This document shows, one piece after another, positions 1 through 64,000 of a stretch of 64,000 nt of DNA. The position numbers were made by a program, and so were the translations under genes. This DNA is from Antedon mediterranea (Eukaryota > Animalia > Echinodermata), in assembly GCF_964355755.1 (NCBI RefSeq), contig NC_092673.1:17729648-17793647 (forward strand), read 5' to 3'. Numbering within the stretch: the first letter of the stretch is position 1; each line of letters opens with the position of its first letter. The notes beneath the pieces are model-generated. The model was given only the letters and a program-made list of their open reading frames with translations, made no database searches and was not told the origin of the DNA.

Positions 1-1046
1 AATAGAAATTTGAGAACAAGACTTGACCTAATTAAACCTGATCTAAAGCGGAAAGTGTTCGAGAATCAAAACAAGCAAAGAATAAACCCAGGAAAACAAC
101 GCGAGTTCAAAATTGGACAAAAAGTGTTAGCTAGAGATTACAGAAATGAGGATAAGTGGGTAACAGCTAAAATTATAGCAGTAAATGGCCCACTGTCATA
201 CGAAGTGAAAACACAACAAGGAGGACTGTGGAATAGACATGTCGAACAATTGCGCGAAACGCTATTGAAAACTACAGAAATCACCCAACCGACATTGACA
301 CCACAGTACATACCGGAAGCGACACCAACACCAACAATGGAAACAGCACCTTCAATCGCAAACAATCAGCAAAGCGAAGAAGCAGTAAATAAAGAAATCA
401 TGAACGCTAAAACACCAAGACGCTCCAAGAGAGTGGTCAAAAGCCCTAAAAGTCTTATAGCTGAAATATAATGAACTCATTGTCTTCCAATAAAATACAC
501 AAGACATTTTGAACTGAACATTGATTTTTAATTCATATATAAATCTCAATTATTCTCTTTCACCTTGTACAACAATATGTAATGGATGAACACTAAACTG
601 TTCACTATCAATTATCATTATTAATGGACCTTAAGATATATTCACTTTACAGATTCATAATTTTAAATATGTTTGTATGTCTAAATAGGAACCAAGTCAA
701 ATAGCATACAATTATTGAATGTTCTTTTGTTTATATCGTACAGGTATAATAAAACCTAAAATAATTAAAAACAATATAAAACATAGAAAAAAGATTCTTA
801 CGGATAACTTTAACTCATATATTGTTGACACACCCAAATGTTTAACCTACCTTTAAATTATTTCTGGGAGAATTGTAATGTATTATGTATAGCTATAGTA
901 TTCTCAGATACTCCTAAATATTAGTATAGCGCCACCTATGTTGAAATAAAACTGATTTACAAAATGGACGATAGTTTACACTGTGTTTATGTCATGAGGT
1001 CTATAAACAATCAATTGTAATCCACAAACATCTTCAGTACACAACA
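1..1046 (+). mobile_element. 3' end of a Ty3/Gypsy-like LTR retrotransposon: integrase C-terminus (ORF 10-471), purine tract and 3' LTR (874-1046)
   Basis: ORF reads RTRLDLIKP...FKIGQKVLARDYR...W...GPLSYEV...WNRHVEQLR, a GPY/F-type integrase tail. GGGAGAAT (866-873) is followed by TGTAATG...TACACAACA (TG..CA) with AATAAA inside. Sequence right after 1046 resumes the ankyrin-array intron motif also seen at about 3168 and 9048. Confidence 0.8.
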
Positions 1047-1202
1047 ATATTCTATTTTGTTTTCATTTATCAATAATGATAATTAGGATTTTATCACATT
1101 ATTTAGCAGTAATTGTTGTTGTTTGTATTAACAACAACAAAAAACAATTTCACATAATGTCTGTTGTTAGTATTTATAAACTTCATTATGATTCCTTTCC
1201 AG

Positions 1203-1313
1203 CATGGTGAAACTCCATTACTTTTATATCTGATGAGTAGAAATACAACACCTACCTTAGAAATAGTGACGTGTCTCATTCAGCATGGGGCACCAGTAGC
1301 ATTGCAAGATGAG
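1203..1313 (+). CDS. Ankyrin-repeat exon A1 (HGETPLLLYLMSRNTTPTLEIVTCLIQHGAPVALQDE), phase 0-0
   Basis: tttccAG acceptor, GTAATG donor, 111 nt open frame, G-x-TPL...IV..LI.HGA ankyrin consensus. Confidence 0.85.
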
Positions 1314-1535
1314 GTAATGTACAGGGATTTGCTAGTGTAATAGGCTAACATTCTATAGATATGCTGTGGTAAACCATTCTATTTTGTTCTACTCATTTAT
1401 TAATAATGATAATTATGATTATTTTACCACAATATTTAGCAGCAATTGTTGTTGTTTGTATTGACAAAAAAAACAAACAATTTCACATAATGTCTGTTGT
1501 CAGTATTTATAAACTTTATTATGATTCCTTTCCAG

Positions 1536-1640
1536 GATGGTGACACTCTATTACATACATATCTGAGACATGAAGACCCTACCTTAGAAATAGTGACTTG
1601 TCTCATTCAGCATGGGACACCAGTAGCATTGCAAAAGAAG
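1536..1640 (+). CDS. Ankyrin-repeat exon A2 (DGDTLLHTYLRHEDPTLEIVTCLIQHGTPVALQKK), phase 0-0
   Basis: tttccAG/GTAATG boundaries, 105 nt open frame, ankyrin consensus. Confidence 0.85.
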
Positions 1641-1859
1641 GTAATGTACAGGGATTTGCTAGTGTAATAGGCTAACATTCTATAGATATGATGTGGTAAA
1701 CCATTCTATTTTGTTCTACTCATTTATTAATAATGATAATTATGATTATTTACCACAATATTTAGTAGCAATTGTTGTTGTTTGTATTGACAAAAAAAAA
1801 ACAATTTCACATAATGTCTGTTGTCAGTATTTATAAACTTCATTATGATTCCTTTCCAG

Positions 1860-1964
1860 AATGGTAACACTCCATTACATTCATATCTGATGATTGGATA
1901 CCCTACCTTAGAAATAGTGACGTGTCTCATTCAGCATGGGGCACCATTAGCATTGCAAAATAAG
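1860..1964 (+). CDS. Ankyrin-repeat exon A3 (NGNTPLHSYLMIGYPTLEIVTCLIQHGAPLALQNK), phase 0-0
   Basis: tttccAG/GTAATG boundaries, 105 nt open frame, canonical GNTPLH motif. Confidence 0.88.
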
Positions 1965-3322
1965 GTAATGTACAGGGATTTGCTAGTGTAATAGGCTAAC
2001 ATTATATAGATATGCTGAAGTAAACCATTCAATGAGAGAAAAAAGTAAGCACATTAACAAAAATCAAATTTTATTAAAAGAAATCAAATTAAAATACTGT
2101 AATAACTAAACAGTTATATATGATTTATGATAACTGATTTAAAGTATACAGTTATCCATCAAATAACATTTATTTTTTTCTTAATGAACAAAAACAATCT
2201 ACTTGTAATTTTTTATATTCAGGTGAATCAGTATAATTTTGTTTAAATACTTTTTACCATAAAATAAATATATATTGCTCAATATGTAGCTGTAAAGATA
2301 ATAACAATTGAAAATGGTCTAATTAATTATAAATATGAAATAAAATGTATGTTGACAAATAATAAAATAGCAAACAAAAATGTTTGTGTTATTGTTAACA
2401 AAATTAATAGAATCTGATTGTAATAAAAAAAGAATTAGTTAGTGTTAATAACCTGCTCCTTACCTTACAAAAAAATACTTCTGTCAGTATATCCAGCTAA
2501 TTACAGTTTGAATATGGCCTTAAAGAGATCCTTTTCCAGCATTTTTTTTTGCAAACATTTTGCCACAAGTGGAAGAGAAATGTAAATAATGTTTAGTTTA
2601 TAGTGGTTTCCAAAATCTAAAAATGTTTGAGCAATGCAATTGGAAAAAGAAATTTAACATGAAATTATTCTTTTCAAACAGTGCCGTATCTTATCTTATG
2701 ACTTTTTGGAAAAAATGATTCTATAAAGTTGCCAGTTAAAATGTGATATACTAGTAAGTGCCCACAGATGGTTCTCGAATACTTGAACTTTGGTAAATAA
2801 CTGAAATTGTCTAAGTCGCACTGTACACAAAGCAAATGAATACAGATATGTTGGAATTTATGTAGTCAAATATAATTGTCATGCGGAGAATTACCTTAAT
2901 TTTGTTTATTACATGGTATTGTTCACCAAATTCCTGTCTTGGTACATTTTATTATGGGATGGTATCAGACTTCATGATATGATTTTCATTAAGGCAAATG
3001 GTTTAAACTAAATGTGTTATCGTTAATATCTAACTTAGCTTAATTATGATATTGGTTTCATTGTGTTAAAAATCAGTACTGAAAGTATTTACCAACTTTC
3101 TCAGATTTTAATGATTACTTACATTAAGTAATAGGCTAACAATCACTAGATCTGATCCATGGTAATATATTATATTTTGTTTTCATTTATCAATAATGAT
3201 AATTAATATTTTATCACATTATTTAGCAGTAATTGTTGTTGTTTGTATTTACAAAAAAAAAACCCAATTTCACATAATGTCTGTTGTCAGTATTTATAAA
3301 CTTCATTATGATTCCTTTCCAG

Positions 3323-6300
3323 GATGGTAACCCTCTATTACATGACTATCTGGGGAATGAATATACACCTACCTTAGAAATAGTGACGTGTCTCATTCAG
3401 CATGGGACACCTAGTATCCCCATTTTACACTTTCTCTGGGAAAAAATTAGAAACAAGTGTTTCTCAACTGATTTGTGTCATATGGGGTCTATATATCCAC
3501 CAAAAAAAAGTTCCAGCTCATCTGGCCTGGGGAAAGCCGCCATTTTGGATTTTCAAAATGGCCGCCATAAAATACAGGTTTTTGCTCATATCTCCTCTTC
3601 TACATCATGCATGGAAATGATTTTGGTGGCAAAGTGTATGTTTTGAGGGTCAAGGAATCTAAATACAGCATTTTGAAGTTCACTCAATGACCGCCATCTT
3701 GTTTTTTCAAAATGGCCGCCTTAAAATACAGATTTGTGCTTATCTCAGCTTCTACATCATGTATAGACATGGGAAAATGGAGGTTTTGACGGTCAAGGAA
3801 TCCAAATACAGCATTAATTTGAATTTCACCCAATGGCCGCCATTTTGAAAATCAAAATGGCTGCTATAAAATTTACAGATTTTTCCTCATATCTCAGCTT
3901 CTATATCATATGAACGTAATTTTGGTAGAAAAATATATGTTTTGAAGGTCAAGGAATTCAAATATAGTATTTTAAAGTTCACCTAATGCCCGCCATTTTG
4001 TTTTTCAAAATGGCTGCCATAAAATTTACAGATTTGTCCTCGTACCTCAGCTTCTACATCGTGCATGGAAATGATTTTGTTGGCAATGTTTATGTTTTGA
4101 GGGTCAAGAAATCTAAATACAGCTTTTTGAAGTTCACTCAATGACAACCATTTTGATTGTAAAAATGGCCACCATAAGCTACAGGTTTTTGCTAATTTAT
4201 GAGCTACTATGATTATGATTTTGCTAAGCCTATGTTTTGAAGGTTACAGAATAAAAACAAAATTCAGCTTTTGAAATACAGTTGGAAAGTGATAACGCGA
4301 ATAAGTCAATATGTTGGTGATAATATATGGGAACCACAATGATTATGACCCCAGGAGATACTGTACACAAGAAGATATCAGCGATGTACTGTAACTATAT
4401 CATTCGCGTGAAGAACCTAAAAATAAAATATTCTAAAAAAGTTTGTTAGACGACATTTTAAGATATTTTCCAAATCCTAAAGAGAAACATGGCCAACTTT
4501 AGTTAAGCATATTCCAATCAGATACATTATAGATAAAGCAAGTAAAGCAATTTAAAGCAACATATCTTATGTGACTGAATGGATGGTTATCTAATACACT
4601 GGGGGCTAACACTACTTCACCATAACTGGTCTGGATAATGCGATAACTGGACAAATCGACGATAGTTTATGCCGATCATTCTTTTTTATCCAATTAACAT
4701 GTCAACAGTTTATACAATGGTACAGCCACTCTGAAAACGTATATCTAGCTGCTCATCTACCAGTCATAATAATCAGACACGGAGGAGTTTATCTTTTCAG
4801 GAGCTTTCTTGGTTATATTGGACATACTGGTGGGTTGAGGTTTTGAAGTTGTGCATAACCTACTTTAAAGAGAGCTGTATATTCTAAAGCTCTTAGAGGA
4901 TGCAGCTATGTATCATATAATGATGACACGAGATGAGGATGTACCATTTTGTCTCCAGATATAGACACAGTATAGGACAATTGACTATGATGGCCAATAT
5001 GCCTGAACGACAAATTTCCATATACATACAATACAAGATGTTCCAAAAGAATGGATATCATGCAACGTGTTATAAATGGTGAAGTATCAGTTTTCAGACA
5101 TGAGCACAATAGAGAAAACCTTATGTATCTTGAAATTTGTCTTTCAGCATTTCCAGATATAGCCTTCCACTTTTGGCATTTTGGCCATGACCAGCTGCTG
5201 CAAATATAAAAGCATACTGTAGATGCTATATCTGAACCTGGAGCTCCCAATTGCACAATCACGCCTAAAAAGTTATACCATCTAATGATACAGCCACACC
5301 TTAAATGTTCTTGATATCTTTTTGACTTTCAGAGAAAGCTCTTAAGAATCTTTCGAGTTTGACGACAAATGGCAGTTTTCTTTCTCTAACTATTTGCATT
5401 ACTTTACGTCACATTGGTTGATCGAAGGTTATTAGGATGGCAGATAAGCAGCTAGATATAAACATAAATGCAGACCATTTAGGGTGACTAGTGTTAATCT
5501 CCCAGTGTATTACCATGTATTCATAAGATATTACTTGCTTTATCCATAAGTTGTACTTTTAACTGCAAGATGGCCATGCTTCTCTTTATATTTGGAAAAT
5601 ATCTTTACATGTCTATGTAACTTCTTTAGAATATCTTGTTTATTAGTTTCTTCTCGCGAATGATAGTTACAGTACACTCTCTGGTATCTTCTTGTATACC
5701 TCTTTGGTCGTAATCAGTATGGAACTCGATCTTGTGATTAACTCACGACGTTGAGATTGTGATAGCAATAGATCTCGGAGACTAGACAAAGGGGATTGTA
5801 CATAAATGTTGTTATTATTATATGTTGTGCCAGTTTGATTGGGAATTTTAAAACTATTACTGTATTTAACAAACTGTATGCAAAAAAAAGCAACATCTAA
5901 AGCCAGTGGAGCAGTAGCCTTCAACTATAAAGTTTGGTCCTAAACTTAGTTATCAAAATCATGTCTTCATTATGTATATGAGCTACGAAATTAGCAAAAC
6001 CTGTATTTTATGGCGGCCATTTTGAAAAACAAAATGGTGGCCCGGTTTTTAAATGAACTTTAAAAAAATGCTGTATTTGAAATCCTTGACCCTCAAAATA
6101 TATACATTGCCACCAAAATCACTTCCATACATTATGTGGAAGCTGAGATAAGAGCAAAAATCTGTATTTTTATGCTGGCCATTTTGAAAAACAAAATGGC
6201 GGCCATTGAATGAATTACGAAAATGCTGTTTTTCGATTTCTTGACACTCACAACTACACTTTGTCACTAAAATCACGTTCATACACGATGTAGAAGTTGA

Positions 6301-6664
6301 GATGAGTACAAATCTGTATTTTATGGCGGCCATTTTGAAAAACAAGATGGCGGACATTCAGTAAACTTCAAAATGCTGTATTTGGATTTATTGACTCTCA
6401 AAACATATACTTTGCCACCAAAATCATATCCATACATGATGTGGAAGCTGATATATGAGCAAAAATATGTATTTTATGGCGGCCATTTAAAAAATCCAAA
6501 ATGGCGGCTTTCCCCAGGCCTGATGAGCTGGAACTTTTTTTTGGTGGATATATAGAACCTATATAACTCAAATCAGTTGAGAAACACTTGTTTCTAATTT
6601 TTTCCCAGATTGGCCCTTTTTAGACTTAAAATAGGGATACTAACCAGTAGCATTGCAAAATAAG
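3323..6664 (+). pseudogene. Ankyrin-repeat exon A4 (DGNPLLHDYLGNEYTPTLEIVTCLIQHGTP|VALQNK) split by a 3.2 kb DNA transposon
   Basis: 5' part at 3323-3411 and 3' part AGTAGCATTGCAAAATAAG/GTAATG at 6646-6664. Removing 3412-6642 and one ACC copy restores an intact 108 nt exon. Confidence 0.85.
3412..6642. mobile_element. Non-autonomous foldback DNA transposon, Academ-like (TAG...CTA termini, 3 bp TSD ACC)
   Basis: Ends TAGTATCCC / GGGATACTA, with ACC at 3409-3411 and 6643-6645. Long inverted arms contain about 120 bp subrepeats with CCGCCATTTTG...CAAAATGGCCGCC palindromes. No intact transposase ORF. Confidence 0.85.
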
Positions 6665-7637
6665 GTAATGTACAGGGATTTGCTAGTGTAATAAGCTAAC
6701 ATTATATAGATCTGCTGAAGTAAACCATTTAATGAGAGAAAAAAGTAAGCACATTAACAAAAATCAAATTTGATTAAAACAAACCAAATAAAAAAATAAC
6801 TAAATAGTTATATATGATTTATGATCTGATTTAAAGTGTACAGTTACCTATCATATATAAACATAAATCTTTAATTTTCTTAATGAACAAAAAAATCTAT
6901 TTTTTTAATATATTCAGTTATTAATTAACAATTATTGACAACGGTCTAATTAATTGTAAATATGAAATAAAATGCGACAACTATTAAACAACTAAAAATG
7001 TTTATGTTAAAAAAATTAATAGAATCTGATTTTAATAAAAAACGATTATTAATTAATAATGTGCTCCTTCCCTTATCTTACAAAAAAAATGCTTCTGTCA
7101 GTCTATCCAGCTAATTATGAAAATGGCCTTAAAGAAATCCTTTTCCAACCTAGGATCTTTTTGTGCAAACATTTTGCCACAAAAGGAAGAGAAATGTAAA
7201 CAATGTTTTGTTAGTTTTCAAAAACTAAATTGTTTGAGTAATGCAATTTAAAAAAGAAAAGTAATATGAAATTAGTCTTTTCAAACTGAATGCTTTTAAG
7301 AAAAGTTCCGTCTCTTATCTTATGACTTTTTTGAAAAAATTAATTCTCGTTAAAATATAATATACTAGTAAGTGCTCACAGATGCTTCTCGAATACATGA
7401 ACTTTGGTAAATAACTGAAAATTGCACTGTACACAAAGCAATACAGATATGATGGAATGTATGTATTCAAATATAATTGTCATCCTGAGAATTACCTTAA
7501 TTTTGTTTATTGCATGGTATTGTTCACCAAATTCCTGTCTTGGTACATTTGATGATGGGATGGTACTGTATCAGGCTTCATGATATGATATGATCTTCAT
7601 CGAGGCAAATGATAAATTTGTTTTGATCGTCAATATT

Positions 7638-8620
7638 CATTCATTCATTCATTCAGGCTGATCGCCTGACTTTATTTACTTTAGGCCTCTGGCCCCTAGT
7701 AATTAATAAAATAATAATTACATTGAAAAACTAGAGGGTACTCCGAGAGTACAAACCTCCGCCTACTGTAAAATTCCCCTACATAAAATGCCCCCTGAAT
7801 ATTTTTTTTTTACATTTTTTTTTATTAGTTCTAAGTGTAAATATGTTAACTGCACACTACAAAGTTGTGGATGACAGTGTGGTTTAATGGTTATGTATCC
7901 AGCCTCTCACAGTTGAGATTGCTGGTTCAAGCCCCACTGAGGTTTTTTTTTTTTTATTTCTTTTTTTTTTTTTTTTTGTGGACCTTGATCTTTGAGACTG
8001 ACCCTTCAAAATTTAAACACAATTTATATGATGTGTCATTGATCATTGTGGCTAAGTTTGGTGAGAATCGGATCGAAACTGTGGTCTCTAGGCTGTAAAA
8101 TAGTTTTTTGTTAGTTGTGACCTTGACCTATGACCTTTCCCCCTCAAATTCGAACTCGTCCGAGCTTTTTGGGCATAGATCATTGTGTCCAAATTTGGTT
8201 AGAATCGGATAAAAACTGTGGCCTCCAGGCTGTTCACAGACACACACACAAACACACAAACACACACACAAACATACAGGGGTGAAAACATAACCTCCTT
8301 GGCGGAGGTAATAAAGCAATTTATGGTCACAAGATAAATGAATTAATTAATTTCGTTCTCTAAGCAAAACATATATCTTAACTTATAAGCATGATAAATA
8401 TATTTAGATAGATTATCAATAATTATTGGATCCTGTGATGATATTAAACGGCAGAATTTAAAAGTATTTGGATTTTCAAAAAATAAAGAAGGTATAAATT
8501 TTTTTCTGATTTCCTTGTAACGAGAGCAAACTGTAACAAAATGATATTCATCTTCAACTTCATTTATATCACATATTTTACATAACCTATTTCTGCGTTC
8601 TATTCTTTTCCAGTACAGTA
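7638..8620 (-). mobile_element. 3' fragment of a LINE (C-terminal CCHC zinc knuckle), interrupted by the HINE
   Basis: ORF 8343-8654 contains RLCKICDINEVEDEYHFVTVCSRY; (ATGA)n tail on the minus strand at 7638-7654. Confidence 0.65.
7731..8313 (+). mobile_element. Helentron-associated (HINE/DINE-1-like) non-autonomous element
   Basis: 5' subterminal ACCTCCGCC is complementary to the 3' hairpin ACCTCCTTGGCGGAGGT. Internal (CA)n tract, A-rich insertion site, and a near-identical inverted copy at 53398-53953. Confidence 0.7.
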
Positions 8621-9199
8621 AGTAGATAACCATAATAAATGCACCCGCTCCCAAAGTAATAATGACTTATCTATTCCATTATGGAATAACTCTCAGGGTA
8701 AAAGAACTTTTGTTTATAGATCAACTAAATTATGGAATTCTCTACCAAATAACACAAAATCAGAACTGCATAATATGTCTTTGGCAACTTTTAAATCTTC
8801 ACTTTAGAAAACATATATGTATTAACCTTTTTGCCTTCACAATTGTAAATAGTTTTATATCTGTTTTCTTTCCTTTTGTTTTTCTTTTTATTTTCTTTTT
8901 GTTGTAAATATGTTTACTGAACCACTTTGGAAATCAGTACATTTGTATTGAAAGTGTATTTCAGAAAGAAGAAATAAATAAATAGATTTTAATGATTACT
9001 TACATTAAAGTAATAGGCTAACAATCACTAGATCTGATCCATGGTAAGATATTATATTTTGTTTTCATTTATCAATAATGATAATTAGGATTTTATCACA
9101 TTATTTAGCAGTAATTGTTGTTTATATTAACAAAAAAAAACAATTTCACATGTCTGTTGTCAGTATTTATAAACATTCATGATTATGATTCCTTTCCAG

Positions 9200-9304
9200 T
9201 ATGGTGACACTCCATTACATTTATATTTGAGGAGTACTGCACCTACCTTAGAAATAGTGACGTGTCTCATTCAGCATGGGACACCATTAGCATTGCAAAA
9301 TAAG
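9200..9304 (+). CDS. Ankyrin-repeat exon A5 (YGDTPLHLYLRSTAPTLEIVTCLIQHGTPLALQNK), phase 0-0
   Basis: tttccAG/GTAATG boundaries, 105 nt open frame, canonical GDTPLH motif. Confidence 0.88.
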
Positions 9305-10324
9305 GTAATGTACAGGGATTTGCTAGTGTAATAGGCTAACATTCTATAGATATGCTGTGGTAAACCATTCTATTTTGTTCTGGTTTACCACATTATTTAG
9401 CAGTAATTTTTACTGTATTGTCTCATATTATGGTATATCTGCAGCATTGCAAAATAGGGTAATGTAGGCTTACAAAGAATTGTCAGGACAATTTCACATT
9501 TTATTGATATCATGTGTATTTATAAACTTCAACTTCAGTATCAATTAGCCTCCATATTAATCAATAGTATTACTACCTCAAAGAGCAGTATTATTTAATC
9601 AGACTTTCAGATATAGAATTCTCAAGTGTTTGATTTTTTTCACATTTTTCTCTTTTTACACATTCTACTAACAAGTTTGTTTTGATTTTGATATTCATTT
9701 ATAAGTCAACTATAATTGTAATGTGTTGTTGTTGTTTTAATATTTCATTTGTATCTGGATAGTATCCAAATATTATTTTCTTTGAAAGTTTATAGTAAAA
9801 CTATTTGTTGTTTTATATTATGGCTCAAACATTTTAACACATCTACCTACTGTTCCAAAGTAAACTTTTATTCAATTTATCTCTCTCTCTCTCCTCCATC
9901 TTTCAATGTTGAAGGCGGTAGACTATAAACAGCAGCACTTAAGTTTTGGTTTGGATACAGGAGTTATAGGTGGCGCACTGTACAAGTTGATGTCATTTAT
10001 TGGCAAATAGTAATTTCTATTCACGTCCTAATTTACAACCAATGTTAAAAAATAGTAAATCTACGTGTTATCACATGATGCTCTTTCATCCAATCTCTAG
10101 ATGGTAAATGTTTGAGACATGACATAATACTGTATGTATGTGATGCGTAATTAAAGTGTGTTATATTGTATATCAATAATTTCTCAAAACTACTAATAAC
10201 TAAACCCATTTTTTTAATAGGATGGATATACACCTGTCTCAGTTTTACAAAATAACTGGATGATAAGGGACCAGAGTAAAACTGAAATTTTAAACTTCTT
10301 TAAAAGTAAGTGAAATTTTAATTA

Positions 10325-11915
10325 CTAGATGGCACGCTCGCTTCGCTCGCGTACCATCTAGGTCGTGCCCACAGATGGTTCTCGAATACACAGTATTTCC
10401 AGCGAGAAAAAAATGGAGATTTCAAATGTACGTACCGCAGGACTATAATACATTGTCGTTTACAGAAACGAATAAATATACACAATGATTTATGTAGTCA
10501 ACCAAAATTAGCACCCTGGGAATTACTTCCGAGAGAGAAACAAAATGAGTCAAATTTTTTTATTTGGACTCATTTAAACAAACCCAATTTGTGTTTTGTA
10601 TGTAACATTAAGGGTTGAGGGATGGGGGAAGAAGATATGTACAAAGAGGAAACATTTTAAAATATATTCTTATCCACTCAGTAACGAAATATTGTTTTTA
10701 ATGTTTTATAGGCCTATAAATAATATACCACTAAATACAGTAAACATTTACGATTTAATACGGTACTTTGTTAAAACTCTCACTGTCATAGTCGATTGAA
10801 ATAGTAAAGTACATGTAACGATACACCACTACGACGTTTATATATTTTTAAATTATTAATTAATACAAACAGTGAGAAGCAACTGTCAGTAATAACGTTT
10901 ATTTATTTGTATATTATATGTTTATAATCTAACAGTAGGGCCTACCCACACTCACAGTAATAAAGTTTATTTGTATATATTTTTATATTACATCTAACAG
11001 TACCAACACTCACAGTAAGAAATTTGCGATTCAAATTGCGATCAAAAGTGGTTAATACCTTAACAGTATTGTACAGCATTGCAATACTATTTATGTTTAT
11101 TCTCCAAGGGGGCCCATAAATCTAAATCTATACCTCTATGGTTAAACCAAATAATTTGGAATGTTTATTTGTATATTATATGTTTATAATCTAACAGTAG
11201 GGCCTACCCACACTCACAGTAATAAAGTTTATTTGTATATATTTTTATATTACATCTAACAGTACCAACACTCACAGTAAGAAATTTGCGATTCAAATTG
11301 CGATCAAAAGTGGTTTTAACCATTAAAATACCTTAACAGTATTGTACAGCCAGGGAACTCCCTGGTACAGCATTGCAATACTATTTATGTTTATTCTCCA
11401 AGGGGGCCCATAAATCTAAATCTATACCTGTATGGTTAAACCAAATAATTTGGAATGTTCCATTCATCACAAATCAATACATTTGTAAAAACGTATATTA
11501 AATGTATCAAAATAGTATTTTTTAAAGAAAATCAGCCTGTCTTCAACATTATGATGCTGTACTCGAACTGTTCAACCGGTTTTCAGCTATTAAAAACAAT
11601 TATCGTAGGAGGAGATAGGAAAATGCGAAGCCTCCTCGCATTTTTGTGGCGGGTATTTTTCAAGATGGACATCCATTAGACAGTGTATACCACGATCGGA
11701 AAACACCCCTATTTGGGGCAAATCGTTGAACCTAAATTCGTTTTAATCGTCAATAACTAATTATCTAACTTAATTTAATTAGTAAACAGGGTTACATCAG
11801 GTGATTAAAATCAGTACCGAAAGTACGAACCAACTTTATATACCATCGAGTAAAAATTCTAGAAGTAAGGCGCGATTTACCGAATTTTGCCCTTACGTAA
11901 ATTTATATATAGATT
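10325..11915 (+). mobile_element. Helitron/Helentron-like non-autonomous element with an internal tandem duplication of about 260-290 bp
   Basis: 5' hairpin CTAGATGGCACGCTCGCTTCGCTCGCGTACCATCTAG; 3' hairpin GTAAGG...CCTTAC followed by TATATATAGATT; duplicated block starting at about 10902 and 11164. Confidence 0.6.
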
Positions 11916-13542
11916 AAAATTTTGGAATCAACTAGTTTTCATTACAAACGATAAAGATTTGATTTCTTTTCCCAAATGAAGAAGAATGCCTAGATCAAAA
12001 CTAGAAAATTAGCATTTATGATATAATTCACAGGTTCAGATGGCAATAGATTAAATAATCCACTGGGATTGTGAAAAACCTTATTTTTTATGATTTGAAC
12101 ATTGCAAATAAATTAGAAAAATTATTTTGCCATTACGATAAAAATACACAAAAATGCAAACTTTAAAATTCCTTTGAATTAACAATATTGAATAAATTAG
12201 GCCACACTTTTTTTTTTATGGAACTTCATTTTTCACATCAAATCAATCTCTTTATTCATCAATACATCAAAACAATTATACATAAACAAAATAAAGATGT
12301 GAAGATGAAAGGGACCTCCAAGAAACCCAAAGGGGCTTGTGATAAAAGGCCCACTATAAGCTAGTTACAAAAAAAACATACAAAAAATAAATTAATAAAA
12401 TTAATAAAAATCCTGTATAGACAAATACACGGGATGCGCATTGTTAAGGAATATTTGAACTTTATTAATTGCATATAAATGTAAATGTAGAATTTTTTTT
12501 TTTTAATGTAATCTATTTTATATATAATGGTATTATTTAAAATATGTATTCGCAATCGAGGCAAACAATTTACGATAGGAGGAGATAAATATTGAATTTA
12601 ACAAGGCCATATAGATGTCTGCAGTCGCTTGCTCAAGTTAGTGTTTACCAACCGACCGACATAGTGAGTTGTAGAGTGGCGTTGCACGTGACTAAAAATG
12701 TAATTTCCTTGTTAAATCCCATTTTTTGTTTCCACAATGAATGAATTTTCTTCACATACTTTTAAGCCAGCTTAAGAATACTATTTCTCTGTATGTGAAA
12801 TTAAGCATCATACATAATGTATTTTACCTTGGCTCCTACAATTGTATTATCTTACGACTTACTTCCCATGCAAATAGGCACAAAATAATAAGTAATATTT
12901 GAGCATAAACGCTTAAATAATTTAAAAAGTTGTTATAAATTAATGAGCTTTCAGTAGAGTACTTACACACAGAATAATAGAATATTGCATTCATATTTTG
13001 TTTCTTTTTCTTCCCAACTTTTTGTTACTTTTTTCTGGGAGCCTAGGCTTAAAGTTTTATACTTTTAAGGTTTCCTTCCACACATACTATGTTTTATTAA
13101 TTATTATCTTACATGTTTATATAATTATTATTATATGTATTTTTAATATGTGTGGAGAATATTTATTTAATATCTATTGAATATTGCATAAACGAATTGA
13201 ATTGAATTGCAAATAGTTATCCTTGGCTTGGTGTAGGCCTACTATAAAAGGTTGAGAATACAGAACCAAAACTGATAGTAATGTATGACAAAGTGAACAA
13301 ACTTTTATAGTCTAAGGAACTTTCTTAGCCAATACATACAAGATTAAACCATTAGGTAAGAGTTAATTAAAAAATATATTTCAAAGACCCATTCCCTACA
13401 ATTTTCGACGTTTTGTAAAAATAATGCAATATTACTGTACTTTAAAAGCATTAAACCAGGTTATTCCTTGTCTTAGATGTACGTTTTATGGTAATTTATG
13501 ATAAAATGAGAGAAACAATGCACTACCTAAGTAGCTCGCAGT

Positions 13543-14730
13543 TTATTTATTATTATAAAGTTGATTAAAATCATTAATAAACTTATATTTTTTTTCAACT
13601 TTCTGATCGTAACATTTAAAAGGAAATCTATTTTTATCCATTTCAGTGATTTGTAACCAATAACGAAAAATAGAAATAAAGCAATCAATGTTTAAGGATA
13701 GTCTGCCTAATTCTGATTTGACAGCCACGCTGTGCGCTGTTTCCAATGCCTAAAATAAATCTTGAAAAACGTGTCAGTAAATGATCAATTGGTGATAAAT
13801 TCGAAAATCCCCATGTCTCACTCCCGTAAATTAAAATTGGTAAACCTTTGTCAAAAATGTGTTTCCATATATTCTCTGGTAGGTATTTTGTTTTGCTATT
13901 AATTGATTGTAAATTGATTGTAAATAGTACGTACGTTATTTGCTTTTTGCCAATTGTGTTCAATTGTTTTATTCCACTGACCATTTGAATTGAAAACCAC
14001 TTCCAAGTAAGTATACGATTTAACAACTTCCATTTTAATGTTTATCTAATACCATTTTTCATATTTTCTTAATTTTTCACCTTTTTTAAATACCATTATT
14101 TTTTATTTGTGTACATTTACACTAAGACCCCATGTGTCACAAAATATTTCCAATATAATTATTAAATGTTGTAAGCCTTTACTGTGTCTGCGAATAGTAA
14201 TAAATCAGCAGCATTATTAGCAGATGGTTTATAAAGCAATCCCCGAATGGTATTTTTTCGTTATTTTGATTTAGCTAGTAATTCATAAATATATTAAATA
14301 GAGATGATGGCAGGGGTGACCCTTGTTGTATTCCAATTGAACATTCAAATAGGAGCATTAATGAGTTTCCTATTTTTACATGCGCTAATAATTGGAAACT
14401 AAATAATAATATATATGACGTCATATATATTATTATTTACGCCTATTCTTCTTAATTTTAATAATAGAAAATTATGATTTATACTGTCAAGTGCACGTTT
14501 GAGATCAACGAAGCAACCAATTATTCTATCCCTTTTTTTACGTAGATATTTTTGAATTATGCTGTTAAGAATGAAAATATTATCTAATATGCGGAATCCC
14601 TTGCGAAAACCCGATTTTTCTTGTTAAATAATGTTATTGTTTTCAGTATCGTTAGTTATTCTAGTGTTAAGGATGTTTAAAAATATTTTGCCAAGAATTG
14701 GAATTAGAGAAATGCCCCTACATTAAGTAC
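13543..14730 (-). mobile_element. Degenerate LINE reverse transcriptase remnant
   Basis: Minus-strand fragments IFDKGLPILIYGSETWGF, AVKSELGRLSL and IGIQQGSPL; many stops and frameshifts. Confidence 0.7.
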
Positions 14731-15767
14731 TAGGCTAGGCTTACCAAATATTTATTTTGTTTTCAAATTTAGCGCCAGCTGAACCGCCGCTAATAACTAA
14801 TTGTAATGTATATTCATTACATTGGTAGTGGGCGGGGGGCGGTGTTCTTCTAAACACCAAGCCCTTCAAAGTATAAAAGCTCTACCAAGTGTATAAAGTG
14901 TATATTTTACAAAATATTTATATTATACAAACATGTAGAGTGTTCATTGCATTTTATCAATAAATACATTTAGAGCAATTATGACACATTGTACATTCTA
15001 GGCTGATTTTTATTTTTTTACAATTAATATTTACAAAAGTGTAGCGTACACACATAATGGGGAACTAACGACTGGGGACAATGAGCACATTTTCTGAGCG
15101 TGCCTTAGTAGGACCAGAAAAACGCCCTTATTGTAAGCCTTTAAAGGTGCAATTCCAGATCTATATTGACAAAATTGTTTGACATCAGCCTAAACCATGG
15201 CAGGGTTCGAGTTATGACAAACAGGTATAAAAACAAAATTGGTTACTGGTCATAAAACAGAATATAAATAAAAACATTCAAAAAGTTCAAAGCATATTGA
15301 AAACTTACGATAGATGTTTTTAATCGCATTTCCTACTGCCTAATTCTGAATCATACCAGTTATTCATTTCAGGATTACTTTATTTTCACTTTACCCATTG
15401 AAACCATGCTAATCAACCGTATGTTGCTATAATTTCAACGATTTAGATTCAGGATCGCTGTCAAAAAATGTTGCATAACGTCTATATGTTTGGATGAGTT
15501 TGATTTTTTTTAGGACATAATTTAAATTAATAACTGTAGTTGTAATAACTGTATACATTGTAGTTAAAAATATACATTGTTATTATTATAGTATATTCAG
15601 AATGAATGATTGCTTGTACACAATCACCCACAAGTGTTTGTAAGGCTTTGTATCGCACAGAGCCTTATACAACCTTATACCATTGAAAAAAAAAAGCTAT
15701 GACTTTTAATATAGTGTTTTTTATGAAAATTAAATATGTAATATTTTGGTTTTGTGCATTTTTTTAG

Positions 15768-15860
15768 ATTTACCAAGTACTGTTGATGAGCAATTTCAAA
15801 CACAATTTCAGAAACAGACAAGTGATGAACAGAAAACAAAACTTCTTAAGCCAGAGAGTG
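15768..15860 (+). CDS. Candidate linker exon of ROCO gene 1 (93 nt; phase 1-1 reads DLPSTVDEQFQTQFQKQTSDEQKTKLLKPES)
   Basis: Polypyrimidine tttttttAG acceptor and GTAAGT donor. Open in phase 1, which fits acceptor 20994, and also in phase 0, which fits acceptor 20954. Confidence 0.55.
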
Positions 15861-17278
15861 GTAAGTTTAAGAATAAGAGCTGCTGTATGTTTTATGATTG
15901 TATCTATATATAATTTAACAGAATTGTGATTAAAATGGGATTTCAGTAGAGAGAATTAGACGCTAATGTTATTTAAAAAATCATTTCTGAGCGGTACTGT
16001 AAAAAGGCGAAAAAGTGTGCAACTGATAACAAATAACAAATGGAGAGATTTTATTTATCATAAATAATAACAGTTGATTGTTTCCATTTAAAATACTGTA
16101 ATACTGGAATGAAGCTAGTTTGCAGATTTATGTGCCATGCTTTCTTGATTTTTGCTTGATTGTTGATTTTTAGGTTATATGCATTATCATGCGATTTAAC
16201 AAAATCACGTTTGTAATCATATCTTCACAAGCATGAATCACTTTTAAACAAAATTTGGTACTCATAAATTTCAGGTCATTATTTCATCATATGACAATAC
16301 AATTACGTGCGTAGCGCATATAACGCATGCGTACGCGCGCTTAAAATTTCCAAAATCGTCAAAATTTATTTTCGATGAAATTAGAGTACGTTTCAGGCAA
16401 TTTTAAGCATTTAAAAAATTGCCATGAGTGCACAGATTTTTGCACGCGCACTGCTTGTTAAACGTTAATGCACACTCTTTTTGTCCGATTTCTGTTGTAC
16501 AACCTTTCTTTAATAATATCATCATATTTTATTCACTTTTCAACTCGAATTTGCGTTTTCTTACGAGCACGTCAAAAGTGACAGGCTACGCACGTGTAAC
16601 AAAATGGTGAAAATATGCTAAATTAAAAAAATAATATAGATCGTAAGAATGCTCGGGAACACATATTTTTTATTTCATTTTCTTGAAGTGTATGTATCAT
16701 ATGTATGATTTATTATGAAATTAAGAGTACAAAAGTTGATAAAGTCATCATTAATTGCATTTTAAAATTTAAAAAATTTATTTCGACAATCAAAAATTTA
16801 TGACATTTTCTTAGGCCGAAATAACAAACTTTAACTTTCTTCCTTCAAAATAAAAGTTCATATATTAAAGGTAAAAGTATATAGTTTGACAGTGCATCGT
16901 TTTTTTAACATTTTTAAAGATGTCATCATAGTAAAAAATTATAATTCATTGCGGTATGTCATAATCTATCTGCGCCAAAGTGGTTACTGCATAGTAAATA
17001 CACGGAGGAATCTTTCTACAACTTTTAGTCAGTTGTGTATGGCTCGGTGGTCTGTGCTCGTGAAATAAGATTTTTTTTTATTATCCATATTGTTTGTTCA
17101 ATTTTATTTTTTAGTGTATAGATTATACACATAATTTATAATGAAATCTAGATAAAATGTAAGTAATGTCTTTATTATTATGTAACAATGTGATTTATGA
17201 CATTATACGCAGAGGGATCTTTGATCGGATTGTGATACCGGCTATTGTATTCCCGTTAGCAAGATCCTATATTATAAA

Positions 17279-20200
17279 CTAGATTTGAACTCGTCACTTT
17301 GACGAGTTAGTTATCCGCACGACAAACGCCACGCGCACGTCATACGTTGGAATTTTGCACACGGAAAAAGATTATGGCTGTCATATTATTGATGTTGTGA
17401 TTCTCTGTGTTTAGAGAAGGATGCTTTAGACCAGGTCCGCCTTATTATTAGCCAATCAAAATCGTATAATTTTTAGAGGGAAAATGTTATCCTCCTCTGA
17501 AGCCTAAAATTTGCATATCCAGTATAAAAGTAGAATGTAATAGATATTAGAGGAGAAGAGAGAATAAGATCAGAGTAGATAAACGGAAAGATGATAAAGA
17601 AAATAAGGCTTGACTGGTACAGTGGTAGAAAGATGTATTAATAGAGTTACAAGGAATAAAAGTTCTAGTTGAGTTAAATATACTTTTTGTATGAGTTATC
17701 ATTCAGTGACAGTGTACGTCGCGTGGAGTTATATATATACGCCTGAGAAAGCTCGGAACCAACTAAAATAAATTCACTACAATGGCATTATGACCTGAAT
17801 TTAAGAATATTATATGCTGTTAGTGCTGAATTCTGTCAATTTTGTGTCATATAGTATATACAGTGCAAACGGTATAATCTGTATACATGTTACATACAGT
17901 GTAGAATAGGTGAAATTACGGGACCCCCCGTTTATTCCTATTTTTAACATGGCGACGGTATCAAAATGAAACACTAAGATAGCAATTTGAGAAGGAAATT
18001 ATCTCAGTAACAACATATTAACGTGCAGAAGAAATTTGAATACATGAAATATTGATGCTTGCTCTTTTAAATGTAATGAATTATGACGCAAAAGATGAAA
18101 ATACAAGTTTTTTTATTTAACTGGCCATATGATGACGTCACAACATCCGATTTGCAACATTTTCTCATGATTTCGTATCTACAATCCAATAGCTTCCAGA
18201 AAACGTTTTAATCGTGATTATCACATTTTATTTGTACGAGCTATAACAGATTAACATTTACTGTAAAGATGAAATTAATGGCACACGTAATTTAAATGTT
18301 TAGGCATGATGACGTCATACAAATTAAAATATTTTTAACTCATGCGAAGGATAGTTGATTGACCTAGACAATATCGAAATCGGGGTGAAAATGGAAAACG
18401 GATAAGTGGAGATGCGCTCTATTAAATGTGATGCGCTATGACAAAAGAGACAAAATCCCTATATTTTATATTCGAGTGGCCATACGATGACGTCACATAG
18501 TCCAGTTAGCCATATTAATGCATGATCCGATATCTACAACTCATCAACTTCCAGAATATGTAATAACAATAATTTTCACCGTTTAGTTGAGAAGCTACGA
18601 CGGTTTAAAAAAATGCATCATTTTGACGAATTTTTGAACTTTTTCATAAAAAACGCGCGCAAATTATCCAATTCGACGTGCTCGTATGACGTAATTTTAA
18701 GCCGAAATTGTTTAAAATTTGGTAAAAGTACTGAAAAAGGCTGGAAAAACATAAATCATGCGGAAAAAGTATGTTATCAACGCTACGTGCGCACCGCGCG
18801 CGTGGTAATTTTTGACATGCTCAAAATTACATGAAACGCGTAGAAAGTTGATTAGAAATTATTTTTTCGCATTTTAACATTTTAAACGCACGTGCGCGCG
18901 TAACTTTGTGTAAAACATGTCATTTTTAGTGCACAAAAAGTTAGCGCAAGATATAAATTAAACTTTTGCTGAGTTTCAATTTAAATTGTTATATGGTTTT
19001 CGATCTATGTTAAATACGCGAAATTCATAAAATCGCGCGTAAGTCACTTTGCGCATTTCTGACGTCATTCACAAAAGTGGCTGCACAACTTCACGTAAAT
19101 GCGCACATGTTGACAAAGTTATAAAATGTTAGCTTTACACGTTTTAGAGATAAGCTCTGCACAAAAATGACAGAAAGAAAGAAGAATAATACAGAAAAAC
19201 TAGATTTGAACTCGTCACTTTGACGAGTTCGGGTTATCCGCGCATACGCAACATGCACATACTTTAAACTATATGAACCTCGACAATTATTATGCCATCC
19301 TATGACATGAAATAAATATGTTTACAGTGCTGAATTGTACCTATTTTGTAGCATACATCATGTTACAGTATTTACAGAATACACTGTATGTTATATACAG
19401 TGTAGCATAGACGGAATTTCGAGACCTATCTTTTAAATCCAATTATTAACACGATGACATCATCAAATTGACATAAAAATAACACTTTTAGAAGATAATT
19501 ATCTAATTAATTACATTAATACAAATTTAAAGAATTTTGGTCACGTAAAAGTGAGATGCGCTCTCGTTTAAACGCAATGAACTTTTACGCAAGAGGTGAA
19601 AATATGACTTTTTGAATTCAACTGGCCATATGATGACGTCACAACATCTGATTGACAAAATATTCACATGAATTCGTATCTACAATCCAATAGCTTCAAG
19701 AAAACGTTTTAATAATGATTATCACTTATAACTCTGACGAGCTATAACCGATTGAAATTTACTGTAAAGATAAAAATAAGTGACCCACGTTATTTACATT
19801 TTTAGACATGATGACGTCATAAAAATTAAAATATTTTTAACTCATGCGAGAGAGAGTTGATTGACCTAGACAGTATTAAAATATATGAGGAAATGGAATA
19901 CGTATAAGCGATATGCGCTCTATTTAATGTAATGAGCAATAACGAAACAGTAAAAAAACCAATATTTTACATTTGTGTGGCCATACGATGACGTCATAAC
20001 ATCCGAGGGGTAAAGATTCTGCATGAATTCATATCTACAACATATCTGCTTACATATTAAATTTTAAAAAATGGGGGTAACGGTTGATCCTGAGGAGCTA
20101 TAATAGATTCAAAGTAGGCATAATTTTGACAATATTTTGTCTTTTTTGCAACTAAAACGCACGCAAATTGTCTAAATCAACGTGTTCGTATGACGTCATT

Positions 20201-20834
20201 TTAATTTGAAATGATGTCAATCTTTTTTAAAATGACTAGGAAAGGCTGGAAAATCATAATTCAAGAGAAAAAAACATGATTTTCATGCACCGTGCGCACC
20301 ATACGCGTAAATTTTTTCGCACGCGCGGGAATTTTTGACATGCTCAAAATGTCATGATCAGCGTAGAAAGTTGATTAGAAATTAATTTTGCGCATTTTGA
20401 AACTTTAAATGCGCGTGCGCGCGTAACTTCTTGTAAAACATGTCATTTTTAATCCATAGAAAATTGACCCATGATATGAATTATAATTTTATTAAGTTTC
20501 ATGAAACAATATTTGTTGGTTCTAAAGTTATGATCAGTTATAGAAATTCATAAAATCGCGCGTAACTTACGCAACGCGTATCTGACATCGTCCAAAAGCT
20601 TGGCTGCACATCTACCCTTCAATGTCAATCTTTTTACCAAGTTATACAAAGTTATGTTCACAAGCAATAGAGATATGCTGGTCACAAAATCCGGGAAAGA
20701 AAGAATAACAAAGAAGATGAAAAAAAAGATATTTACAATCACATGGGTTATCCTGCAACTAAGTTGCGGATAACCAAAAAAAAAAAGATGAAACAGGACA
20801 GTTACAAGGAGTTATCCGCTGAATGCGGATAACT
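17279..20834 (+). mobile_element. Helentron-type non-autonomous element with a related element nested at 19200-20775
   Basis: Both begin CTAGATTTGAACTCGTCACTTTGACGAGTT (hairpin) plus GTTATCCGC, and end in GTTATCC...GCGGATAAC hairpins. An inverted copy lies at 45088-46684. Confidence 0.75.
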
Positions 20835-20993
20835 AATAATTAAAGATTCTGAGAAAATCAATCAATCAATATATCTTTTAAAAATCAATTATCTTTATTT
20901 AAATCAATGCATATAACCAAATTCTAGTTTTTTTTTAACTTTATTTACTCCAGATGTTTAAAAAATCTATTAAAATCTTGATTCAATTTTCAG

Positions 20994-21141
20994 ATATTGC
21001 TGCACGTGAATTAGATTTTCAGAAAGCATACAATGAAGCCTTGAAAGATGGATCCGTTCCAGTCAATCTTGGAATGCTTAAAGTGATTGGGCAAGAAGGA
21101 GTTGGTAAAACATGCCTCATAAATGCATGTCTTGGAAAAGA
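20994..21141 (+). CDS. ROCO gene 1 exon with the Roc P-loop (GQEGVGKT)
   Basis: AYNEALKDG...LKVIGQEGVGKTCLINACLG; ttttcAG acceptor and GTAAGT donor. Confidence 0.9.
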
Positions 21142-24100
21142 GTAAGTAGTAGTAGTAGGACAGTGAAATGAACATTACAAAATATTTGTGAGTCAACTAA
21201 GAATTACAAACCAGCCAACTTTTATTGATTTGATTTTGATAAACTACCACTTTTTAAATATTGCAGTGATAGATAACAATAGTTGAATAAAAACGTCTAT
21301 AAATATATAAATCGGTTTCTACAATAATCATAAAACCATCAAATTTTCTATAGAATATAGAATTTGCTTTTAGGCTTGTATTTAAAAAAAAGATCATACG
21401 AATGGTCGGATAACTTGACTTCCTAAATGTATAATTAATGAATATATTAAAATGGTTTTGAAGTAAAAGGAGAAAAGTGAATGTTTTACAGTACCTGTAC
21501 TTAAAATGACTGAAGTTCATTGTTGGTTTCAAATAATTTTGCCAGATTTGAGGAAAAGCATGTACTTACAGATGGCATAGCGGTGATAAGAACAGCAAGC
21601 ACAACATGGACAGAGGCTAAAGCTGATAGTGGTAAACATGAATACAAATTAGCATATTACTCTTCCCATCATCATACGTTATGTAACCATATTTATCAAT
21701 AATTATTATCATAGACACAAACAAGTCCACAATGAAATGGAGACATAGAATGGAATTCAATAAATGTATACAACCGTAGTATGGATTCAACAGTCATATT
21801 TTCACATACATTACAATTGTTACTCTATGATCCCTTTATAACGCACACATTCTTTGATGATGTACTGTAATTGTAATTTTACTTCGACAGTAGTAAAATA
21901 TCCAAAGTATAGTCACATATGAACGTATGTGCTGAAATAATATGTACACACTTTCTCTTTCTCTACAGGTGATCCTTCAAAACAGTATACGAAAATGGTC
22001 ACTGACAAATTGAGAGCAAAGGAAACTGTAAGCGTATGTCAGTAATAATAGGGTGGTTTCGCAACCATACGAATACGATAACGAAAACGGATACGTCACA
22101 CATTTGTGAAACTTTTGAGCTGATCCCCATTTCATATTCGTAAGGCGTATTTGTGTTGACGAATATCACCAGTCATATTCGTAACTCCAAAACGAGTATA
22201 GTTTTTGATCTATTTTGCACATTTTGCATTTGAATTAGGAATGATTCATGATTATAATATAATTATGGATTTATTGAAAGTAATTTACTAAAGTAATTCA
22301 CTAAAATGCCAGGTCAATTTAGATAAATAGCAGTTTTTAAAGTCCTCACTCGCTTTGATGTTACGCTAGGCCTAGGCAGCTGGCCAAGCACCAAGCAACA
22401 CATACCTGCGCTTCGCTCAAATTTACCGCAGTCATATTTTAGACGCGCCTCGATATTTCGTTGCCATGCGAAACAGATTTTTCTATGGCTTACGAAAACG
22501 AATACGTGTGCGTGACGTATCCGTTTTCGTTATCGTATTCGTAAGATTGCGAAACCTCTCTATTGAATTAAGTAGCACCTACAGGACTATTGCAAACCAG
22601 TCACTTAGGCTTTCTTTCTAAATGAGTCAATGAGGCATTATGAGCAGCTATTTCATTTTTATTTTTTTTGCTTCAATCCTTTTAAATTTACTCTAAAAAA
22701 TAATTTGGTTTTGCTTTTGAGAGTAAATAATATTAGTTTTCTCTTATATTAAATTGTAAACAATACTGTATTTAACTTTGAATAACATATATTTCTTTTT
22801 TATATCCATTTATTGTTTTTGTTTTATGTGTCAGATTGACATGAAACCACCTACAGATGATGATGATGGTATTGTTGTTGACTACAATAACTATGGCAAC
22901 AATGATGGTATGTAACTTTCCCTTAAATTCTAATTATAATTACACAAGACAAAAACATTCTAATTATTCTTACATTTTTGTAGTAAAAGCATTAATAAAT
23001 AAGTTGCAATTATCAGTTTGCAATTTCTGTCATATTAAACATCTATTGTCCCCAAAAAACATGAAAAATAAAGATTATTAAAATCAGACTTTGAATAGAT
23101 TATTTTGTAGTCAATCACTTCTGTAGAAAAAAAGGAAACACATATAAAATAACAAAAAATAAATGGTTAAATTCAAGCAAAAACCCATTGGCTGGCAGTC
23201 AATTTGAATATTTTTTGCTTAAAATTAAAGTTTTTTAGATACATTTTTTTTCAATCCAAATTTTGGTCAAAGTGGATAACTATTAGGTGACATTAAAATT
23301 GCATATTTTAAAAAAAATTGTAAGAATTATTTTTTCAAGGGGACATATTTAAGTTCATAGTTATTTAAAATAATAAGATTATTAATTAGATTTTCCTATT
23401 TAATGTAACTAAAGAAGTATAAAATTATGTTATCAGATTTATAACTTAGAGGCAACCTATCTGTGTAACAATTATGGTGACGGTAATTTAGAGAAAACAT
23501 GGTAGCGGCCATCCCACTCCTAGACAGTCCAAAGACGCTGTACATGCAGGCTTGATGGGCATTTTTCTTAGTTAGCAAAGTTAAAAAAAGATTAATCACC
23601 TAATTAAAACCTTAAAAGGGGCTTACAAAGATGCTTATATTTTTTTTTTTATGAATCTAGAAGAATCAAAGTGAATTCACAGTCTACACCTACTATATAA
23701 TATACATAAATATATACTGGGCTTATTTATACAAATGTGCAGATTAATAGTTTGTACATATTAAAGTATCCTTTCATATCTACCATCCCCTTTCGCTTAC
23801 CATCCCGGTGAGAAAGCTCACTATGATGATAATGAAGACAACTATATACTCATAGTAACTTTTTAACTGACTGATTAATTATGATGATTATAGATGATTA
23901 TAGGACTAAAACAATAATGCTTGTTATGCTGTTTGTAGAGTAGCCAAACAACTTGTTTCCACTACAGGTGCTTATACAGTTACTGAAGCTATCCCATTTG
24001 ATACAGAGCAGCAATTAGATAAAGATGCAATCAAGAATGTTGTTGAGGAAAATAAGGAAGAGACTTTTGAAGAAACATTTAACATCTATGATCATGGGGG

Positions 24101-27100
24101 ACAATTGATATACCATGGTATTCATCGGGTAAGTTACAAAAGATGTATTTGCTTTGTATTAGTTGATACTTTTTTGACATTGTTTAAATACTTTCTACAA
24201 AAGTTTAAAGAGTTTTATTACAATATATTTAAAGTGGGATTCCGGGTTTGAAATTACTATTAAAAAATATAAAATTTAGTTGTATAATGTCTCTTGGACG
24301 GTAACAATTTCACTTATTATAAGAGCCCGTTGAAGCAGAACAAAGGCTGTGAAGTGCAGCTATGCTAATATGTTACAGAGTATGAAAATGCTAAAATGAT
24401 TCATACTCACTAAATATATAATTTACTAAATTTCAATTTTCTGTATTTTTAGTAATTCTTTCCATTTATCTATTCAAAAATTTATGAAAAAAATGTGTAA
24501 AATGAGATACGTTTGCAATTCTTGCACTTAGAGTAGCCTTCAAAATCAATGAAATGTAACAATAACATATACAGACCTGCTGGGCGAGACTAGCATGTGC
24601 TCTGCAATGTATCATAGAGGGAGCAGATAGATTATATATTACATAAAATATACCGCAAACTGATCTGGGCAAGCATGCTCATCCTTAATCGCAACATGCA
24701 CAATGTATTTGATTTGAAGGTGGCTCCACCTAACGGAATGGTATAGATAATATAGCTCAAGCGAGAGATTTGGAATAAGTTTGTAAATATGTACAGTATT
24801 GTGTGCTAATAGGGACTTTAGGAAACACAGCGGTTAGGGAAGAGGGTAAAATCAGAAACAGTTGACATAGCTGTTTTATTAGTTTACGCACCCTTGCGAC
24901 CGGCAGTTTATCTCTGTCCCCTGTCTCATGGCGGTGGGCGCTTCTGAATCGCTTGGCTCTGGTGATGCAGCATAGGCCTAGCCTTTCTAGCCAGGGACCT
25001 CGCATTCAAACGCCGCTTTTAACACAGCCATTTTAACACAATAAAAAAGTTATTTAGTAAACAATAACATTTGAGTGAAATTTGAACTGTATATTTAAGG
25101 TTATATATACATTATTTATAGTCGTTCTCCGGAAACGAGAAAATGGTGACTTGACTTTATCTTTAAAAAGTTAAGATGACGGAATTTCACGCTATGCTCT
25201 GCCCACTTTGTTAAAGCTCATGCATAAATTATTCATGGCCACCGTGGACGGTTGGGACACGACCATAGACGATTGGGACACGACCACAATCGGACCATGT
25301 TTTGCCTCGATCACTTTATGTACATTTTTAGAGCGTTAGGTTATTAGATTATATAAAAAGAGTTGTTAGGATGGGCATAGGTAGGAAGCAATATGGGCAA
25401 ATTGTCTCGGCAGCCGGCTGGGCCCAACTAGTTTATGTTATGATAGCCATTGTGGCAGGCATGGAATTGCCCATTTTTTAAAAATGTACAGTAGTTAGGC
25501 CATTAAAGGCTATTGTTGGGCTATTGAAGCCAAGGCTACAGTAATAAACTGTACACAATTTTGTATTTCATTGAGTGCTAATAAATACATAGACCTACTG
25601 TACTGTTACAAATTTATATGATAAAAAAATCTAATACAAAAACTGTATTTCGCAATTATCTCACAACATGGGTAATCTCCGTTAACAACGTACGCAACAT
25701 GAGTTTGGAATCAACTTGATTCAATTTAGTAACGGAATTTGAACACTGCGAATTATAGTTATCTATCGTCCTCCTCCTAGCAAGAAAAATGGTTTCACCG
25801 TCTCACATTTCTTCAATGAGTTCTCTAACATGCTTGATACCATTGCATTAGTACATTCCGACTTGCTCATTGCCGGGGATTTCAACTTTCACCTTGACAA
25901 ATCCGAGAATAGGGAGGTTATGCAGTTTATGAGCCTTCTTAAAGTTTATGATCTTAATCAACATGTTAAGCAACCAACCCATGAGGCAGGTCATACTCTT
26001 GACCTGCTTATCACCAAATCAACTGACACTTTTCTAACTGATGTCAATGTGGGCATCCCACATATATCTGACCACTCAGCTGTACAATGTAAGTTACAGT
26101 TAAATAAACCGCCGCCAACTCAGAAAATAGTTTCTAGTCGTAACTACAAGAATCTCTGTGCTGACTCTGTTGTCAGCGAGTTACTACCACTAACACTGAC
26201 TGTATCTCTTCCATGTGACATTGATGATGCTATATGTATGTACAACTCTACATTGCGTTCAATCATAGATAAACTTGCTCCAACTAAGTCACGTCTGGTG
26301 ACTATTCGACCGCAAACTCCATGGTATACTGATGAGATACGAAAACAGAAAAAAGTAAGAAGGCAGCTGGAGAGGAAATGGCGTAAGACAGGTCTCGAAA
26401 CTGATTGGCATGCTTACACACATCAACGCCAATGTGTATCATCACATATTCATACTGCAAAGTTGGAATATCACTCAGCTCTAGTAAATAATGCTGTAGG
26501 CGACCAGAAGCAATTATTCAAAATTGTAAACACGTTACTGCATAGAGGAAATAAGACACCCTTACCTACCTGTAAGTCAACCAGTATTCTTGCTGAACGT
26601 TTTTCAGAGTTTTTTAATGAAAAGATCACTAAAATTCGATCAGGATTTCCTCAATCTGTTCTCCAAGATGCGCATACATTTAGTACAAGGGCTCCTTTAA
26701 GCTGTCAACTGTCTATTCTTGAACCAACCACAGATGAAGAGATCGAGAAATTGATCAAGGCATCCCCGATGAAGTCTTGTGAGCTAGATCCTATTCCAAC
26801 TTGGCTTTTAAGGGATTGCGCTCCTGTAATAGTTCCAGTGCTAATGAAATTAGTTAATCTTTCACTTATCACATCCACAGTACCGCAGAATTTAAAGAAA
26901 GCACATGTACGGCCTTTGCTGAAGAAGACTGGCCTCAACCCAGAAGTTCTTAAAAATTATAGACCGGTTTCAAATTTATCCTTTGTTTCGAAGCTTATTG
27001 AGCGTGTTGTTGCAGTTAGACTCTCTAATCATATGTCAAATCACAACCTCCATGAAACTTACCAATCAGCATACAAAGCTAACCACAGTGTGGAGACAGC

Positions 27101-30100
27101 GCTTCTACGTGTTCAGAATGACGTTTTGACATCAATAGATAATCAAGAACTTGTTATTCTAGATTTACTAGACTTATCGGCTGCTTTTGACACAGTAGAT
27201 CACTCACTGCTTCTTCATAGATTGTCACATGATATTGGGGTAAGAGATCAAGCATTGTCTTGGTTCACATCATATCTAAGGAACAGAACCCAGGCCGTCT
27301 GCATTGGTGATGTTTCATCAGATGACCTTCCTCTATTATGTGGCGTCCCACAAGGTTTGGTGCTTGGACCACAGCTGTTTTCCATCTATGTTGCCCCAGT
27401 TGCTGAAATAATACGAAGACACGGATTATGTCATCATTTCTATGCAGATGATATACAAATCTACGTTTCTGTCAAGCCTTGCCAGACCAAGTTTCTGTCC
27501 GCCGTAAAACGGTTAGAAGCATGCACTGCTGAGATTAGAAAATGGATGGGCTCCAACTTCCTCAAGCTAAATGATAAAAAGACCGAGGTGATCCTATTTG
27601 GTTCTGTTCAGCAGAGAAAAAAGATCCAGTTTGATGGCCTACATATTGGTGGCGTACTAGTCAATCCATCATCAGAAGTTCGTAACCTTGGTGTACAACT
27701 TGATTGTAAAATGACCATGGAATCACATATCAACAAAATCTGCCGATCTGCTATTTTCCATTTATGTAACATCGCCAAGATCAGACGTTACTTGAACCAT
27801 TGTGCAACAGAGCAGATTGTACATGCTTTTGTTTAAGTCGGCTTGATATGGGAAATTCCCTGCTGTATGGTCTGCCAAAGAAGCAGTTGCGGACTCTCCA
27901 GAAGGTGCAAAATTGGGCAGCTCGCTTGGTGATGTGTGCCAAGAAGTATGATCACGTCACACCATTGTTCAAAGAGTTAAATTGGCTACCCATGGAGTCA
28001 CGTGTTAAATTTAAGATCCTGCTGCTGGTGTTCCGATGCCTAAATAGTTGCGCTCCAAAATATCTCTCAGAATTGTTGACAGTCAAGAAGGGAAAGCGAG
28101 AACTAAGATCTAGTCATCAGGTGCTACTGGACATTCCAAGGAGCAAACATAGTTGGGGAGATCGGACTTTCAGTGTTGCTGGACCTAGGCTCTGGAACCA
28201 CCTACCCTTGAACATTAAACACACATCATTATTGAGTCACTTTAAGTCACTACTCAAAACTCACCTTTTCTGATTTTTTACAGCGCCATGAGCAATGAAT
28301 GTTGGAATGGCGCTATATAAATCGAACGATTGATTGATTGATTGATCTCATGAATATGCCAAGCCAATGAGCTTTCCTAAGCTGCTAAAAAAGAAATTCC
28401 ATGAATTTACCCTGAATTGTATATGAAATTGTATTTTTTTTTATTTCTTGTTATTACTTTATCATTTTGACATGTTTTTATGTAGTAATTAAATAATATT
28501 TAAAAGCAATTTAAAACCCAAAATTCTCCTTTTGAAATGCCTCGTCAGCCAATCTATCTAAAGGAAATGTTTCTGTATAAAATGTATATAACATGATTGC
28601 ATGGCCAAGGTCATCGGCAAAATTTTTCTGGTACTGATATAAAATTTTATTATTAAAATTTGTTTGGAGAATTGTGGGGTCACATGATATTCAATAGACA
28701 TTTACTATTAACCTTTCAGATTGCATATTCTTATGTGATTCGAAAATCAACTGTTGTCACGCCGTCTTTAATTGCTGCCTTCTGAAATAGTTTAGGCCTT
28801 TATGTTTGTCATAATATATGAATATTTATGAGTGGAATGGTACAAATAATTACATGAGGTGAAAGATGAAGGACTATATAAAAAAAAAATAGAACAACAT
28901 TTTGATCTTTCAACGAATTAAATTATTTGTTCTACTGCACGAATATAAAACTTTCATTGTTTGTTTGACTGCACACCTACTTTTAACAAGAGGCTATGCC
29001 ATTGAAAAGGCAGAACTCAGACTATTTAAAGACCCATTCCCTACAATTGTTGACGTTTTGTAAAAATAATGCATATATATTACTTTAAAAACATTAAACC
29101 AGGTTATTCCTTGTTAGATGTACATTTATGGTAATTTATGATAAAATGAGAGAAAAGTAGGTTGCAGTGAATGTCCTCTTGTGGATGGACTTTAGGCCTA
29201 GCCTAGCTAGACTTAGTTTTGTAGGCCTAGCTGGTAAACAGCAGTAACGTACGAACATTGTACGCTAGCTATATGCCTAGCCTGACGTTGTCTAGTTGTT
29301 GCTACGCACGTGTAGGCTAAAAAATTATGAAAATATGCTTATTTTTCAAATTAATATAGATCGTCAGAATGCCCGGTGAACCCTATTTTTCATTTCATTT
29401 TCTTGAAGTGTATGTATCATATTTATGATTTATTATGAAACAAAGAGAAAGAAAGTTGATTAAGTCATCAGTAATTGCATATTAAATTTACAAAAATTAA
29501 TTTCGACAATTAAACAATGACATTTTTGTGGGCCGAAGCAACAAACTAAACATTAACATTCTTCTTTAAAATTTTCATATATTAAAGGTAATATACTTTG
29601 ACAGTGCATCTATTTTAAAGATGTCTTCATATTAAAAAAATATAATTTATTGCGATATGTAATAATCGATCTCCACCAAAGTGGTTACTGCATAGTAAAT
29701 ACACAGACAGAGGAATCTTCAAATTTTAGTGTAGTTGTGTATGGCTCAGTGGTCTGTGGTCGTGTCTAAAGCATTCACGGTACCGAGATCGAGTCTCACC
29801 TTTGAAAATGAAACCAAACAAGATTGTGTTGTTATTTTCCGTATTATTTTGTTAATTTTATTTCTTAGTGCATAAATTATACACCTGATTTATAATGAAA
29901 TCTATAGAAATTATGTCTTTATTATGTAACAAGGGAGGTTTGTGACATATACGGATCTTTGTTTTTATGCAAGGGGCTCGATGTGCAGTGATGATACCGG
30001 CTATTATACTTGTGCAACCAATATCCTATCTTTCATGTATTATAACTAGACCTAATTAAAGATCATGACAAAATCAATATATCTTTTAAAAATCAATTAT

Positions 30101-33100
30101 TATTTAAATCAATGCATATAACTTATAATTCATCATAGTGATGAATTAAATCTAATCATATTTTTAACCATTCAAAGACAAAAAAAGTTATCGCATTCTA
30201 CAGGATCATATAATATTTATTTTTACATAAAATGTCGCGATCGGAGTATGTTTGCATCACGCGTCATTTCTACCATTTCCGGTTCGATCTGGGCGTATAG
30301 CTATCTAGCTAGTAGGCAAAGGCCTAGAGGCATTAATCAAAAAGCTAGTTAGACCTAGCCTAGGTAGGTAGGCTATTTACAAATCTATCTCCAATTTACT
30401 TGTATTTTACAATACACTTGTATTACAATATATCCACTGAAAAGGCATTTTCTTTGGTTTGGTGATTTTTATTTTCAAGTACACCTTGTCATAAAAAGAC
30501 AAGAATACTCGTGAATTATGGCCACAAAATTTATGTCGCTGACACAGTATTCATGAACAAATTATTTTCAACTTCGTCTGACTGATGACATCACATACAG
30601 TCCTACGATCCTTGTGATTTGATTGGTCAAATTAAAGCGAATTTGCAAGCGAAAGCGAAAAAGTTGCCCATGGAGCAACTCTAGCGAATTCACGCGTGGA
30701 GCCTTCGCTAGGTTGAGAATCGAACGACGCCTACAAGTTCGATTTGATATTTACACTGAAATCGTCTGTCGCGACAATTACGGTTCGATTTGACGCTTGT
30801 TGCGTGTTGCTTCGCGTGTAAATTGTTCAGTGTGCACCGACCTTTAATAAGATCTAAAAAACGTAGAGAATGGGACTTTAATCTTACTAAATCTTATTCT
30901 CATATAATACATTTACAATATAGAACAGAAGTTTTAAACTGTTTCAAGTTCATCTACTTTGTGTGTATCAATCTATACAAAGTTGTTACACTGGAAAAAA
31001 AAATCCAGTAACCTATACTTTTCCTTTATTTGTTTTCTGTTTTCAATCATCACTGATTTTCAATATTATCAAAGAATTTTTATATGAAAGGTCAACGTAT
31101 AATTTAAAATATTTTTCCAGAAGGCTTTAATATTAATCAGTCAATATTTGATTAACAAAATTATTTTTGCAGATCTTCATGACATCACGATCACTTTACA
31201 TTGTTGTGTTTGATCTCAGTAAACCCTTGGATGATCTTGCTACTTTCATTGATTCCACTGGAGTAAGTATTTCTAGAACATGGCGGCAGTAAGGCATTGT
31301 GATTAAAAAATTCTTCTAATTGATAAGAGCATGCATTTTATGCATTAAAAACAGTTTGACTATTTTACAATATTTTATTTCATACCTTCCAATAAGATGT
31401 AATAATGAATGTTTTTAAAAACTAAACATTTCAAGTTTAACTTTGATTAAGTGTTCTTATATATTTTTTTTACAGAAAAAGTGTAAACATCAATGGACCA
31501 ATCTCCAGTTCATATTATCTTACATCCTGTCAGTTTATTCTCATAGTCGTATTGTAGAAGAAGATAAAGGGAAGGGAGTTCACAAACCAACTATCCTTAT
31601 TGTGGGTACACATAAGGGTAAGCTTGGTAAGAGTGAAAAAAACCAGAAGTCTGAGGTAATACTTAATGCTACCAAGAATATATTGCAGGTCTATAATAAG
31701 CAAATGAGGAAATCTGTTGTAGTGTATCAATTAATTTGATTACTTAAAGATGTATTGTCCCTTGAAACACAAAAAATGAAAAAAAAAATATTCTAAATTT
31801 AAATTAGCCATATCAAAGTAATATTAAAGTTATTCACTTTAAGTCGAAAATTTGAGCCAAAAACAACAAGTTTACGTAATTAACAGGTAAATTAATTAGA
31901 TTACATTTCGTCTGGGAAATCGTCGCAAGCGAAAGTAAACAAAGATTTCAAACCATGAGTATGCATTATGCATGATGCTAATTAGGATTGTTTACAACTC
32001 GTCACGGTTGAAAAGGTGTTTTTACACAGATCGCGAAGAAGTTTTATGATTATGCATACAGAGTAGCCAAACAAGCGCGTTGCATTATGAGATATGTTTT
32101 GATTGAAAACTTTGACTGGAAGTCAAAGTTATTTTTTGAACAAAAAAACATCTGTGTTTCGGTTAAATTTTTTTTTTTTCGACTAATTTTTGGTGAAAGT
32201 TAATAACTATTATGATACTTCAAAATTACCCCCTTTTTTTGGAAAATTATAAAAAAAAAAATTTTTTTTTTAATTAGTCAAAGGGACAATACATTTTTAA
32301 GTCTATTGTGCAATCACTAGAGTAAGCCCATATCTATCATATCATATCATATCATTTATTTCGCCAATATACAGAACAGTACAAAAAAAAAAACAATACA
32401 AAAGTAAGTCAATGAGGCCGGATAACTAAAAGTTTTAAATATAAATAACTGTCGATTCCATTAAAATTGAGATAAAACTATAAAATTCAGAAATGGATTT
32501 TTATAAAAAATTGTTAATTTAAAAAGATAGAATTAAGAAAATATCTTTAAAATATACATAAATATATATGTTCAGTTTAAAACAGATTGGTAAAATATTT
32601 CTTAAGGCTATGCTTAAAACAGTTTATATTAATTAATAGTTGGTCGCAGAGATCATAAAGAATTTGTTAATATTAATTTATAAATTTTTTATTATTAGGC
32701 AAAAAAGGTATTTAAAAAGCTTCGAAATGCAATTAAAGAGAAACTGTATGAAGTACATGTGCATAATCATTATTTTGCCATCGAAAACAGTAAAAGAACA
32801 ACAGATGAGAGCTTTAGTGAACTCAAAAAGGTTATTGATGAGTTTATGTCAGATTTAGAAAAGGATGTTCCTTTAAAGTGGATGCGTTTTCGATGTGGCA
32901 TACATAATCTAAGGAGAGAAAAACACTTTTCTTTGTGTCCTGTTGATGAGGTAAATTTATGTTTTTTCAGAATAAAAATGTATTTAAAATAATAATATCG
33001 AAAGTAGTATAAACAAAAGAATCTTCCCATTATTAAAAACAATTAGTGTTAGTAAATATAATAATGTTGATTGGTAATATGGCCCTAACGAATGAGCCAG

Positions 33101-36100
33101 ACAACTTGACAACCTACAGTGGTAATATTACATGGAATATTCTCCGCAATGTTGCCATTCTGTAAGAACAATCGTATAAAAAAAAATTCTATTCCCCAGT
33201 GAGAGTAATGCTGTCCTTCAGATCCTACATTTTAAAGTAAATGACAAAAGTAACAGTATTTACGCAAAACTTTTTTATATGGTAATTGTACCTCCAAAGA
33301 TTTTAAAATTAATAATGTTATAAATATATACCTACCAATGATTTCATATTTTATTTAAATTTGAATAGTAATAATATTTTTCTTTAGCTTAAAATGCTTG
33401 CAAGTGAGAATGGTATTGCAGATGAATCAATCCTCCTTAACTTCCTGTATGATCTTGGTGAAATTATTTACATGCCTGACAAGGAATTATTAAGAGATAA
33501 AGCAGTGTTAGATCCAATGCAGCTGGTAGAAATTGTGACTGCTTTTGTAACAGTCATTCCACCAGAATCTCCAGTAAGTAGGCTCATAAAAATGTTAATT
33601 CAGTGTTCCTTGAGAAATTAATAGGCACATGTGAATTCCTATAGGTACTGTAGTATGAAAAGCAATATCTGACAGTTACATTATAGTTTAACATTGTGTG
33701 GTATATTGTACATATCAGATGTGAAAGTATTTATTTATTTATTTTTATTTTAGTATTTTATAAGTATTTATCTATATTCTTCTAACATTATTCCTGTATC
33801 CCCTTCAGATTTTAAATTGTTTGATAACTTAATAAACACAAAATTGTAAGTATGGCTAATTATTATTATTATTTTTTTTTAAGCTTCCCATGTTTAGGAA
33901 AGCTTTTGATAATCTTGACAAGGGCATACTTGAGGAAGATTTGTTGCGAGCATTATGGAAAAAGCGTAAAGTTGACGAAGGAAAGAATTTTAAGTTCCTT
34001 GTAAAACTGATGATTCAATTAGGTTTCATTTGTGAGAGGGAGACAACCAGCAGCCAAGATGTGGCAAGTACATCTACAGTAGGTTTTGTTCAGTTATCTT
34101 TTGTAACATGTTTGGTATGCAAGATTATGTACTAAAAAATGATTTTAGGTATTAATATACATACAGTAATTGGTGAAATTTTACATAAAATTTTAGTCAC
34201 ACATATTTTGAATAAATGTGCAGGAAATGATCTTTAGTTTCTTATTAAAAGAAATTTTATTGACATTTTACAATTTAACGATTTCAGGAATCTGTTGGAA
34301 AGCGGTCATTTTTTGTGCCACTACGCCTTGCTTTCAAGACATCAACTGAAGTGAAACCAGTGCCTGATGAATTTCCAGCTATCAGTGTCTATTACGACTT
34401 TAAGGGATATCTGCCAGATGTATTGTTTCCATATATGATTATAGATTTCCTCAACAAATTTCAAAAGAAAGGAGTTGACCCAATACTCTTGTATAATCAT
34501 GCTGAACTTTACTTCGACCAAGATCATGATGTGACTTTATCTCTTGTCAAAGTCATAACTATGGAGGATGAGCGAAAGTTCTTGTTAAAGGTACTGTATC
34601 ATAGAATATCTTGTGAATAAATCATAATTTAATCTATTTCTAAACTCAAATTAAAATATCAAAACATCACTTTCCTTTTTTTCAGGTGACTATTAAAAGA
34701 ACTCCTGCTCGTAATGAAACAAGTAATGAGGAACCCTCTTCTGAAGCATGTAAAGAGGTATGTTACATTTCATATCAGTTTGGAGAACTATATATTTTTT
34801 TATAGATGTTTTGGTTGATTGTTATAATACGATATAGTTTAAAATAATTTAAACATTTAAAATAATTTTTTTTTTTAGCTGTTTCATCGTCTTAATTTGT
34901 ATTTGAAATTGTAATTTTGTAGATTCTTTAATTTTCATAATAAAAACACCACCCTAAATATCAGAATTGAAAGCTATTAACTATTGCTAAGATCTACCAT
35001 TTATAAGGTTAAAACTTTATTGATTTCAGTTAACATTATTAATTATGATATAATATAACATTGATTAGTAACAATTGATATAAAAACATCTTTAAAATTT
35101 AATTATAAATTGATAAAATTTTAATATAATATCAATTTAAAGTACAAGCAACTTAAAGTACAGTTGTCAAAACTAGTTGTGATTGACTTTTTATTATATA
35201 ATATTAATTAATAACAAATGACTTTAAAAATTCACTAGATTGGTATTTTAGATATTTATTTTATTTTTTATTGTTTTAGTTTTTCCTTTTATTGTATTGT
35301 AAATTTTTAGTGAACAAAACATTTTAAGAATTTGTGCTGCTGATTCAGAGTTGCTACATTAAGTATGTGTTTAATCGACATATAGTGTTAATTGCAGTTT
35401 GCCATTCAATTTGTACCTTTAGGTTTTGTTAACGATTCAGAAGTCATTTGAACCTACTAAAGATGGTGGTAGAAGAGGGATTCAATATGAGAGATGCATT
35501 CTTTGTGATGTATGTAGTGATGCATCAGAAAAGAAGCACATTCAAAATCTTGAAGATTTCCAGTATAGAAAGTTAAAATGCACCAAAACTGGCAAGTCTG
35601 TTACGATGGATGTTACACGTTACCAGCGGCTATTTGGAGGTAAGAGTAATATATACAAGTTTATTTTATTTATTTTGACCAATAAACAATAAACTGAATG
35701 AACAATATGATTATTCTGTAATTTAATTAAACAAACACATGCAAATTATTAAATATCTTCATTCCTCTTACCAGTAGTAGTACTATCAGAATCATTATTG
35801 ATAATCTATACATTGTTACAACATGCTGCTATTAGCTGTGATATCTTCATTCCTCTTACCAGTAGTAGTACTATCAGAATCATTATTGATAATCTATACA
35901 TTGTTACAACATGCTGCTATTAGCTGTGATATCTTCATTCCTCTTACCAGTAGTAGTACTATCAGAATCATTATTGATAATCTATACATTGTTACAACAT
36001 GCTGCTATTAGCTGTGATATCTTCATTCCTCTTACCAGTAGTAGTACTATCAGAATCATTATTGATAATCTATACATTGTTACAATATGCTGCTATTAGC

Positions 36101-39100
36101 TGTGATATCTTCATTCCTCTTACCAGTAGTAGTACTATCAGAATCATTATTGATAATCTATATATTGTTACAACATGCTGCTATTAGCTGTGATATCTTC
36201 ATTCCTCTTACCAGTAGTAGTACTATCAGAATCATTATTGATAATCTATACATTGTTACAACATGCTCCTATTAGCTGTGATATCTTTATTCCTCTTACC
36301 AGTAGTAGTACTATCAGAATCATTATTGATAATCTATACATTGTTACAACATGCTGCTATTAGCTGTGATATCTTCATTCCTCTTACCAGTAGTAGTACT
36401 ATCAGAATCATTATTGATAATCTATACATTGTTACAACATGCTGCTATTAGCTGTGATATCTTCATTCCTCTTTCCAGTAGTAGTACTATCAGAATCATT
36501 ATTGATATAAATACATATATTTTTACCAGAAACTAGCTTGTGTGTGTTAATAGCATCCATTGAATTAATTATTGTGTATTTCATTTGTTACAGGTGATGT
36601 TGGAACAGCAAGTCTAAATCCAGGTATGTTACAATCAATAGGTTGATGTAAAGTTTGTGGTGTGTATATGTGTATATAGTTCAGAAAAGGACTGTTGAGT
36701 TGTTTCTTCTTTGGTCGTCTTCAGGAGTGAGAATACAGAAAGTCCAGGACATGTGGTGTACCGCAAACTTTATATCAACATAATGTTACATTTACTATGA
36801 TAATGATGTAGACTAAGTGGATATTAAGCAATGCACACTGTTGCCATTCCACAACACATAGATCTGTAAAAAGAGATTGTATAGTATTAGTATATAGTAT
36901 TTATTTAGTTTATTAAAAATGATGTTCTATGGGGGGTGTTTATTTGAGGGAGGCGTTTATTTAAAGCAAAGTGTTTATTTGAATAAATACGATAATACCA
37001 GGTATGAGAATGTAATGTCTTATTATATGTGATGATTGAGCTAGGAACAAATGAAATATGATATCTTGTAGTCCATGACAGAATGCTACGCAATCAACAC
37101 AGGAAGTTGTACTCTGCAAACAAGGGATGTCTGTGATTGGACATAAATCATTTGGCCAGCGTTAGAACAGAATGATCAAACTTAAAATCAAGTTCATTAC
37201 AGGACCTATTATTAATTATGAGTTACATTCATCGTATCACAAATTTGGTCTAAATTTGTATCATTTATTTAAACAAAAATTTATATTATATAATAAACCA
37301 CAGAATATGTAGATACGCTACCACAAAACATTTCATTGCGATCTATATTATTTTAAATACAGATTTTCTTTTTTTAAGGTACTTTTTAATGTCTGGTCGT
37401 CTATATACAATATCCCTAGTCTGTGTGAACACTATTGCATTGCATTATATAGTTTTTTATTGATCATGTATTATACATATATAGTACATATACAGTATAA
37501 TTAACTGTAAAATTGTCATCAATTTAAGTTCAACCATATAATATTACAATTTTGTATTTACAGGTGTTCCTCTGAGTACCGTCAAAAGAAAGTCAGCATG
37601 GACGTCGACTGGTACTGGTAAGTTTGAATACCAGTAGTCCGGTGGCAGGAGGGGGATATCACCACCCAAAAGGGGACAAATTGCCATCCAACTTTTCTAG
37701 ACCAGAATTTTCCGTAGATTACGAATATGGAAGGTAATCGATCAGGATAGGAAGCGTTTTCGAGATATAAGGGGTTAAAGTTCAAAATTGACCAATATAA
37801 AAACATGCTATATCTCTGGAAATTCTGGACGTAGTGAGATAATTTTGGTGTCAAATTGTTCACAATGTATATATGTTTATATTAGCTCTAACAGAACCTT
37901 CTTTGAAAAATTGACCGGAAACCCCATTGTTAGCAATTTTGACCTTTGACCTCTTTTTGCTATATCTAAGTAACGGCAGGTCGGAGAGAATTAAAAATAG
38001 GAGCAAATTGTTCCCAAGATATACATTTATATTCAGTATAACAGATGATATTGCTTGAAAATGACCGGAAGTGTGGTTATTAACCTTTGACATAATTGAA
38101 TAAGGTTATAAAAACATAAATTAATAAATATTTGTCGTAAGGAGCCAATTTTGGTGTCAAATTGTTCACAATATATATATTTATACTTGCCATAATGCAA
38201 CATTTTTTTCAAAAAGTGACTGTAATTTTAATCTTTGACCTGTTTTTCTCATCTAAATAACGACATGGCATTTATTATTTTATTTTATTTTATTTTATGT
38301 CTTTAGGCAATGTGGCCAAGGATTACCAATAGTGAATTAATCACTGTCCTATCAGATAGGTGGTAATCCCCCTGATACAGGGGCAATTGTGTGAACCAGT
38401 TCACCGGGGTAACCCCCTACTCTTTTTCGAATAATGAACTGGGTTCTTTAAAGTACACACAGGTTATAACTGTGTACACTGGACCTACGGTTTATAGTCC
38501 TTATCCGAGAAGACTTGTTCCACCACCAGAACTAGGAGCGAGTCGGCCTCGAACCCTTGCCGATGTTGTTGTTGGCTCTTTAGGTACGGTAAACGCCGCC
38601 CCTGCCTTAACCGCTCGGCCATATGACTCACTCAATAGAGATTTCTAACGGCAAATTGTTTATAATAGATATTTTTATTCAATCTAATAGATTATACTGT
38701 TTGAAAAATACAAGTGTGATTATTGCCTTGAATCCTGTACATAAGAGCCTATCAGGGCGGATTTAATTCAAAGAGGTGTGGAAGGGGAATAATACTATTA
38801 CTATACAGTACAATGTCTTTCTTTTGAGCAATTTCAATCAGGTATCCATGTATCTCCAATAAACGGAATGTACGGCTCATAGAGAATTCAGAAGTTACCT
38901 TTGGTTCATTTTGGTAAATCCATAAGTGTTCCTTAAGGATCGAGAGTGCACAGGCAGCTTTATTCCATGTGCCTGTCTATATAAACCCACAGTGTCACCC
39001 ATTATATTTCCATTAAGGGGCTTAATGTCCATCCATGGAGGACCGGCCCTTGGGTTAATTTGGGCAAATCCATAAGTGTTCCTTAAGGATCGAGAGTGCA

Positions 39101-41999
39101 CAGGCAGCTTTATTCCATGGTTCTGCCTGTCTATATAAACCCACAGTGTCACCCATTATATTTCCATGATGGGGCTTAATGTCCATGGAGGACCGGCCCT
39201 TGGGTTAATTTTGGCAAATCCATAAATTTTTCTTAAGGATCGAGAGTGCACAGGCAGCTTAATTCATGGGCCGCGCCTGTCTATATGAACTCACAGTGTC
39301 ACCCCTTATATTTCCATTATGGGGTATAATGTCCATCCATGGAGAACGACCGGCCCTTGCGTTCATTTGGGCAAATCCATAAATCTTATTTAAAGATTGA
39401 GGGTGCACATTTAGTTTTATTCCATAGTTTACCCCATACTAATTTCTAATACAGGGCCTTATGTAGCACACCACATAGAGATCCCAAAAGGGTCCTTAGA
39501 GTGTTCATTCGGGCAAATCCATATAGGTTATTTTAGAATCCTTTGTATACAGGAAACTCTTTCCTGTATGGGCCAAACTATATAAAAATGGTGGTCTGTC
39601 TGTGTAGTGAGTTGTGGATTGAGTTTGGCCACCTGGATCTGGCTATGCCCTATCCTGTACGAATTGGTATTCTTTTCCAAAAACGAATATTGTAGCCCTA
39701 ATAAATGCAACTGTATAGTGGCAAATCATTGAAGGTCAGCGCAACATTTTAACATCATAACATTTTAATCGTCATAATATTAATTTTATTATTTATTTTA
39801 CAGTATTATATTAATACATTTAAAATAATGCGCACTAGAAAAAATATAAAAATACCATAACTTCACTGATCAAATAACGTGATTACATTTATGAACATCG
39901 ATCTCATAGTTTGAATAACTTTGCATTATTTAGTATATCATTTATTCAAATGTTGACCTTTGACCCATGTCAACTTGTGTAATGATAAATGTGCTCTTTT
40001 GATTGTGTATGATTGATAGATGTCTTAACAGAATGATAAAACATAACATTTTGTCCTAAATGTTAGTTTTTATTTGGTTTTAAATGCAAATTGGTTGATT
40101 GGTCAATATTGACATTTGACCTTTAATTGCCAAGTATTTGTTTTATAAGGCGACTGAATAACACCATACAATACATATAACCATACAAATGTATTAAAAG
40201 ACCAAATTGAACTTTGACCTTTTATCTCTTCCTATTCGCTTCCTATCCTGATCGAAGTCTGATTTGATTAAATACAGTATTATAATGAAATAACATAACT
40301 TTACTAATCCAATAATTTGATTACTTGTAAACCATCAATAACAACTTTGCATTTATTTGTTAACTAATACGCGTATTAAAATGTTGACCTTTGACCTTAC
40401 ATCAACTGATGAAATTGACCTTATGTCAACTGATGAAATGATGCATTCGCTCTTTTACATTGCGTATGATTGATTAACAGGATGAGAAAACATCCGATTT
40501 TTTATTAAATATTAGTTTTTATTTGGTTTTATAGGTACGTTCTATGATTGGTCAATATTGACATTTGACCCTTAATCACAAAGGATTTTTTTTTCATAAG
40601 GTGATTGAATAGACACTTATAATCATAAAAATGTAATAAAAGACCAAATTGTGCTTCAATAAATTTGTTATAATACATATACATAATACATTGTTGTAAT
40701 TGGTCAATTTTGAACTTTGACCCCTTATATCTCGAAAACGCTTCCTATCCTGATCGATTACCTTCCATATTCGTAATCTACGGAAAATTCTAGTCTAGAA
40801 AAGTTGGATGGAAATTTGTCCCCTTTCGGGTGGTGATTCCCCCCTCCTGCCACCGGACTACAGTATGTAATTATGTGACAGCCAAGCAAGCAAATTTTAA
40901 GAAATATTTCATTTTAAAATTTATGCCATATCTCTTTAGAGAAGAAATTGTAAAATCGATTATGAGAAATTGCATTTGCACTATACTTATTACAATACTT
41001 CTTTTTAAAAAAATCTGATAGCCATGACTTACAATTTGCCAGCAAACTTTGGCCTACTGCACTTTTTTGTATTTTTTACTATAATATATAATTTTGGTTT
41101 ATTTTTGTGTGCAGAAAAACAATAAAAAAAAACTAGATTTAAACTGTGACTGTGATGAGTTAGGTTATCCATGCAATGACTACCTATTAAGCCAGGCCTT
41201 GGTGGCACTACTAGTCTATGAAAAGAGCAAAATATTTCAGTTGATAAAAAAAAATGCCTCGAATGGTCTGCAATGTGCTGATTTTTAATAATCGAAAATT
41301 ATAAAATTTGTAAACATGCATACATGCATGTTATATGCACTATGCAACGATGGCTATTCTCACATGATGACAGACATATGACGTGAGGAAAGAATAAATA
41401 AAGAAAGAAATAAAGATTCAATAAGGTTGTATGCATAATAATAACTTTTTTTTTTTTTTTTAACTAAAGTACTATCCATGAGTAACTATCGAAAACTACT
41501 TGTGGAAGTGTCATCATGGTGGGAAGAACACGATAAGATCAATTTACTTAAATTCATCCTTTTAATGTTCAAACAAGTTACTCTAACTGACATAGAGAAG
41601 AGTGATGATCCATTCGAACTCTTTGAATTACTTGGAGCTCCTGGAATAATTAGCCCGTCAAATGTGGATGTTCTACTTGAAGCTGTTGTAATCGGAGGGA
41701 TGGAGGGTGTGGACGAGGAAAAGATCAAGCAATTGATACCAAGCTTTCCTGGATTCAGTGAAATAGCAATTCCTGACTGCTGGGATAAGCGTCAAAAGTT
41801 GATTAAATTTGGGCGTAAGATAGGTATTGATGAGCAAAAGAAAGTTGGACGCGTGTGTGGAGTGAAAAGTAAACCTAAAGATGTTTGGGCTTTGATGTTT
41901 GAACTTGAAAGGCAACGACTTTTCACTGAAGAAAGGACAAAATTCCTTCAACTGCTAAAAGACATTGACCTGGATAGACATGCAGCATTATTAGAATAG
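20994..41999 (+). CDS. ROCO protein gene 1: Roc GTPase - COR - linker - tandem death-fold (DED-like) domains; multi-exon, probably with the upstream ankyrin exons as N-terminus
   Basis: Phase-consistent GT-AG exons: 20994-21141, 21546-21631, 21969-22027, 22835-22907, 23968-24128, 31173-31262, 31476-31655, 32699-32950, 33388-33573, 33884-34078, 34288-34590, 34686-34757, 35423-35639, 36594-36623, 37564-37617, 41470-41999 (TAG). Motifs: G1 GQEGVGKT, G2 TDGI, G3 IYDHGGQ, LYIVVFDLS, G4 IVGTHKG, COR VPLKW, LNFLYDLGEIIY and FFVPLRL. Confidence 0.9.
22050..22561. mobile_element. MITE with terminal inverted repeats of about 50 bp (PIF/Harbinger-like, AWT flanks)
   Basis: AGGGTGGTTTCGCAACCATACGAATACGATAACGAAAACGGATACGTCAC versus GTGACGTATCCGTTTTCGTTATCGTATTCGTAAGATTGCGAAACCTCTCT; flanks AAT and ATT. 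Confidence 0.75.
23968..24128 (+). CDS. ROCO gene 1 exon with the Roc G3 motif (FNIYDHGGQLIYHGIHR)
   Basis: Matches the Roc WDFxGQxxYxxxH consensus; CAG/GTAAGT boundaries. Confidence 0.88.
24233..28530. mobile_element. Degenerate Kolobok-like TIR element hosting the L2 LINE
   Basis: ttaa-AGTGGGATTCCGGGTTTGAAATT versus AATTTAAAACCCAAAATTCTCCT, an imperfect inverted match. Confidence 0.45.
25745..28346 (+). mobile_element. 5'-truncated L2/CR1-group LINE (partial AP endonuclease plus reverse transcriptase) in an intron of ROCO gene 1
   Basis: ORF 25830-27836 has AGDFNFH, GHTLDL, SDH, NYRPVSNL, LDLSAAFDTVDH, GVPQG and FYADD. A frameshift continues into ORF 27800-28273. 3' stem-loop AGCGCCAT...ATGGCGCT and (GATT)n tail. 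Confidence 0.95.
31476..34590 (+). CDS. ROCO gene 1 exons encoding the Roc G4/G5 region and the COR domain
   Basis: Exons 31476-31655, 32699-32950, 33388-33573, 33884-34078 and 34288-34590, all phase 0; KPTILIVGTHK, YFAIENS, VPLKW, FLYDLGEIIY, LMIQLGFI, FFVP. Confidence 0.88.
31748..32296. mobile_element. Kolobok-like MITE with TTAA target duplication
   Basis: TTAA-AGATGTATTGTCCCTT ... AAGGGACAATACATTT-TTAA. Confidence 0.75.
35753..36507. repeat. Intronic minisatellite, 88 bp unit, about 8.5 near-identical copies
   Basis: Unit ATATCTTCATTCCTCTTACCAGTAGTAGTACTATCAG...GCTGTG; the ORF-track hits recur at 88 bp spacing. Confidence 0.97.
37635..40860. mobile_element. Non-autonomous Academ-like DNA transposon (TAG...CTA, 3 bp TSD CAG, TIRs of about 160 bp)
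   Basis: cag-TAGTCCGGTGGCAGGAGGGGG ... CCCCCTCCTGCCACCGGACTA-cag; internal tandem repeats of about 140-150 bp at 38895-39400. Confidence 0.85.
38271..38625 (-). mobile_element. tRNA-derived SINE nested in the Academ-like element
   Basis: Minus strand has A box TGGCCGAGCGGTTAAGG, B box GGTTCGAGGCC and an (AATAA)n 3' tail at 38271-38297. Confidence 0.75.
41470..41999 (+). CDS. Terminal exon of ROCO gene 1: two tandem death-fold (DED-like) domains
   Basis: Long poly-T acceptor, phase 1 entry. YRKLLVEVS...LLKFIL...PFELFELL...IISPSNVDVLLE and RQKLIKFGRKI...VWALMFELERQRLF...FLQLLKDIDLDRHAALL fit the DED helical pattern (pattern recognition, not an HMM hit). Confidence 0.78.
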
Positions 42000-44900
42000 A
42001 CATATTGAATAGAAATTGAAAAAAGACTAATAAAGTTTAGGAACTTAAAAGAGGTTTTCATTGAACTTAGGTGACAATTCAATGTTAAGACATTATAAAC
42101 ATATATATGTAGACAACTATGTTTATTCCAAGTATGTTTTAACAACAGAAATATGGAAATCATCAGCGATTCATAGTACTTTGTTATGTTTTATACAAAC
42201 ATACCTTGCATAAAGCTACTGCTAAAAAATAGAAAATCATTTTTAAAAGGGTTGACAGGGGAAGAAACAAAACAGAAAATGTGAACTGAAACAATATAAA
42301 AACAAGAGCAATCGGATTACATATGTACCTCCGGATAGGACTGACCTCCAAAATTAAAAATGATTGAGCCCGTTTTAAAATTTCTATAAATATTTGTAAT
42401 ATGATGTTATATAAAAATTAGGTAGTTTTCCTCCTCAATTTATTAGCGTGCCATTTTAGATATCCTGGATCTGTTTGACTCACCACCTTTGACCTTTTCC
42501 ATGAATTGACAGAGCAGCTGCATAGTTTGGGAGTTTGGTTTATTTTATTATCATGGAATAGAACTTCTCTGCTATTTTGTATACATTTTCATTACGGTGA
42601 TTTTATATTATACCATATTTTAACTTCTTTGCTATTTTGTATACATTTTCATTACGGTGATAATATTATACCATATTATAACATAGAATGTGAATAAGAT
42701 TTTTTTGTATAAAGGAAATGTAATAATAAATTTTATATTTTGATTAATTTGATTTATTGTTGGTGTGTAAAACAAAATAAAGAATTATTTGTGTGTTAAA
42801 AAAAATACTATAGAAATCAAATACTGGAATGTTTTTACTCTGAAACATAGTGATATAAAACATAGTTATATAAAAAATAGTGATATAAAACAAAACTTTC
42901 TCTGATTTTGCATACTTTGGGCAGCTTTATGTAAACAGTCAGTGAATGCTATTTTTTGCTGCGCAGTGGGACATGTAACAGTTTTCAGTTAATATTTAAT
43001 ACAGTAGTAAAAAATAAGTTTAAAAATAAAAGCAATACTGGATAGGGCACTTTACGAAATAAAAGACGCTAAAGAAAAATTGTGCTGTGTGAATATTAAT
43101 CGAGGGTGCACCAGAAAGTGACAACGTGCATGAGAGAATACGTCTTAATGCACCGTCGTCTGTCTGTTTCCATTTGTTTGCAGAATTTTTGTGAAGCCAC
43201 AGACAACATGTTTAGTCTAGTCGCGTACGTGCAACGCGACTCTGTAGCTTACTATGTTGGTCGGTCGGTCGGTAAACATTAACTTGAATTTGAGCACGCG
43301 ACTGCAGCCATGTTTAGGCCTATAGATATTCCGAGATGCTTTTTGCGGGAAACATTTCTGATCTACCCGCCTTACTATGCCTTTTTGGGTGCTATTAGTG
43401 ACCACACTTTCACAGAACTTACAATAAGAATTTTTCAGTTGTTTCAAGATATGTTCGTTTTCCTACTAGCAGCCAACCGCCTGTCATCGATATCTGGCAA
43501 CCCCCATGATAAAGCTGAGCATCTCGATGATCAGCCAAGCCGCTTGATTAAAGACTTCGCACCTGTCTGAGTATACCTATCAGTAAAATTGTTAACAATT
43601 CACTTAATGAACTTCCTAATTTGTGGAAAAAGGCGAATGTACCCAAGGTTAAGATTGTTGCTTCGTTGAATGATCTTCGGCCAATCTCACTGAGATGAAA
43701 CTATTTTACTATAAAAATCCATAATATCTTTCATGATTTCTTAACAAAATAGATCTCTCATTCACGTAAATTTCTGCCGCCACATATTTTGGATTGCTTT
43801 TAATTTTTTTTAAATGGGCCTATTCAATTATCAAATCAAGTAGTATATTAACCGGTGAAGAAGTACAGCCTATAACCAATCAACACAACAAATCGTAACA
43901 TAATAATAAGCCACAGAAAAAGAAGCCAAGGCAAATTTCATATTTCAATGAATAGATTGTATCATAGGCTATAACAATAGTAATAGGTTACAAATACAAA
44001 TTGTTACGGTGTAAGCATGGAGTAAAGAATATCTAGCTTGTCTTGAAAAATTAGTGAAACAGTGTGGTGATGTGAGATTCCGTTTTTCGAACTTTTTTTC
44101 TGTTGTTGGTCAATTTATTCAGTTTTCTTATGCTATTTCGTGGTTTATTTTACATCAACATTTTCATTTTCACACTTGCATAGAGACTATTTGTATTTTG
44201 CGCTATATAAATTTAAAACCATTATATTGAATAAACAGTAGCCAAAACATGGTATTTTGGTAAATCTAATCCAGCAGAAGTACTGAATTATGTTTTTTTC
44301 AGCCTTTTATAGTAATTTTACCGACTTTTAAACAATTTTGACTTAAAATCATGTCATACGAGCACTTCGAATTGGACAATTCGCGTCGTTTTTTATGAAA
44401 AAGTACAAAAATGCGTCAAAATTATGCCTTTTTTTTAACAGTCATAGTTTCTAAACTACATGGTGCAGTTTATTTTTATTACATATTCTGGAAGTAGATG
44501 CGTTGTGACGTCATCGTATGGCCACTCGAATATAAAATATAGGATTTTTGTCATAGCTCATCACATTTAATAGAGCGCATCTCCACTTATCCGTATTCCA
44601 TTTCCCCCCATTTTTTTATATTGTCTAGGTCAATCAATTATCTTTCGCATGATTTACCATTTTTTAAATTGTGATGACGTCATCTTGTTCACAAAAAAAT
44701 TGTAAAAATTGGATGAAAAGGCGGGTCCCGTTATTTTCACATATTCTGCACTGTATGTAGTACGTATAAAATATATAGTGTATACTGTATATACTTAGAC
44801 GTGACACACAATAGAGAGCACACTAACATTTTTTCAATGGCTTAATTGTTTTTCTTTGGGCAATATTCTAACGTATGATGTGCACGTGGTGTTTGCGCGG

Positions 44901-45023
44901 CGGATAACCTAACTCGTCTATTTTTAGTGCTGCAACTGCAATATTTTAAAATAAACCTTGAATATAAATAATAATAATTAACTACAAGAAAGGCTGGTTT
45001 TTATTTTTAAAAATTATTTTATT

Positions 45024-48000
45024 AGGTGATCATTTAGAATAAAATGATCACCTATTGTTATTGTATGAAATCTTTATTATTATTATTAGTTATCCGCATT
45101 CAGCGGATAACTCCTTGTAACTGTCCTGTTTCATCATCTTTTTTTTTTTTTTTTTTTTTTCTGTATTCTTCTTTCTTTCTGTCATTTTTGTGCAGAGCAT
45201 ATCTCAAAAACGTGTAAAGTTAACATTTCATAACTTTGTCAACATATGGGCATTCACGTGAAGTTGTGCTTTTTTATTTTTGAATGACGTCAGAATTGCG
45301 CAACATGACTTACGCGCGTTTTAACGAATTTCGCCTATTTAACATAAATCAAAAACCATATAACAATTTAAATTGAAACTTAGCAAAAATTTAATTTATA
45401 TTCTGCGCTAACTGACTGTGGAAAAAAAATGGCATGTTTCACACGAAGTTACACGCGCACGCGCATTTAAAATTTAAAAATGCGAAAAATCAATTTCTAA
45501 TCAACTTTCTACGCGTTTCATGTCATTTTGAGCATGTAAAAAATTCCCACGCGCGTGCGTATTTTTACGCTCGTGGTGCGCACGTAGCGTTGAAAACAAT
45601 TTTTTTCATGTGATTTAGGTTTTTCCAGCCTTTTCTAGTAATTTTACCAAGTTTTAAACGATTTCGACTGAAAATCAGGTCATACGAGCCCGTAGAATTG
45701 GATAATTTATGTGCGTTTTTTATGAAAAAGTTCAAAAATTCATCAAAATTTGTCAAAATTATACCTTTTTTTAAACAGTTGTAGTTTCTAAACTAAACGG
45801 TAAAAGTTGTTTTTATTACGTATTCTGGAAGATGATGAGTTGTAGATATCGTATCATGCATCAATATGGCTAACCGGACATTATGACGTCATCGTATGGC
45901 CACTCGAATATAAAATATAGGGATTTTTTCTCTTTTGTCATAGCGCATCACATTTAATAGAGCGCATCTCCACTTATCCGTTTTCCATTTTCACCCCGAT
46001 TTTGATATTGTCTAGGTCAATCAACTATCCTTTGCATGAGTTAAACATATTTTAATTGTTATGACGTCATCATGCCAAAAAATTTAAATTACTTGTGCCT
46101 TAAATTTCATCTTTACAGTAAATTTTAATCTGTTATAGCTCGTCAGAATAAAACGTGATAATCATGATTAAAACGTTTTCTGGAAGCTATTGGATTGTAG
46201 ATACGAATTCATATAAACATTTTGCCAATCGGATGTGGTGACGTCATCATATGGCCAGTTAAATAAATGAAGTCGTATTTTCATCTTTTGCGTCATAATT
46301 CATTACATTTAAAAGAGCGCGCATTAATATTTCACGTATTTAAATTTCTTCTACACGTTAATATGTTGTTGCTGAGATAATTTCCTTCCGAAATTGCTAC
46401 ATTTGCGTTTCATTTTGAAACCGTCAAAATGTTAAAAATTGCAATAAATAGCGGGTCCCGTAATTTCACCTATTCTACACTGTATGTGATATGTATACAG
46501 ATTATACTGTGTATACTATATGACACAAAATTGACAGAATTCAGCACCAACAACATATCATATTCTTCAGTTCAGGTCATAATGCCATAATCTTTTTCTG
46601 TGCGCCATATACCAACGTATAACGTGCACGTGGCGTTTGTCGTGCGGATAACTAACTCGTCAAAGTGACGAGTTACATGTCTAGTTATTTTTTTTTTTCT
46701 TTTTATTGTTTCTGTACACTATTTTGTGTAACAATTATCTCAAAAAGTTTAATGTCAATGATTACCAAAATTTCAGAATATCTTTCAAATAATATAACTT
46801 AATCCTAATGAGCTTTCCAGCGTGATCACTCATCCGTGACGTCATTTATACGCCATTTTGTGAAATCACATTATCAATCATATCTTCATAATTCATTATG
46901 ACATATTAATGAAATTCACTACAGGTAAACTTCAGGTCAAGGGTAAAAATTTTAGAAAATAAAAAGTTGCGCGTTTCAAGGTCATGCACGTGAAATCACG
47001 CGTTAAAAATTTAAAACGCGCAAAATTAGGTTTTGATCAATTTAGAGCATGAATTAGGCCATTTGCGCGTTTCAAAAAATTACTGCGCAAAAATGCGTTT
47101 TTGTGCGCACGATTCTTAAAATGCGTAAAAAAAAAATTTGATGTATAAATCACATTCTACTCACAATCCTTAGTACATTCACCAATTTTGAGTCCATTCC
47201 GACTTAAAATAACGCTATACGAGCACGTTAAAAATGACAAAATGCGCACACTAATTGTACAAAAGTGCTAAAAATGGTAAAAAATGAGGACTTTTTAAAA
47301 TGAATATAACTCTTCAGAATGGCAGATGACCCCCAATTTTTTTAACTTATTATGGAAGCCAATAAGTTGTAGATACAAATGTATATACACATTAGACGTA
47401 CAAAATGGTATGACGTCATCAAATGGCCACTTGAATTTAAAAATTAGGAATTTTTTTCTTTTTGTGTGGGTTATCACATTCAATAGAGCGCATCTCCGTT
47501 ATTTGAGCCCGATTTTCGCACAACTTTTAGTATGTGCTTGCTCAATTAATTATTCTTCTAATGCATTATCAACATTTTTATTTTGATGACGTCATCACGC
47601 GTAAAAACTTGAATAACCTAGGTCGTGTAATTTCAGCTACACCATACATTTGAATATCTTATAGCTCTTCAGAATTAAAGGTGACCTGGAAGATTATAAC
47701 TTATTATGAAAGCTGATGAAATGTAGATATGAATTCATATTAAAATTAAGCCTATCAGATGTTGTGATGTTATCATATGGCCAGTTGAAGTTAAAAAGTA
47801 GTTTTTAAATTTCTTTAGTCAAAGTTATACAAATTTCAAAGACCGCGCATTGCGCTTCTACGTGTCAAATTTTCTTCCAATCCTTATATTTATTTGCTCA
47901 ATTCATTATCTTTCGAAATTGTCATCTTCGAGTTTATTTTGAAAATTCCATCATACCAAAAAATTAGAACACGATATGAGTCCCGTAATTTCACCTATGC

Positions 48001-48209
48001 TACACTGTATATAGATATACAGTATATACTGTACATATTGTATGACACATAGGTAGAACTCAGCACTATAAGTGTATATGCAATCATGTCATAGGATGGC
48101 GTACATCAACTTTTAACGATCGTATGTTAACGTACATGCATGTTTAAAAAATGTTAAAATGATAAAAATGATCACCTATAATTCGTCAAAGTGACGAATT
48201 AAATTCTAG
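45024..48209 (-). mobile_element. Helentron-type non-autonomous element with a second one nested at 45088-46684
   Basis: Host hairpins AGGTGATCATTT...AAATGATCACCT and AATTCGTCAAAGTGACGAATTAAATTCTAG. The nested copy is the reverse complement of the 17279 family. A further deleted copy lies at about 44330-44920. Confidence 0.72.
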
Positions 48210-50650
48210 TTATTTATTATTTTACTGTGTTTGTTTTCAATTTCTGTAAATAAATAATAAATAAATTATATTAAATTAAATAAAGACACCTTGATTATAT
48301 ATCTTTTCAAGAGGATTTTATGGAAACAAACATACTTTTTTTTTTTTACTTTTTTTCTTGTTTACATTCTACATTATTTTTTAAAAATTGTATAAAATAT
48401 GTTTGCTGGCGATTTGATGTTGGAAAAAAGCCACTGCAATCCATTTATCCTTTTGTAAATGTTACAATAAATACTTGTAAAGAACCAATTAACAACATTT
48501 TATGTCAAGTGCAGAGCAGAACCAATAGTTTTTTATGGCTGGATGTTATTTTTTGTATTGATCATCAACACTGATAAAATCAGTGATGATAAATGTTCAA
48601 AATCTACAAATTATATACTGTACATGAATTTTTCCCAAAAAATAAAATCATATTCACACCCAATTTATGAAAATAATAATGATTTATATTGCAATGTTAA
48701 TTGTGAATGTGTTACAAGAGGATTATCTGTTATATAATTGGTATGTCATTAAAAATATGGTCGGGGGTAAAAGCTAGACCAGTTTTGGCTATATTGGTGG
48801 CCAAAAGGAGTCCGCCACTGCCAAAATCGGTCCACGTTTTTCTTCTATCAATTTTAATTAAATTACTAGACTTACGACATGTTTTTTTTTTTTTTTTGGC
48901 TGGAAAAATATCTAGTTATCTGATAAATACTACAAACAAATTTATTTTTTCTCTGCCTGGCACACATGGACATGAACATTATTATCAGCTAGATTTTATT
49001 TTTAATAAACAATAGATACAGTAGATACTAATACAGGTCCTTTATTTTCTCAGCCTAATCAATATTGGTATAATTGCTTTATAATTAATGTAAGCCTTCT
49101 TTTAAACTGTTTCGAAAGATACTGTACATTATAACCAGTTTTGCGCACCATATATTTTGTAAGCCTGGACCATATTTGGCAGCCAAAAACAGTCTTAATA
49201 ACCAGACTGATTTAATCAAGACCAAACCAGTTTTGCCGGTCAAAATTGTTCCGTCCCGACAGGTTTTGGCAGCCATTGATCCCACAGATCAATGTTGGCA
49301 TTAAATACCCATTATAGTCATGTTCTTTGGACAAATTAGCTCATGGTTTTCAAGATATACTTATCACTCCAGATGTGTGTAATAATAAATGTATATTTAA
49401 TTTGTTGTTATGATTGTGCATTTTTTATCTGTATAATTATTAGATGGCAATGGTGCTTATATTCAAAATCACCAGTTATTTTTATAGCATTAATCATGTG
49501 AAAATAAATATGTAAGTGTGCTGAACTAAGGCTACTGTCAGATCTGCTGTTATGTGCTCCTGTATATAACACCTTCAGTTTCCAGTAACCTTTGGACCAT
49601 AAAATACAGGTACACTTTTGTTTGTCATTTAACATTAATATTTACAATACAATTTAGGAAACAACCTCCTAAGAGGAATTTGGATGGGTTCAGAAATGGT
49701 AACTTGTAATAGGTGAATACATAATATAATTTAGTAAATAAATAATATGTTGGTATTAAATGGTGTGTGCTTAGCTTTTGTTAACTGTGTGTAGGGCCTA
49801 TGCTCTTATTGATTGTAGAATCAACTTGACTGGAAAATGTCCAGATGTTTGTTAATATGAAAAACTCACAGTTTATAATTCTATTAAATAGGGTGACATG
49901 CAAGATTGATTGGGAAGTGATGTGACACAGAGAACGCAACGAAAAGGGTGTTGGAACTTTGCGTAACAATAATACCTTGTAGTGTAGGGCCTACGCTCTT
50001 ATTGATTGTAGAATCAACTTGACTGGAAAATGTCCAGATGTTTGTATGTTAATATGAAAAACTCACAGTTTACAATTCCATTAAATAGGGTGACATGCAA
50101 GATTGATTGGGAAGTGATGGACACAGAGAACACGGCAAAAAGGGTGTTGGCACTTTGCATAACAACAAACACCTTATAGGCTGGTAGCGTCCTTTGATGT
50201 AGAGCTGTTCAGTCACACTGGAGCAGGCAATGAAGGATCATTTCCATGCATAATCTACAAGGGTAATTTTATGTTTACCAACAATTCTGTTCAGATTCTG
50301 TTGTAGTGTGAGTTTTTATATTATTTAATTTGGCTTATAGAATTACACCAGTACAATATAATACTTTGTTGTTGGTGGTAGAGATGGGATTTTTTCCATT
50401 TTTTCAGAGAAATTATTTGTATTTTAAGTAACTAATTTGGTACTACATTATGCTATTAAGTGTGTCTGACCACAATCCATGCATTACCAATTTGAATGAC
50501 TAAGGTAATATTGTACTATTAACTTTTTAAAAACATTTTGAGAATTTAGGGTGAACTAAGCTCGTAAATGTTAATTTTTTTAAAGCCTATTCAACTAGGC
50601 GCTGCCTCATTGAATAGAACAGTAATTTTTATAACACTCATGAAAATATT

Positions 50651-51716
50651 GGGTGTCACGAAACCTAAGATCACGAAAGCTAAGACCCCCTAAGACCTAA
50701 GATCACGAAAGCTAAGACCCAAGACCTAAGATTACAAATTCTAAGATATACTACAGCTTAAAAACAATACTTGTTTATCCATACATAATTTTAAACACAG
50801 TAGGTTTCATTTATTACCATAAATATAATTTAATACCACCGCAAAACATAGATAAACTCACATTATTTTCGCCCGTTGAGTAAATGTATATTTTTTCTTT
50901 ACAACAAACAAACTTGACGGGTTGTTTGTTTGTATATATTTACTCCATTGTGTTGGTTCAGAGGATGTTTTTCTTACGCACCTGCCTTTCTTGTATTTTG
51001 ACTCCAAATTTGTTGACTAACTTTATCCTGAACACCACACTTTAAAATTAGGACTTATAAGTACTTTCAGAAGGAGAAACACATAATAACAAATAAATAA
51101 ATCCTTTAAATTTATGATTTTACAGATGTGTTTCTTTGTATACTGTAATGTAACTCCTCGAGCTCCCCATGCTCAATGTTTTTGTTTCTATGGAGCGCCA
51201 AAAGAGCAACAATAATAGTACAAGTATAAAAACAGAAAGTAAACGAAACAAAAAAACTTATCATGATTTTTTAATTAAAATTTATTTGCCAGTATTTATT
51301 TCCTCGTATTTGCATGATTATACTATTATCATTACAATTTACATTGTTCCATCCACACTGTAGATGGACTCCACAGAGTTTTCAGCCCTCTATATAATTT
51401 TTGCTCTTTTGACGTTCCATATAAACAAAAACATTGAACATGGGGTAGGCCTACTGTACTGTAGGCTAGTCATTTTGTGTGCGAGAAAAACGTCTGTAAA
51501 ATCATCAATTTAAAAATGTATTTGTTACTTTTTATGTGATTATTTTTCATGAAAGGGCCAATTCTAAGGTGTGGTATTCAGAATAAATGTTGGGAGTTAA
51601 AATACAAGGCAGGTGCGAAAGATAAATATTTGTAATCTTAGGTCTTGGGTCTTAGCTTTCGTGATCTTAGGTCTTAGGGGGTCTTAGCTTTCGTGGTCTT
51701 AGGTTTCGTGACACCC
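50651..51716. mobile_element. MULE/Mutator-like non-autonomous element with a 10 bp TSD
   Basis: TGAAAATATT on both sides; TIR GGGTGTCACGAAACCTAAGA.../...TCTTAGGTTTCGTGACACCC with CTAAGA subrepeats. Confidence 0.88.
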
Positions 51717-51946
51717 TGAAAATATTCTCCCCATTCAACTTATAAAAATTCTTCATAGAAACTAAATAAAAACAAATAATTTAAAACATTTAAATGCAAC
51801 TGTTGGCAAAACTGTGCTGTCTGTCATGCAAATTAATAGATGTTGGCATCATCCATCTGCTAAAACCTCGCTAATGTATATGTACATATGTACATCTTTA
51901 GTTGTGTTCTTGATTGACTACAGTGTACTTTTTTTTAAATTCAATT

Positions 51947-52356
51947 TATTACACAGAGGCGCCTCACAAGGTGGAACCACCTTAGCATCAAGGTGCCTCA
52001 GACAACAAATACAACATTACACAGAGGCGCCTCACAAGGTGGAACCACCTTAGCATCAAGGCGCCTCAGACAACAAATACAACATTACACAGAGGCACCT
52101 CACAAGGTGGAACCACCTTAGCATCAAGGCGCCTCAGACAACAAATACAACATTACACAGAGGCACCTCACAAGATGGAACCACCTTAGCATCAAGGTGC
52201 CTCAGACAACAAATACAACATTACACAGAGGCACTTCACAAGGTGGAACCACCTTAGCATCAAGGCGCCTCAGACAAAAAATGCAACATTACACAGAGGC
52301 ACCTCACAAGGTGGAACCACCTTAGCATCAAGGCGCCTCAGACAACAAATACAACA
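51947..52356. repeat. 69 bp tandem repeat, about 6 copies, each with a hairpin
   Basis: Unit TTACACAGAGGCGCCTCACAAGGTGGAACCACCTTAGCATCAAGGCGCCTCAGACAACAAATACAACA. Confidence 0.95.
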
Positions 52357-53397
52357 AAAATGTACACAATTACGATACCGTTAGCGCCCGTAAACAAATA
52401 TATTAATAAAGCTATGAAACCTATGGTAATTAACTGTTTATAGCATAAATTTAAGTATAGTTTGCAATAAAATATATAATGAAATACATAACATATAAAG
52501 ATATCCAAATATAAACTATAAAATTTTATACAGATACGTGTTTAAAAATGTCGAAATAAACATTTTATTTATTTATTTAGGTATATAAAAAACATTACAA
52601 AAAGCAGAACAAGTCTGAAATTATTGTAGTACATATAACAGCTAAACATTACAGAAAAAAACAGATCTGTAAAATGAAGTACGCCCTCATTCGTCATACT
52701 TTTATCAAACTTGTGAATTTTTAGTTATAATACGGAACACATACAATTTGTTAGTTATTGCCTCTTTTCTATTTTATATCCATTTTTTTAATCATAGAAA
52801 ATAATGTTTTTATATCTTCTAACACATTACAACATCTAGTATACCATTATGATGGATTTTTACGACTCTACAGCTCACTATGTTGGTCGGTTGGTTGGTC
52901 AATCCTAACTTGAGCACGCGACTGCAGCCATGTACTGTATATGGCCTTGTTTAGTGGCATACTGCATATGACCCGTAATGATCTCCTGGTCTGGTTTTAT
53001 TCTGAACATTCTTTTTTCTTCAACAGCATTATTGCATGGATATCAGAGCGCATTGCATATTTTAAACTATCATTCATAAAAAATTGTCTGATTTAGACGA
53101 ATCTCAAACTTTCGGTGGTTTATGTTTGAAAGAGTAAAGATAGCATCTATCATAGACGCAAAATGGATTATGCTCATTTATATTATTGGTTTTCTTCTTA
53201 CTCTAGTCTAATTGACATTGACCAATCGCGAATACAGGAATATAAATACAGGTACATGAATTAAATGTCCACTGCCCACAATAGAAGTGGAAAATAACCT
53301 TAGTAAATACTATTCTGACAAATAACTTTAGTTTAAAAGAATTATGCCTACTTACAAATTCTTAAACATGTTTAAAAATGTTCCTATTTGTTTTATA

Positions 53398-53953
53398 ATT
53401 ACCTCCGCCAAGGAGGTTATGTTTTCACCCCTGTATGTTGGTGTGTGTGTGTGTGCGTTTGTGTGTGTGTCTGTGAACAGCCTGGAGGCCACAGTTTTTA
53501 TCCGATTCTCACCAAATTTGGACACAATGATCTATGCCTCAAAAGCTCGGACGAGTTCGAATTTGAGGGGAAAAGTCATAGGTCAAGGTCACAACTAACA
53601 AAAAACTATTTTACTGCCTAGAGACCACAGTTTTTATCTGATTCTCACCAAACTTAGCCACAATGATCAATGACACATCATATAATTGTGGTTAAATTTT
53701 GAAGGGTCAGGGTCAAAGATCAAGGTCCACAAAAAACTATAAAAAAAAAAAAAATAAATAAAAAATAAATAAAAAAACCTCAGTGGGACTTGAACCAGCG
53801 ATCTCAACTGTGAGAGGCTGGATACATAACCATTACACCACACTGTCATCCACAACTTTGTAGCGTGCAGTTAACATATTTACACTTAGAACTAATAAAA
53901 AAAAGGGAAATTTTACAGTAGGCGGAGGTTTGTACTCTCGGAGTACCCTCTAG
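53398..53953 (-). mobile_element. HINE-like element, inverted copy of 7731-8313
   Basis: Reverse-complement near-identity including termini and (GT)n; the same spurious ORFs appear in both copies. Confidence 0.75.
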
Positions 53954-54031
53954 TTTATTATGTTACACAAAAACATGGAAATTAATCTAATGCAATTTAT
54001 TTTTTACAGATGACAGCGTAAATAAAGTGAA

Positions 54032-56743
54032 ATGGCAGATTCACAAGGTAATGTTCAGATGATTATAAAATTCAAATCAAAATCAGTCTTCCATTCATAA
54101 AATTAATGATATAGAATTCTATTAATGTCAGTTTATAGTCTCGGTACTAAAATAAATGAGTATTATAAAATAGTTGACGATTTAATTGTACAGTTCAAGT
54201 ATATTATATACCTGTATCAATAGGAATGTATTATATTGTTAATTCAAATGTATTTGATGATAATTGATAATTAATTTTGTAAATTTTGTAAATGATATTT
54301 CAATTTCTGCCTTAAGTAATGATTTGTCAAATGTTGACTGGACTAGTATTTGTAACTCCAATGAACCCAATGAGGCATACGCATTATTCAACGACATATT
54401 ATTTAGTACATTATATAATAACAACATAAAAACCACTCGTTCCAGACGCAATATTCGGAAAGAAAAAAAACCTTGGATAACTAAAGGCTTAATTAAATCT
54501 ATCGACAAAAAACACAAATTATATAAAACATTTCTTATATCTAAAAAGCAAAAGGACAAAGATAAATATGTTAAATATCGAAATGTACTTACCAAAATCC
54601 TTCGTACTGCCCAAAAGAATTATTACAGTGACAAATTTGAATTCCATAAAAATAACATCCAAAAAACCTGGCAAACAATAAATGGAGTCCTTGGCAAGAA
54701 ACCTGGTAAACCGTTTCCTTCTCACTTTATTAACAATGACATTGAATTAAATAATCCTCAACGAATTGCAACTGAATTCAATAATTATTTTACTAATATA
54801 GGGCCAAATTTAGTTAACAAAATACATGTGTCAGATAATGATAATTATACTTCTACCCTACCTCGTCCATGTGTGCACTCTCTCTTTCTTAGTCCAGTAA
54901 CCGAACATGAAGTTGTCAGTATAATACTTTCCCTCAAAGATAATAAATCTCCTGGGTTTGATGGGTTTTCCAATACAATTATTAAACGTGTTTCTAATTT
55001 TATATGCAAACCCTTAACTCACATTTTTAATACTTTTTTTCAAACTGGTATTTTTCCTGATTGTTTTAAAATAGCTAAAGTCATCCCTATCTACAAGAAA
55101 GAAGATCCTCATCATTTCAATAACTACAGACCAATCTCCCTACTTCCTTGTTTCTCAAAATTAATTGAAAAAATAATGCATAATCGAATTTCTGCCTTTT
55201 TAACTAAACATAACATTTTATTTAAAGGCCAATATGGTCTTCAACAGATCTTGATTTATTAGATATTTTTTACAAAATTACAACTGCCCTGAGTAAGAAT
55301 GAGTTTTCTGTTGGCATTTTCCTTGATTTATCTAAGGCCTTCGATACTATTAACCATGATATTTACGGTATCAGAGGCCTTCCTTTAAAACTAATTAAAA
55401 GCTACCTTTTCAATCGTGTTCAGTTTACTTCTTTAAATAATTTTAACTCTTCCTATTCCCGTTTAACCTGTGGTGTTCCCCAAGGATCGATTCTTGGACC
55501 ACTCTTATTCTTGATTTTTGTTAACGATATACCAAACAGCTCTAAATTACTAAATTGTTTAAAATTGTCAATGATGAGTTACTTAAAGTTTCAAATTGGC
55601 TCAAGCACAATAAATTAACTGTTAATACATTCAAAACGAACTATATAATATTTTCTAAACGTAAAATTTCAAATTAACAAACAAATATACATTGATAATA
55701 AAATCATCAAACGAGTATAATGAAACACAATTTTTAGGAGTAACCATAGATGCCTCTCTGACTTGGAAACTACATATAAATAAAATCAGTAATCTAGTTT
55801 CCAGAAATGTTGGAATATTGAACAAATTAAAACATATCTTCCCTCAAAAAACCTTATTAACCCTTTATAATACTTTAGTTTTGCCTTACTTTTCTTATGC
55901 CAATTTATGTTGGGCAATTACTCTAGATAAATTTAATACGTTATGCCCCTGGACAAGTCTAGAGAAAACTCAAATAGACCGCCTTTTTAAACTACAAAAA
56001 CGTGCACTTCGGATTTGCGCGGGAGAATCATTTAGAGCCCATACAAAATTACTTTTTAAAAGATTTAACGTTTTAAACATTTATGATTTAAATAAATTAC
56101 AAGTTGCCTCATTTATGTACCGTTTATCTAACAATTTACTGCCTTCACATTTTAATGCTTTATTTACAAGGATTGACAAACGCCATTCCTATAAAACCCG
56201 ATCCTCTGTAAACAATTATATCTTTGATAATTTAAATGTTAAGGCTCGACGATCTGTTATTTATTATTTTGGTCCCAAACTTTGGACTTCACTCTCAAAT
56301 GAATTTAACAGAAATCTTCCTTTTCTAGTTTTAAATCTAATTTCAAACACAAAATGGTGTCAGAATGCTACATAATTTTTTGCCGATCTTTTATCCTTAT
56401 TTATTTGGTGATACATGGCATTAAATTCTTCACCCTGGTATTCAATAATCTCCGCTACATTGTATCGTTAATACTTGTTATTAAAATACCATAAATACCA
56501 TATTTAATTATATTTCATATTGTACTCTAATTGTTATCATTATCCCTTTTATCATTATATTATATAATTGCCTGGTTTATCTTAACTTAAATTTTTGATT
56601 TCATGTACTTTCACTATTATATATTTATATTTTAGTCTACTCTGTAGCAATGTTAGTATACTTATAGGCATACGGGGGTCACGACTTAATGTTCTGTGAA
56701 CTTACTGTGACCTCCATCCACCCACATTCAATATATGTTGTGT

Positions 56744-56779
<36 letters not shown>

Positions 56780-59700
56780 TGAGTGGAAAAAATAAATAAA
56801 CAAAACGAAATTGAAGGAGTCAAAAAATACAAAATTGACTACCAAAGAAATGTCATTCTTAGGTCATTGAATATTAAGGGTAGCATAATCTTGAAGATCA
56901 TTGTAACCACCGTTTTAGCCTAATTTGGTATATTTTTTCTTTTGTCCAGAGAATTAATAAAAGAAATTAAAACAAATCTATTTAAATCAGTGCATATAGC
57001 TTATAATTCGTCATAGTGACGAACTAAATCTGGTTTTATTTGAGTTACTGAAAAAGATACTTTGAAATCTTATTTAATCAGTTGAAAAGGATCCATCTGC
57101 TATTACTGCTCATGGTGCAGATGTTCAGGAAGCGTACACTAAGGCATTGACTGAGGGATCCTTCAAAATCAATCTTGGAATGCTTAAAGTGATTGGACAA
57201 GAAGGAGTGGGTAAAACATCCCTCATAAATGCCTTACTTGGAAAGGAGTAAGTACTATTAGTAGTTCAGTACAGGGAAATGAACATAAGAAGTATGTGAG
57301 TCAACTAAAGAATACAAACTAGCCATTTTCTTGAATTTTTGTAATGGAAGAGAGTTAATAACTTTTTTGGCACATATAATATTGATAGATATCCAAAAGT
57401 TCATAATTTCATCCTAAGGGGAAGTGCACTCCTCTAGCCCCCCCCCCCCCCTCCCCCACCCTCCCACTTGCTTAAGAGCCTGTTTCAATAAACCATTTAT
57501 TTATTATTACCACTTTTTAAGTGTCACAATTTGAATACTGATATAAATGATATTTACTTCAGATTTGAGAAAGCTCATAACATTACAAATGGCATAGCAG
57601 TAATAAGAACAGCAAGCACAACATGGAATGAGGCTACAGCTGATAGTGGTAAACATAAATACAAATTAGCATTGTTATTATTATCCCTATCATTAAAAAC
57701 ACATAGAGTCTCACAGTGAAACACTATACTACATTTTGACAAAGACCATGGGGTTAGAGATGGAATTAATAGTGGTTACTGTAAGCAAAGATGAACAGAG
57801 AATACTGCTGATACTTTTAGGATAAGTGAAAACAATTAGCATTATCCCCAGACAAGATCTCACAGTAAAACGGTATACTGCACACTGAAAGATAAATTGA
57901 AAATATTTTTGGATATTAATTTGCATATTAGCAATAGAGTAACCGGAATAATGTACATAGAGGCTAATTGTCAAACATCTAATTTTCACATTTCATTTCA
58001 ATATTATAGATATTTATTAATATTTTACTATTAATAAAACCAATATGATTATATTTTTCTAAAGGTAACCCTTCAAAACAGTATACAAAAATGGTCGCTG
58101 ATAAACTGAGAGGAATGGTAAGTTCATTTAAATAGTGCCTAGATTCTAATACTGCTAAATTAATTAATTAGACTTTATATAAGTCTTAAACTAAACGGCA
58201 TGGAATAATTATAAAAACAGTCAACAAAAAATGCTTAATATCATTTTTTTCTTGTGTCAGGTTGACAATGAATCTCCAGCAGCAGGTATGGAATTTCCTT
58301 TTAAATTTTGTTTTTTGTCAATAATACTTAAAGATAAGAATATCTAAGAATTTTTAGTTATTAATGTTGCACAACTTGTTTTTAACATTTGCACTTCTAA
58401 GTGACATAAATTAACGTTTTCATATTAGCTGAGTTTGAGTGAAGTTTAAATCCCTTGTTGGTAAAGTTCTCGTTTCAGTTTAGCCTTATAATTCCTGTAA
58501 TATAATGTTCTGCTCTAATAGACAATTTTGTTTTGTAATAAAACTTTCAGTTTACTATTATAATTTGTATTACTGTATTTTGTACAAGATACAAGATAAC
58601 TTTATTGTCAAAATTGTTAACAATTTCGAGATATGTTTTGTACCTGAGTAGAATAAATAATACGATGTGATAACTATAAATAAATACAAATGATACAAGT
58701 GACTATCTTGAAAAGTTTTTGTTAAATAAATTGCATGCTATGTACATTGAGGAAAATCTGAAACGGTGTGTGGATATTTTTTTCTGTGTCAGTCTAACCC
58801 TTCCTGATCTACTTATAATGATGTCTGAATGTAATGGGTGGGTCTTGCATAATTGTGTCAAATTTCTGAAGTATGAATGCATTAAACATTTCATCTAAAG
58901 GTTTCACTTCTACACCGATAACTCTGTTGGCCTTATTTACTAATCTCTGAATTTGACTTTTACTGTTTACATTAATATGAGAAAACCAAACAATAATGCA
59001 ATAAGAAATGATTGATTGAACAACATATGAATGAAACATATGAATGAGATGAGAACTAACATTAAACCGTTTCATTTTGTATATAAAGTACATTCTCTTA
59101 TTAGCCTTGGTACGGAGTTCTTTAGTGTTGCTCTCCCAATTTAGTTTATTATCAATTATAATCCCAAGTAGACCTTTTGTAACTAGAATAATGCCAATTA
59201 TTTACAAAAATTATAATTTATTTTGTTATTGACAATCCACAACCATTTAGAATAATCTGATATTTTAAAAATGTATTTTCCCAATCTAAAGTAGCTAAAG
59301 AAACATACAATCTCCATTGTGGTTATTTGATCAATTAACCAATCTGTATAACACTTTTCTAAATATACTATGACAATGATATTGACTTTAATGATGATTA
59401 CTACTACAAAAATGACAACAACAGTGATGATAATGAATACAACAATGATAATGAGATCAATGAAAATGATTAGAATGATAACTGATGAACAATAATGATA
59501 ATAATAATTATGATAATATTAATGATGCTATCCTACATAAGTGTTGAGTGTGACAAAAAAAATATTTCACTGCAGGTACTGAAGCTATGCCATTTGATAT
59601 AGAGGAACAGTTAGATAAAGATGTAATTCAGGCTATTGAGCAAAATAAGGGGGAAACATATGAAGACACGTTCAACATCTGGGATCATGGGGGACAACAC

Positions 59701-62700
59701 ATGTACCATGGTATACATCGTGTAAGTTATGATTGTATTTGCTTTGAATAAAGGTCCATAGACATATAGTATTCTTCTATTCTTCAATATAATAACAACA
59801 TTGATTATTTACACAGTGCTTAAATAAAGGTTGTAAGTCCATAGACATATAGTATTCTTCTATTCTTCAATATAATAACATTGATTATTTACACAGTGCT
59901 CAAATAAAGGTTGTAAGTCCATAGACATATAGTATTCTTCTATTCTTCAATATGATAACAACATTGATTATTTATACAGTGCTCAAACAAAGGTTGTAAG
60001 TCCATAGACATATAGTATTCTTTTATTCTTCAATATAATAACAACATTGATTATTTACACAGTGCTTAAATAAAGGTTGTAAGTCCATAGACATTTTATT
60101 CTTCTATTCTTCAATATAATAACAACATTGATTATTTACACAGTGCTCAAATAAAGGTTGTAAGTCCATAGACATTTTATTCTTCTATTCTTAAATATGA
60201 TAACAACATTGATTATTTACACAGTGCTCAAATAAAGGTTGTAAGTTCATAGACATATAGTATTCTTCTATTCTTCAATATGATAACAACATTGATTATT
60301 TACACAGTGCTCAAATAAAGGTTGTAAGTCCATAGACATATAGTATTCTTCTATTCTTCAATATAATAACAATATTGATTATTTACACAGTGCTCAAATA
60401 AAGGTTGTAAGTCCTTAGACATTTTATTCTTCTATTCTTCAATATAATAACAACATTGATTATTTACACAGTGCTTAAATAAAGGTTGTAAGTCCATAGA
60501 CATTTTATTCTTCTATTCTTCAATATAATAACAACATTGATTATTTACACAGTGCTCAAATAAAGGTTGTAAGTCCTTAGACATTTTATTCTTCTATTCT
60601 TCAATATAATAACAACATTGATTATTTACACAGTGCTCAAATAAAGGTTGTAAGTCCATAGACATTTTATTCTTCTATTCTTCAATATGATAACAACATT
60701 GATTATTTACACAGTGCTTAAATAAAGGTTGTAAGTCCATAGACATTTTATTCTTCTATTCTTCAATATGATAACAACATTGATTATTTACACAGTGCTC
60801 AAATAAAGGTTGTAAGTCCTTAGACATTTTATTCTTCTATTCTTCAATATGATAACAACATTGATTATTTACACAGTGCTTAAATAAAGGTTGTAAGTCC
60901 TTAGACATTTTATTCTTCTATTCTTCAATATGATAACAACATTGATTATTTACACAGTGCTTAAATAAAGGTTGTAAGTCCATAGACATTTTATTCTTCT
61001 ATTCTTCAATATAATAACAACATTGATTATTTACACAGTGCTTAAATAAAGGTTGTAAGTCCATAGACATATAGTATTTTTCTATTCTTCAATATGATAA
61101 CAACATTGATTATTTACACAGTGCTCAAATAAAGGTTGTAAGTCCATAGACATTTTATTCTTCTATTCTTCAATATGATAACAACATTGATTATTTACAC
61201 AGTGCTCAAATAAAGGTTGTAAGTCCATAGACATATAGTATTCTTCTATTCTTCAATATAATAACAATATTGATTATTTACACAGTGCTCAAATAAAGGT
61301 TGTAAGTCCATAGACATTTTATTCTTCTATTCTTCAATATAATAACAACATTGATTATTTACACAGTGCTTAAATAAAGGTTGTAAGTCCATAGACATTT
61401 TATTCTTCTATTCTTCAATATGATAACAACATTGATTATTTACACAGTGCTTAAATAAAGGTTGTAAGTCCATAGACATATAGTATTCTTCTATTCTTCA
61501 ATATAATAACAACATTGATTATTTACACAGTGCTCAAATAAAGGTTGTAAGTCCTTAGACATTTTATTCTTCTATTCTTCAATATGATAACAACATTGAT
61601 TATTTACACAGTGCTCAAATAAAGGTTGTAAGTCCATAGACATATAGTATTCTTTTATTCTTCAATATAATAACAACATTGATTATTTACACAGTGCTTA
61701 AATAAAGGTTGTAAGTCCATAGACATTTTATTCTTCTATTCTTCAATATAATAACAACATTGATTATTTACACAGTGCTCAAATAAAGGTTGTAAGTCCA
61801 TAGACATTTTATTCTTCTATTCTTAAATATGATAACAACATTGATTATTTACACAGTGCTCAAATAAAGGTTGTAAGTTCATAGACATATAGTATTCTTC
61901 TATTCTTCAATATGATAACAACATTGATTATTTACACAGTGCTCAAATAAAGGTTGTAAGTCCATAGACATATAGTATTCTTATATTCTTCAATATAATA
62001 ACAACATTGATTATTTACACAGTGCTCAAATAAAGGTTGTAAGTCCATAGACATTTTATTCTTATATTCTTCAATATGATAACAACATTGATTATTTACA
62101 CAGTGCTCAAATAAAGGTTGTAAGTCCATAGACATTTTATTCTTCTATTCTTCAATATGATAACAACATTGATTATTTACACAGTGCTTAAATAAAGGTT
62201 GTAAGTCCATAGACATTTTATTCTTCTATTCTTCAATATGATAACAACATTGATTATTTACACAGTGCTTAAATAAAGGTTGTAAGTCCATAGACATTTT
62301 ATTCTTCTATTCTTCAATATGATAACAACATTGATTATTTACACAGTGCTTAAATAAAGGTTGTAAGTCCTTAGACATTTTATTCTTCTATTCTTCAATA
62401 TGATAACAACATTGATTATTTACACAGTGCTTAAATAAAGGTTGTAAGTCCTTAGACATTTTATTCTTCTATTCTTCAATATAATAACAACATTGATTAT
62501 TTACACAGTGCTCAAATAAAGGTTGTAAGTCCTTAGACATTTTATTCTTCTATTCTTCAATATGATAACAACATTGATTATTTACACAGTGCTCAAATAA
62601 AGGTTGTAAGTCCATAGACATTTTATTCTTCTATTCTTCAATATGATAACAACATTGATTATTTACACAGTGCTTAAATAAAGGTTGTAAGTCCATAGAC

Positions 62701-64000
62701 ATTTTATTCTTCTATTCTTCAATATGATAACAACATTGATTATTTACACAGTGCTCAAATAAAGGTTGTAAGTCCTTAGACATTTTATTCTTCTATTCTT
62801 CAATATGATAACAACATTGATTATTTACACAGTGCTTAAATAAAGGTTGTAAGTCCATAGACATTTTATTCTTCTATTCTTCAATATAATAACAACATTG
62901 ATTATTTACACAGTGCTTAAATAAAGGTTGTAAGTCCATAGACATATAGTATTCTTCTATTCTTCAATATGATAACAACATTGATTATTTACACAGTGCT
63001 CAAATAAAGGTTGTAAGTCCATAGACATTTTATTCTTCTATTCTTCAATATGATAACAACATTGATTATTTACACAGTGCTCAAATAAAGGTTGTAAGTC
63101 CATAGACATATAGTATTCTTCTATTCTTCAATATGATAACAACATTGATTATTTACACAGTGCTTAAATAAAGGTTGTAAGTCCATAGACATTTTATTCT
63201 TCTATTCTTCAATATAATAACAACATTGATTATTTACACAGTGCTCAAATAAAGGTTGTAAGTCCATAGACATATAGTATTCTTCTATTCTTCAATATAA
63301 TAACAACATTGATTATTTACACAGTGCTCAAATAAAGGTTGTAAGTCCATAGACATTTTATTCTTCTATTCTTCAATATGATAACAACATTGATTATTTA
63401 CACAGTGCTCAAATAAAGGTTGTAAGTCCATAGACATTTTATTCTTCTATTCTTCAATATAATAACAAACATTGATTATTTACACAGTGCTTTAAAAAAG
63501 GTTGTAAGTCCATAGACATTTTATTCTTCTATTCTTCAATATAATAACAACATTGATTATTTACACAGTGCTTAAATACTTTTTTTACAATTTTGTTTTA
63601 AATATTTATTTACTACACTATTAATTTTTAATAGAGAACAATTGCACTTGATAAAAAGATCTCAGTGTTTGAGTATTGATGTTTCAGAAGTTTTTATCTT
63701 CCTTTACTGTAGGAAATAATAGTTGTGCATATTTCTTTTTTCCTAGATGTTCATGACATCGGAAGCCCTTTACATCGTAGTGTTTGATCTCAGTACCCCT
63801 CTTAATGATCCTGCCATTACCATTGATTCAAATGGAGTAAGTATTTAAAGACAATGTTAAGGTAAAGGTATTTGTGATTAAAGATACCTACCAGAAGAGT
63901 GAGACGATTAAGAAAAAAATATGACTATTTTATTTTATTTTAATCAAATAAAGATATAATGTGTAGTGTTTTTTTTCTTTCAGCATAAACGTAAACATCA
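54032..64000 (+). CDS. ROCO protein gene 2 (tandem paralogue): Roc domain, 3' end runs off the window
   Basis: Exons 54032-54047 (candidate start, MADSQ), 57082-57247, 57563-57648, 58065-58117, 58261-58285, 59576-59721, 63747-63836, 63984->64000. Same intron positions and phases as gene 1. Motifs GQEGVGKTS, TNGI, IWDHGGQ, LYIVVFDLS. Confidence 0.85.
54303..56812 (+). mobile_element. Degenerate 5'-truncated CR1-group LINE in an intron of ROCO gene 2
   Basis: ORFs 54264-55262 and 55692-56375 contain KPWIT, KSPGFDG, NYRPISLLP and FLGVTID. LDLSKAFDTINH and GVPQGSILGP occur in shifted frames. 3' (TA)n and AATAAA tail. Confidence 0.9.
58583..59170 (-). mobile_element. 3' fragment of a LINE (Rex1/Babar- or L2-like)
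   Basis: LGIIIDNKLNWESNTKEL...KRMYFIYKMKRF...QSIISYCIIVWF; short (TCTTGTA)n tail. Confidence 0.7.
59746..63578. repeat. Intronic satellite, 81/83 bp unit, about 47 copies (3.8 kb)
   Basis: Unit AAATAAAGGTTGTAAGTCCATAGACATTTTATTCTTCTATTCTTCAATATGATAACAACATTGATTATTTACACAGTGCTC with a few recurrent variants. Confidence 0.98.

Follow-up and report, generated by a model that had tools for sequence, protein, structure and literature searches.

Several groups of proteins that join sensor-like repeats, a Roc-COR module and an effector or adaptor domain have been described. The LRR-ROCO proteins found in brown algae have been proposed as immune receptors (Zambounis et al. 2012, PMC3341825; Teng et al. 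2024, PMC11378527), and the available parts of these reports describe kinase-less repeat-Roc-COR proteins with one variable repeat per exon, encoded in clusters with fast birth and death, in which some repeat exons are inactivated and some members have transmembrane ends. In bacteria, AP-GTPase (Roc)-COR counter-invader proteins were also proposed as immune receptors; in the sections of this work that were consulted, they show fast-evolving N-terminal repeats, Roc-COR and a variable C-terminal effector or adaptor, with several paralogues per genome (Kaur et al. 2021, PMC8195603). Trichoplax has at least 17 ROCO proteins, in which Roc-COR is flanked by repeats and by CARD, death or TIR domains (Civiero et al. 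2014, PMC4104024, as far as its accessible text goes), and repeat-Roc-COR-effector proteins have also been catalogued in Aplysia (PMC9334734) and in sea anemones (PMC5094078). The DAPK1 group has Roc-COR followed by a death-fold domain and no LRR, according to the part of the review consulted (Wauters et al. 2019, PMC6337361), and invertebrate NLR forms of the DED-NACHT type are mentioned in the portion seen of PMC2575513. The general repeat-Roc-COR-effector idea is therefore already in print, and the preliminary description of the locus treated here, which knew of no characterised animal family with this architecture, overstated its novelty. No crinoid family, nor one with the ankyrin-Roc-COR-DED arrangement, is described in the literature searched, which mostly excludes subscription journals and covers only part of the sources, so that the source data of Kaur 2021 or Figure 1 of Civiero may list it. 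Likewise, the portions of the literature examined report no ligand or output for a ROCO sensor of this type.

The locus lies in a 64-kb window of Antedon mediterranea DNA (the window being the whole stretch that was analysed). A check of splice sites and reading frame on the + strand revealed that 22 joined GT-AG exons form a single open reading frame 1,079 codons long, with four undamaged ankyrin exons, then a cap and a linker exon, followed by Roc-COR and a tandem DED; AG acceptors are present in 22/22 exons, GT donors in all 21 non-terminal exons, and the exon phases match across the whole frame. Chance ORF tracks were considered as an explanation of the locus and rejected. The ankyrin exons are all of phase 0-0 and sit in exon plus intron units that are 87–93% identical. 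The first one (1203..1313, + strand, 37 codons, Pfam Ank E 6.7e-4) has an acceptor and lacks a start codon, and thus the 5' end of the gene lies upstream of the window. It is followed by exons 2 (1536..1640, within a 324-bp exon plus intron tandem unit), 3 (1860..1964, Pfam Ank 27.4 bits, above the cut-off) and 5 (9200..9304), each of 35 codons and on the + strand. Pfam Ank matches were obtained for four of the five exons, with E values from 3.7e-6 to 3.6e-3, only one of them above the curated cut-off. Exon 4 (3323..6664, + strand) is split: its 5' part (3323-3411) is separated from a 3' remnant, which keeps a donor and ends at 6664, by an unstranded 3,231-bp DNA transposon (3412..6642), which may be Academ-like; its terminal inverted repeats read TAG...CTA, and a target duplication of 3 bp accompanies it. 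Read-through of this exon runs into a stop, and therefore four of the five ankyrin exons are usable and skipping of exon 4 would be needed. The five same-strand upstream ankyrin exons of the preliminary description are thus present, although only four are intact.

Two in-phase exons bridge the ankyrins and Roc, i.e., an ankyrin C-cap exon (10221..10305, phase 0 to 1) and a linker exon (15768..15860, phase 1-1), both on the + strand. The remaining 16 exons, also on the + strand, extend from 20994 to the stop codon at 41997-41999. Eight of them (20994..32950) encode Roc and the start of COR, as judged from Pfam and motifs: 20994-21141, with the P-loop GQEGVGKT, 21546-21631, 21969-22027, 22835-22907, 23968-24128, with DHGGQ, 31173-31262, 31476-31655, with the G4 sequence GTHKG, and 32699-32950. 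The COR domain occupies five more exons (33388-33573, 33884-34078, 34288-34590, 34686-34757 and 35423-35639), and after two short linker exons of phase 1-1 (36594-36623 and 37564-37617) the terminal exon (41470..41999) encodes the tandem death-effector domains and the stop, with AATAAA at 42029. The 16-exon Roc-COR gene recognised earlier is therefore correct in this part, although the cap and linker exons had been missed and the gene start is outside the window; the order proposed at that time, ankyrin, Roc-COR and tandem DED, is borne out by the exon anatomy, the Pfam matches and the structural model of the DED exon.

An important question is whether the ankyrin exons are joined to Roc at this locus. 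The last 908 residues of the 22-exon product are those of the A. mediterranea RefSeq model XP_071948768.1, which includes the linker exon; this model has no ankyrins and in their place starts with an exon at 15081..15132 (+ strand). This agrees with the foremost of the alternatives, which we consider unlikely, namely a decaying or ankyrin-less paralogue, where the ankyrins were orphaned from a rearranged neighbour and Roc-COR-DED is expressed alone, as in RefSeq, or not at all. In its favour also count the ankyrin-only models P0129 and P0131, the transposon that splits exon 4, the end of an LTR element in the intron preceding ankyrin exon 1, and one LINE together with a second inverted-repeat element in later introns. 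Nevertheless, two close paralogue models that share the linker exon use a start exon other than 15081..15132, and these differing, unrelated start exons look like automatic filling. Against orphaned ankyrins, the cap exon is 50–52% identical to the caps that precede Roc in P0060 and in the RefSeq model P0130, and the linker is 83% identical to the P0130 linker between cap and Roc; the linker is also 97% identical to a stretch of the ZU5-DED model P0151, i.e., it occurs outside Roc genes too. P0130, on the same chromosome record, shows the whole ankyrin-cap-linker-Roc chain (65% over 357 columns), and in P0132 and P0060 the same ankyrin type and cap are joined to Roc-COR, with a tandem-DED tail in P0060; three paralogue models thus link this ankyrin type to Roc, all of them belonging to a set of automatic gene models, many of which are fragments. 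A strict exon scan of 9320-20980 detected no stop or terminal exon candidate after the cap, in a scan that also missed the cap exon itself. Decay is opposed by the splice sites and frame kept in all 22 exons, and by a dN/dS of 0.42 for the Roc exons against the neighbouring paralogue described below. Among the sequencing runs, only the exon-enriched X1 has contigs, three in number, in which the end of one ankyrin exon meets the start of another; these joints were placed at 80% likeness and could come from any paralogue of the family. Three other runs of one sample had no such exon enrichment. No read or contig with the cap-linker-Roc joint of the locus was present among the 15 of 512 joints listed in a 20-kb comparison swamped by repeats, none of which connects two exons, and this absence is uninformative. 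A search with 31100-35700 listed no RNA data set, which has no bearing on expression. Taken together, the upstream one-exon ankyrin repeats are likely spliced to the Roc-COR-DED module at this locus.

The core of the protein is recognised by Pfam as Roc (51.1 bits, cut-off 27) and, directly after it, COR-A (40.1 bits, cut-off 35.3). The nearest solved relatives of Roc among PDB sequence matches are an archaeal/bacterial Roco protein and the Roc domain of LRRK2, and the Atlas model matches Roc-COR clusters with a TM of 0.59–0.63 over 610–630 residues. The motifs G1 to G3 are intact, i.e., the P-loop, the switch I Thr and the DxxG motif within DHGGQ, and with Roc and COR present the predicted product can be classed as a ROCO protein. 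The G4 motif has no Asp. This residue is missing in 19 of 20 motifs from the same chromosome, with an Asp in P0060; it is present in four close relatives from Anneissia and absent in three from sea urchins. According to the part of PMC6337361 consulted, the G4-G5 guanine-specificity motifs vary in Roco proteins; given the altered G4, a GTP switch is not assured. P0001 gave Pfam matches to Roc, COR-A, Ras and DED only, with no NACHT or NB-ARC STAND domain, and a bona fide NLR was rejected for this reason. Weak Pfam matches to TcdB_N, URGCP, Fer4 and PHAX were dismissed as chance. Since the 5' end of the gene lies outside the window, the 'no kinase' of the preliminary description may at most be suspected from its paralogues: four models (P0060, P0129, P0131 and P0132) open with a cap that carries a Met and leads straight into the ankyrins, with no kinase, while another paralogue, P0114, is kinase-Roc-COR-Death. 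An orthologue of DAPK1 or LRRK was rejected because of these complete kinase-less paralogues and the DED tail.

The variability of the ankyrins, put forward in the preliminary description as that of a sensor, is supported by where the repeats differ, at predicted binding-face positions. At codons 3, 5, 10 and 13, nine of 12 nucleotide sites are variable; in the rest of the exon this holds for 10 of 84 sites (Fisher p 1e-5), and with the intact exons only the figures are 7/12 and 9/84 (p 5e-4), in a test that relies on five related exons, on non-independent sites and on positions chosen after seeing the data. The first ten codons accumulate 14 minimum changes on 30 sites, compared with 24 on 164 intron sites, and 13 of the 14 lie in residue-altering codons; loop indels are found beside the excess change at the four positions. 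Gene conversion alone could flatten the introns. Positions 3, 5, 10 and 13 are among those randomised for binding in a designed ankyrin library (PMC4308713), and hence these repeats, which vary where engineers randomise, may be a natural binder library.

The lineage expansion suspected at the outset is evident: the chromosome record that holds the locus carries at least 22 Roc/COR models, and a paralogue (B) adjoins the locus 15 kb downstream. Its six in-frame Roc exons (57082..63836, + strand) have the same intron phases, 127 of 182 aligned residues are identical, and it runs off the window; a search of 42000-57000 for an ankyrin, N-cap or death-fold exon belonging to it gave none, which also agrees with an ankyrin-less paralogue. 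The modules are mosaic: with respect to P0060 the ankyrins are 55–57% identical and Roc/COR only 26–29%, and P0103 and P0104 share 98.5% identity over 745 residues, whereas their DED tails share 20%. A tblastn search of P0130 against phages gave no match. Some paralogues appear by eye to end in transmembrane segments.

Comparison with the systems mentioned above can now be made, within what their partly consulted sources state. The locus resembles the brown-algal LRR-ROCO type in its repeat-Roc-COR plan, which is probably kinase-less, its one repeat per exon, variable and in one case inactivated, and its clustered expansion with birth and death; apparent transmembrane ends are a further likeness. 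It differs in having ankyrin instead of LRR exons, in an animal, and a death-fold tail which paralogues exchange and which NLRs and a caspase also have; in addition, no reverse-strand repeat exon was found in the window. The prokaryotic Roc-COR proteins have the same domain order, but they are LRR-based and predicted only, with TIR, caspase, trypsin, GT4 and other tails. The Trichoplax set is likewise an expanded animal ROCO set with repeats and signalling domains; in the accessible text of that study, ankyrin, ANK and DED are absent as words and no exon-cassette or selection analysis appears. With NLRs, the predicted protein shares sensor repeats, a nucleotide-binding core and a death-fold adaptor, and the same DED pair is found on 12 NACHT proteins; however, Roc-COR replaces NACHT and the effector is C-terminal, which makes this a functional analogy and not membership. 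The DAPK1 group shares Roc-COR followed by a death fold without LRR; in contrast to it, the complete-start paralogues have no kinase, the tail is a tandem DED and not a single death domain, and the genes are expanded and variable, whereas DAPK1 is a conserved single copy.

In DAPK1 itself, ankyrins precede Roc. The second alternative, next in probability and likewise unlikely, is a DAPK1-like cell-death or stress scaffold with no pathogen sensing, whose ankyrins bind host proteins, and where the size of the family and the swapping of tails reflect an unstable tandem array instead of an arms race. Its plan of repeat, Roc-COR and death fold resembles that of DAPK1 minus the kinase (PMC6337361, part consulted), and molluscs and sponges commonly have Roc-COR-Death clusters; nevertheless, the concentration of largely residue-altering change on binding-face codons argues against it, as does a DED module common to NACHT, TIR, RIG-I-like and Rel proteins.

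This module was predicted as a tandem DED (pLDDT 95.8, pTM 0.90), in agreement with the two death-fold domains read earlier in the last exon. The model has the two packed DEDs and the fold of caspase-8, cFLIP and MC159, with a Z of 14.8 to the caspase-8 tandem DED 4zbw (rmsd 2.8 Å over 161 residues, 14% identity), of 10.7–12.3 to cFLIP and viral FLIPs and of about 7 to single death domains; all 24 of the matches listed by Foldseek are caspase-8/FLIP DED entries, none reaching E 0.001. Sequence identity to caspase-8/FLIP is 10–16%, phmmer of the exon against PDB gave no real match, and a DED profile search retrieved FADD only (E 0.74). Unlike caspase-8, cFLIP and MC159, the pair is at the C terminus of a GTPase. 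In DED1, LKFI occupies the place that the family profile aligns to the FADD motif; in the corresponding DED2 helix, inspection by eye shows no evident Phe-Leu pair, a motif needed for caspase-8 chain growth (PMC3477315, part consulted). Among the bearers of the 99 matches of the exon are 17 Roc/COR, 12 NACHT and 6 TIR proteins and, with a single representative each, NB-ARC-TPR, kinase, RIG-I helicase, Rel, caspase and ubiquitin hydrolase proteins. The closest relatives of the pair, 64–65% identical, sit on a four-DED protein, XP_071949886.1, and on the NB-ARC-TPR protein; the sole caspase found is 25% identical. The bearers of the module support an immune context for it, and the caspase-8-type signalling suggested earlier would be a candidate output. 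The weakest alternative, a FLIP-like decoy or brake whose DED pair caps the DED assemblies of NLRs or caspases and whose altered Roc is a scaffold and not a switch, draws on the nearly as good fold match to FLIPs, the DED2 with no evident Phe-Leu pair and the missing G4 Asp, and we regard it as improbable, given that G1 to G3 are intact and that NACHT proteins and the caspase carry the same divergent DED type, so that the family probably uses its own interface.

The exon anatomy, the domains, the DED fold, the expansion, the mosaic modules and the skewed ankyrin variation are established. We lean towards the view that this Roc-COR and tandem-DED gene is likely spliced to the upstream ankyrins and, with a row of fast-changing ankyrins likely combined with Roc-COR-DED, likely belongs to an expanded crinoid family of candidate intracellular immune sensors that exchange their modules. 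In such a sensor, a ligand that is foreign or associated with damage would be bound by the ankyrin array, whose binding face would change fast, while duplication of the 324-bp exon unit would keep the scaffold and the introns alike. By analogy with Roco biochemistry, ligand binding may then shift the monomer-dimer state of Roc-COR, and this shift would cluster or expose the DED pair. The exposed pair would recruit the bearers of the most similar DED pairs, i.e., the four-DED adaptor-like protein and the NB-ARC-TPR protein, followed by TIR and kinase proteins, and these might lead on to a DED caspase or the Rel factor. A broader proposal, which we hold only tentatively, is that crinoids have a parallel innate-receptor system with Roc-COR in place of NACHT, DARPin-like one-per-exon ankyrin cassettes that are duplicated, shuffled and alternatively spliced into a varied set of binders, and swappable tandem-DED tails that feed into a network with NLRs, a RIG-I-like helicase, TIR adaptors, a Rel factor and a four-DED caspase.

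If true, the locus would extend the exon-cassette ROCO receptors, until now argued for in brown algae, to a deuterostome animal, and it would provide one with a defined, assayable death-fold output. It would favour the view that Roc-COR, which acts as the switch in LRRK2 and DAPK1, replaces NACHT as a threshold device of immunity, and what Roc-COR switches could be studied in a system free of kinase. That crinoid sensors and effectors broadly employ one tandem-DED type would likewise amount to a testable wiring map.

The locus at 1203–41999 (+), here called gene A, lies in AT-rich animal DNA and comprises 22 exons, i.e., four intact ankyrin exons, a cap exon (10221–10305), a linker exon (15768–15860) and 16 downstream exons (20994–41999) for Roc, COR and a tandem death-effector domain (DED). 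The 16 downstream exons are those counted in the preliminary description. Joined by their coordinates, the exons are bounded by AG acceptors and GT donors and yield a single open frame of 1,079 codons; the exon phases run unbroken as 0-0, 0-1, 1-1 and 1-2. Over its C-terminal 908 residues the product matches the Antedon mediterranea RefSeq 'uncharacterized protein' XP_071948768.1 exactly, and Pfam detected Roc and COR-A above the cut-offs and DED below its cut-off. Ankyrin exon 1 begins at an acceptor site and lacks a Met, and upstream of it lies the terminal part of an LTR-type element; for these reasons the start of the gene was placed outside the window. This element end, which we take to be LTR-retrotransposon-like, occupies the intron upstream of exon 1 (1–1048), with an ORF (1–468), a purine tract and a TG...CA repeat (approx. 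870–1048), and gave no real match in Pfam.

Each ankyrin repeat corresponds to one phase 0-0 exon within a 324-bp exon-intron unit, whose copies are 87–93% identical. Of the five ankyrin exons initially proposed, four are intact; the remaining one, exon 4, carries an insertion of 3,231 bp, an inverted-repeat transposon flanked by a 3-bp target duplication, and its reading frame runs into a stop, so that a full-length protein requires the skipping of this exon, which its symmetric phase permits. Right after exon 5 (9424–9531) are the degraded remains of a sixth unit, with the end of an exon and pieces of intron. Four sequencing runs all contain the joints 1656→9740 and 2484→9009, which omit 8,083 and 6,524 bases of the array and may reflect either structural variation within it or units of paralogues. 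The last intron holds another inverted-repeat element (37633–40861), whose ends read TAG...CTA and which likewise has a 3-bp target duplication, and an intronic satellite (35753–36507) contains 8.6 copies of an 88-bp unit. LINE-type endonuclease/reverse-transcriptase remnants are present at 25743–28270 and 54264–56372; the former lies inside a Roc intron and retains an open frame of 697 codons (Pfam RVT_1, E 3e-32).

Variation among the ankyrin exons is unevenly distributed. The mean pairwise distance is 0.059 in the flanking introns; in the first ten codons it reaches 0.22 at non-synonymous versus 0.08 at synonymous sites, the loop that follows is saturated and differs in length between copies, and the non-synonymous value for the second helix is 0.050. 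Across all five exons, the minimum number of changes was 14 for the 30 sites of the first ten codons, 24 for the 164 intron sites and 6 for the 63 framework sites; leaving out the broken exon 4 gave 10, 17 and 6, respectively (p 0.0025 versus introns). According to the available text of PMC4308713, positions 2, 3, 5, 10, 13 and 33 were randomised in a designed ankyrin library. Codons 3, 5, 10 and 13 of these exons have 9/12 variable nucleotide sites versus 10/84 elsewhere, a count in which positions 2 and 33 fall within the 84 and loop codons past position 13 are omitted because of indels. Substitutions and indels were concentrated at 1890–1904 in contigs of all four runs. Such a pattern is what one would expect if a binding surface were under pressure, but it comes from five related exons examined post hoc.

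At this copy the ankyrins and Roc are probably spliced as one gene, and for the family this is very likely. The unbroken phase chain from the ankyrin exons to Roc speaks for the link. Protein model P0130 (XP_071948802.1), from the same chromosome record, has the identical module chain ankyrin-ankyrin-cap-linker-Roc; P0132, from this record as well, has the ankyrin type of gene A and a cap fused to Roc-COR; and P0060 (XP_071964198.1), from another chromosome, has eight repeats of this type, a cap and Roc-COR, and ends in a tandem DED. In P0060, P0129, P0131 and P0132 a Met and a short cap stand ahead of the first repeat, and a kinase is absent. Of four sequencing runs aligned to ankyrin exon 3 at 80% likeness, run X1, tentatively classed as RNA, is enriched over the exon (about 1,700–2,300 across most of the exon versus about 400–770 in the nearest intron flanks), its loose ends read as neighbouring exons, and it alone among the four runs gave contigs (three) joining the end of one ankyrin exon to the start of another, which may derive from any paralogue. 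A cap-linker-Roc joint was not found among the 15 of 512 joints listed. Other findings count against the link: the RefSeq model of gene A begins at 15081 and omits the ankyrins, none of 16 same-chromosome Roc/COR models from one search contains them, and the linker exon also occurs ahead of a ZU5 domain in P0151, a ZU5-DED pair model. The first Roc exon could also begin at an acceptor 40 bp further upstream (20954–21141, +); this version is in phase 0 and open, starts with ATG, and could be spliced directly to an ankyrin exon or provide a start.

The Roc domain has intact P-loop, switch I and switch II regions, and its G4 motif, GTHKG, is missing the aspartate. This residue is lacking in 19 of 20 motifs from the same chromosome, present in four close Anneissia relatives and absent from three sea-urchin relatives. 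The portion of PMC6337361 available describes G4-G5 as variable among Roco proteins, and its model is a nucleotide-dependent monomer-dimer cycle, not simple GTP-driven dimerisation.

The suggestion that the last exon encodes two death-fold domains was borne out by its predicted structure (46-sequence alignment, pLDDT 95.8), whose best fold match was the caspase-8 tandem DED (Z 14.8, rmsd 2.8 Å, 161 residues), with Z 10.7–12.3 for FLIPs and near 7 for single death domains; Foldseek gave caspase-8/FLIP entries only among the matches listed, none at E 0.001. For the Phe-Leu motif of DEDs the source is PMC3477315, as available in part. All 99 matches to the DED exon (40 at E 0.01, 59 at E 1e-5) were domain-scanned: 17 are Roc/COR proteins (14 by Pfam, 3 by BLAST), 12 carry NACHT and 6 TIR, there is one each with NB-ARC-TPR, kinase, RIG-I helicase, Rel, caspase, ubiquitin hydrolase, ENTH and NHL, and the remainder are mostly DED alone or of no family. 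Species was shown for 15 of the 99, all crinoid, and the caspase, Rel, RIG-I and ubiquitin-hydrolase matches are not among these 15. Since the closest DED pairs belong to the NB-ARC-TPR protein and a four-DED protein (64–65%), followed by kinase and TIR proteins (34–38%) and the caspase at 25%, direct caspase recruitment is not the first guess for gene A; reasoning that like binds like, an adaptor step would be more likely.

A lineage expansion of Roc-COR paralogues, also put forward earlier, agrees with at least 22 Roc and/or COR models on the 36.19-Mb record of gene A (16 of 26 matches in one search and six more in another; 90% clustering); the gene number is lower because many models are fragments, and with about 8,000 candidates scored per search further models may be missed. 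The neighbouring paralogue B (57082–63836, +) begins 15 kb downstream and has six in-frame Roc exons, the intron phases of gene A and a dN/dS of 0.42 (182 codons). No ankyrin exon was found upstream of it within the window, and none of the RefSeq proteins compared was identical to it. A candidate 38-bp exon nearby (54010–54047) resembles the tail of model P0110, and an intronic satellite (59754–63578) has 47 copies of an 81-bp unit. Judging from sequence identities, the modules of this family are inherited separately, not as sets. Models P0103 and P0104 are 98.5% identical across 745 residues but 20% in their DED tails; gene A and P0060 share 55–57% in the ankyrins and 26–29% in Roc and COR; and the DED pair of gene A is 23% identical to that of P0103, with 68% in the COR region, and 65% identical to that of the NB-ARC-TPR protein, from another chromosome. 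In other relatives Roc is preceded by a kinase, death domain, DEDs or different ankyrins, and COR is followed by death domains or hydrophobic tails. Among single models, P0114 reads kinase-Roc-COR-two death domains, P0026 Roc-COR-DED pair-ZU5-DED pair, and P0132, with ankyrins and two Roc-COR units of different clades, is possibly two fused genes.

Gene A belongs to the ROCO family; its identification as a DAPK1 orthologue or as an NLR was rejected. In the available text of PMC3341825 and PMC11378527, each LRR of the brown-algal ROCOs is encoded by a single exon, the genes form clusters and show shuffling and diversifying selection, and a pathogen-receptor role is proposed for them; likewise, the accessible parts of the respective sources report at least 17 ROCOs in Trichoplax that combine repeats with CARD, death or TIR domains (PMC4104024), bacterial LRR-Roc-COR proteins bearing at least 24 effector types (PMC8195603), and Roc-COR-TIR forms in Aplysia and sea anemones (PMC9334734, PMC5094078). 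Molluscs and sponges commonly have Roc-COR combined with Death or CARD. The portions available of PMC2575513, PMC6321704 and PMC11463336 held no direct precedent, and the literature searched, whose coverage was incomplete, yielded no account of this crinoid family or of an ankyrin-Roc-COR-tandem DED architecture.

By analogy, gene A plausibly functions in an NLR-like manner, and the sensor mechanism proposed for it as a whole has marginally better than even chances. What is new in gene A is that its ankyrin exon cassettes vary at the binding face and that it has a tandem-DED tail, exchanged with other crinoid immune proteins. In the group of models P0049, P0069, P0070 and P0085, the same tandem-DED type is present in a four-DED caspase, a Rel-homology transcription factor, a RIG-I-like helicase, where CARDs are usual, and a ubiquitin hydrolase; this distribution suggests a DED-wired immune network.

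What the first reader, a model, noticed from the sequence alone, without database searches (positions are those of the whole stretch)
1203..9304. Exon-cassette ankyrin array with hypervariable binding surface (natural DARPin-like library)
Each repeat is one symmetric phase 0-0 exon. The flanking intron segments are nearly identical, and the scaffold PTLEIVTCLIQHG is invariant, with only rare synonymous changes such as ACG/ACT. Variation concentrates at position 1 (H/D/N/D/Y), position 3 (E/D/N/N/D), position 8 (L/T/S/D/L) and after YL (MSRNTT/RHED/MIGY/GNEYT/RSTA, with in-frame indels giving 35-37 aa). These correspond roughly to the beta-turn and helix-1 positions that form the ankyrin binding groove and are randomised in DARPins. 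Codons diverging more than adjacent introns suggest diversifying selection. The pattern parallels the LRR exon shuffling reported for brown-algal ROCO genes and the high-internal-conservation repeats of fungal NLRs.
Basis: partly seen in the sequence, partly recalled or inferred. Interest (0 to 1): 0.92.

Follow-up and report, generated by a model that had tools for sequence, protein, structure and literature searches.

The report
Shuffled ankyrin sensor on feather-star ROCO

Summary
The array is real but is only the front of a larger gene. Five phase 0-0 ankyrin exons lie where stated. Units 1, 2, 3, 5, a capping exon and 17 downstream exons join into a stop-free 1,079-aa ANK-ROC-COR-DED frame. 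The downstream part equals NCBI's ankyrin-less Antedon mediterranea model XP_071948768.1. A paralogue model (XP_071948802.1) joins such repeats to ROC. Site models favour diversifying selection at unit positions 1, 3, 8 and 11-14 (p 4e-4 to 5e-5; 3 of 252 recombining neutral simulations reached it), but a locally raised rate is not excluded (p 0.06-0.18). Four of these match designed-ankyrin library positions; the rest is a loop insertion. Units are mosaics, and the ankyrin and DED modules appear swapped between distant genes. Expression, alternative splicing, somatic change and immune function are untested, so 'library' overstates. It works like brown-algal LRR-ROCO and fungal high-internal-conservation receptors. 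The scan noted a similar mussel gene earlier (unchecked). New variant of a known kind.

The parts
1203..1313 (+). Ankyrin unit 1, one exon, 37 aa, phase 0-0
1536..1640 (+). Ankyrin unit 2, one exon, 35 aa, phase 0-0
1860..1964 (+). Ankyrin unit 3, one exon, 35 aa, phase 0-0
3323..3411 (+). Ankyrin unit 4, 5' part (29 codons plus 2 nt); cut by the transposon and carries T4P in the TPLH motif; likely dead and skipped
3412..6642 (.). Non-autonomous DNA transposon inside unit 4: ends TAG...CTA, 3-bp duplication ACC, long inverted arms with 150-bp subrepeats, no long ORF. Academ-like by recalled end signature only
6646..6664 (+). Ankyrin unit 4, 3' part, followed by its intact donor GTAATG
9200..9304 (+). 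Ankyrin unit 5, one exon, 35 aa; 33 of 35 residues equal repeat 1 of paralogue P0029
9419..9464 (+). Decayed 3' half of a sixth unit with donor; no acceptor or 5' half
10221..10305 (+). C-terminal capping repeat exon, phase 0-1; 54% identical to the caps of P0029 and P0036
15768..15860 (+). Linker exon, phase 1-1; joins the cap to ROC as in P0029
20994..31655 (+). ROC GTPase exons (20994-21141, 21546-21631, 21969-22027, 22835-22907, 23968-24128, 31173-31262, 31476-31655); P-loop GQEGVGKT, YDHGGQ, VGTHKG
32699..37617 (+). End of ROC, COR and linker exons (32699-32950, 33388-33573, 33884-34078, 34288-34590, 34686-34757, 35423-35639, 36594-36623, 37564-37617)
41470..41999 (+). Last exon: DED-like effector module and stop; 65% identical to the C-terminus of NB-ARC-TPR protein P0002
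1..1008 (+). 3' end of a likely LTR retrotransposon (ORF 1-471, purine tract, TG...CA segment 875-1008) just upstream of unit 1; further units and the start exon would lie beyond it, outside the window
   Evidence: identity read from the sequence, no Pfam integrase hit

Best explanation
The array is likely the N-terminal variable sensor of a crinoid ROCO gene (ankyrin repeats, cap, ROC GTPase, COR, death-effector module) that would act as an intracellular, probably immune or cell-death, receptor. Shown: each repeat is a symmetric phase-0 exon in a near-identical intron cassette, and the exons join in frame with ROC-COR-DED. Amino-acid change clusters at the beta-turn, the end of helix 1 and an enlarged helix1-helix2 loop. 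Units are recombinant mosaics, and dead units lie among live ones. Inferred: germline unequal crossing-over and gene conversion, guided by the conserved flanks, add, remove and exchange repeats within and between paralogues while selection keeps new binding residues. Ligand binding would switch the ROC-COR dimer and expose the DED pair to a FADD/caspase-8-type pathway. The transposon-split unit 4 would be skipped without frameshift because all units are phase 0-0.
For: Frame: units 1, 2, 3, 5 + cap + 17 exons give 1,079 aa, no internal stop, all junctions AG/GT. The downstream part is NCBI model P0001, with Pfam Roc 1.9e-13, COR-A 4.2e-10 and DED 2.6e-4. Models P0029 (same chromosome) and P0036 (another, full length with N-cap, 8 repeats, ROC, COR, DED) join this ankyrin type to ROC. 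Selection: M2a vs M1a p 3.7e-4 without and 5.2e-5 with the loop, sites 1, 3, 8, 11-14; without broken unit 4, p 3.7e-3 and 1.2e-4; 3 of 252 neutral simulations with a separate genealogy per codon reached the observed ratio. In codons 1-10, first and second positions show 12 changes in 20 columns against 2.95 expected from introns, third positions 2 in 10 against 1.5; P stays 0.001-0.005 at intron divergence 0.10-0.12. The same columns vary in the arrays of P0036 and P0093. Fold: pLDDT 95-98 over P0029 residues 11-100, helix 1 at 10-15, loop 16-21, Foldseek top hits DARPins. Unit positions 1, 3, 8, 11 equal ankyrin positions 3, 5, 10, 13, 4 of the 6 library positions in PMC4308713 (P 0.009). 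Mosaicism: 95 of 153 informative site pairs are incompatible, with 8 different splits. Exchange: unit 5 is 33/35 identical to a P0029 repeat while their caps are 54% and their ROC regions 65% identical. Window repeats average 58% identity to P0036 repeats but 38% to P0093 repeats, although P0036 groups with P0093 by ROC (100/100) and is 27-29% identical to this ROC-COR. The DED exon is 65% identical to an NB-ARC-TPR protein but 23-33% in the 8 of 15 own-clade models that hit. 16 of 26 ROC-COR hits lie on one chromosome.
Against: No transcript evidence. NCBI's own model of this gene omits the ankyrin exons and starts at 15081, and RNA support for P0029 and P0036 is unknown; P0029 begins in what is intron acceptor sequence here. 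No start codon or N-cap lies in the window, and a retrotransposon end sits 195 nt upstream of unit 1, so the gene could be decapitated. When the variable region is allowed its own rate, omega above 1 is not significant (p 0.059 for codons 1-10, 0.11-0.18 for codons 1-14), and third positions in codons 1-14 are also raised (6 of 14, P 0.019). Only five units were analysed, with hand-written codon models, a hand-anchored loop alignment and regions chosen after seeing the data. In the four-unit no-loop fit every variable site was called selected. P0093 filled only 18% of the ROC tree columns, and the repeat tree is poorly resolved. The ROC G4 motif reads THKG, without the usual Asp (recalled consensus). 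No ligand or immune phenotype is known.
Confidence: 0.66

Rival explanations
1. Old, diverged variable segments are kept while gene conversion homogenises the flanking intron and scaffold, or the segment is a local indel and mutation hotspot. The contrast between exon and intron would then not need ongoing positive selection.
For: Flanks near the exons are more alike than the long spacers. A free local rate with omega=1 fits nearly as well. Third positions in codons 11-14 change 4 times in 4 columns, and ACA slippage explains the length variants.
Against: In codons 1-10 third positions are not raised while first and second positions are. A model with free omega and no rate shift fits codons 1-10 better than the reverse (-233.3 vs -235.0). 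The same columns vary in three separate arrays and match known binding positions.
Confidence: 0.15
2. The array is a decaying or orphaned 5' end. Retrotransposon insertion cut it off, the ROC-COR-DED part is silent or expressed without ankyrins as in the NCBI model, and the units serve at most as a donor reservoir for paralogues.
For: Unit 4 is broken, a sixth unit is decayed, and a retrotransposon end lies upstream. No start exon is in the window. P0001 omits the array. Only 1 of 4 candidates in the ankyrin-unit protein search was a hit.
Against: Four units, the cap and all 17 downstream exons are free of stops and frameshifts with canonical splice sites. The scaffold has 0 changes in 26 first and second positions against 3.8 expected (P 0.02). 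P0001, P0004 and P0006 start in two different stretches of the cap-linker intron (15081; 13688), as expected if prediction missed a repeat-like 5' end (inference).
Confidence: 0.13
3. The cassettes are combined within the animal, by alternative exon skipping or somatic recombination, into a per-cell repertoire (Dscam- or VLR-like).
For: All units are phase 0-0 with identical splice signals, and unit 4 has to be skipped for the frame to survive. Alternative splicing is reported for brown-algal ROCO LRR exons (PMC11378527, passages).
Against: Only four usable units are in view. No inverted copies were found and no recombination signal was seen. Germline processes explain every feature observed.
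Confidence: 0.06

Closest known systems
Brown-algal LRR-ROC-COR candidate receptors with exon shuffling (Zambounis 2012, PMC3341825: abstract, section 15, passages; Teng 2024, PMC11378527: section 10, passages)
   Same: ROCO core; one repeat per symmetric exon; inactivated repeat exons among live ones; diversifying selection on repeats; intra- and intergenic exchange; expanded family
   Different: Ankyrin instead of LRR; phase 0 instead of phase 2; an animal; C-terminal DED module; no inverted copies in the window; splicing not shown
Fungal NLRs with high-internal-conservation WD40/ANK/TPR repeats (PMC13449251, passages)
   Same: Near-identical repeats with a few hypervariable positions; repeat exchange between paralogues; ANK units of 33-36 aa; nearby transposons; cell-death effector
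   Different: The switch is ROC-COR, not a STAND ATPase; the sensor is N-terminal; each repeat is its own exon with a duplicated intron cassette
DAPK1 and bacterial AP-GTPase (ROC-COR) conflict proteins (PMC8195603, passages)
   Same: ROC-COR with rapidly evolving N-terminal repeats and a variable C-terminal effector
   Different: Bacterial versions use LRRs and no introns; DAPK1 (recalled) is a conserved kinase with diverged ankyrins
DARPin and ANK-N5C designed libraries (PMC4308713, PMC8683736, passages)
   Same: Constant scaffold; variation at ankyrin positions 3, 5, 10, 13 (and 14 of the recalled classic set)
   Different: Positions 2 and 33 hardly vary; an extra 2-4 residue loop after helix 1 is the most variable part; a few germline repeats, not a library
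Antedon mediterranea models XP_071948802.1 (P0029), XP_071964198.1 (P0036), XP_071944626.1 (P0093); Anneissia XP_033120802.1 (P0177) and LOC117112651 (P0027)
   Same: ANK-ROC(-COR-DED) architecture in crinoids; the Antedon three have similar repeats varying at the same columns
   Different: All are unnamed automatic models; the P0027 repeats are diverged (31% mean identity)

Membership tests
Ankyrin repeat | GxTPLH ... LEIVxxLLxxGA consensus and helix-turn-helix-hairpin fold | tested here: met
   Pfam Ank in 4 of 5 pieces; paralogue model pLDDT 95-98 over the repeats, Foldseek hits to DARPins at rmsd 1.5-2.8
ROCO family | ROC GTPase followed by COR in one polypeptide | tested here: met
   P0001: Roc 1.9e-13, COR-A 4.2e-10; exons mapped
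ROCO family | The ankyrin exons belong to the same transcript as ROC-COR | tested here: inconclusive
   Phases and frame fit and paralogue models join them; no RNA seen; NCBI's model omits them
ROCO family | Intact GTP-binding motifs | tested here: inconclusive
   G1 GQEGVGKT and G3 DHGG present; G4 reads THKG in this clade, THRD in Anneissia; activity untested
Ectocarpus-type exon-shuffled receptors | One repeat per symmetric exon | tested here: met
Ectocarpus-type exon-shuffled receptors | Inactivated repeat exons in the introns | tested here: met
   Unit 4 and the remnant at 9419-9464
Ectocarpus-type exon-shuffled receptors | Intact repeat exons on the non-coding strand | tested here: not met
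   None in the 64-kb window
Ectocarpus-type exon-shuffled receptors | Diversifying selection on repeat sites | tested here: met
   weaker when the local rate is free
Ectocarpus-type exon-shuffled receptors | Intra- and intergenic repeat exchange | tested here: met
   95 of 153 incompatible pairs; unit 5 vs P0029 33/35 (protein level only)
Ectocarpus-type exon-shuffled receptors | LRR or TPR as the repeat | tested here: not met
   The repeats are ankyrin
Ectocarpus-type exon-shuffled receptors | Alternative splicing of repeat exons | not testable with these tools
   No RNA holder listed
Fungal HIC NLRs | High internal conservation (Psim at least 0.7) | tested here: inconclusive
   Mean pairwise identity 0.73; T-REKS Psim itself was not computed
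Fungal HIC NLRs | STAND ATPase (NACHT or NB-ARC) core | tested here: not met
   The core is ROC-COR
Somatically diversified receptors (VLR, Dscam) | Per-cell assembly or mutually exclusive splicing | not testable with these tools
   No single-animal long reads available
Academ DNA transposons (element in unit 4) | TAG ends with 3-4 bp duplication, and Academ transposase | tested here: inconclusive
   Ends and duplication seen; the signature is recalled and one search found no paper; no transposase ORF

The most novel reading that the evidence does not exclude
Feather stars run a modular intracellular receptor system. Ankyrin exon cassettes are traded among many ROCO loci and between distant ROCO clades, death-effector exons are shared with NB-ARC-TPR proteins, and the cassettes are further combined per cell by exon skipping or somatic recombination. 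That would be an ankyrin-based anticipatory repertoire in a deuterostome invertebrate.
Probability: 0.1. Interest if true: 0.92.

Novelty: new variant of a known kind. Interest (0 to 1): 0.66.

Why it matters
It extends the 'one repeat, one exon, shuffled, selected' receptor design from brown algae (LRR, TPR) to an animal ROCO gene with ankyrins and a death-effector module. That supports an immune role for invertebrate ROCO expansions, whose function is open. The sensor end is missing from the public gene model, and none of the 16 same-chromosome ROC-COR hits carries an ankyrin domain, so such arrays may be widely overlooked. The transposon-split exon gives a built-in test of exon skipping. 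The variable helix1-helix2 loop is a natural binding-surface design not used in standard DARPins.

Tried and rejected
No whole genome is held, so copy number, upstream units and the start exon could not be examined. Expression: no RNA holder listed among 15 runs. The 4 runs laid are contigs that cover introns and repeats, and none of the 15 joints shown (of 734) is an exon-exon join; this is no evidence either way. Summed depth over units 1-2 is higher than over 13823-15156 (45,416 vs 2,731-3,320 in X1; 180 vs 19-23 in X5), but the tool states that this is not a copy number. Variation across genomic copies and individuals stays unexamined. The single-sequence AlphaFold model was unusable (pLDDT 37.9). 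The alignment-based model is good only over the ankyrin part (ROC part mostly below 60) and is of paralogue P0029; no coordinates were available, so surface clustering rests on alignment and secondary structure. The protein atlas gave no answer. Rfam found nothing in 1-16000. N-caps of P0036 and P0093 have no match in the window. Most of the 150 representative-library hits are generic long ankyrin proteins. The repeat tree did not converge, so only pairwise identities are used. Paper searches for ROCO + exon shuffling + ankyrin (3 hits), crinoid + ROCO + immune (0), ROCO + ROC-COR + death effector + ankyrin + invertebrate (at least 4 of the 5 terms; one listed), Antedon mediterranea + genome (15 of 57 listed), ROCO + echinoderm + expansion + immune (6 listed) and ankyrin + HIC + selection + NLR (1) showed no description of this system. 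The library lacks most subscription papers, and Fig. 2 and the supplements of PMC11378527, which list about forty animal ROCO architectures, were not seen. That ankyrin genes often have introns at this repeat boundary is recalled; searches did not find the source. Rejected: 'five intact exons'; a stand-alone ankyrin protein; calling it an NLR.
Full report
Observation. Five units follow an identical acceptor at 1203, 1536, 1860, 3323 and 9200. Units 1, 2, 3 and 5 are exons of 111, 105, 105 and 105 nt, phase 0-0, with GTAATG donors, and each hits Pfam Ank. The quoted residues are correct. Unit 4 is split after codon 29 by a 3,231-bp element with TAG...CTA ends, a duplicated ACC and 277-nt inverted arms; its last codons and donor lie at 6646-6670, and read-through stops at 3646. 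A decayed 3' half of a sixth unit lies at 9419-9464.

What gene it is. Downstream frames hit Roc and DED. The last exon matches at 100% an Antedon mediterranea (feather star) model, P0001 = XP_071948768.1, which has ROC, COR-A and a DED but no ankyrins. Its first exon lies at 15081, inside the intron after a capping-repeat exon at 10221-10305. Joining units 1, 2, 3, 5, the cap (ends in phase 1) and P0001's 17 later exons (the first starts in phase 1) gives 1,079 aa without a stop, every junction AG/GT. Paralogue model P0029 on the same chromosome has this order: two such repeats, cap, the same linker, ROC. P0036 on another chromosome is full length: N-cap, 8 repeats of the same type, cap, ROC, COR, DED. 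Of 26 ROC-COR hits, 16 lie on one 36.2-Mb chromosome (some may be fragments of one gene), none annotated with ankyrins, and a second ROC gene starts at 57 kb. That the array is spliced to ROC is an inference from phase, frame and paralogue models; no RNA was seen.

Is the variation selected? The codon models were written here, since codeml was absent. M0 gives omega 4.3 without the loop (p 0.021) and 2.4 with it (p 0.068). M2a beats M1a at p 3.7e-4 and 5.2e-5, with sites 1, 3, 8 and 11-14 at posterior 0.89-1.0. Without unit 4, p is 3.7e-3 and 1.2e-4. Neutral simulation with an independent genealogy per codon reached the observed ratio in 3 of 252 runs. Tree-free: codons 1-10 have 12 changes in 20 first and second positions against 2.95 expected from 27 changes in 183 intron columns, third positions have 2 in 10, and the 13-codon scaffold has 0 in 26 (P 0.02). 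The long spacers are more diverged than the near flanks; P is 0.001-0.005 at 0.10-0.12 and 0.026 at 0.15. Against: if the variable region has its own rate, omega above 1 reaches only p 0.059 (codons 1-10) or 0.11-0.18 (codons 1-14), and third positions in the loop vary too. Selection is likely but not separated cleanly from a local rate or conversion effect with five units.

Where the sites lie. By alignment to DARPins, unit positions 1, 3, 8, 11 and 12 are ankyrin positions 3, 5, 10, 13 and 14, and the exon border falls between positions 2 and 3. The ANK-N5C library randomises 2, 3, 5, 10, 13 and 33, on the beta-turn and helix 1 that form the binding surface (PMC4308713, passages); 4 of these 6 are among the 7 selected sites (P 0.009). 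Positions 2 and 33 hardly vary. In the model of P0029 (pLDDT 95-98 over residues 11-100; top Foldseek hits DARPins) helix 1 spans 10-15 and the variable RSTA stretch opens a six-residue loop before helix 2, longer than in DARPins. The arrays of P0036 and P0093 vary most at the same columns.

Shuffling. Among 18 informative sites across flanks and exons, 95 of 153 pairs are incompatible and 8 splits occur, with neighbours more compatible than chance (p 0.015): the units are mosaics. Unit 5 is 33/35 identical to a P0029 repeat, more than to any neighbour (at most 80%), while the caps are 54% and the ROC regions 65% identical. Window repeats are 58% identical to P0036 repeats and 38% to P0093 repeats, yet P0036 and P0093 group by ROC (57% over 116 aa; 100/100, though P0093 is short) and P0036 is 27-29% identical to this ROC-COR. 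This points to transfer of the ankyrin module between distant ROCO clades; the direction is not established. The DED exon is 65% identical to the end of an NB-ARC-TPR protein and 23-33% to own-clade DEDs in the 8 of 15 models that hit.

Mechanism. Most likely a germline-diversified intracellular receptor (0.66). Conserved intron flanks let whole exon cassettes be duplicated, lost and converted. Phase symmetry keeps the frame and lets dead units be skipped. Selection fixes new groove residues. Binding would switch ROC-COR and expose the DED module to a caspase pathway, which follows from what ROC-COR and DED domains are known to do and was not tested. Rivals: conversion or hotspot without ongoing selection (0.15), a decapitated or decaying array (0.13), per-cell diversification (0.06).

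Comparison. It works like Ectocarpus LRR-ROCO genes, where each repeat is an exon, dead exons lie in introns, and repeats are exchanged and positively selected (PMC3341825: abstract, section 15, passages; PMC11378527: section 10, passages). It also resembles fungal high-internal-conservation NLRs (PMC13449251, passages) and bacterial ROC-COR conflict proteins (PMC8195603, passages). It is a ROCO if the splice holds. It is not an NLR and not an LRR-ROCO. ANK-ROCO architecture is known (Gonium, oomycetes), but six searches showed no report of exon-cassette, hypervariable ANK-ROC-COR-DED genes in an animal; figures, supplements and most subscription papers were not visible. Unchecked notes from this scan describe a similar mussel gene and choanoflagellate cassettes, which suggests recurrence but is not support.

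Verdict. Observation partly confirmed, interpretation partly supported. New variant of a known kind; interest 0.66.

Noticed in passing
window 54010-64000 +: A second ROC gene follows in tandem (exons near 57082-57245, 57564-57650, 58064-58114, 59578-59724, 63747-63836; 67-82% identical to P0001), with no ankyrin units before it. NCBI model P0012 ends with sequence matching 54000-54050 and 57079-57189, so a similar tandem pair likely exists elsewhere and is fused in annotation.
   Followed up: partly
window 41470-41999; P0002, P0003: The DED exon is 65% identical to the C-terminus of an NB-ARC-TPR protein on another chromosome but about 30% to DEDs of its own ROC clade, so effector exons appear shared between ROCO and NLR-like genes.
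   Followed up: partly
P0007, P0016, P0017, P0026, P0046: The same ROC clade carries DED, tandem DED, kinase, death or OGFOD2-like N-termini instead of ankyrins.
   Followed up: partly
window 31600-31620 +: The G4 motif reads VGTHKG in nearly all Antedon members of this clade but VGTHRD in Anneissia; nucleotide specificity may have changed.
   Followed up: no
window 59754-63578, 35753-36507, 51948-52356: Minisatellites of 81 bp (47 copies), 88 bp (8.6) and 68 bp (6); the first two lie in ROC-gene introns.
   Followed up: no
window 25743-28273 and 54264-56375 +: LINE-like reverse transcriptase ORFs with frameshifts, the first inside a ROC intron; named from the translation by eye.
   Followed up: no
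window 17288-20840 and 44294-46674; 7816-8312 and 53398-53904; 37634-37796 and 40699-40861; 50651-51716: Further inverted-repeat elements and dispersed copies of high-depth repeats.
   Followed up: no
P0034 (Haliotis rufescens XP_048241358.1): A mollusc protein with a caspase-like N-terminus, a P-loop domain and more than 20 near-identical ankyrin repeats varying at few positions; read by eye, not scanned.
   Followed up: no
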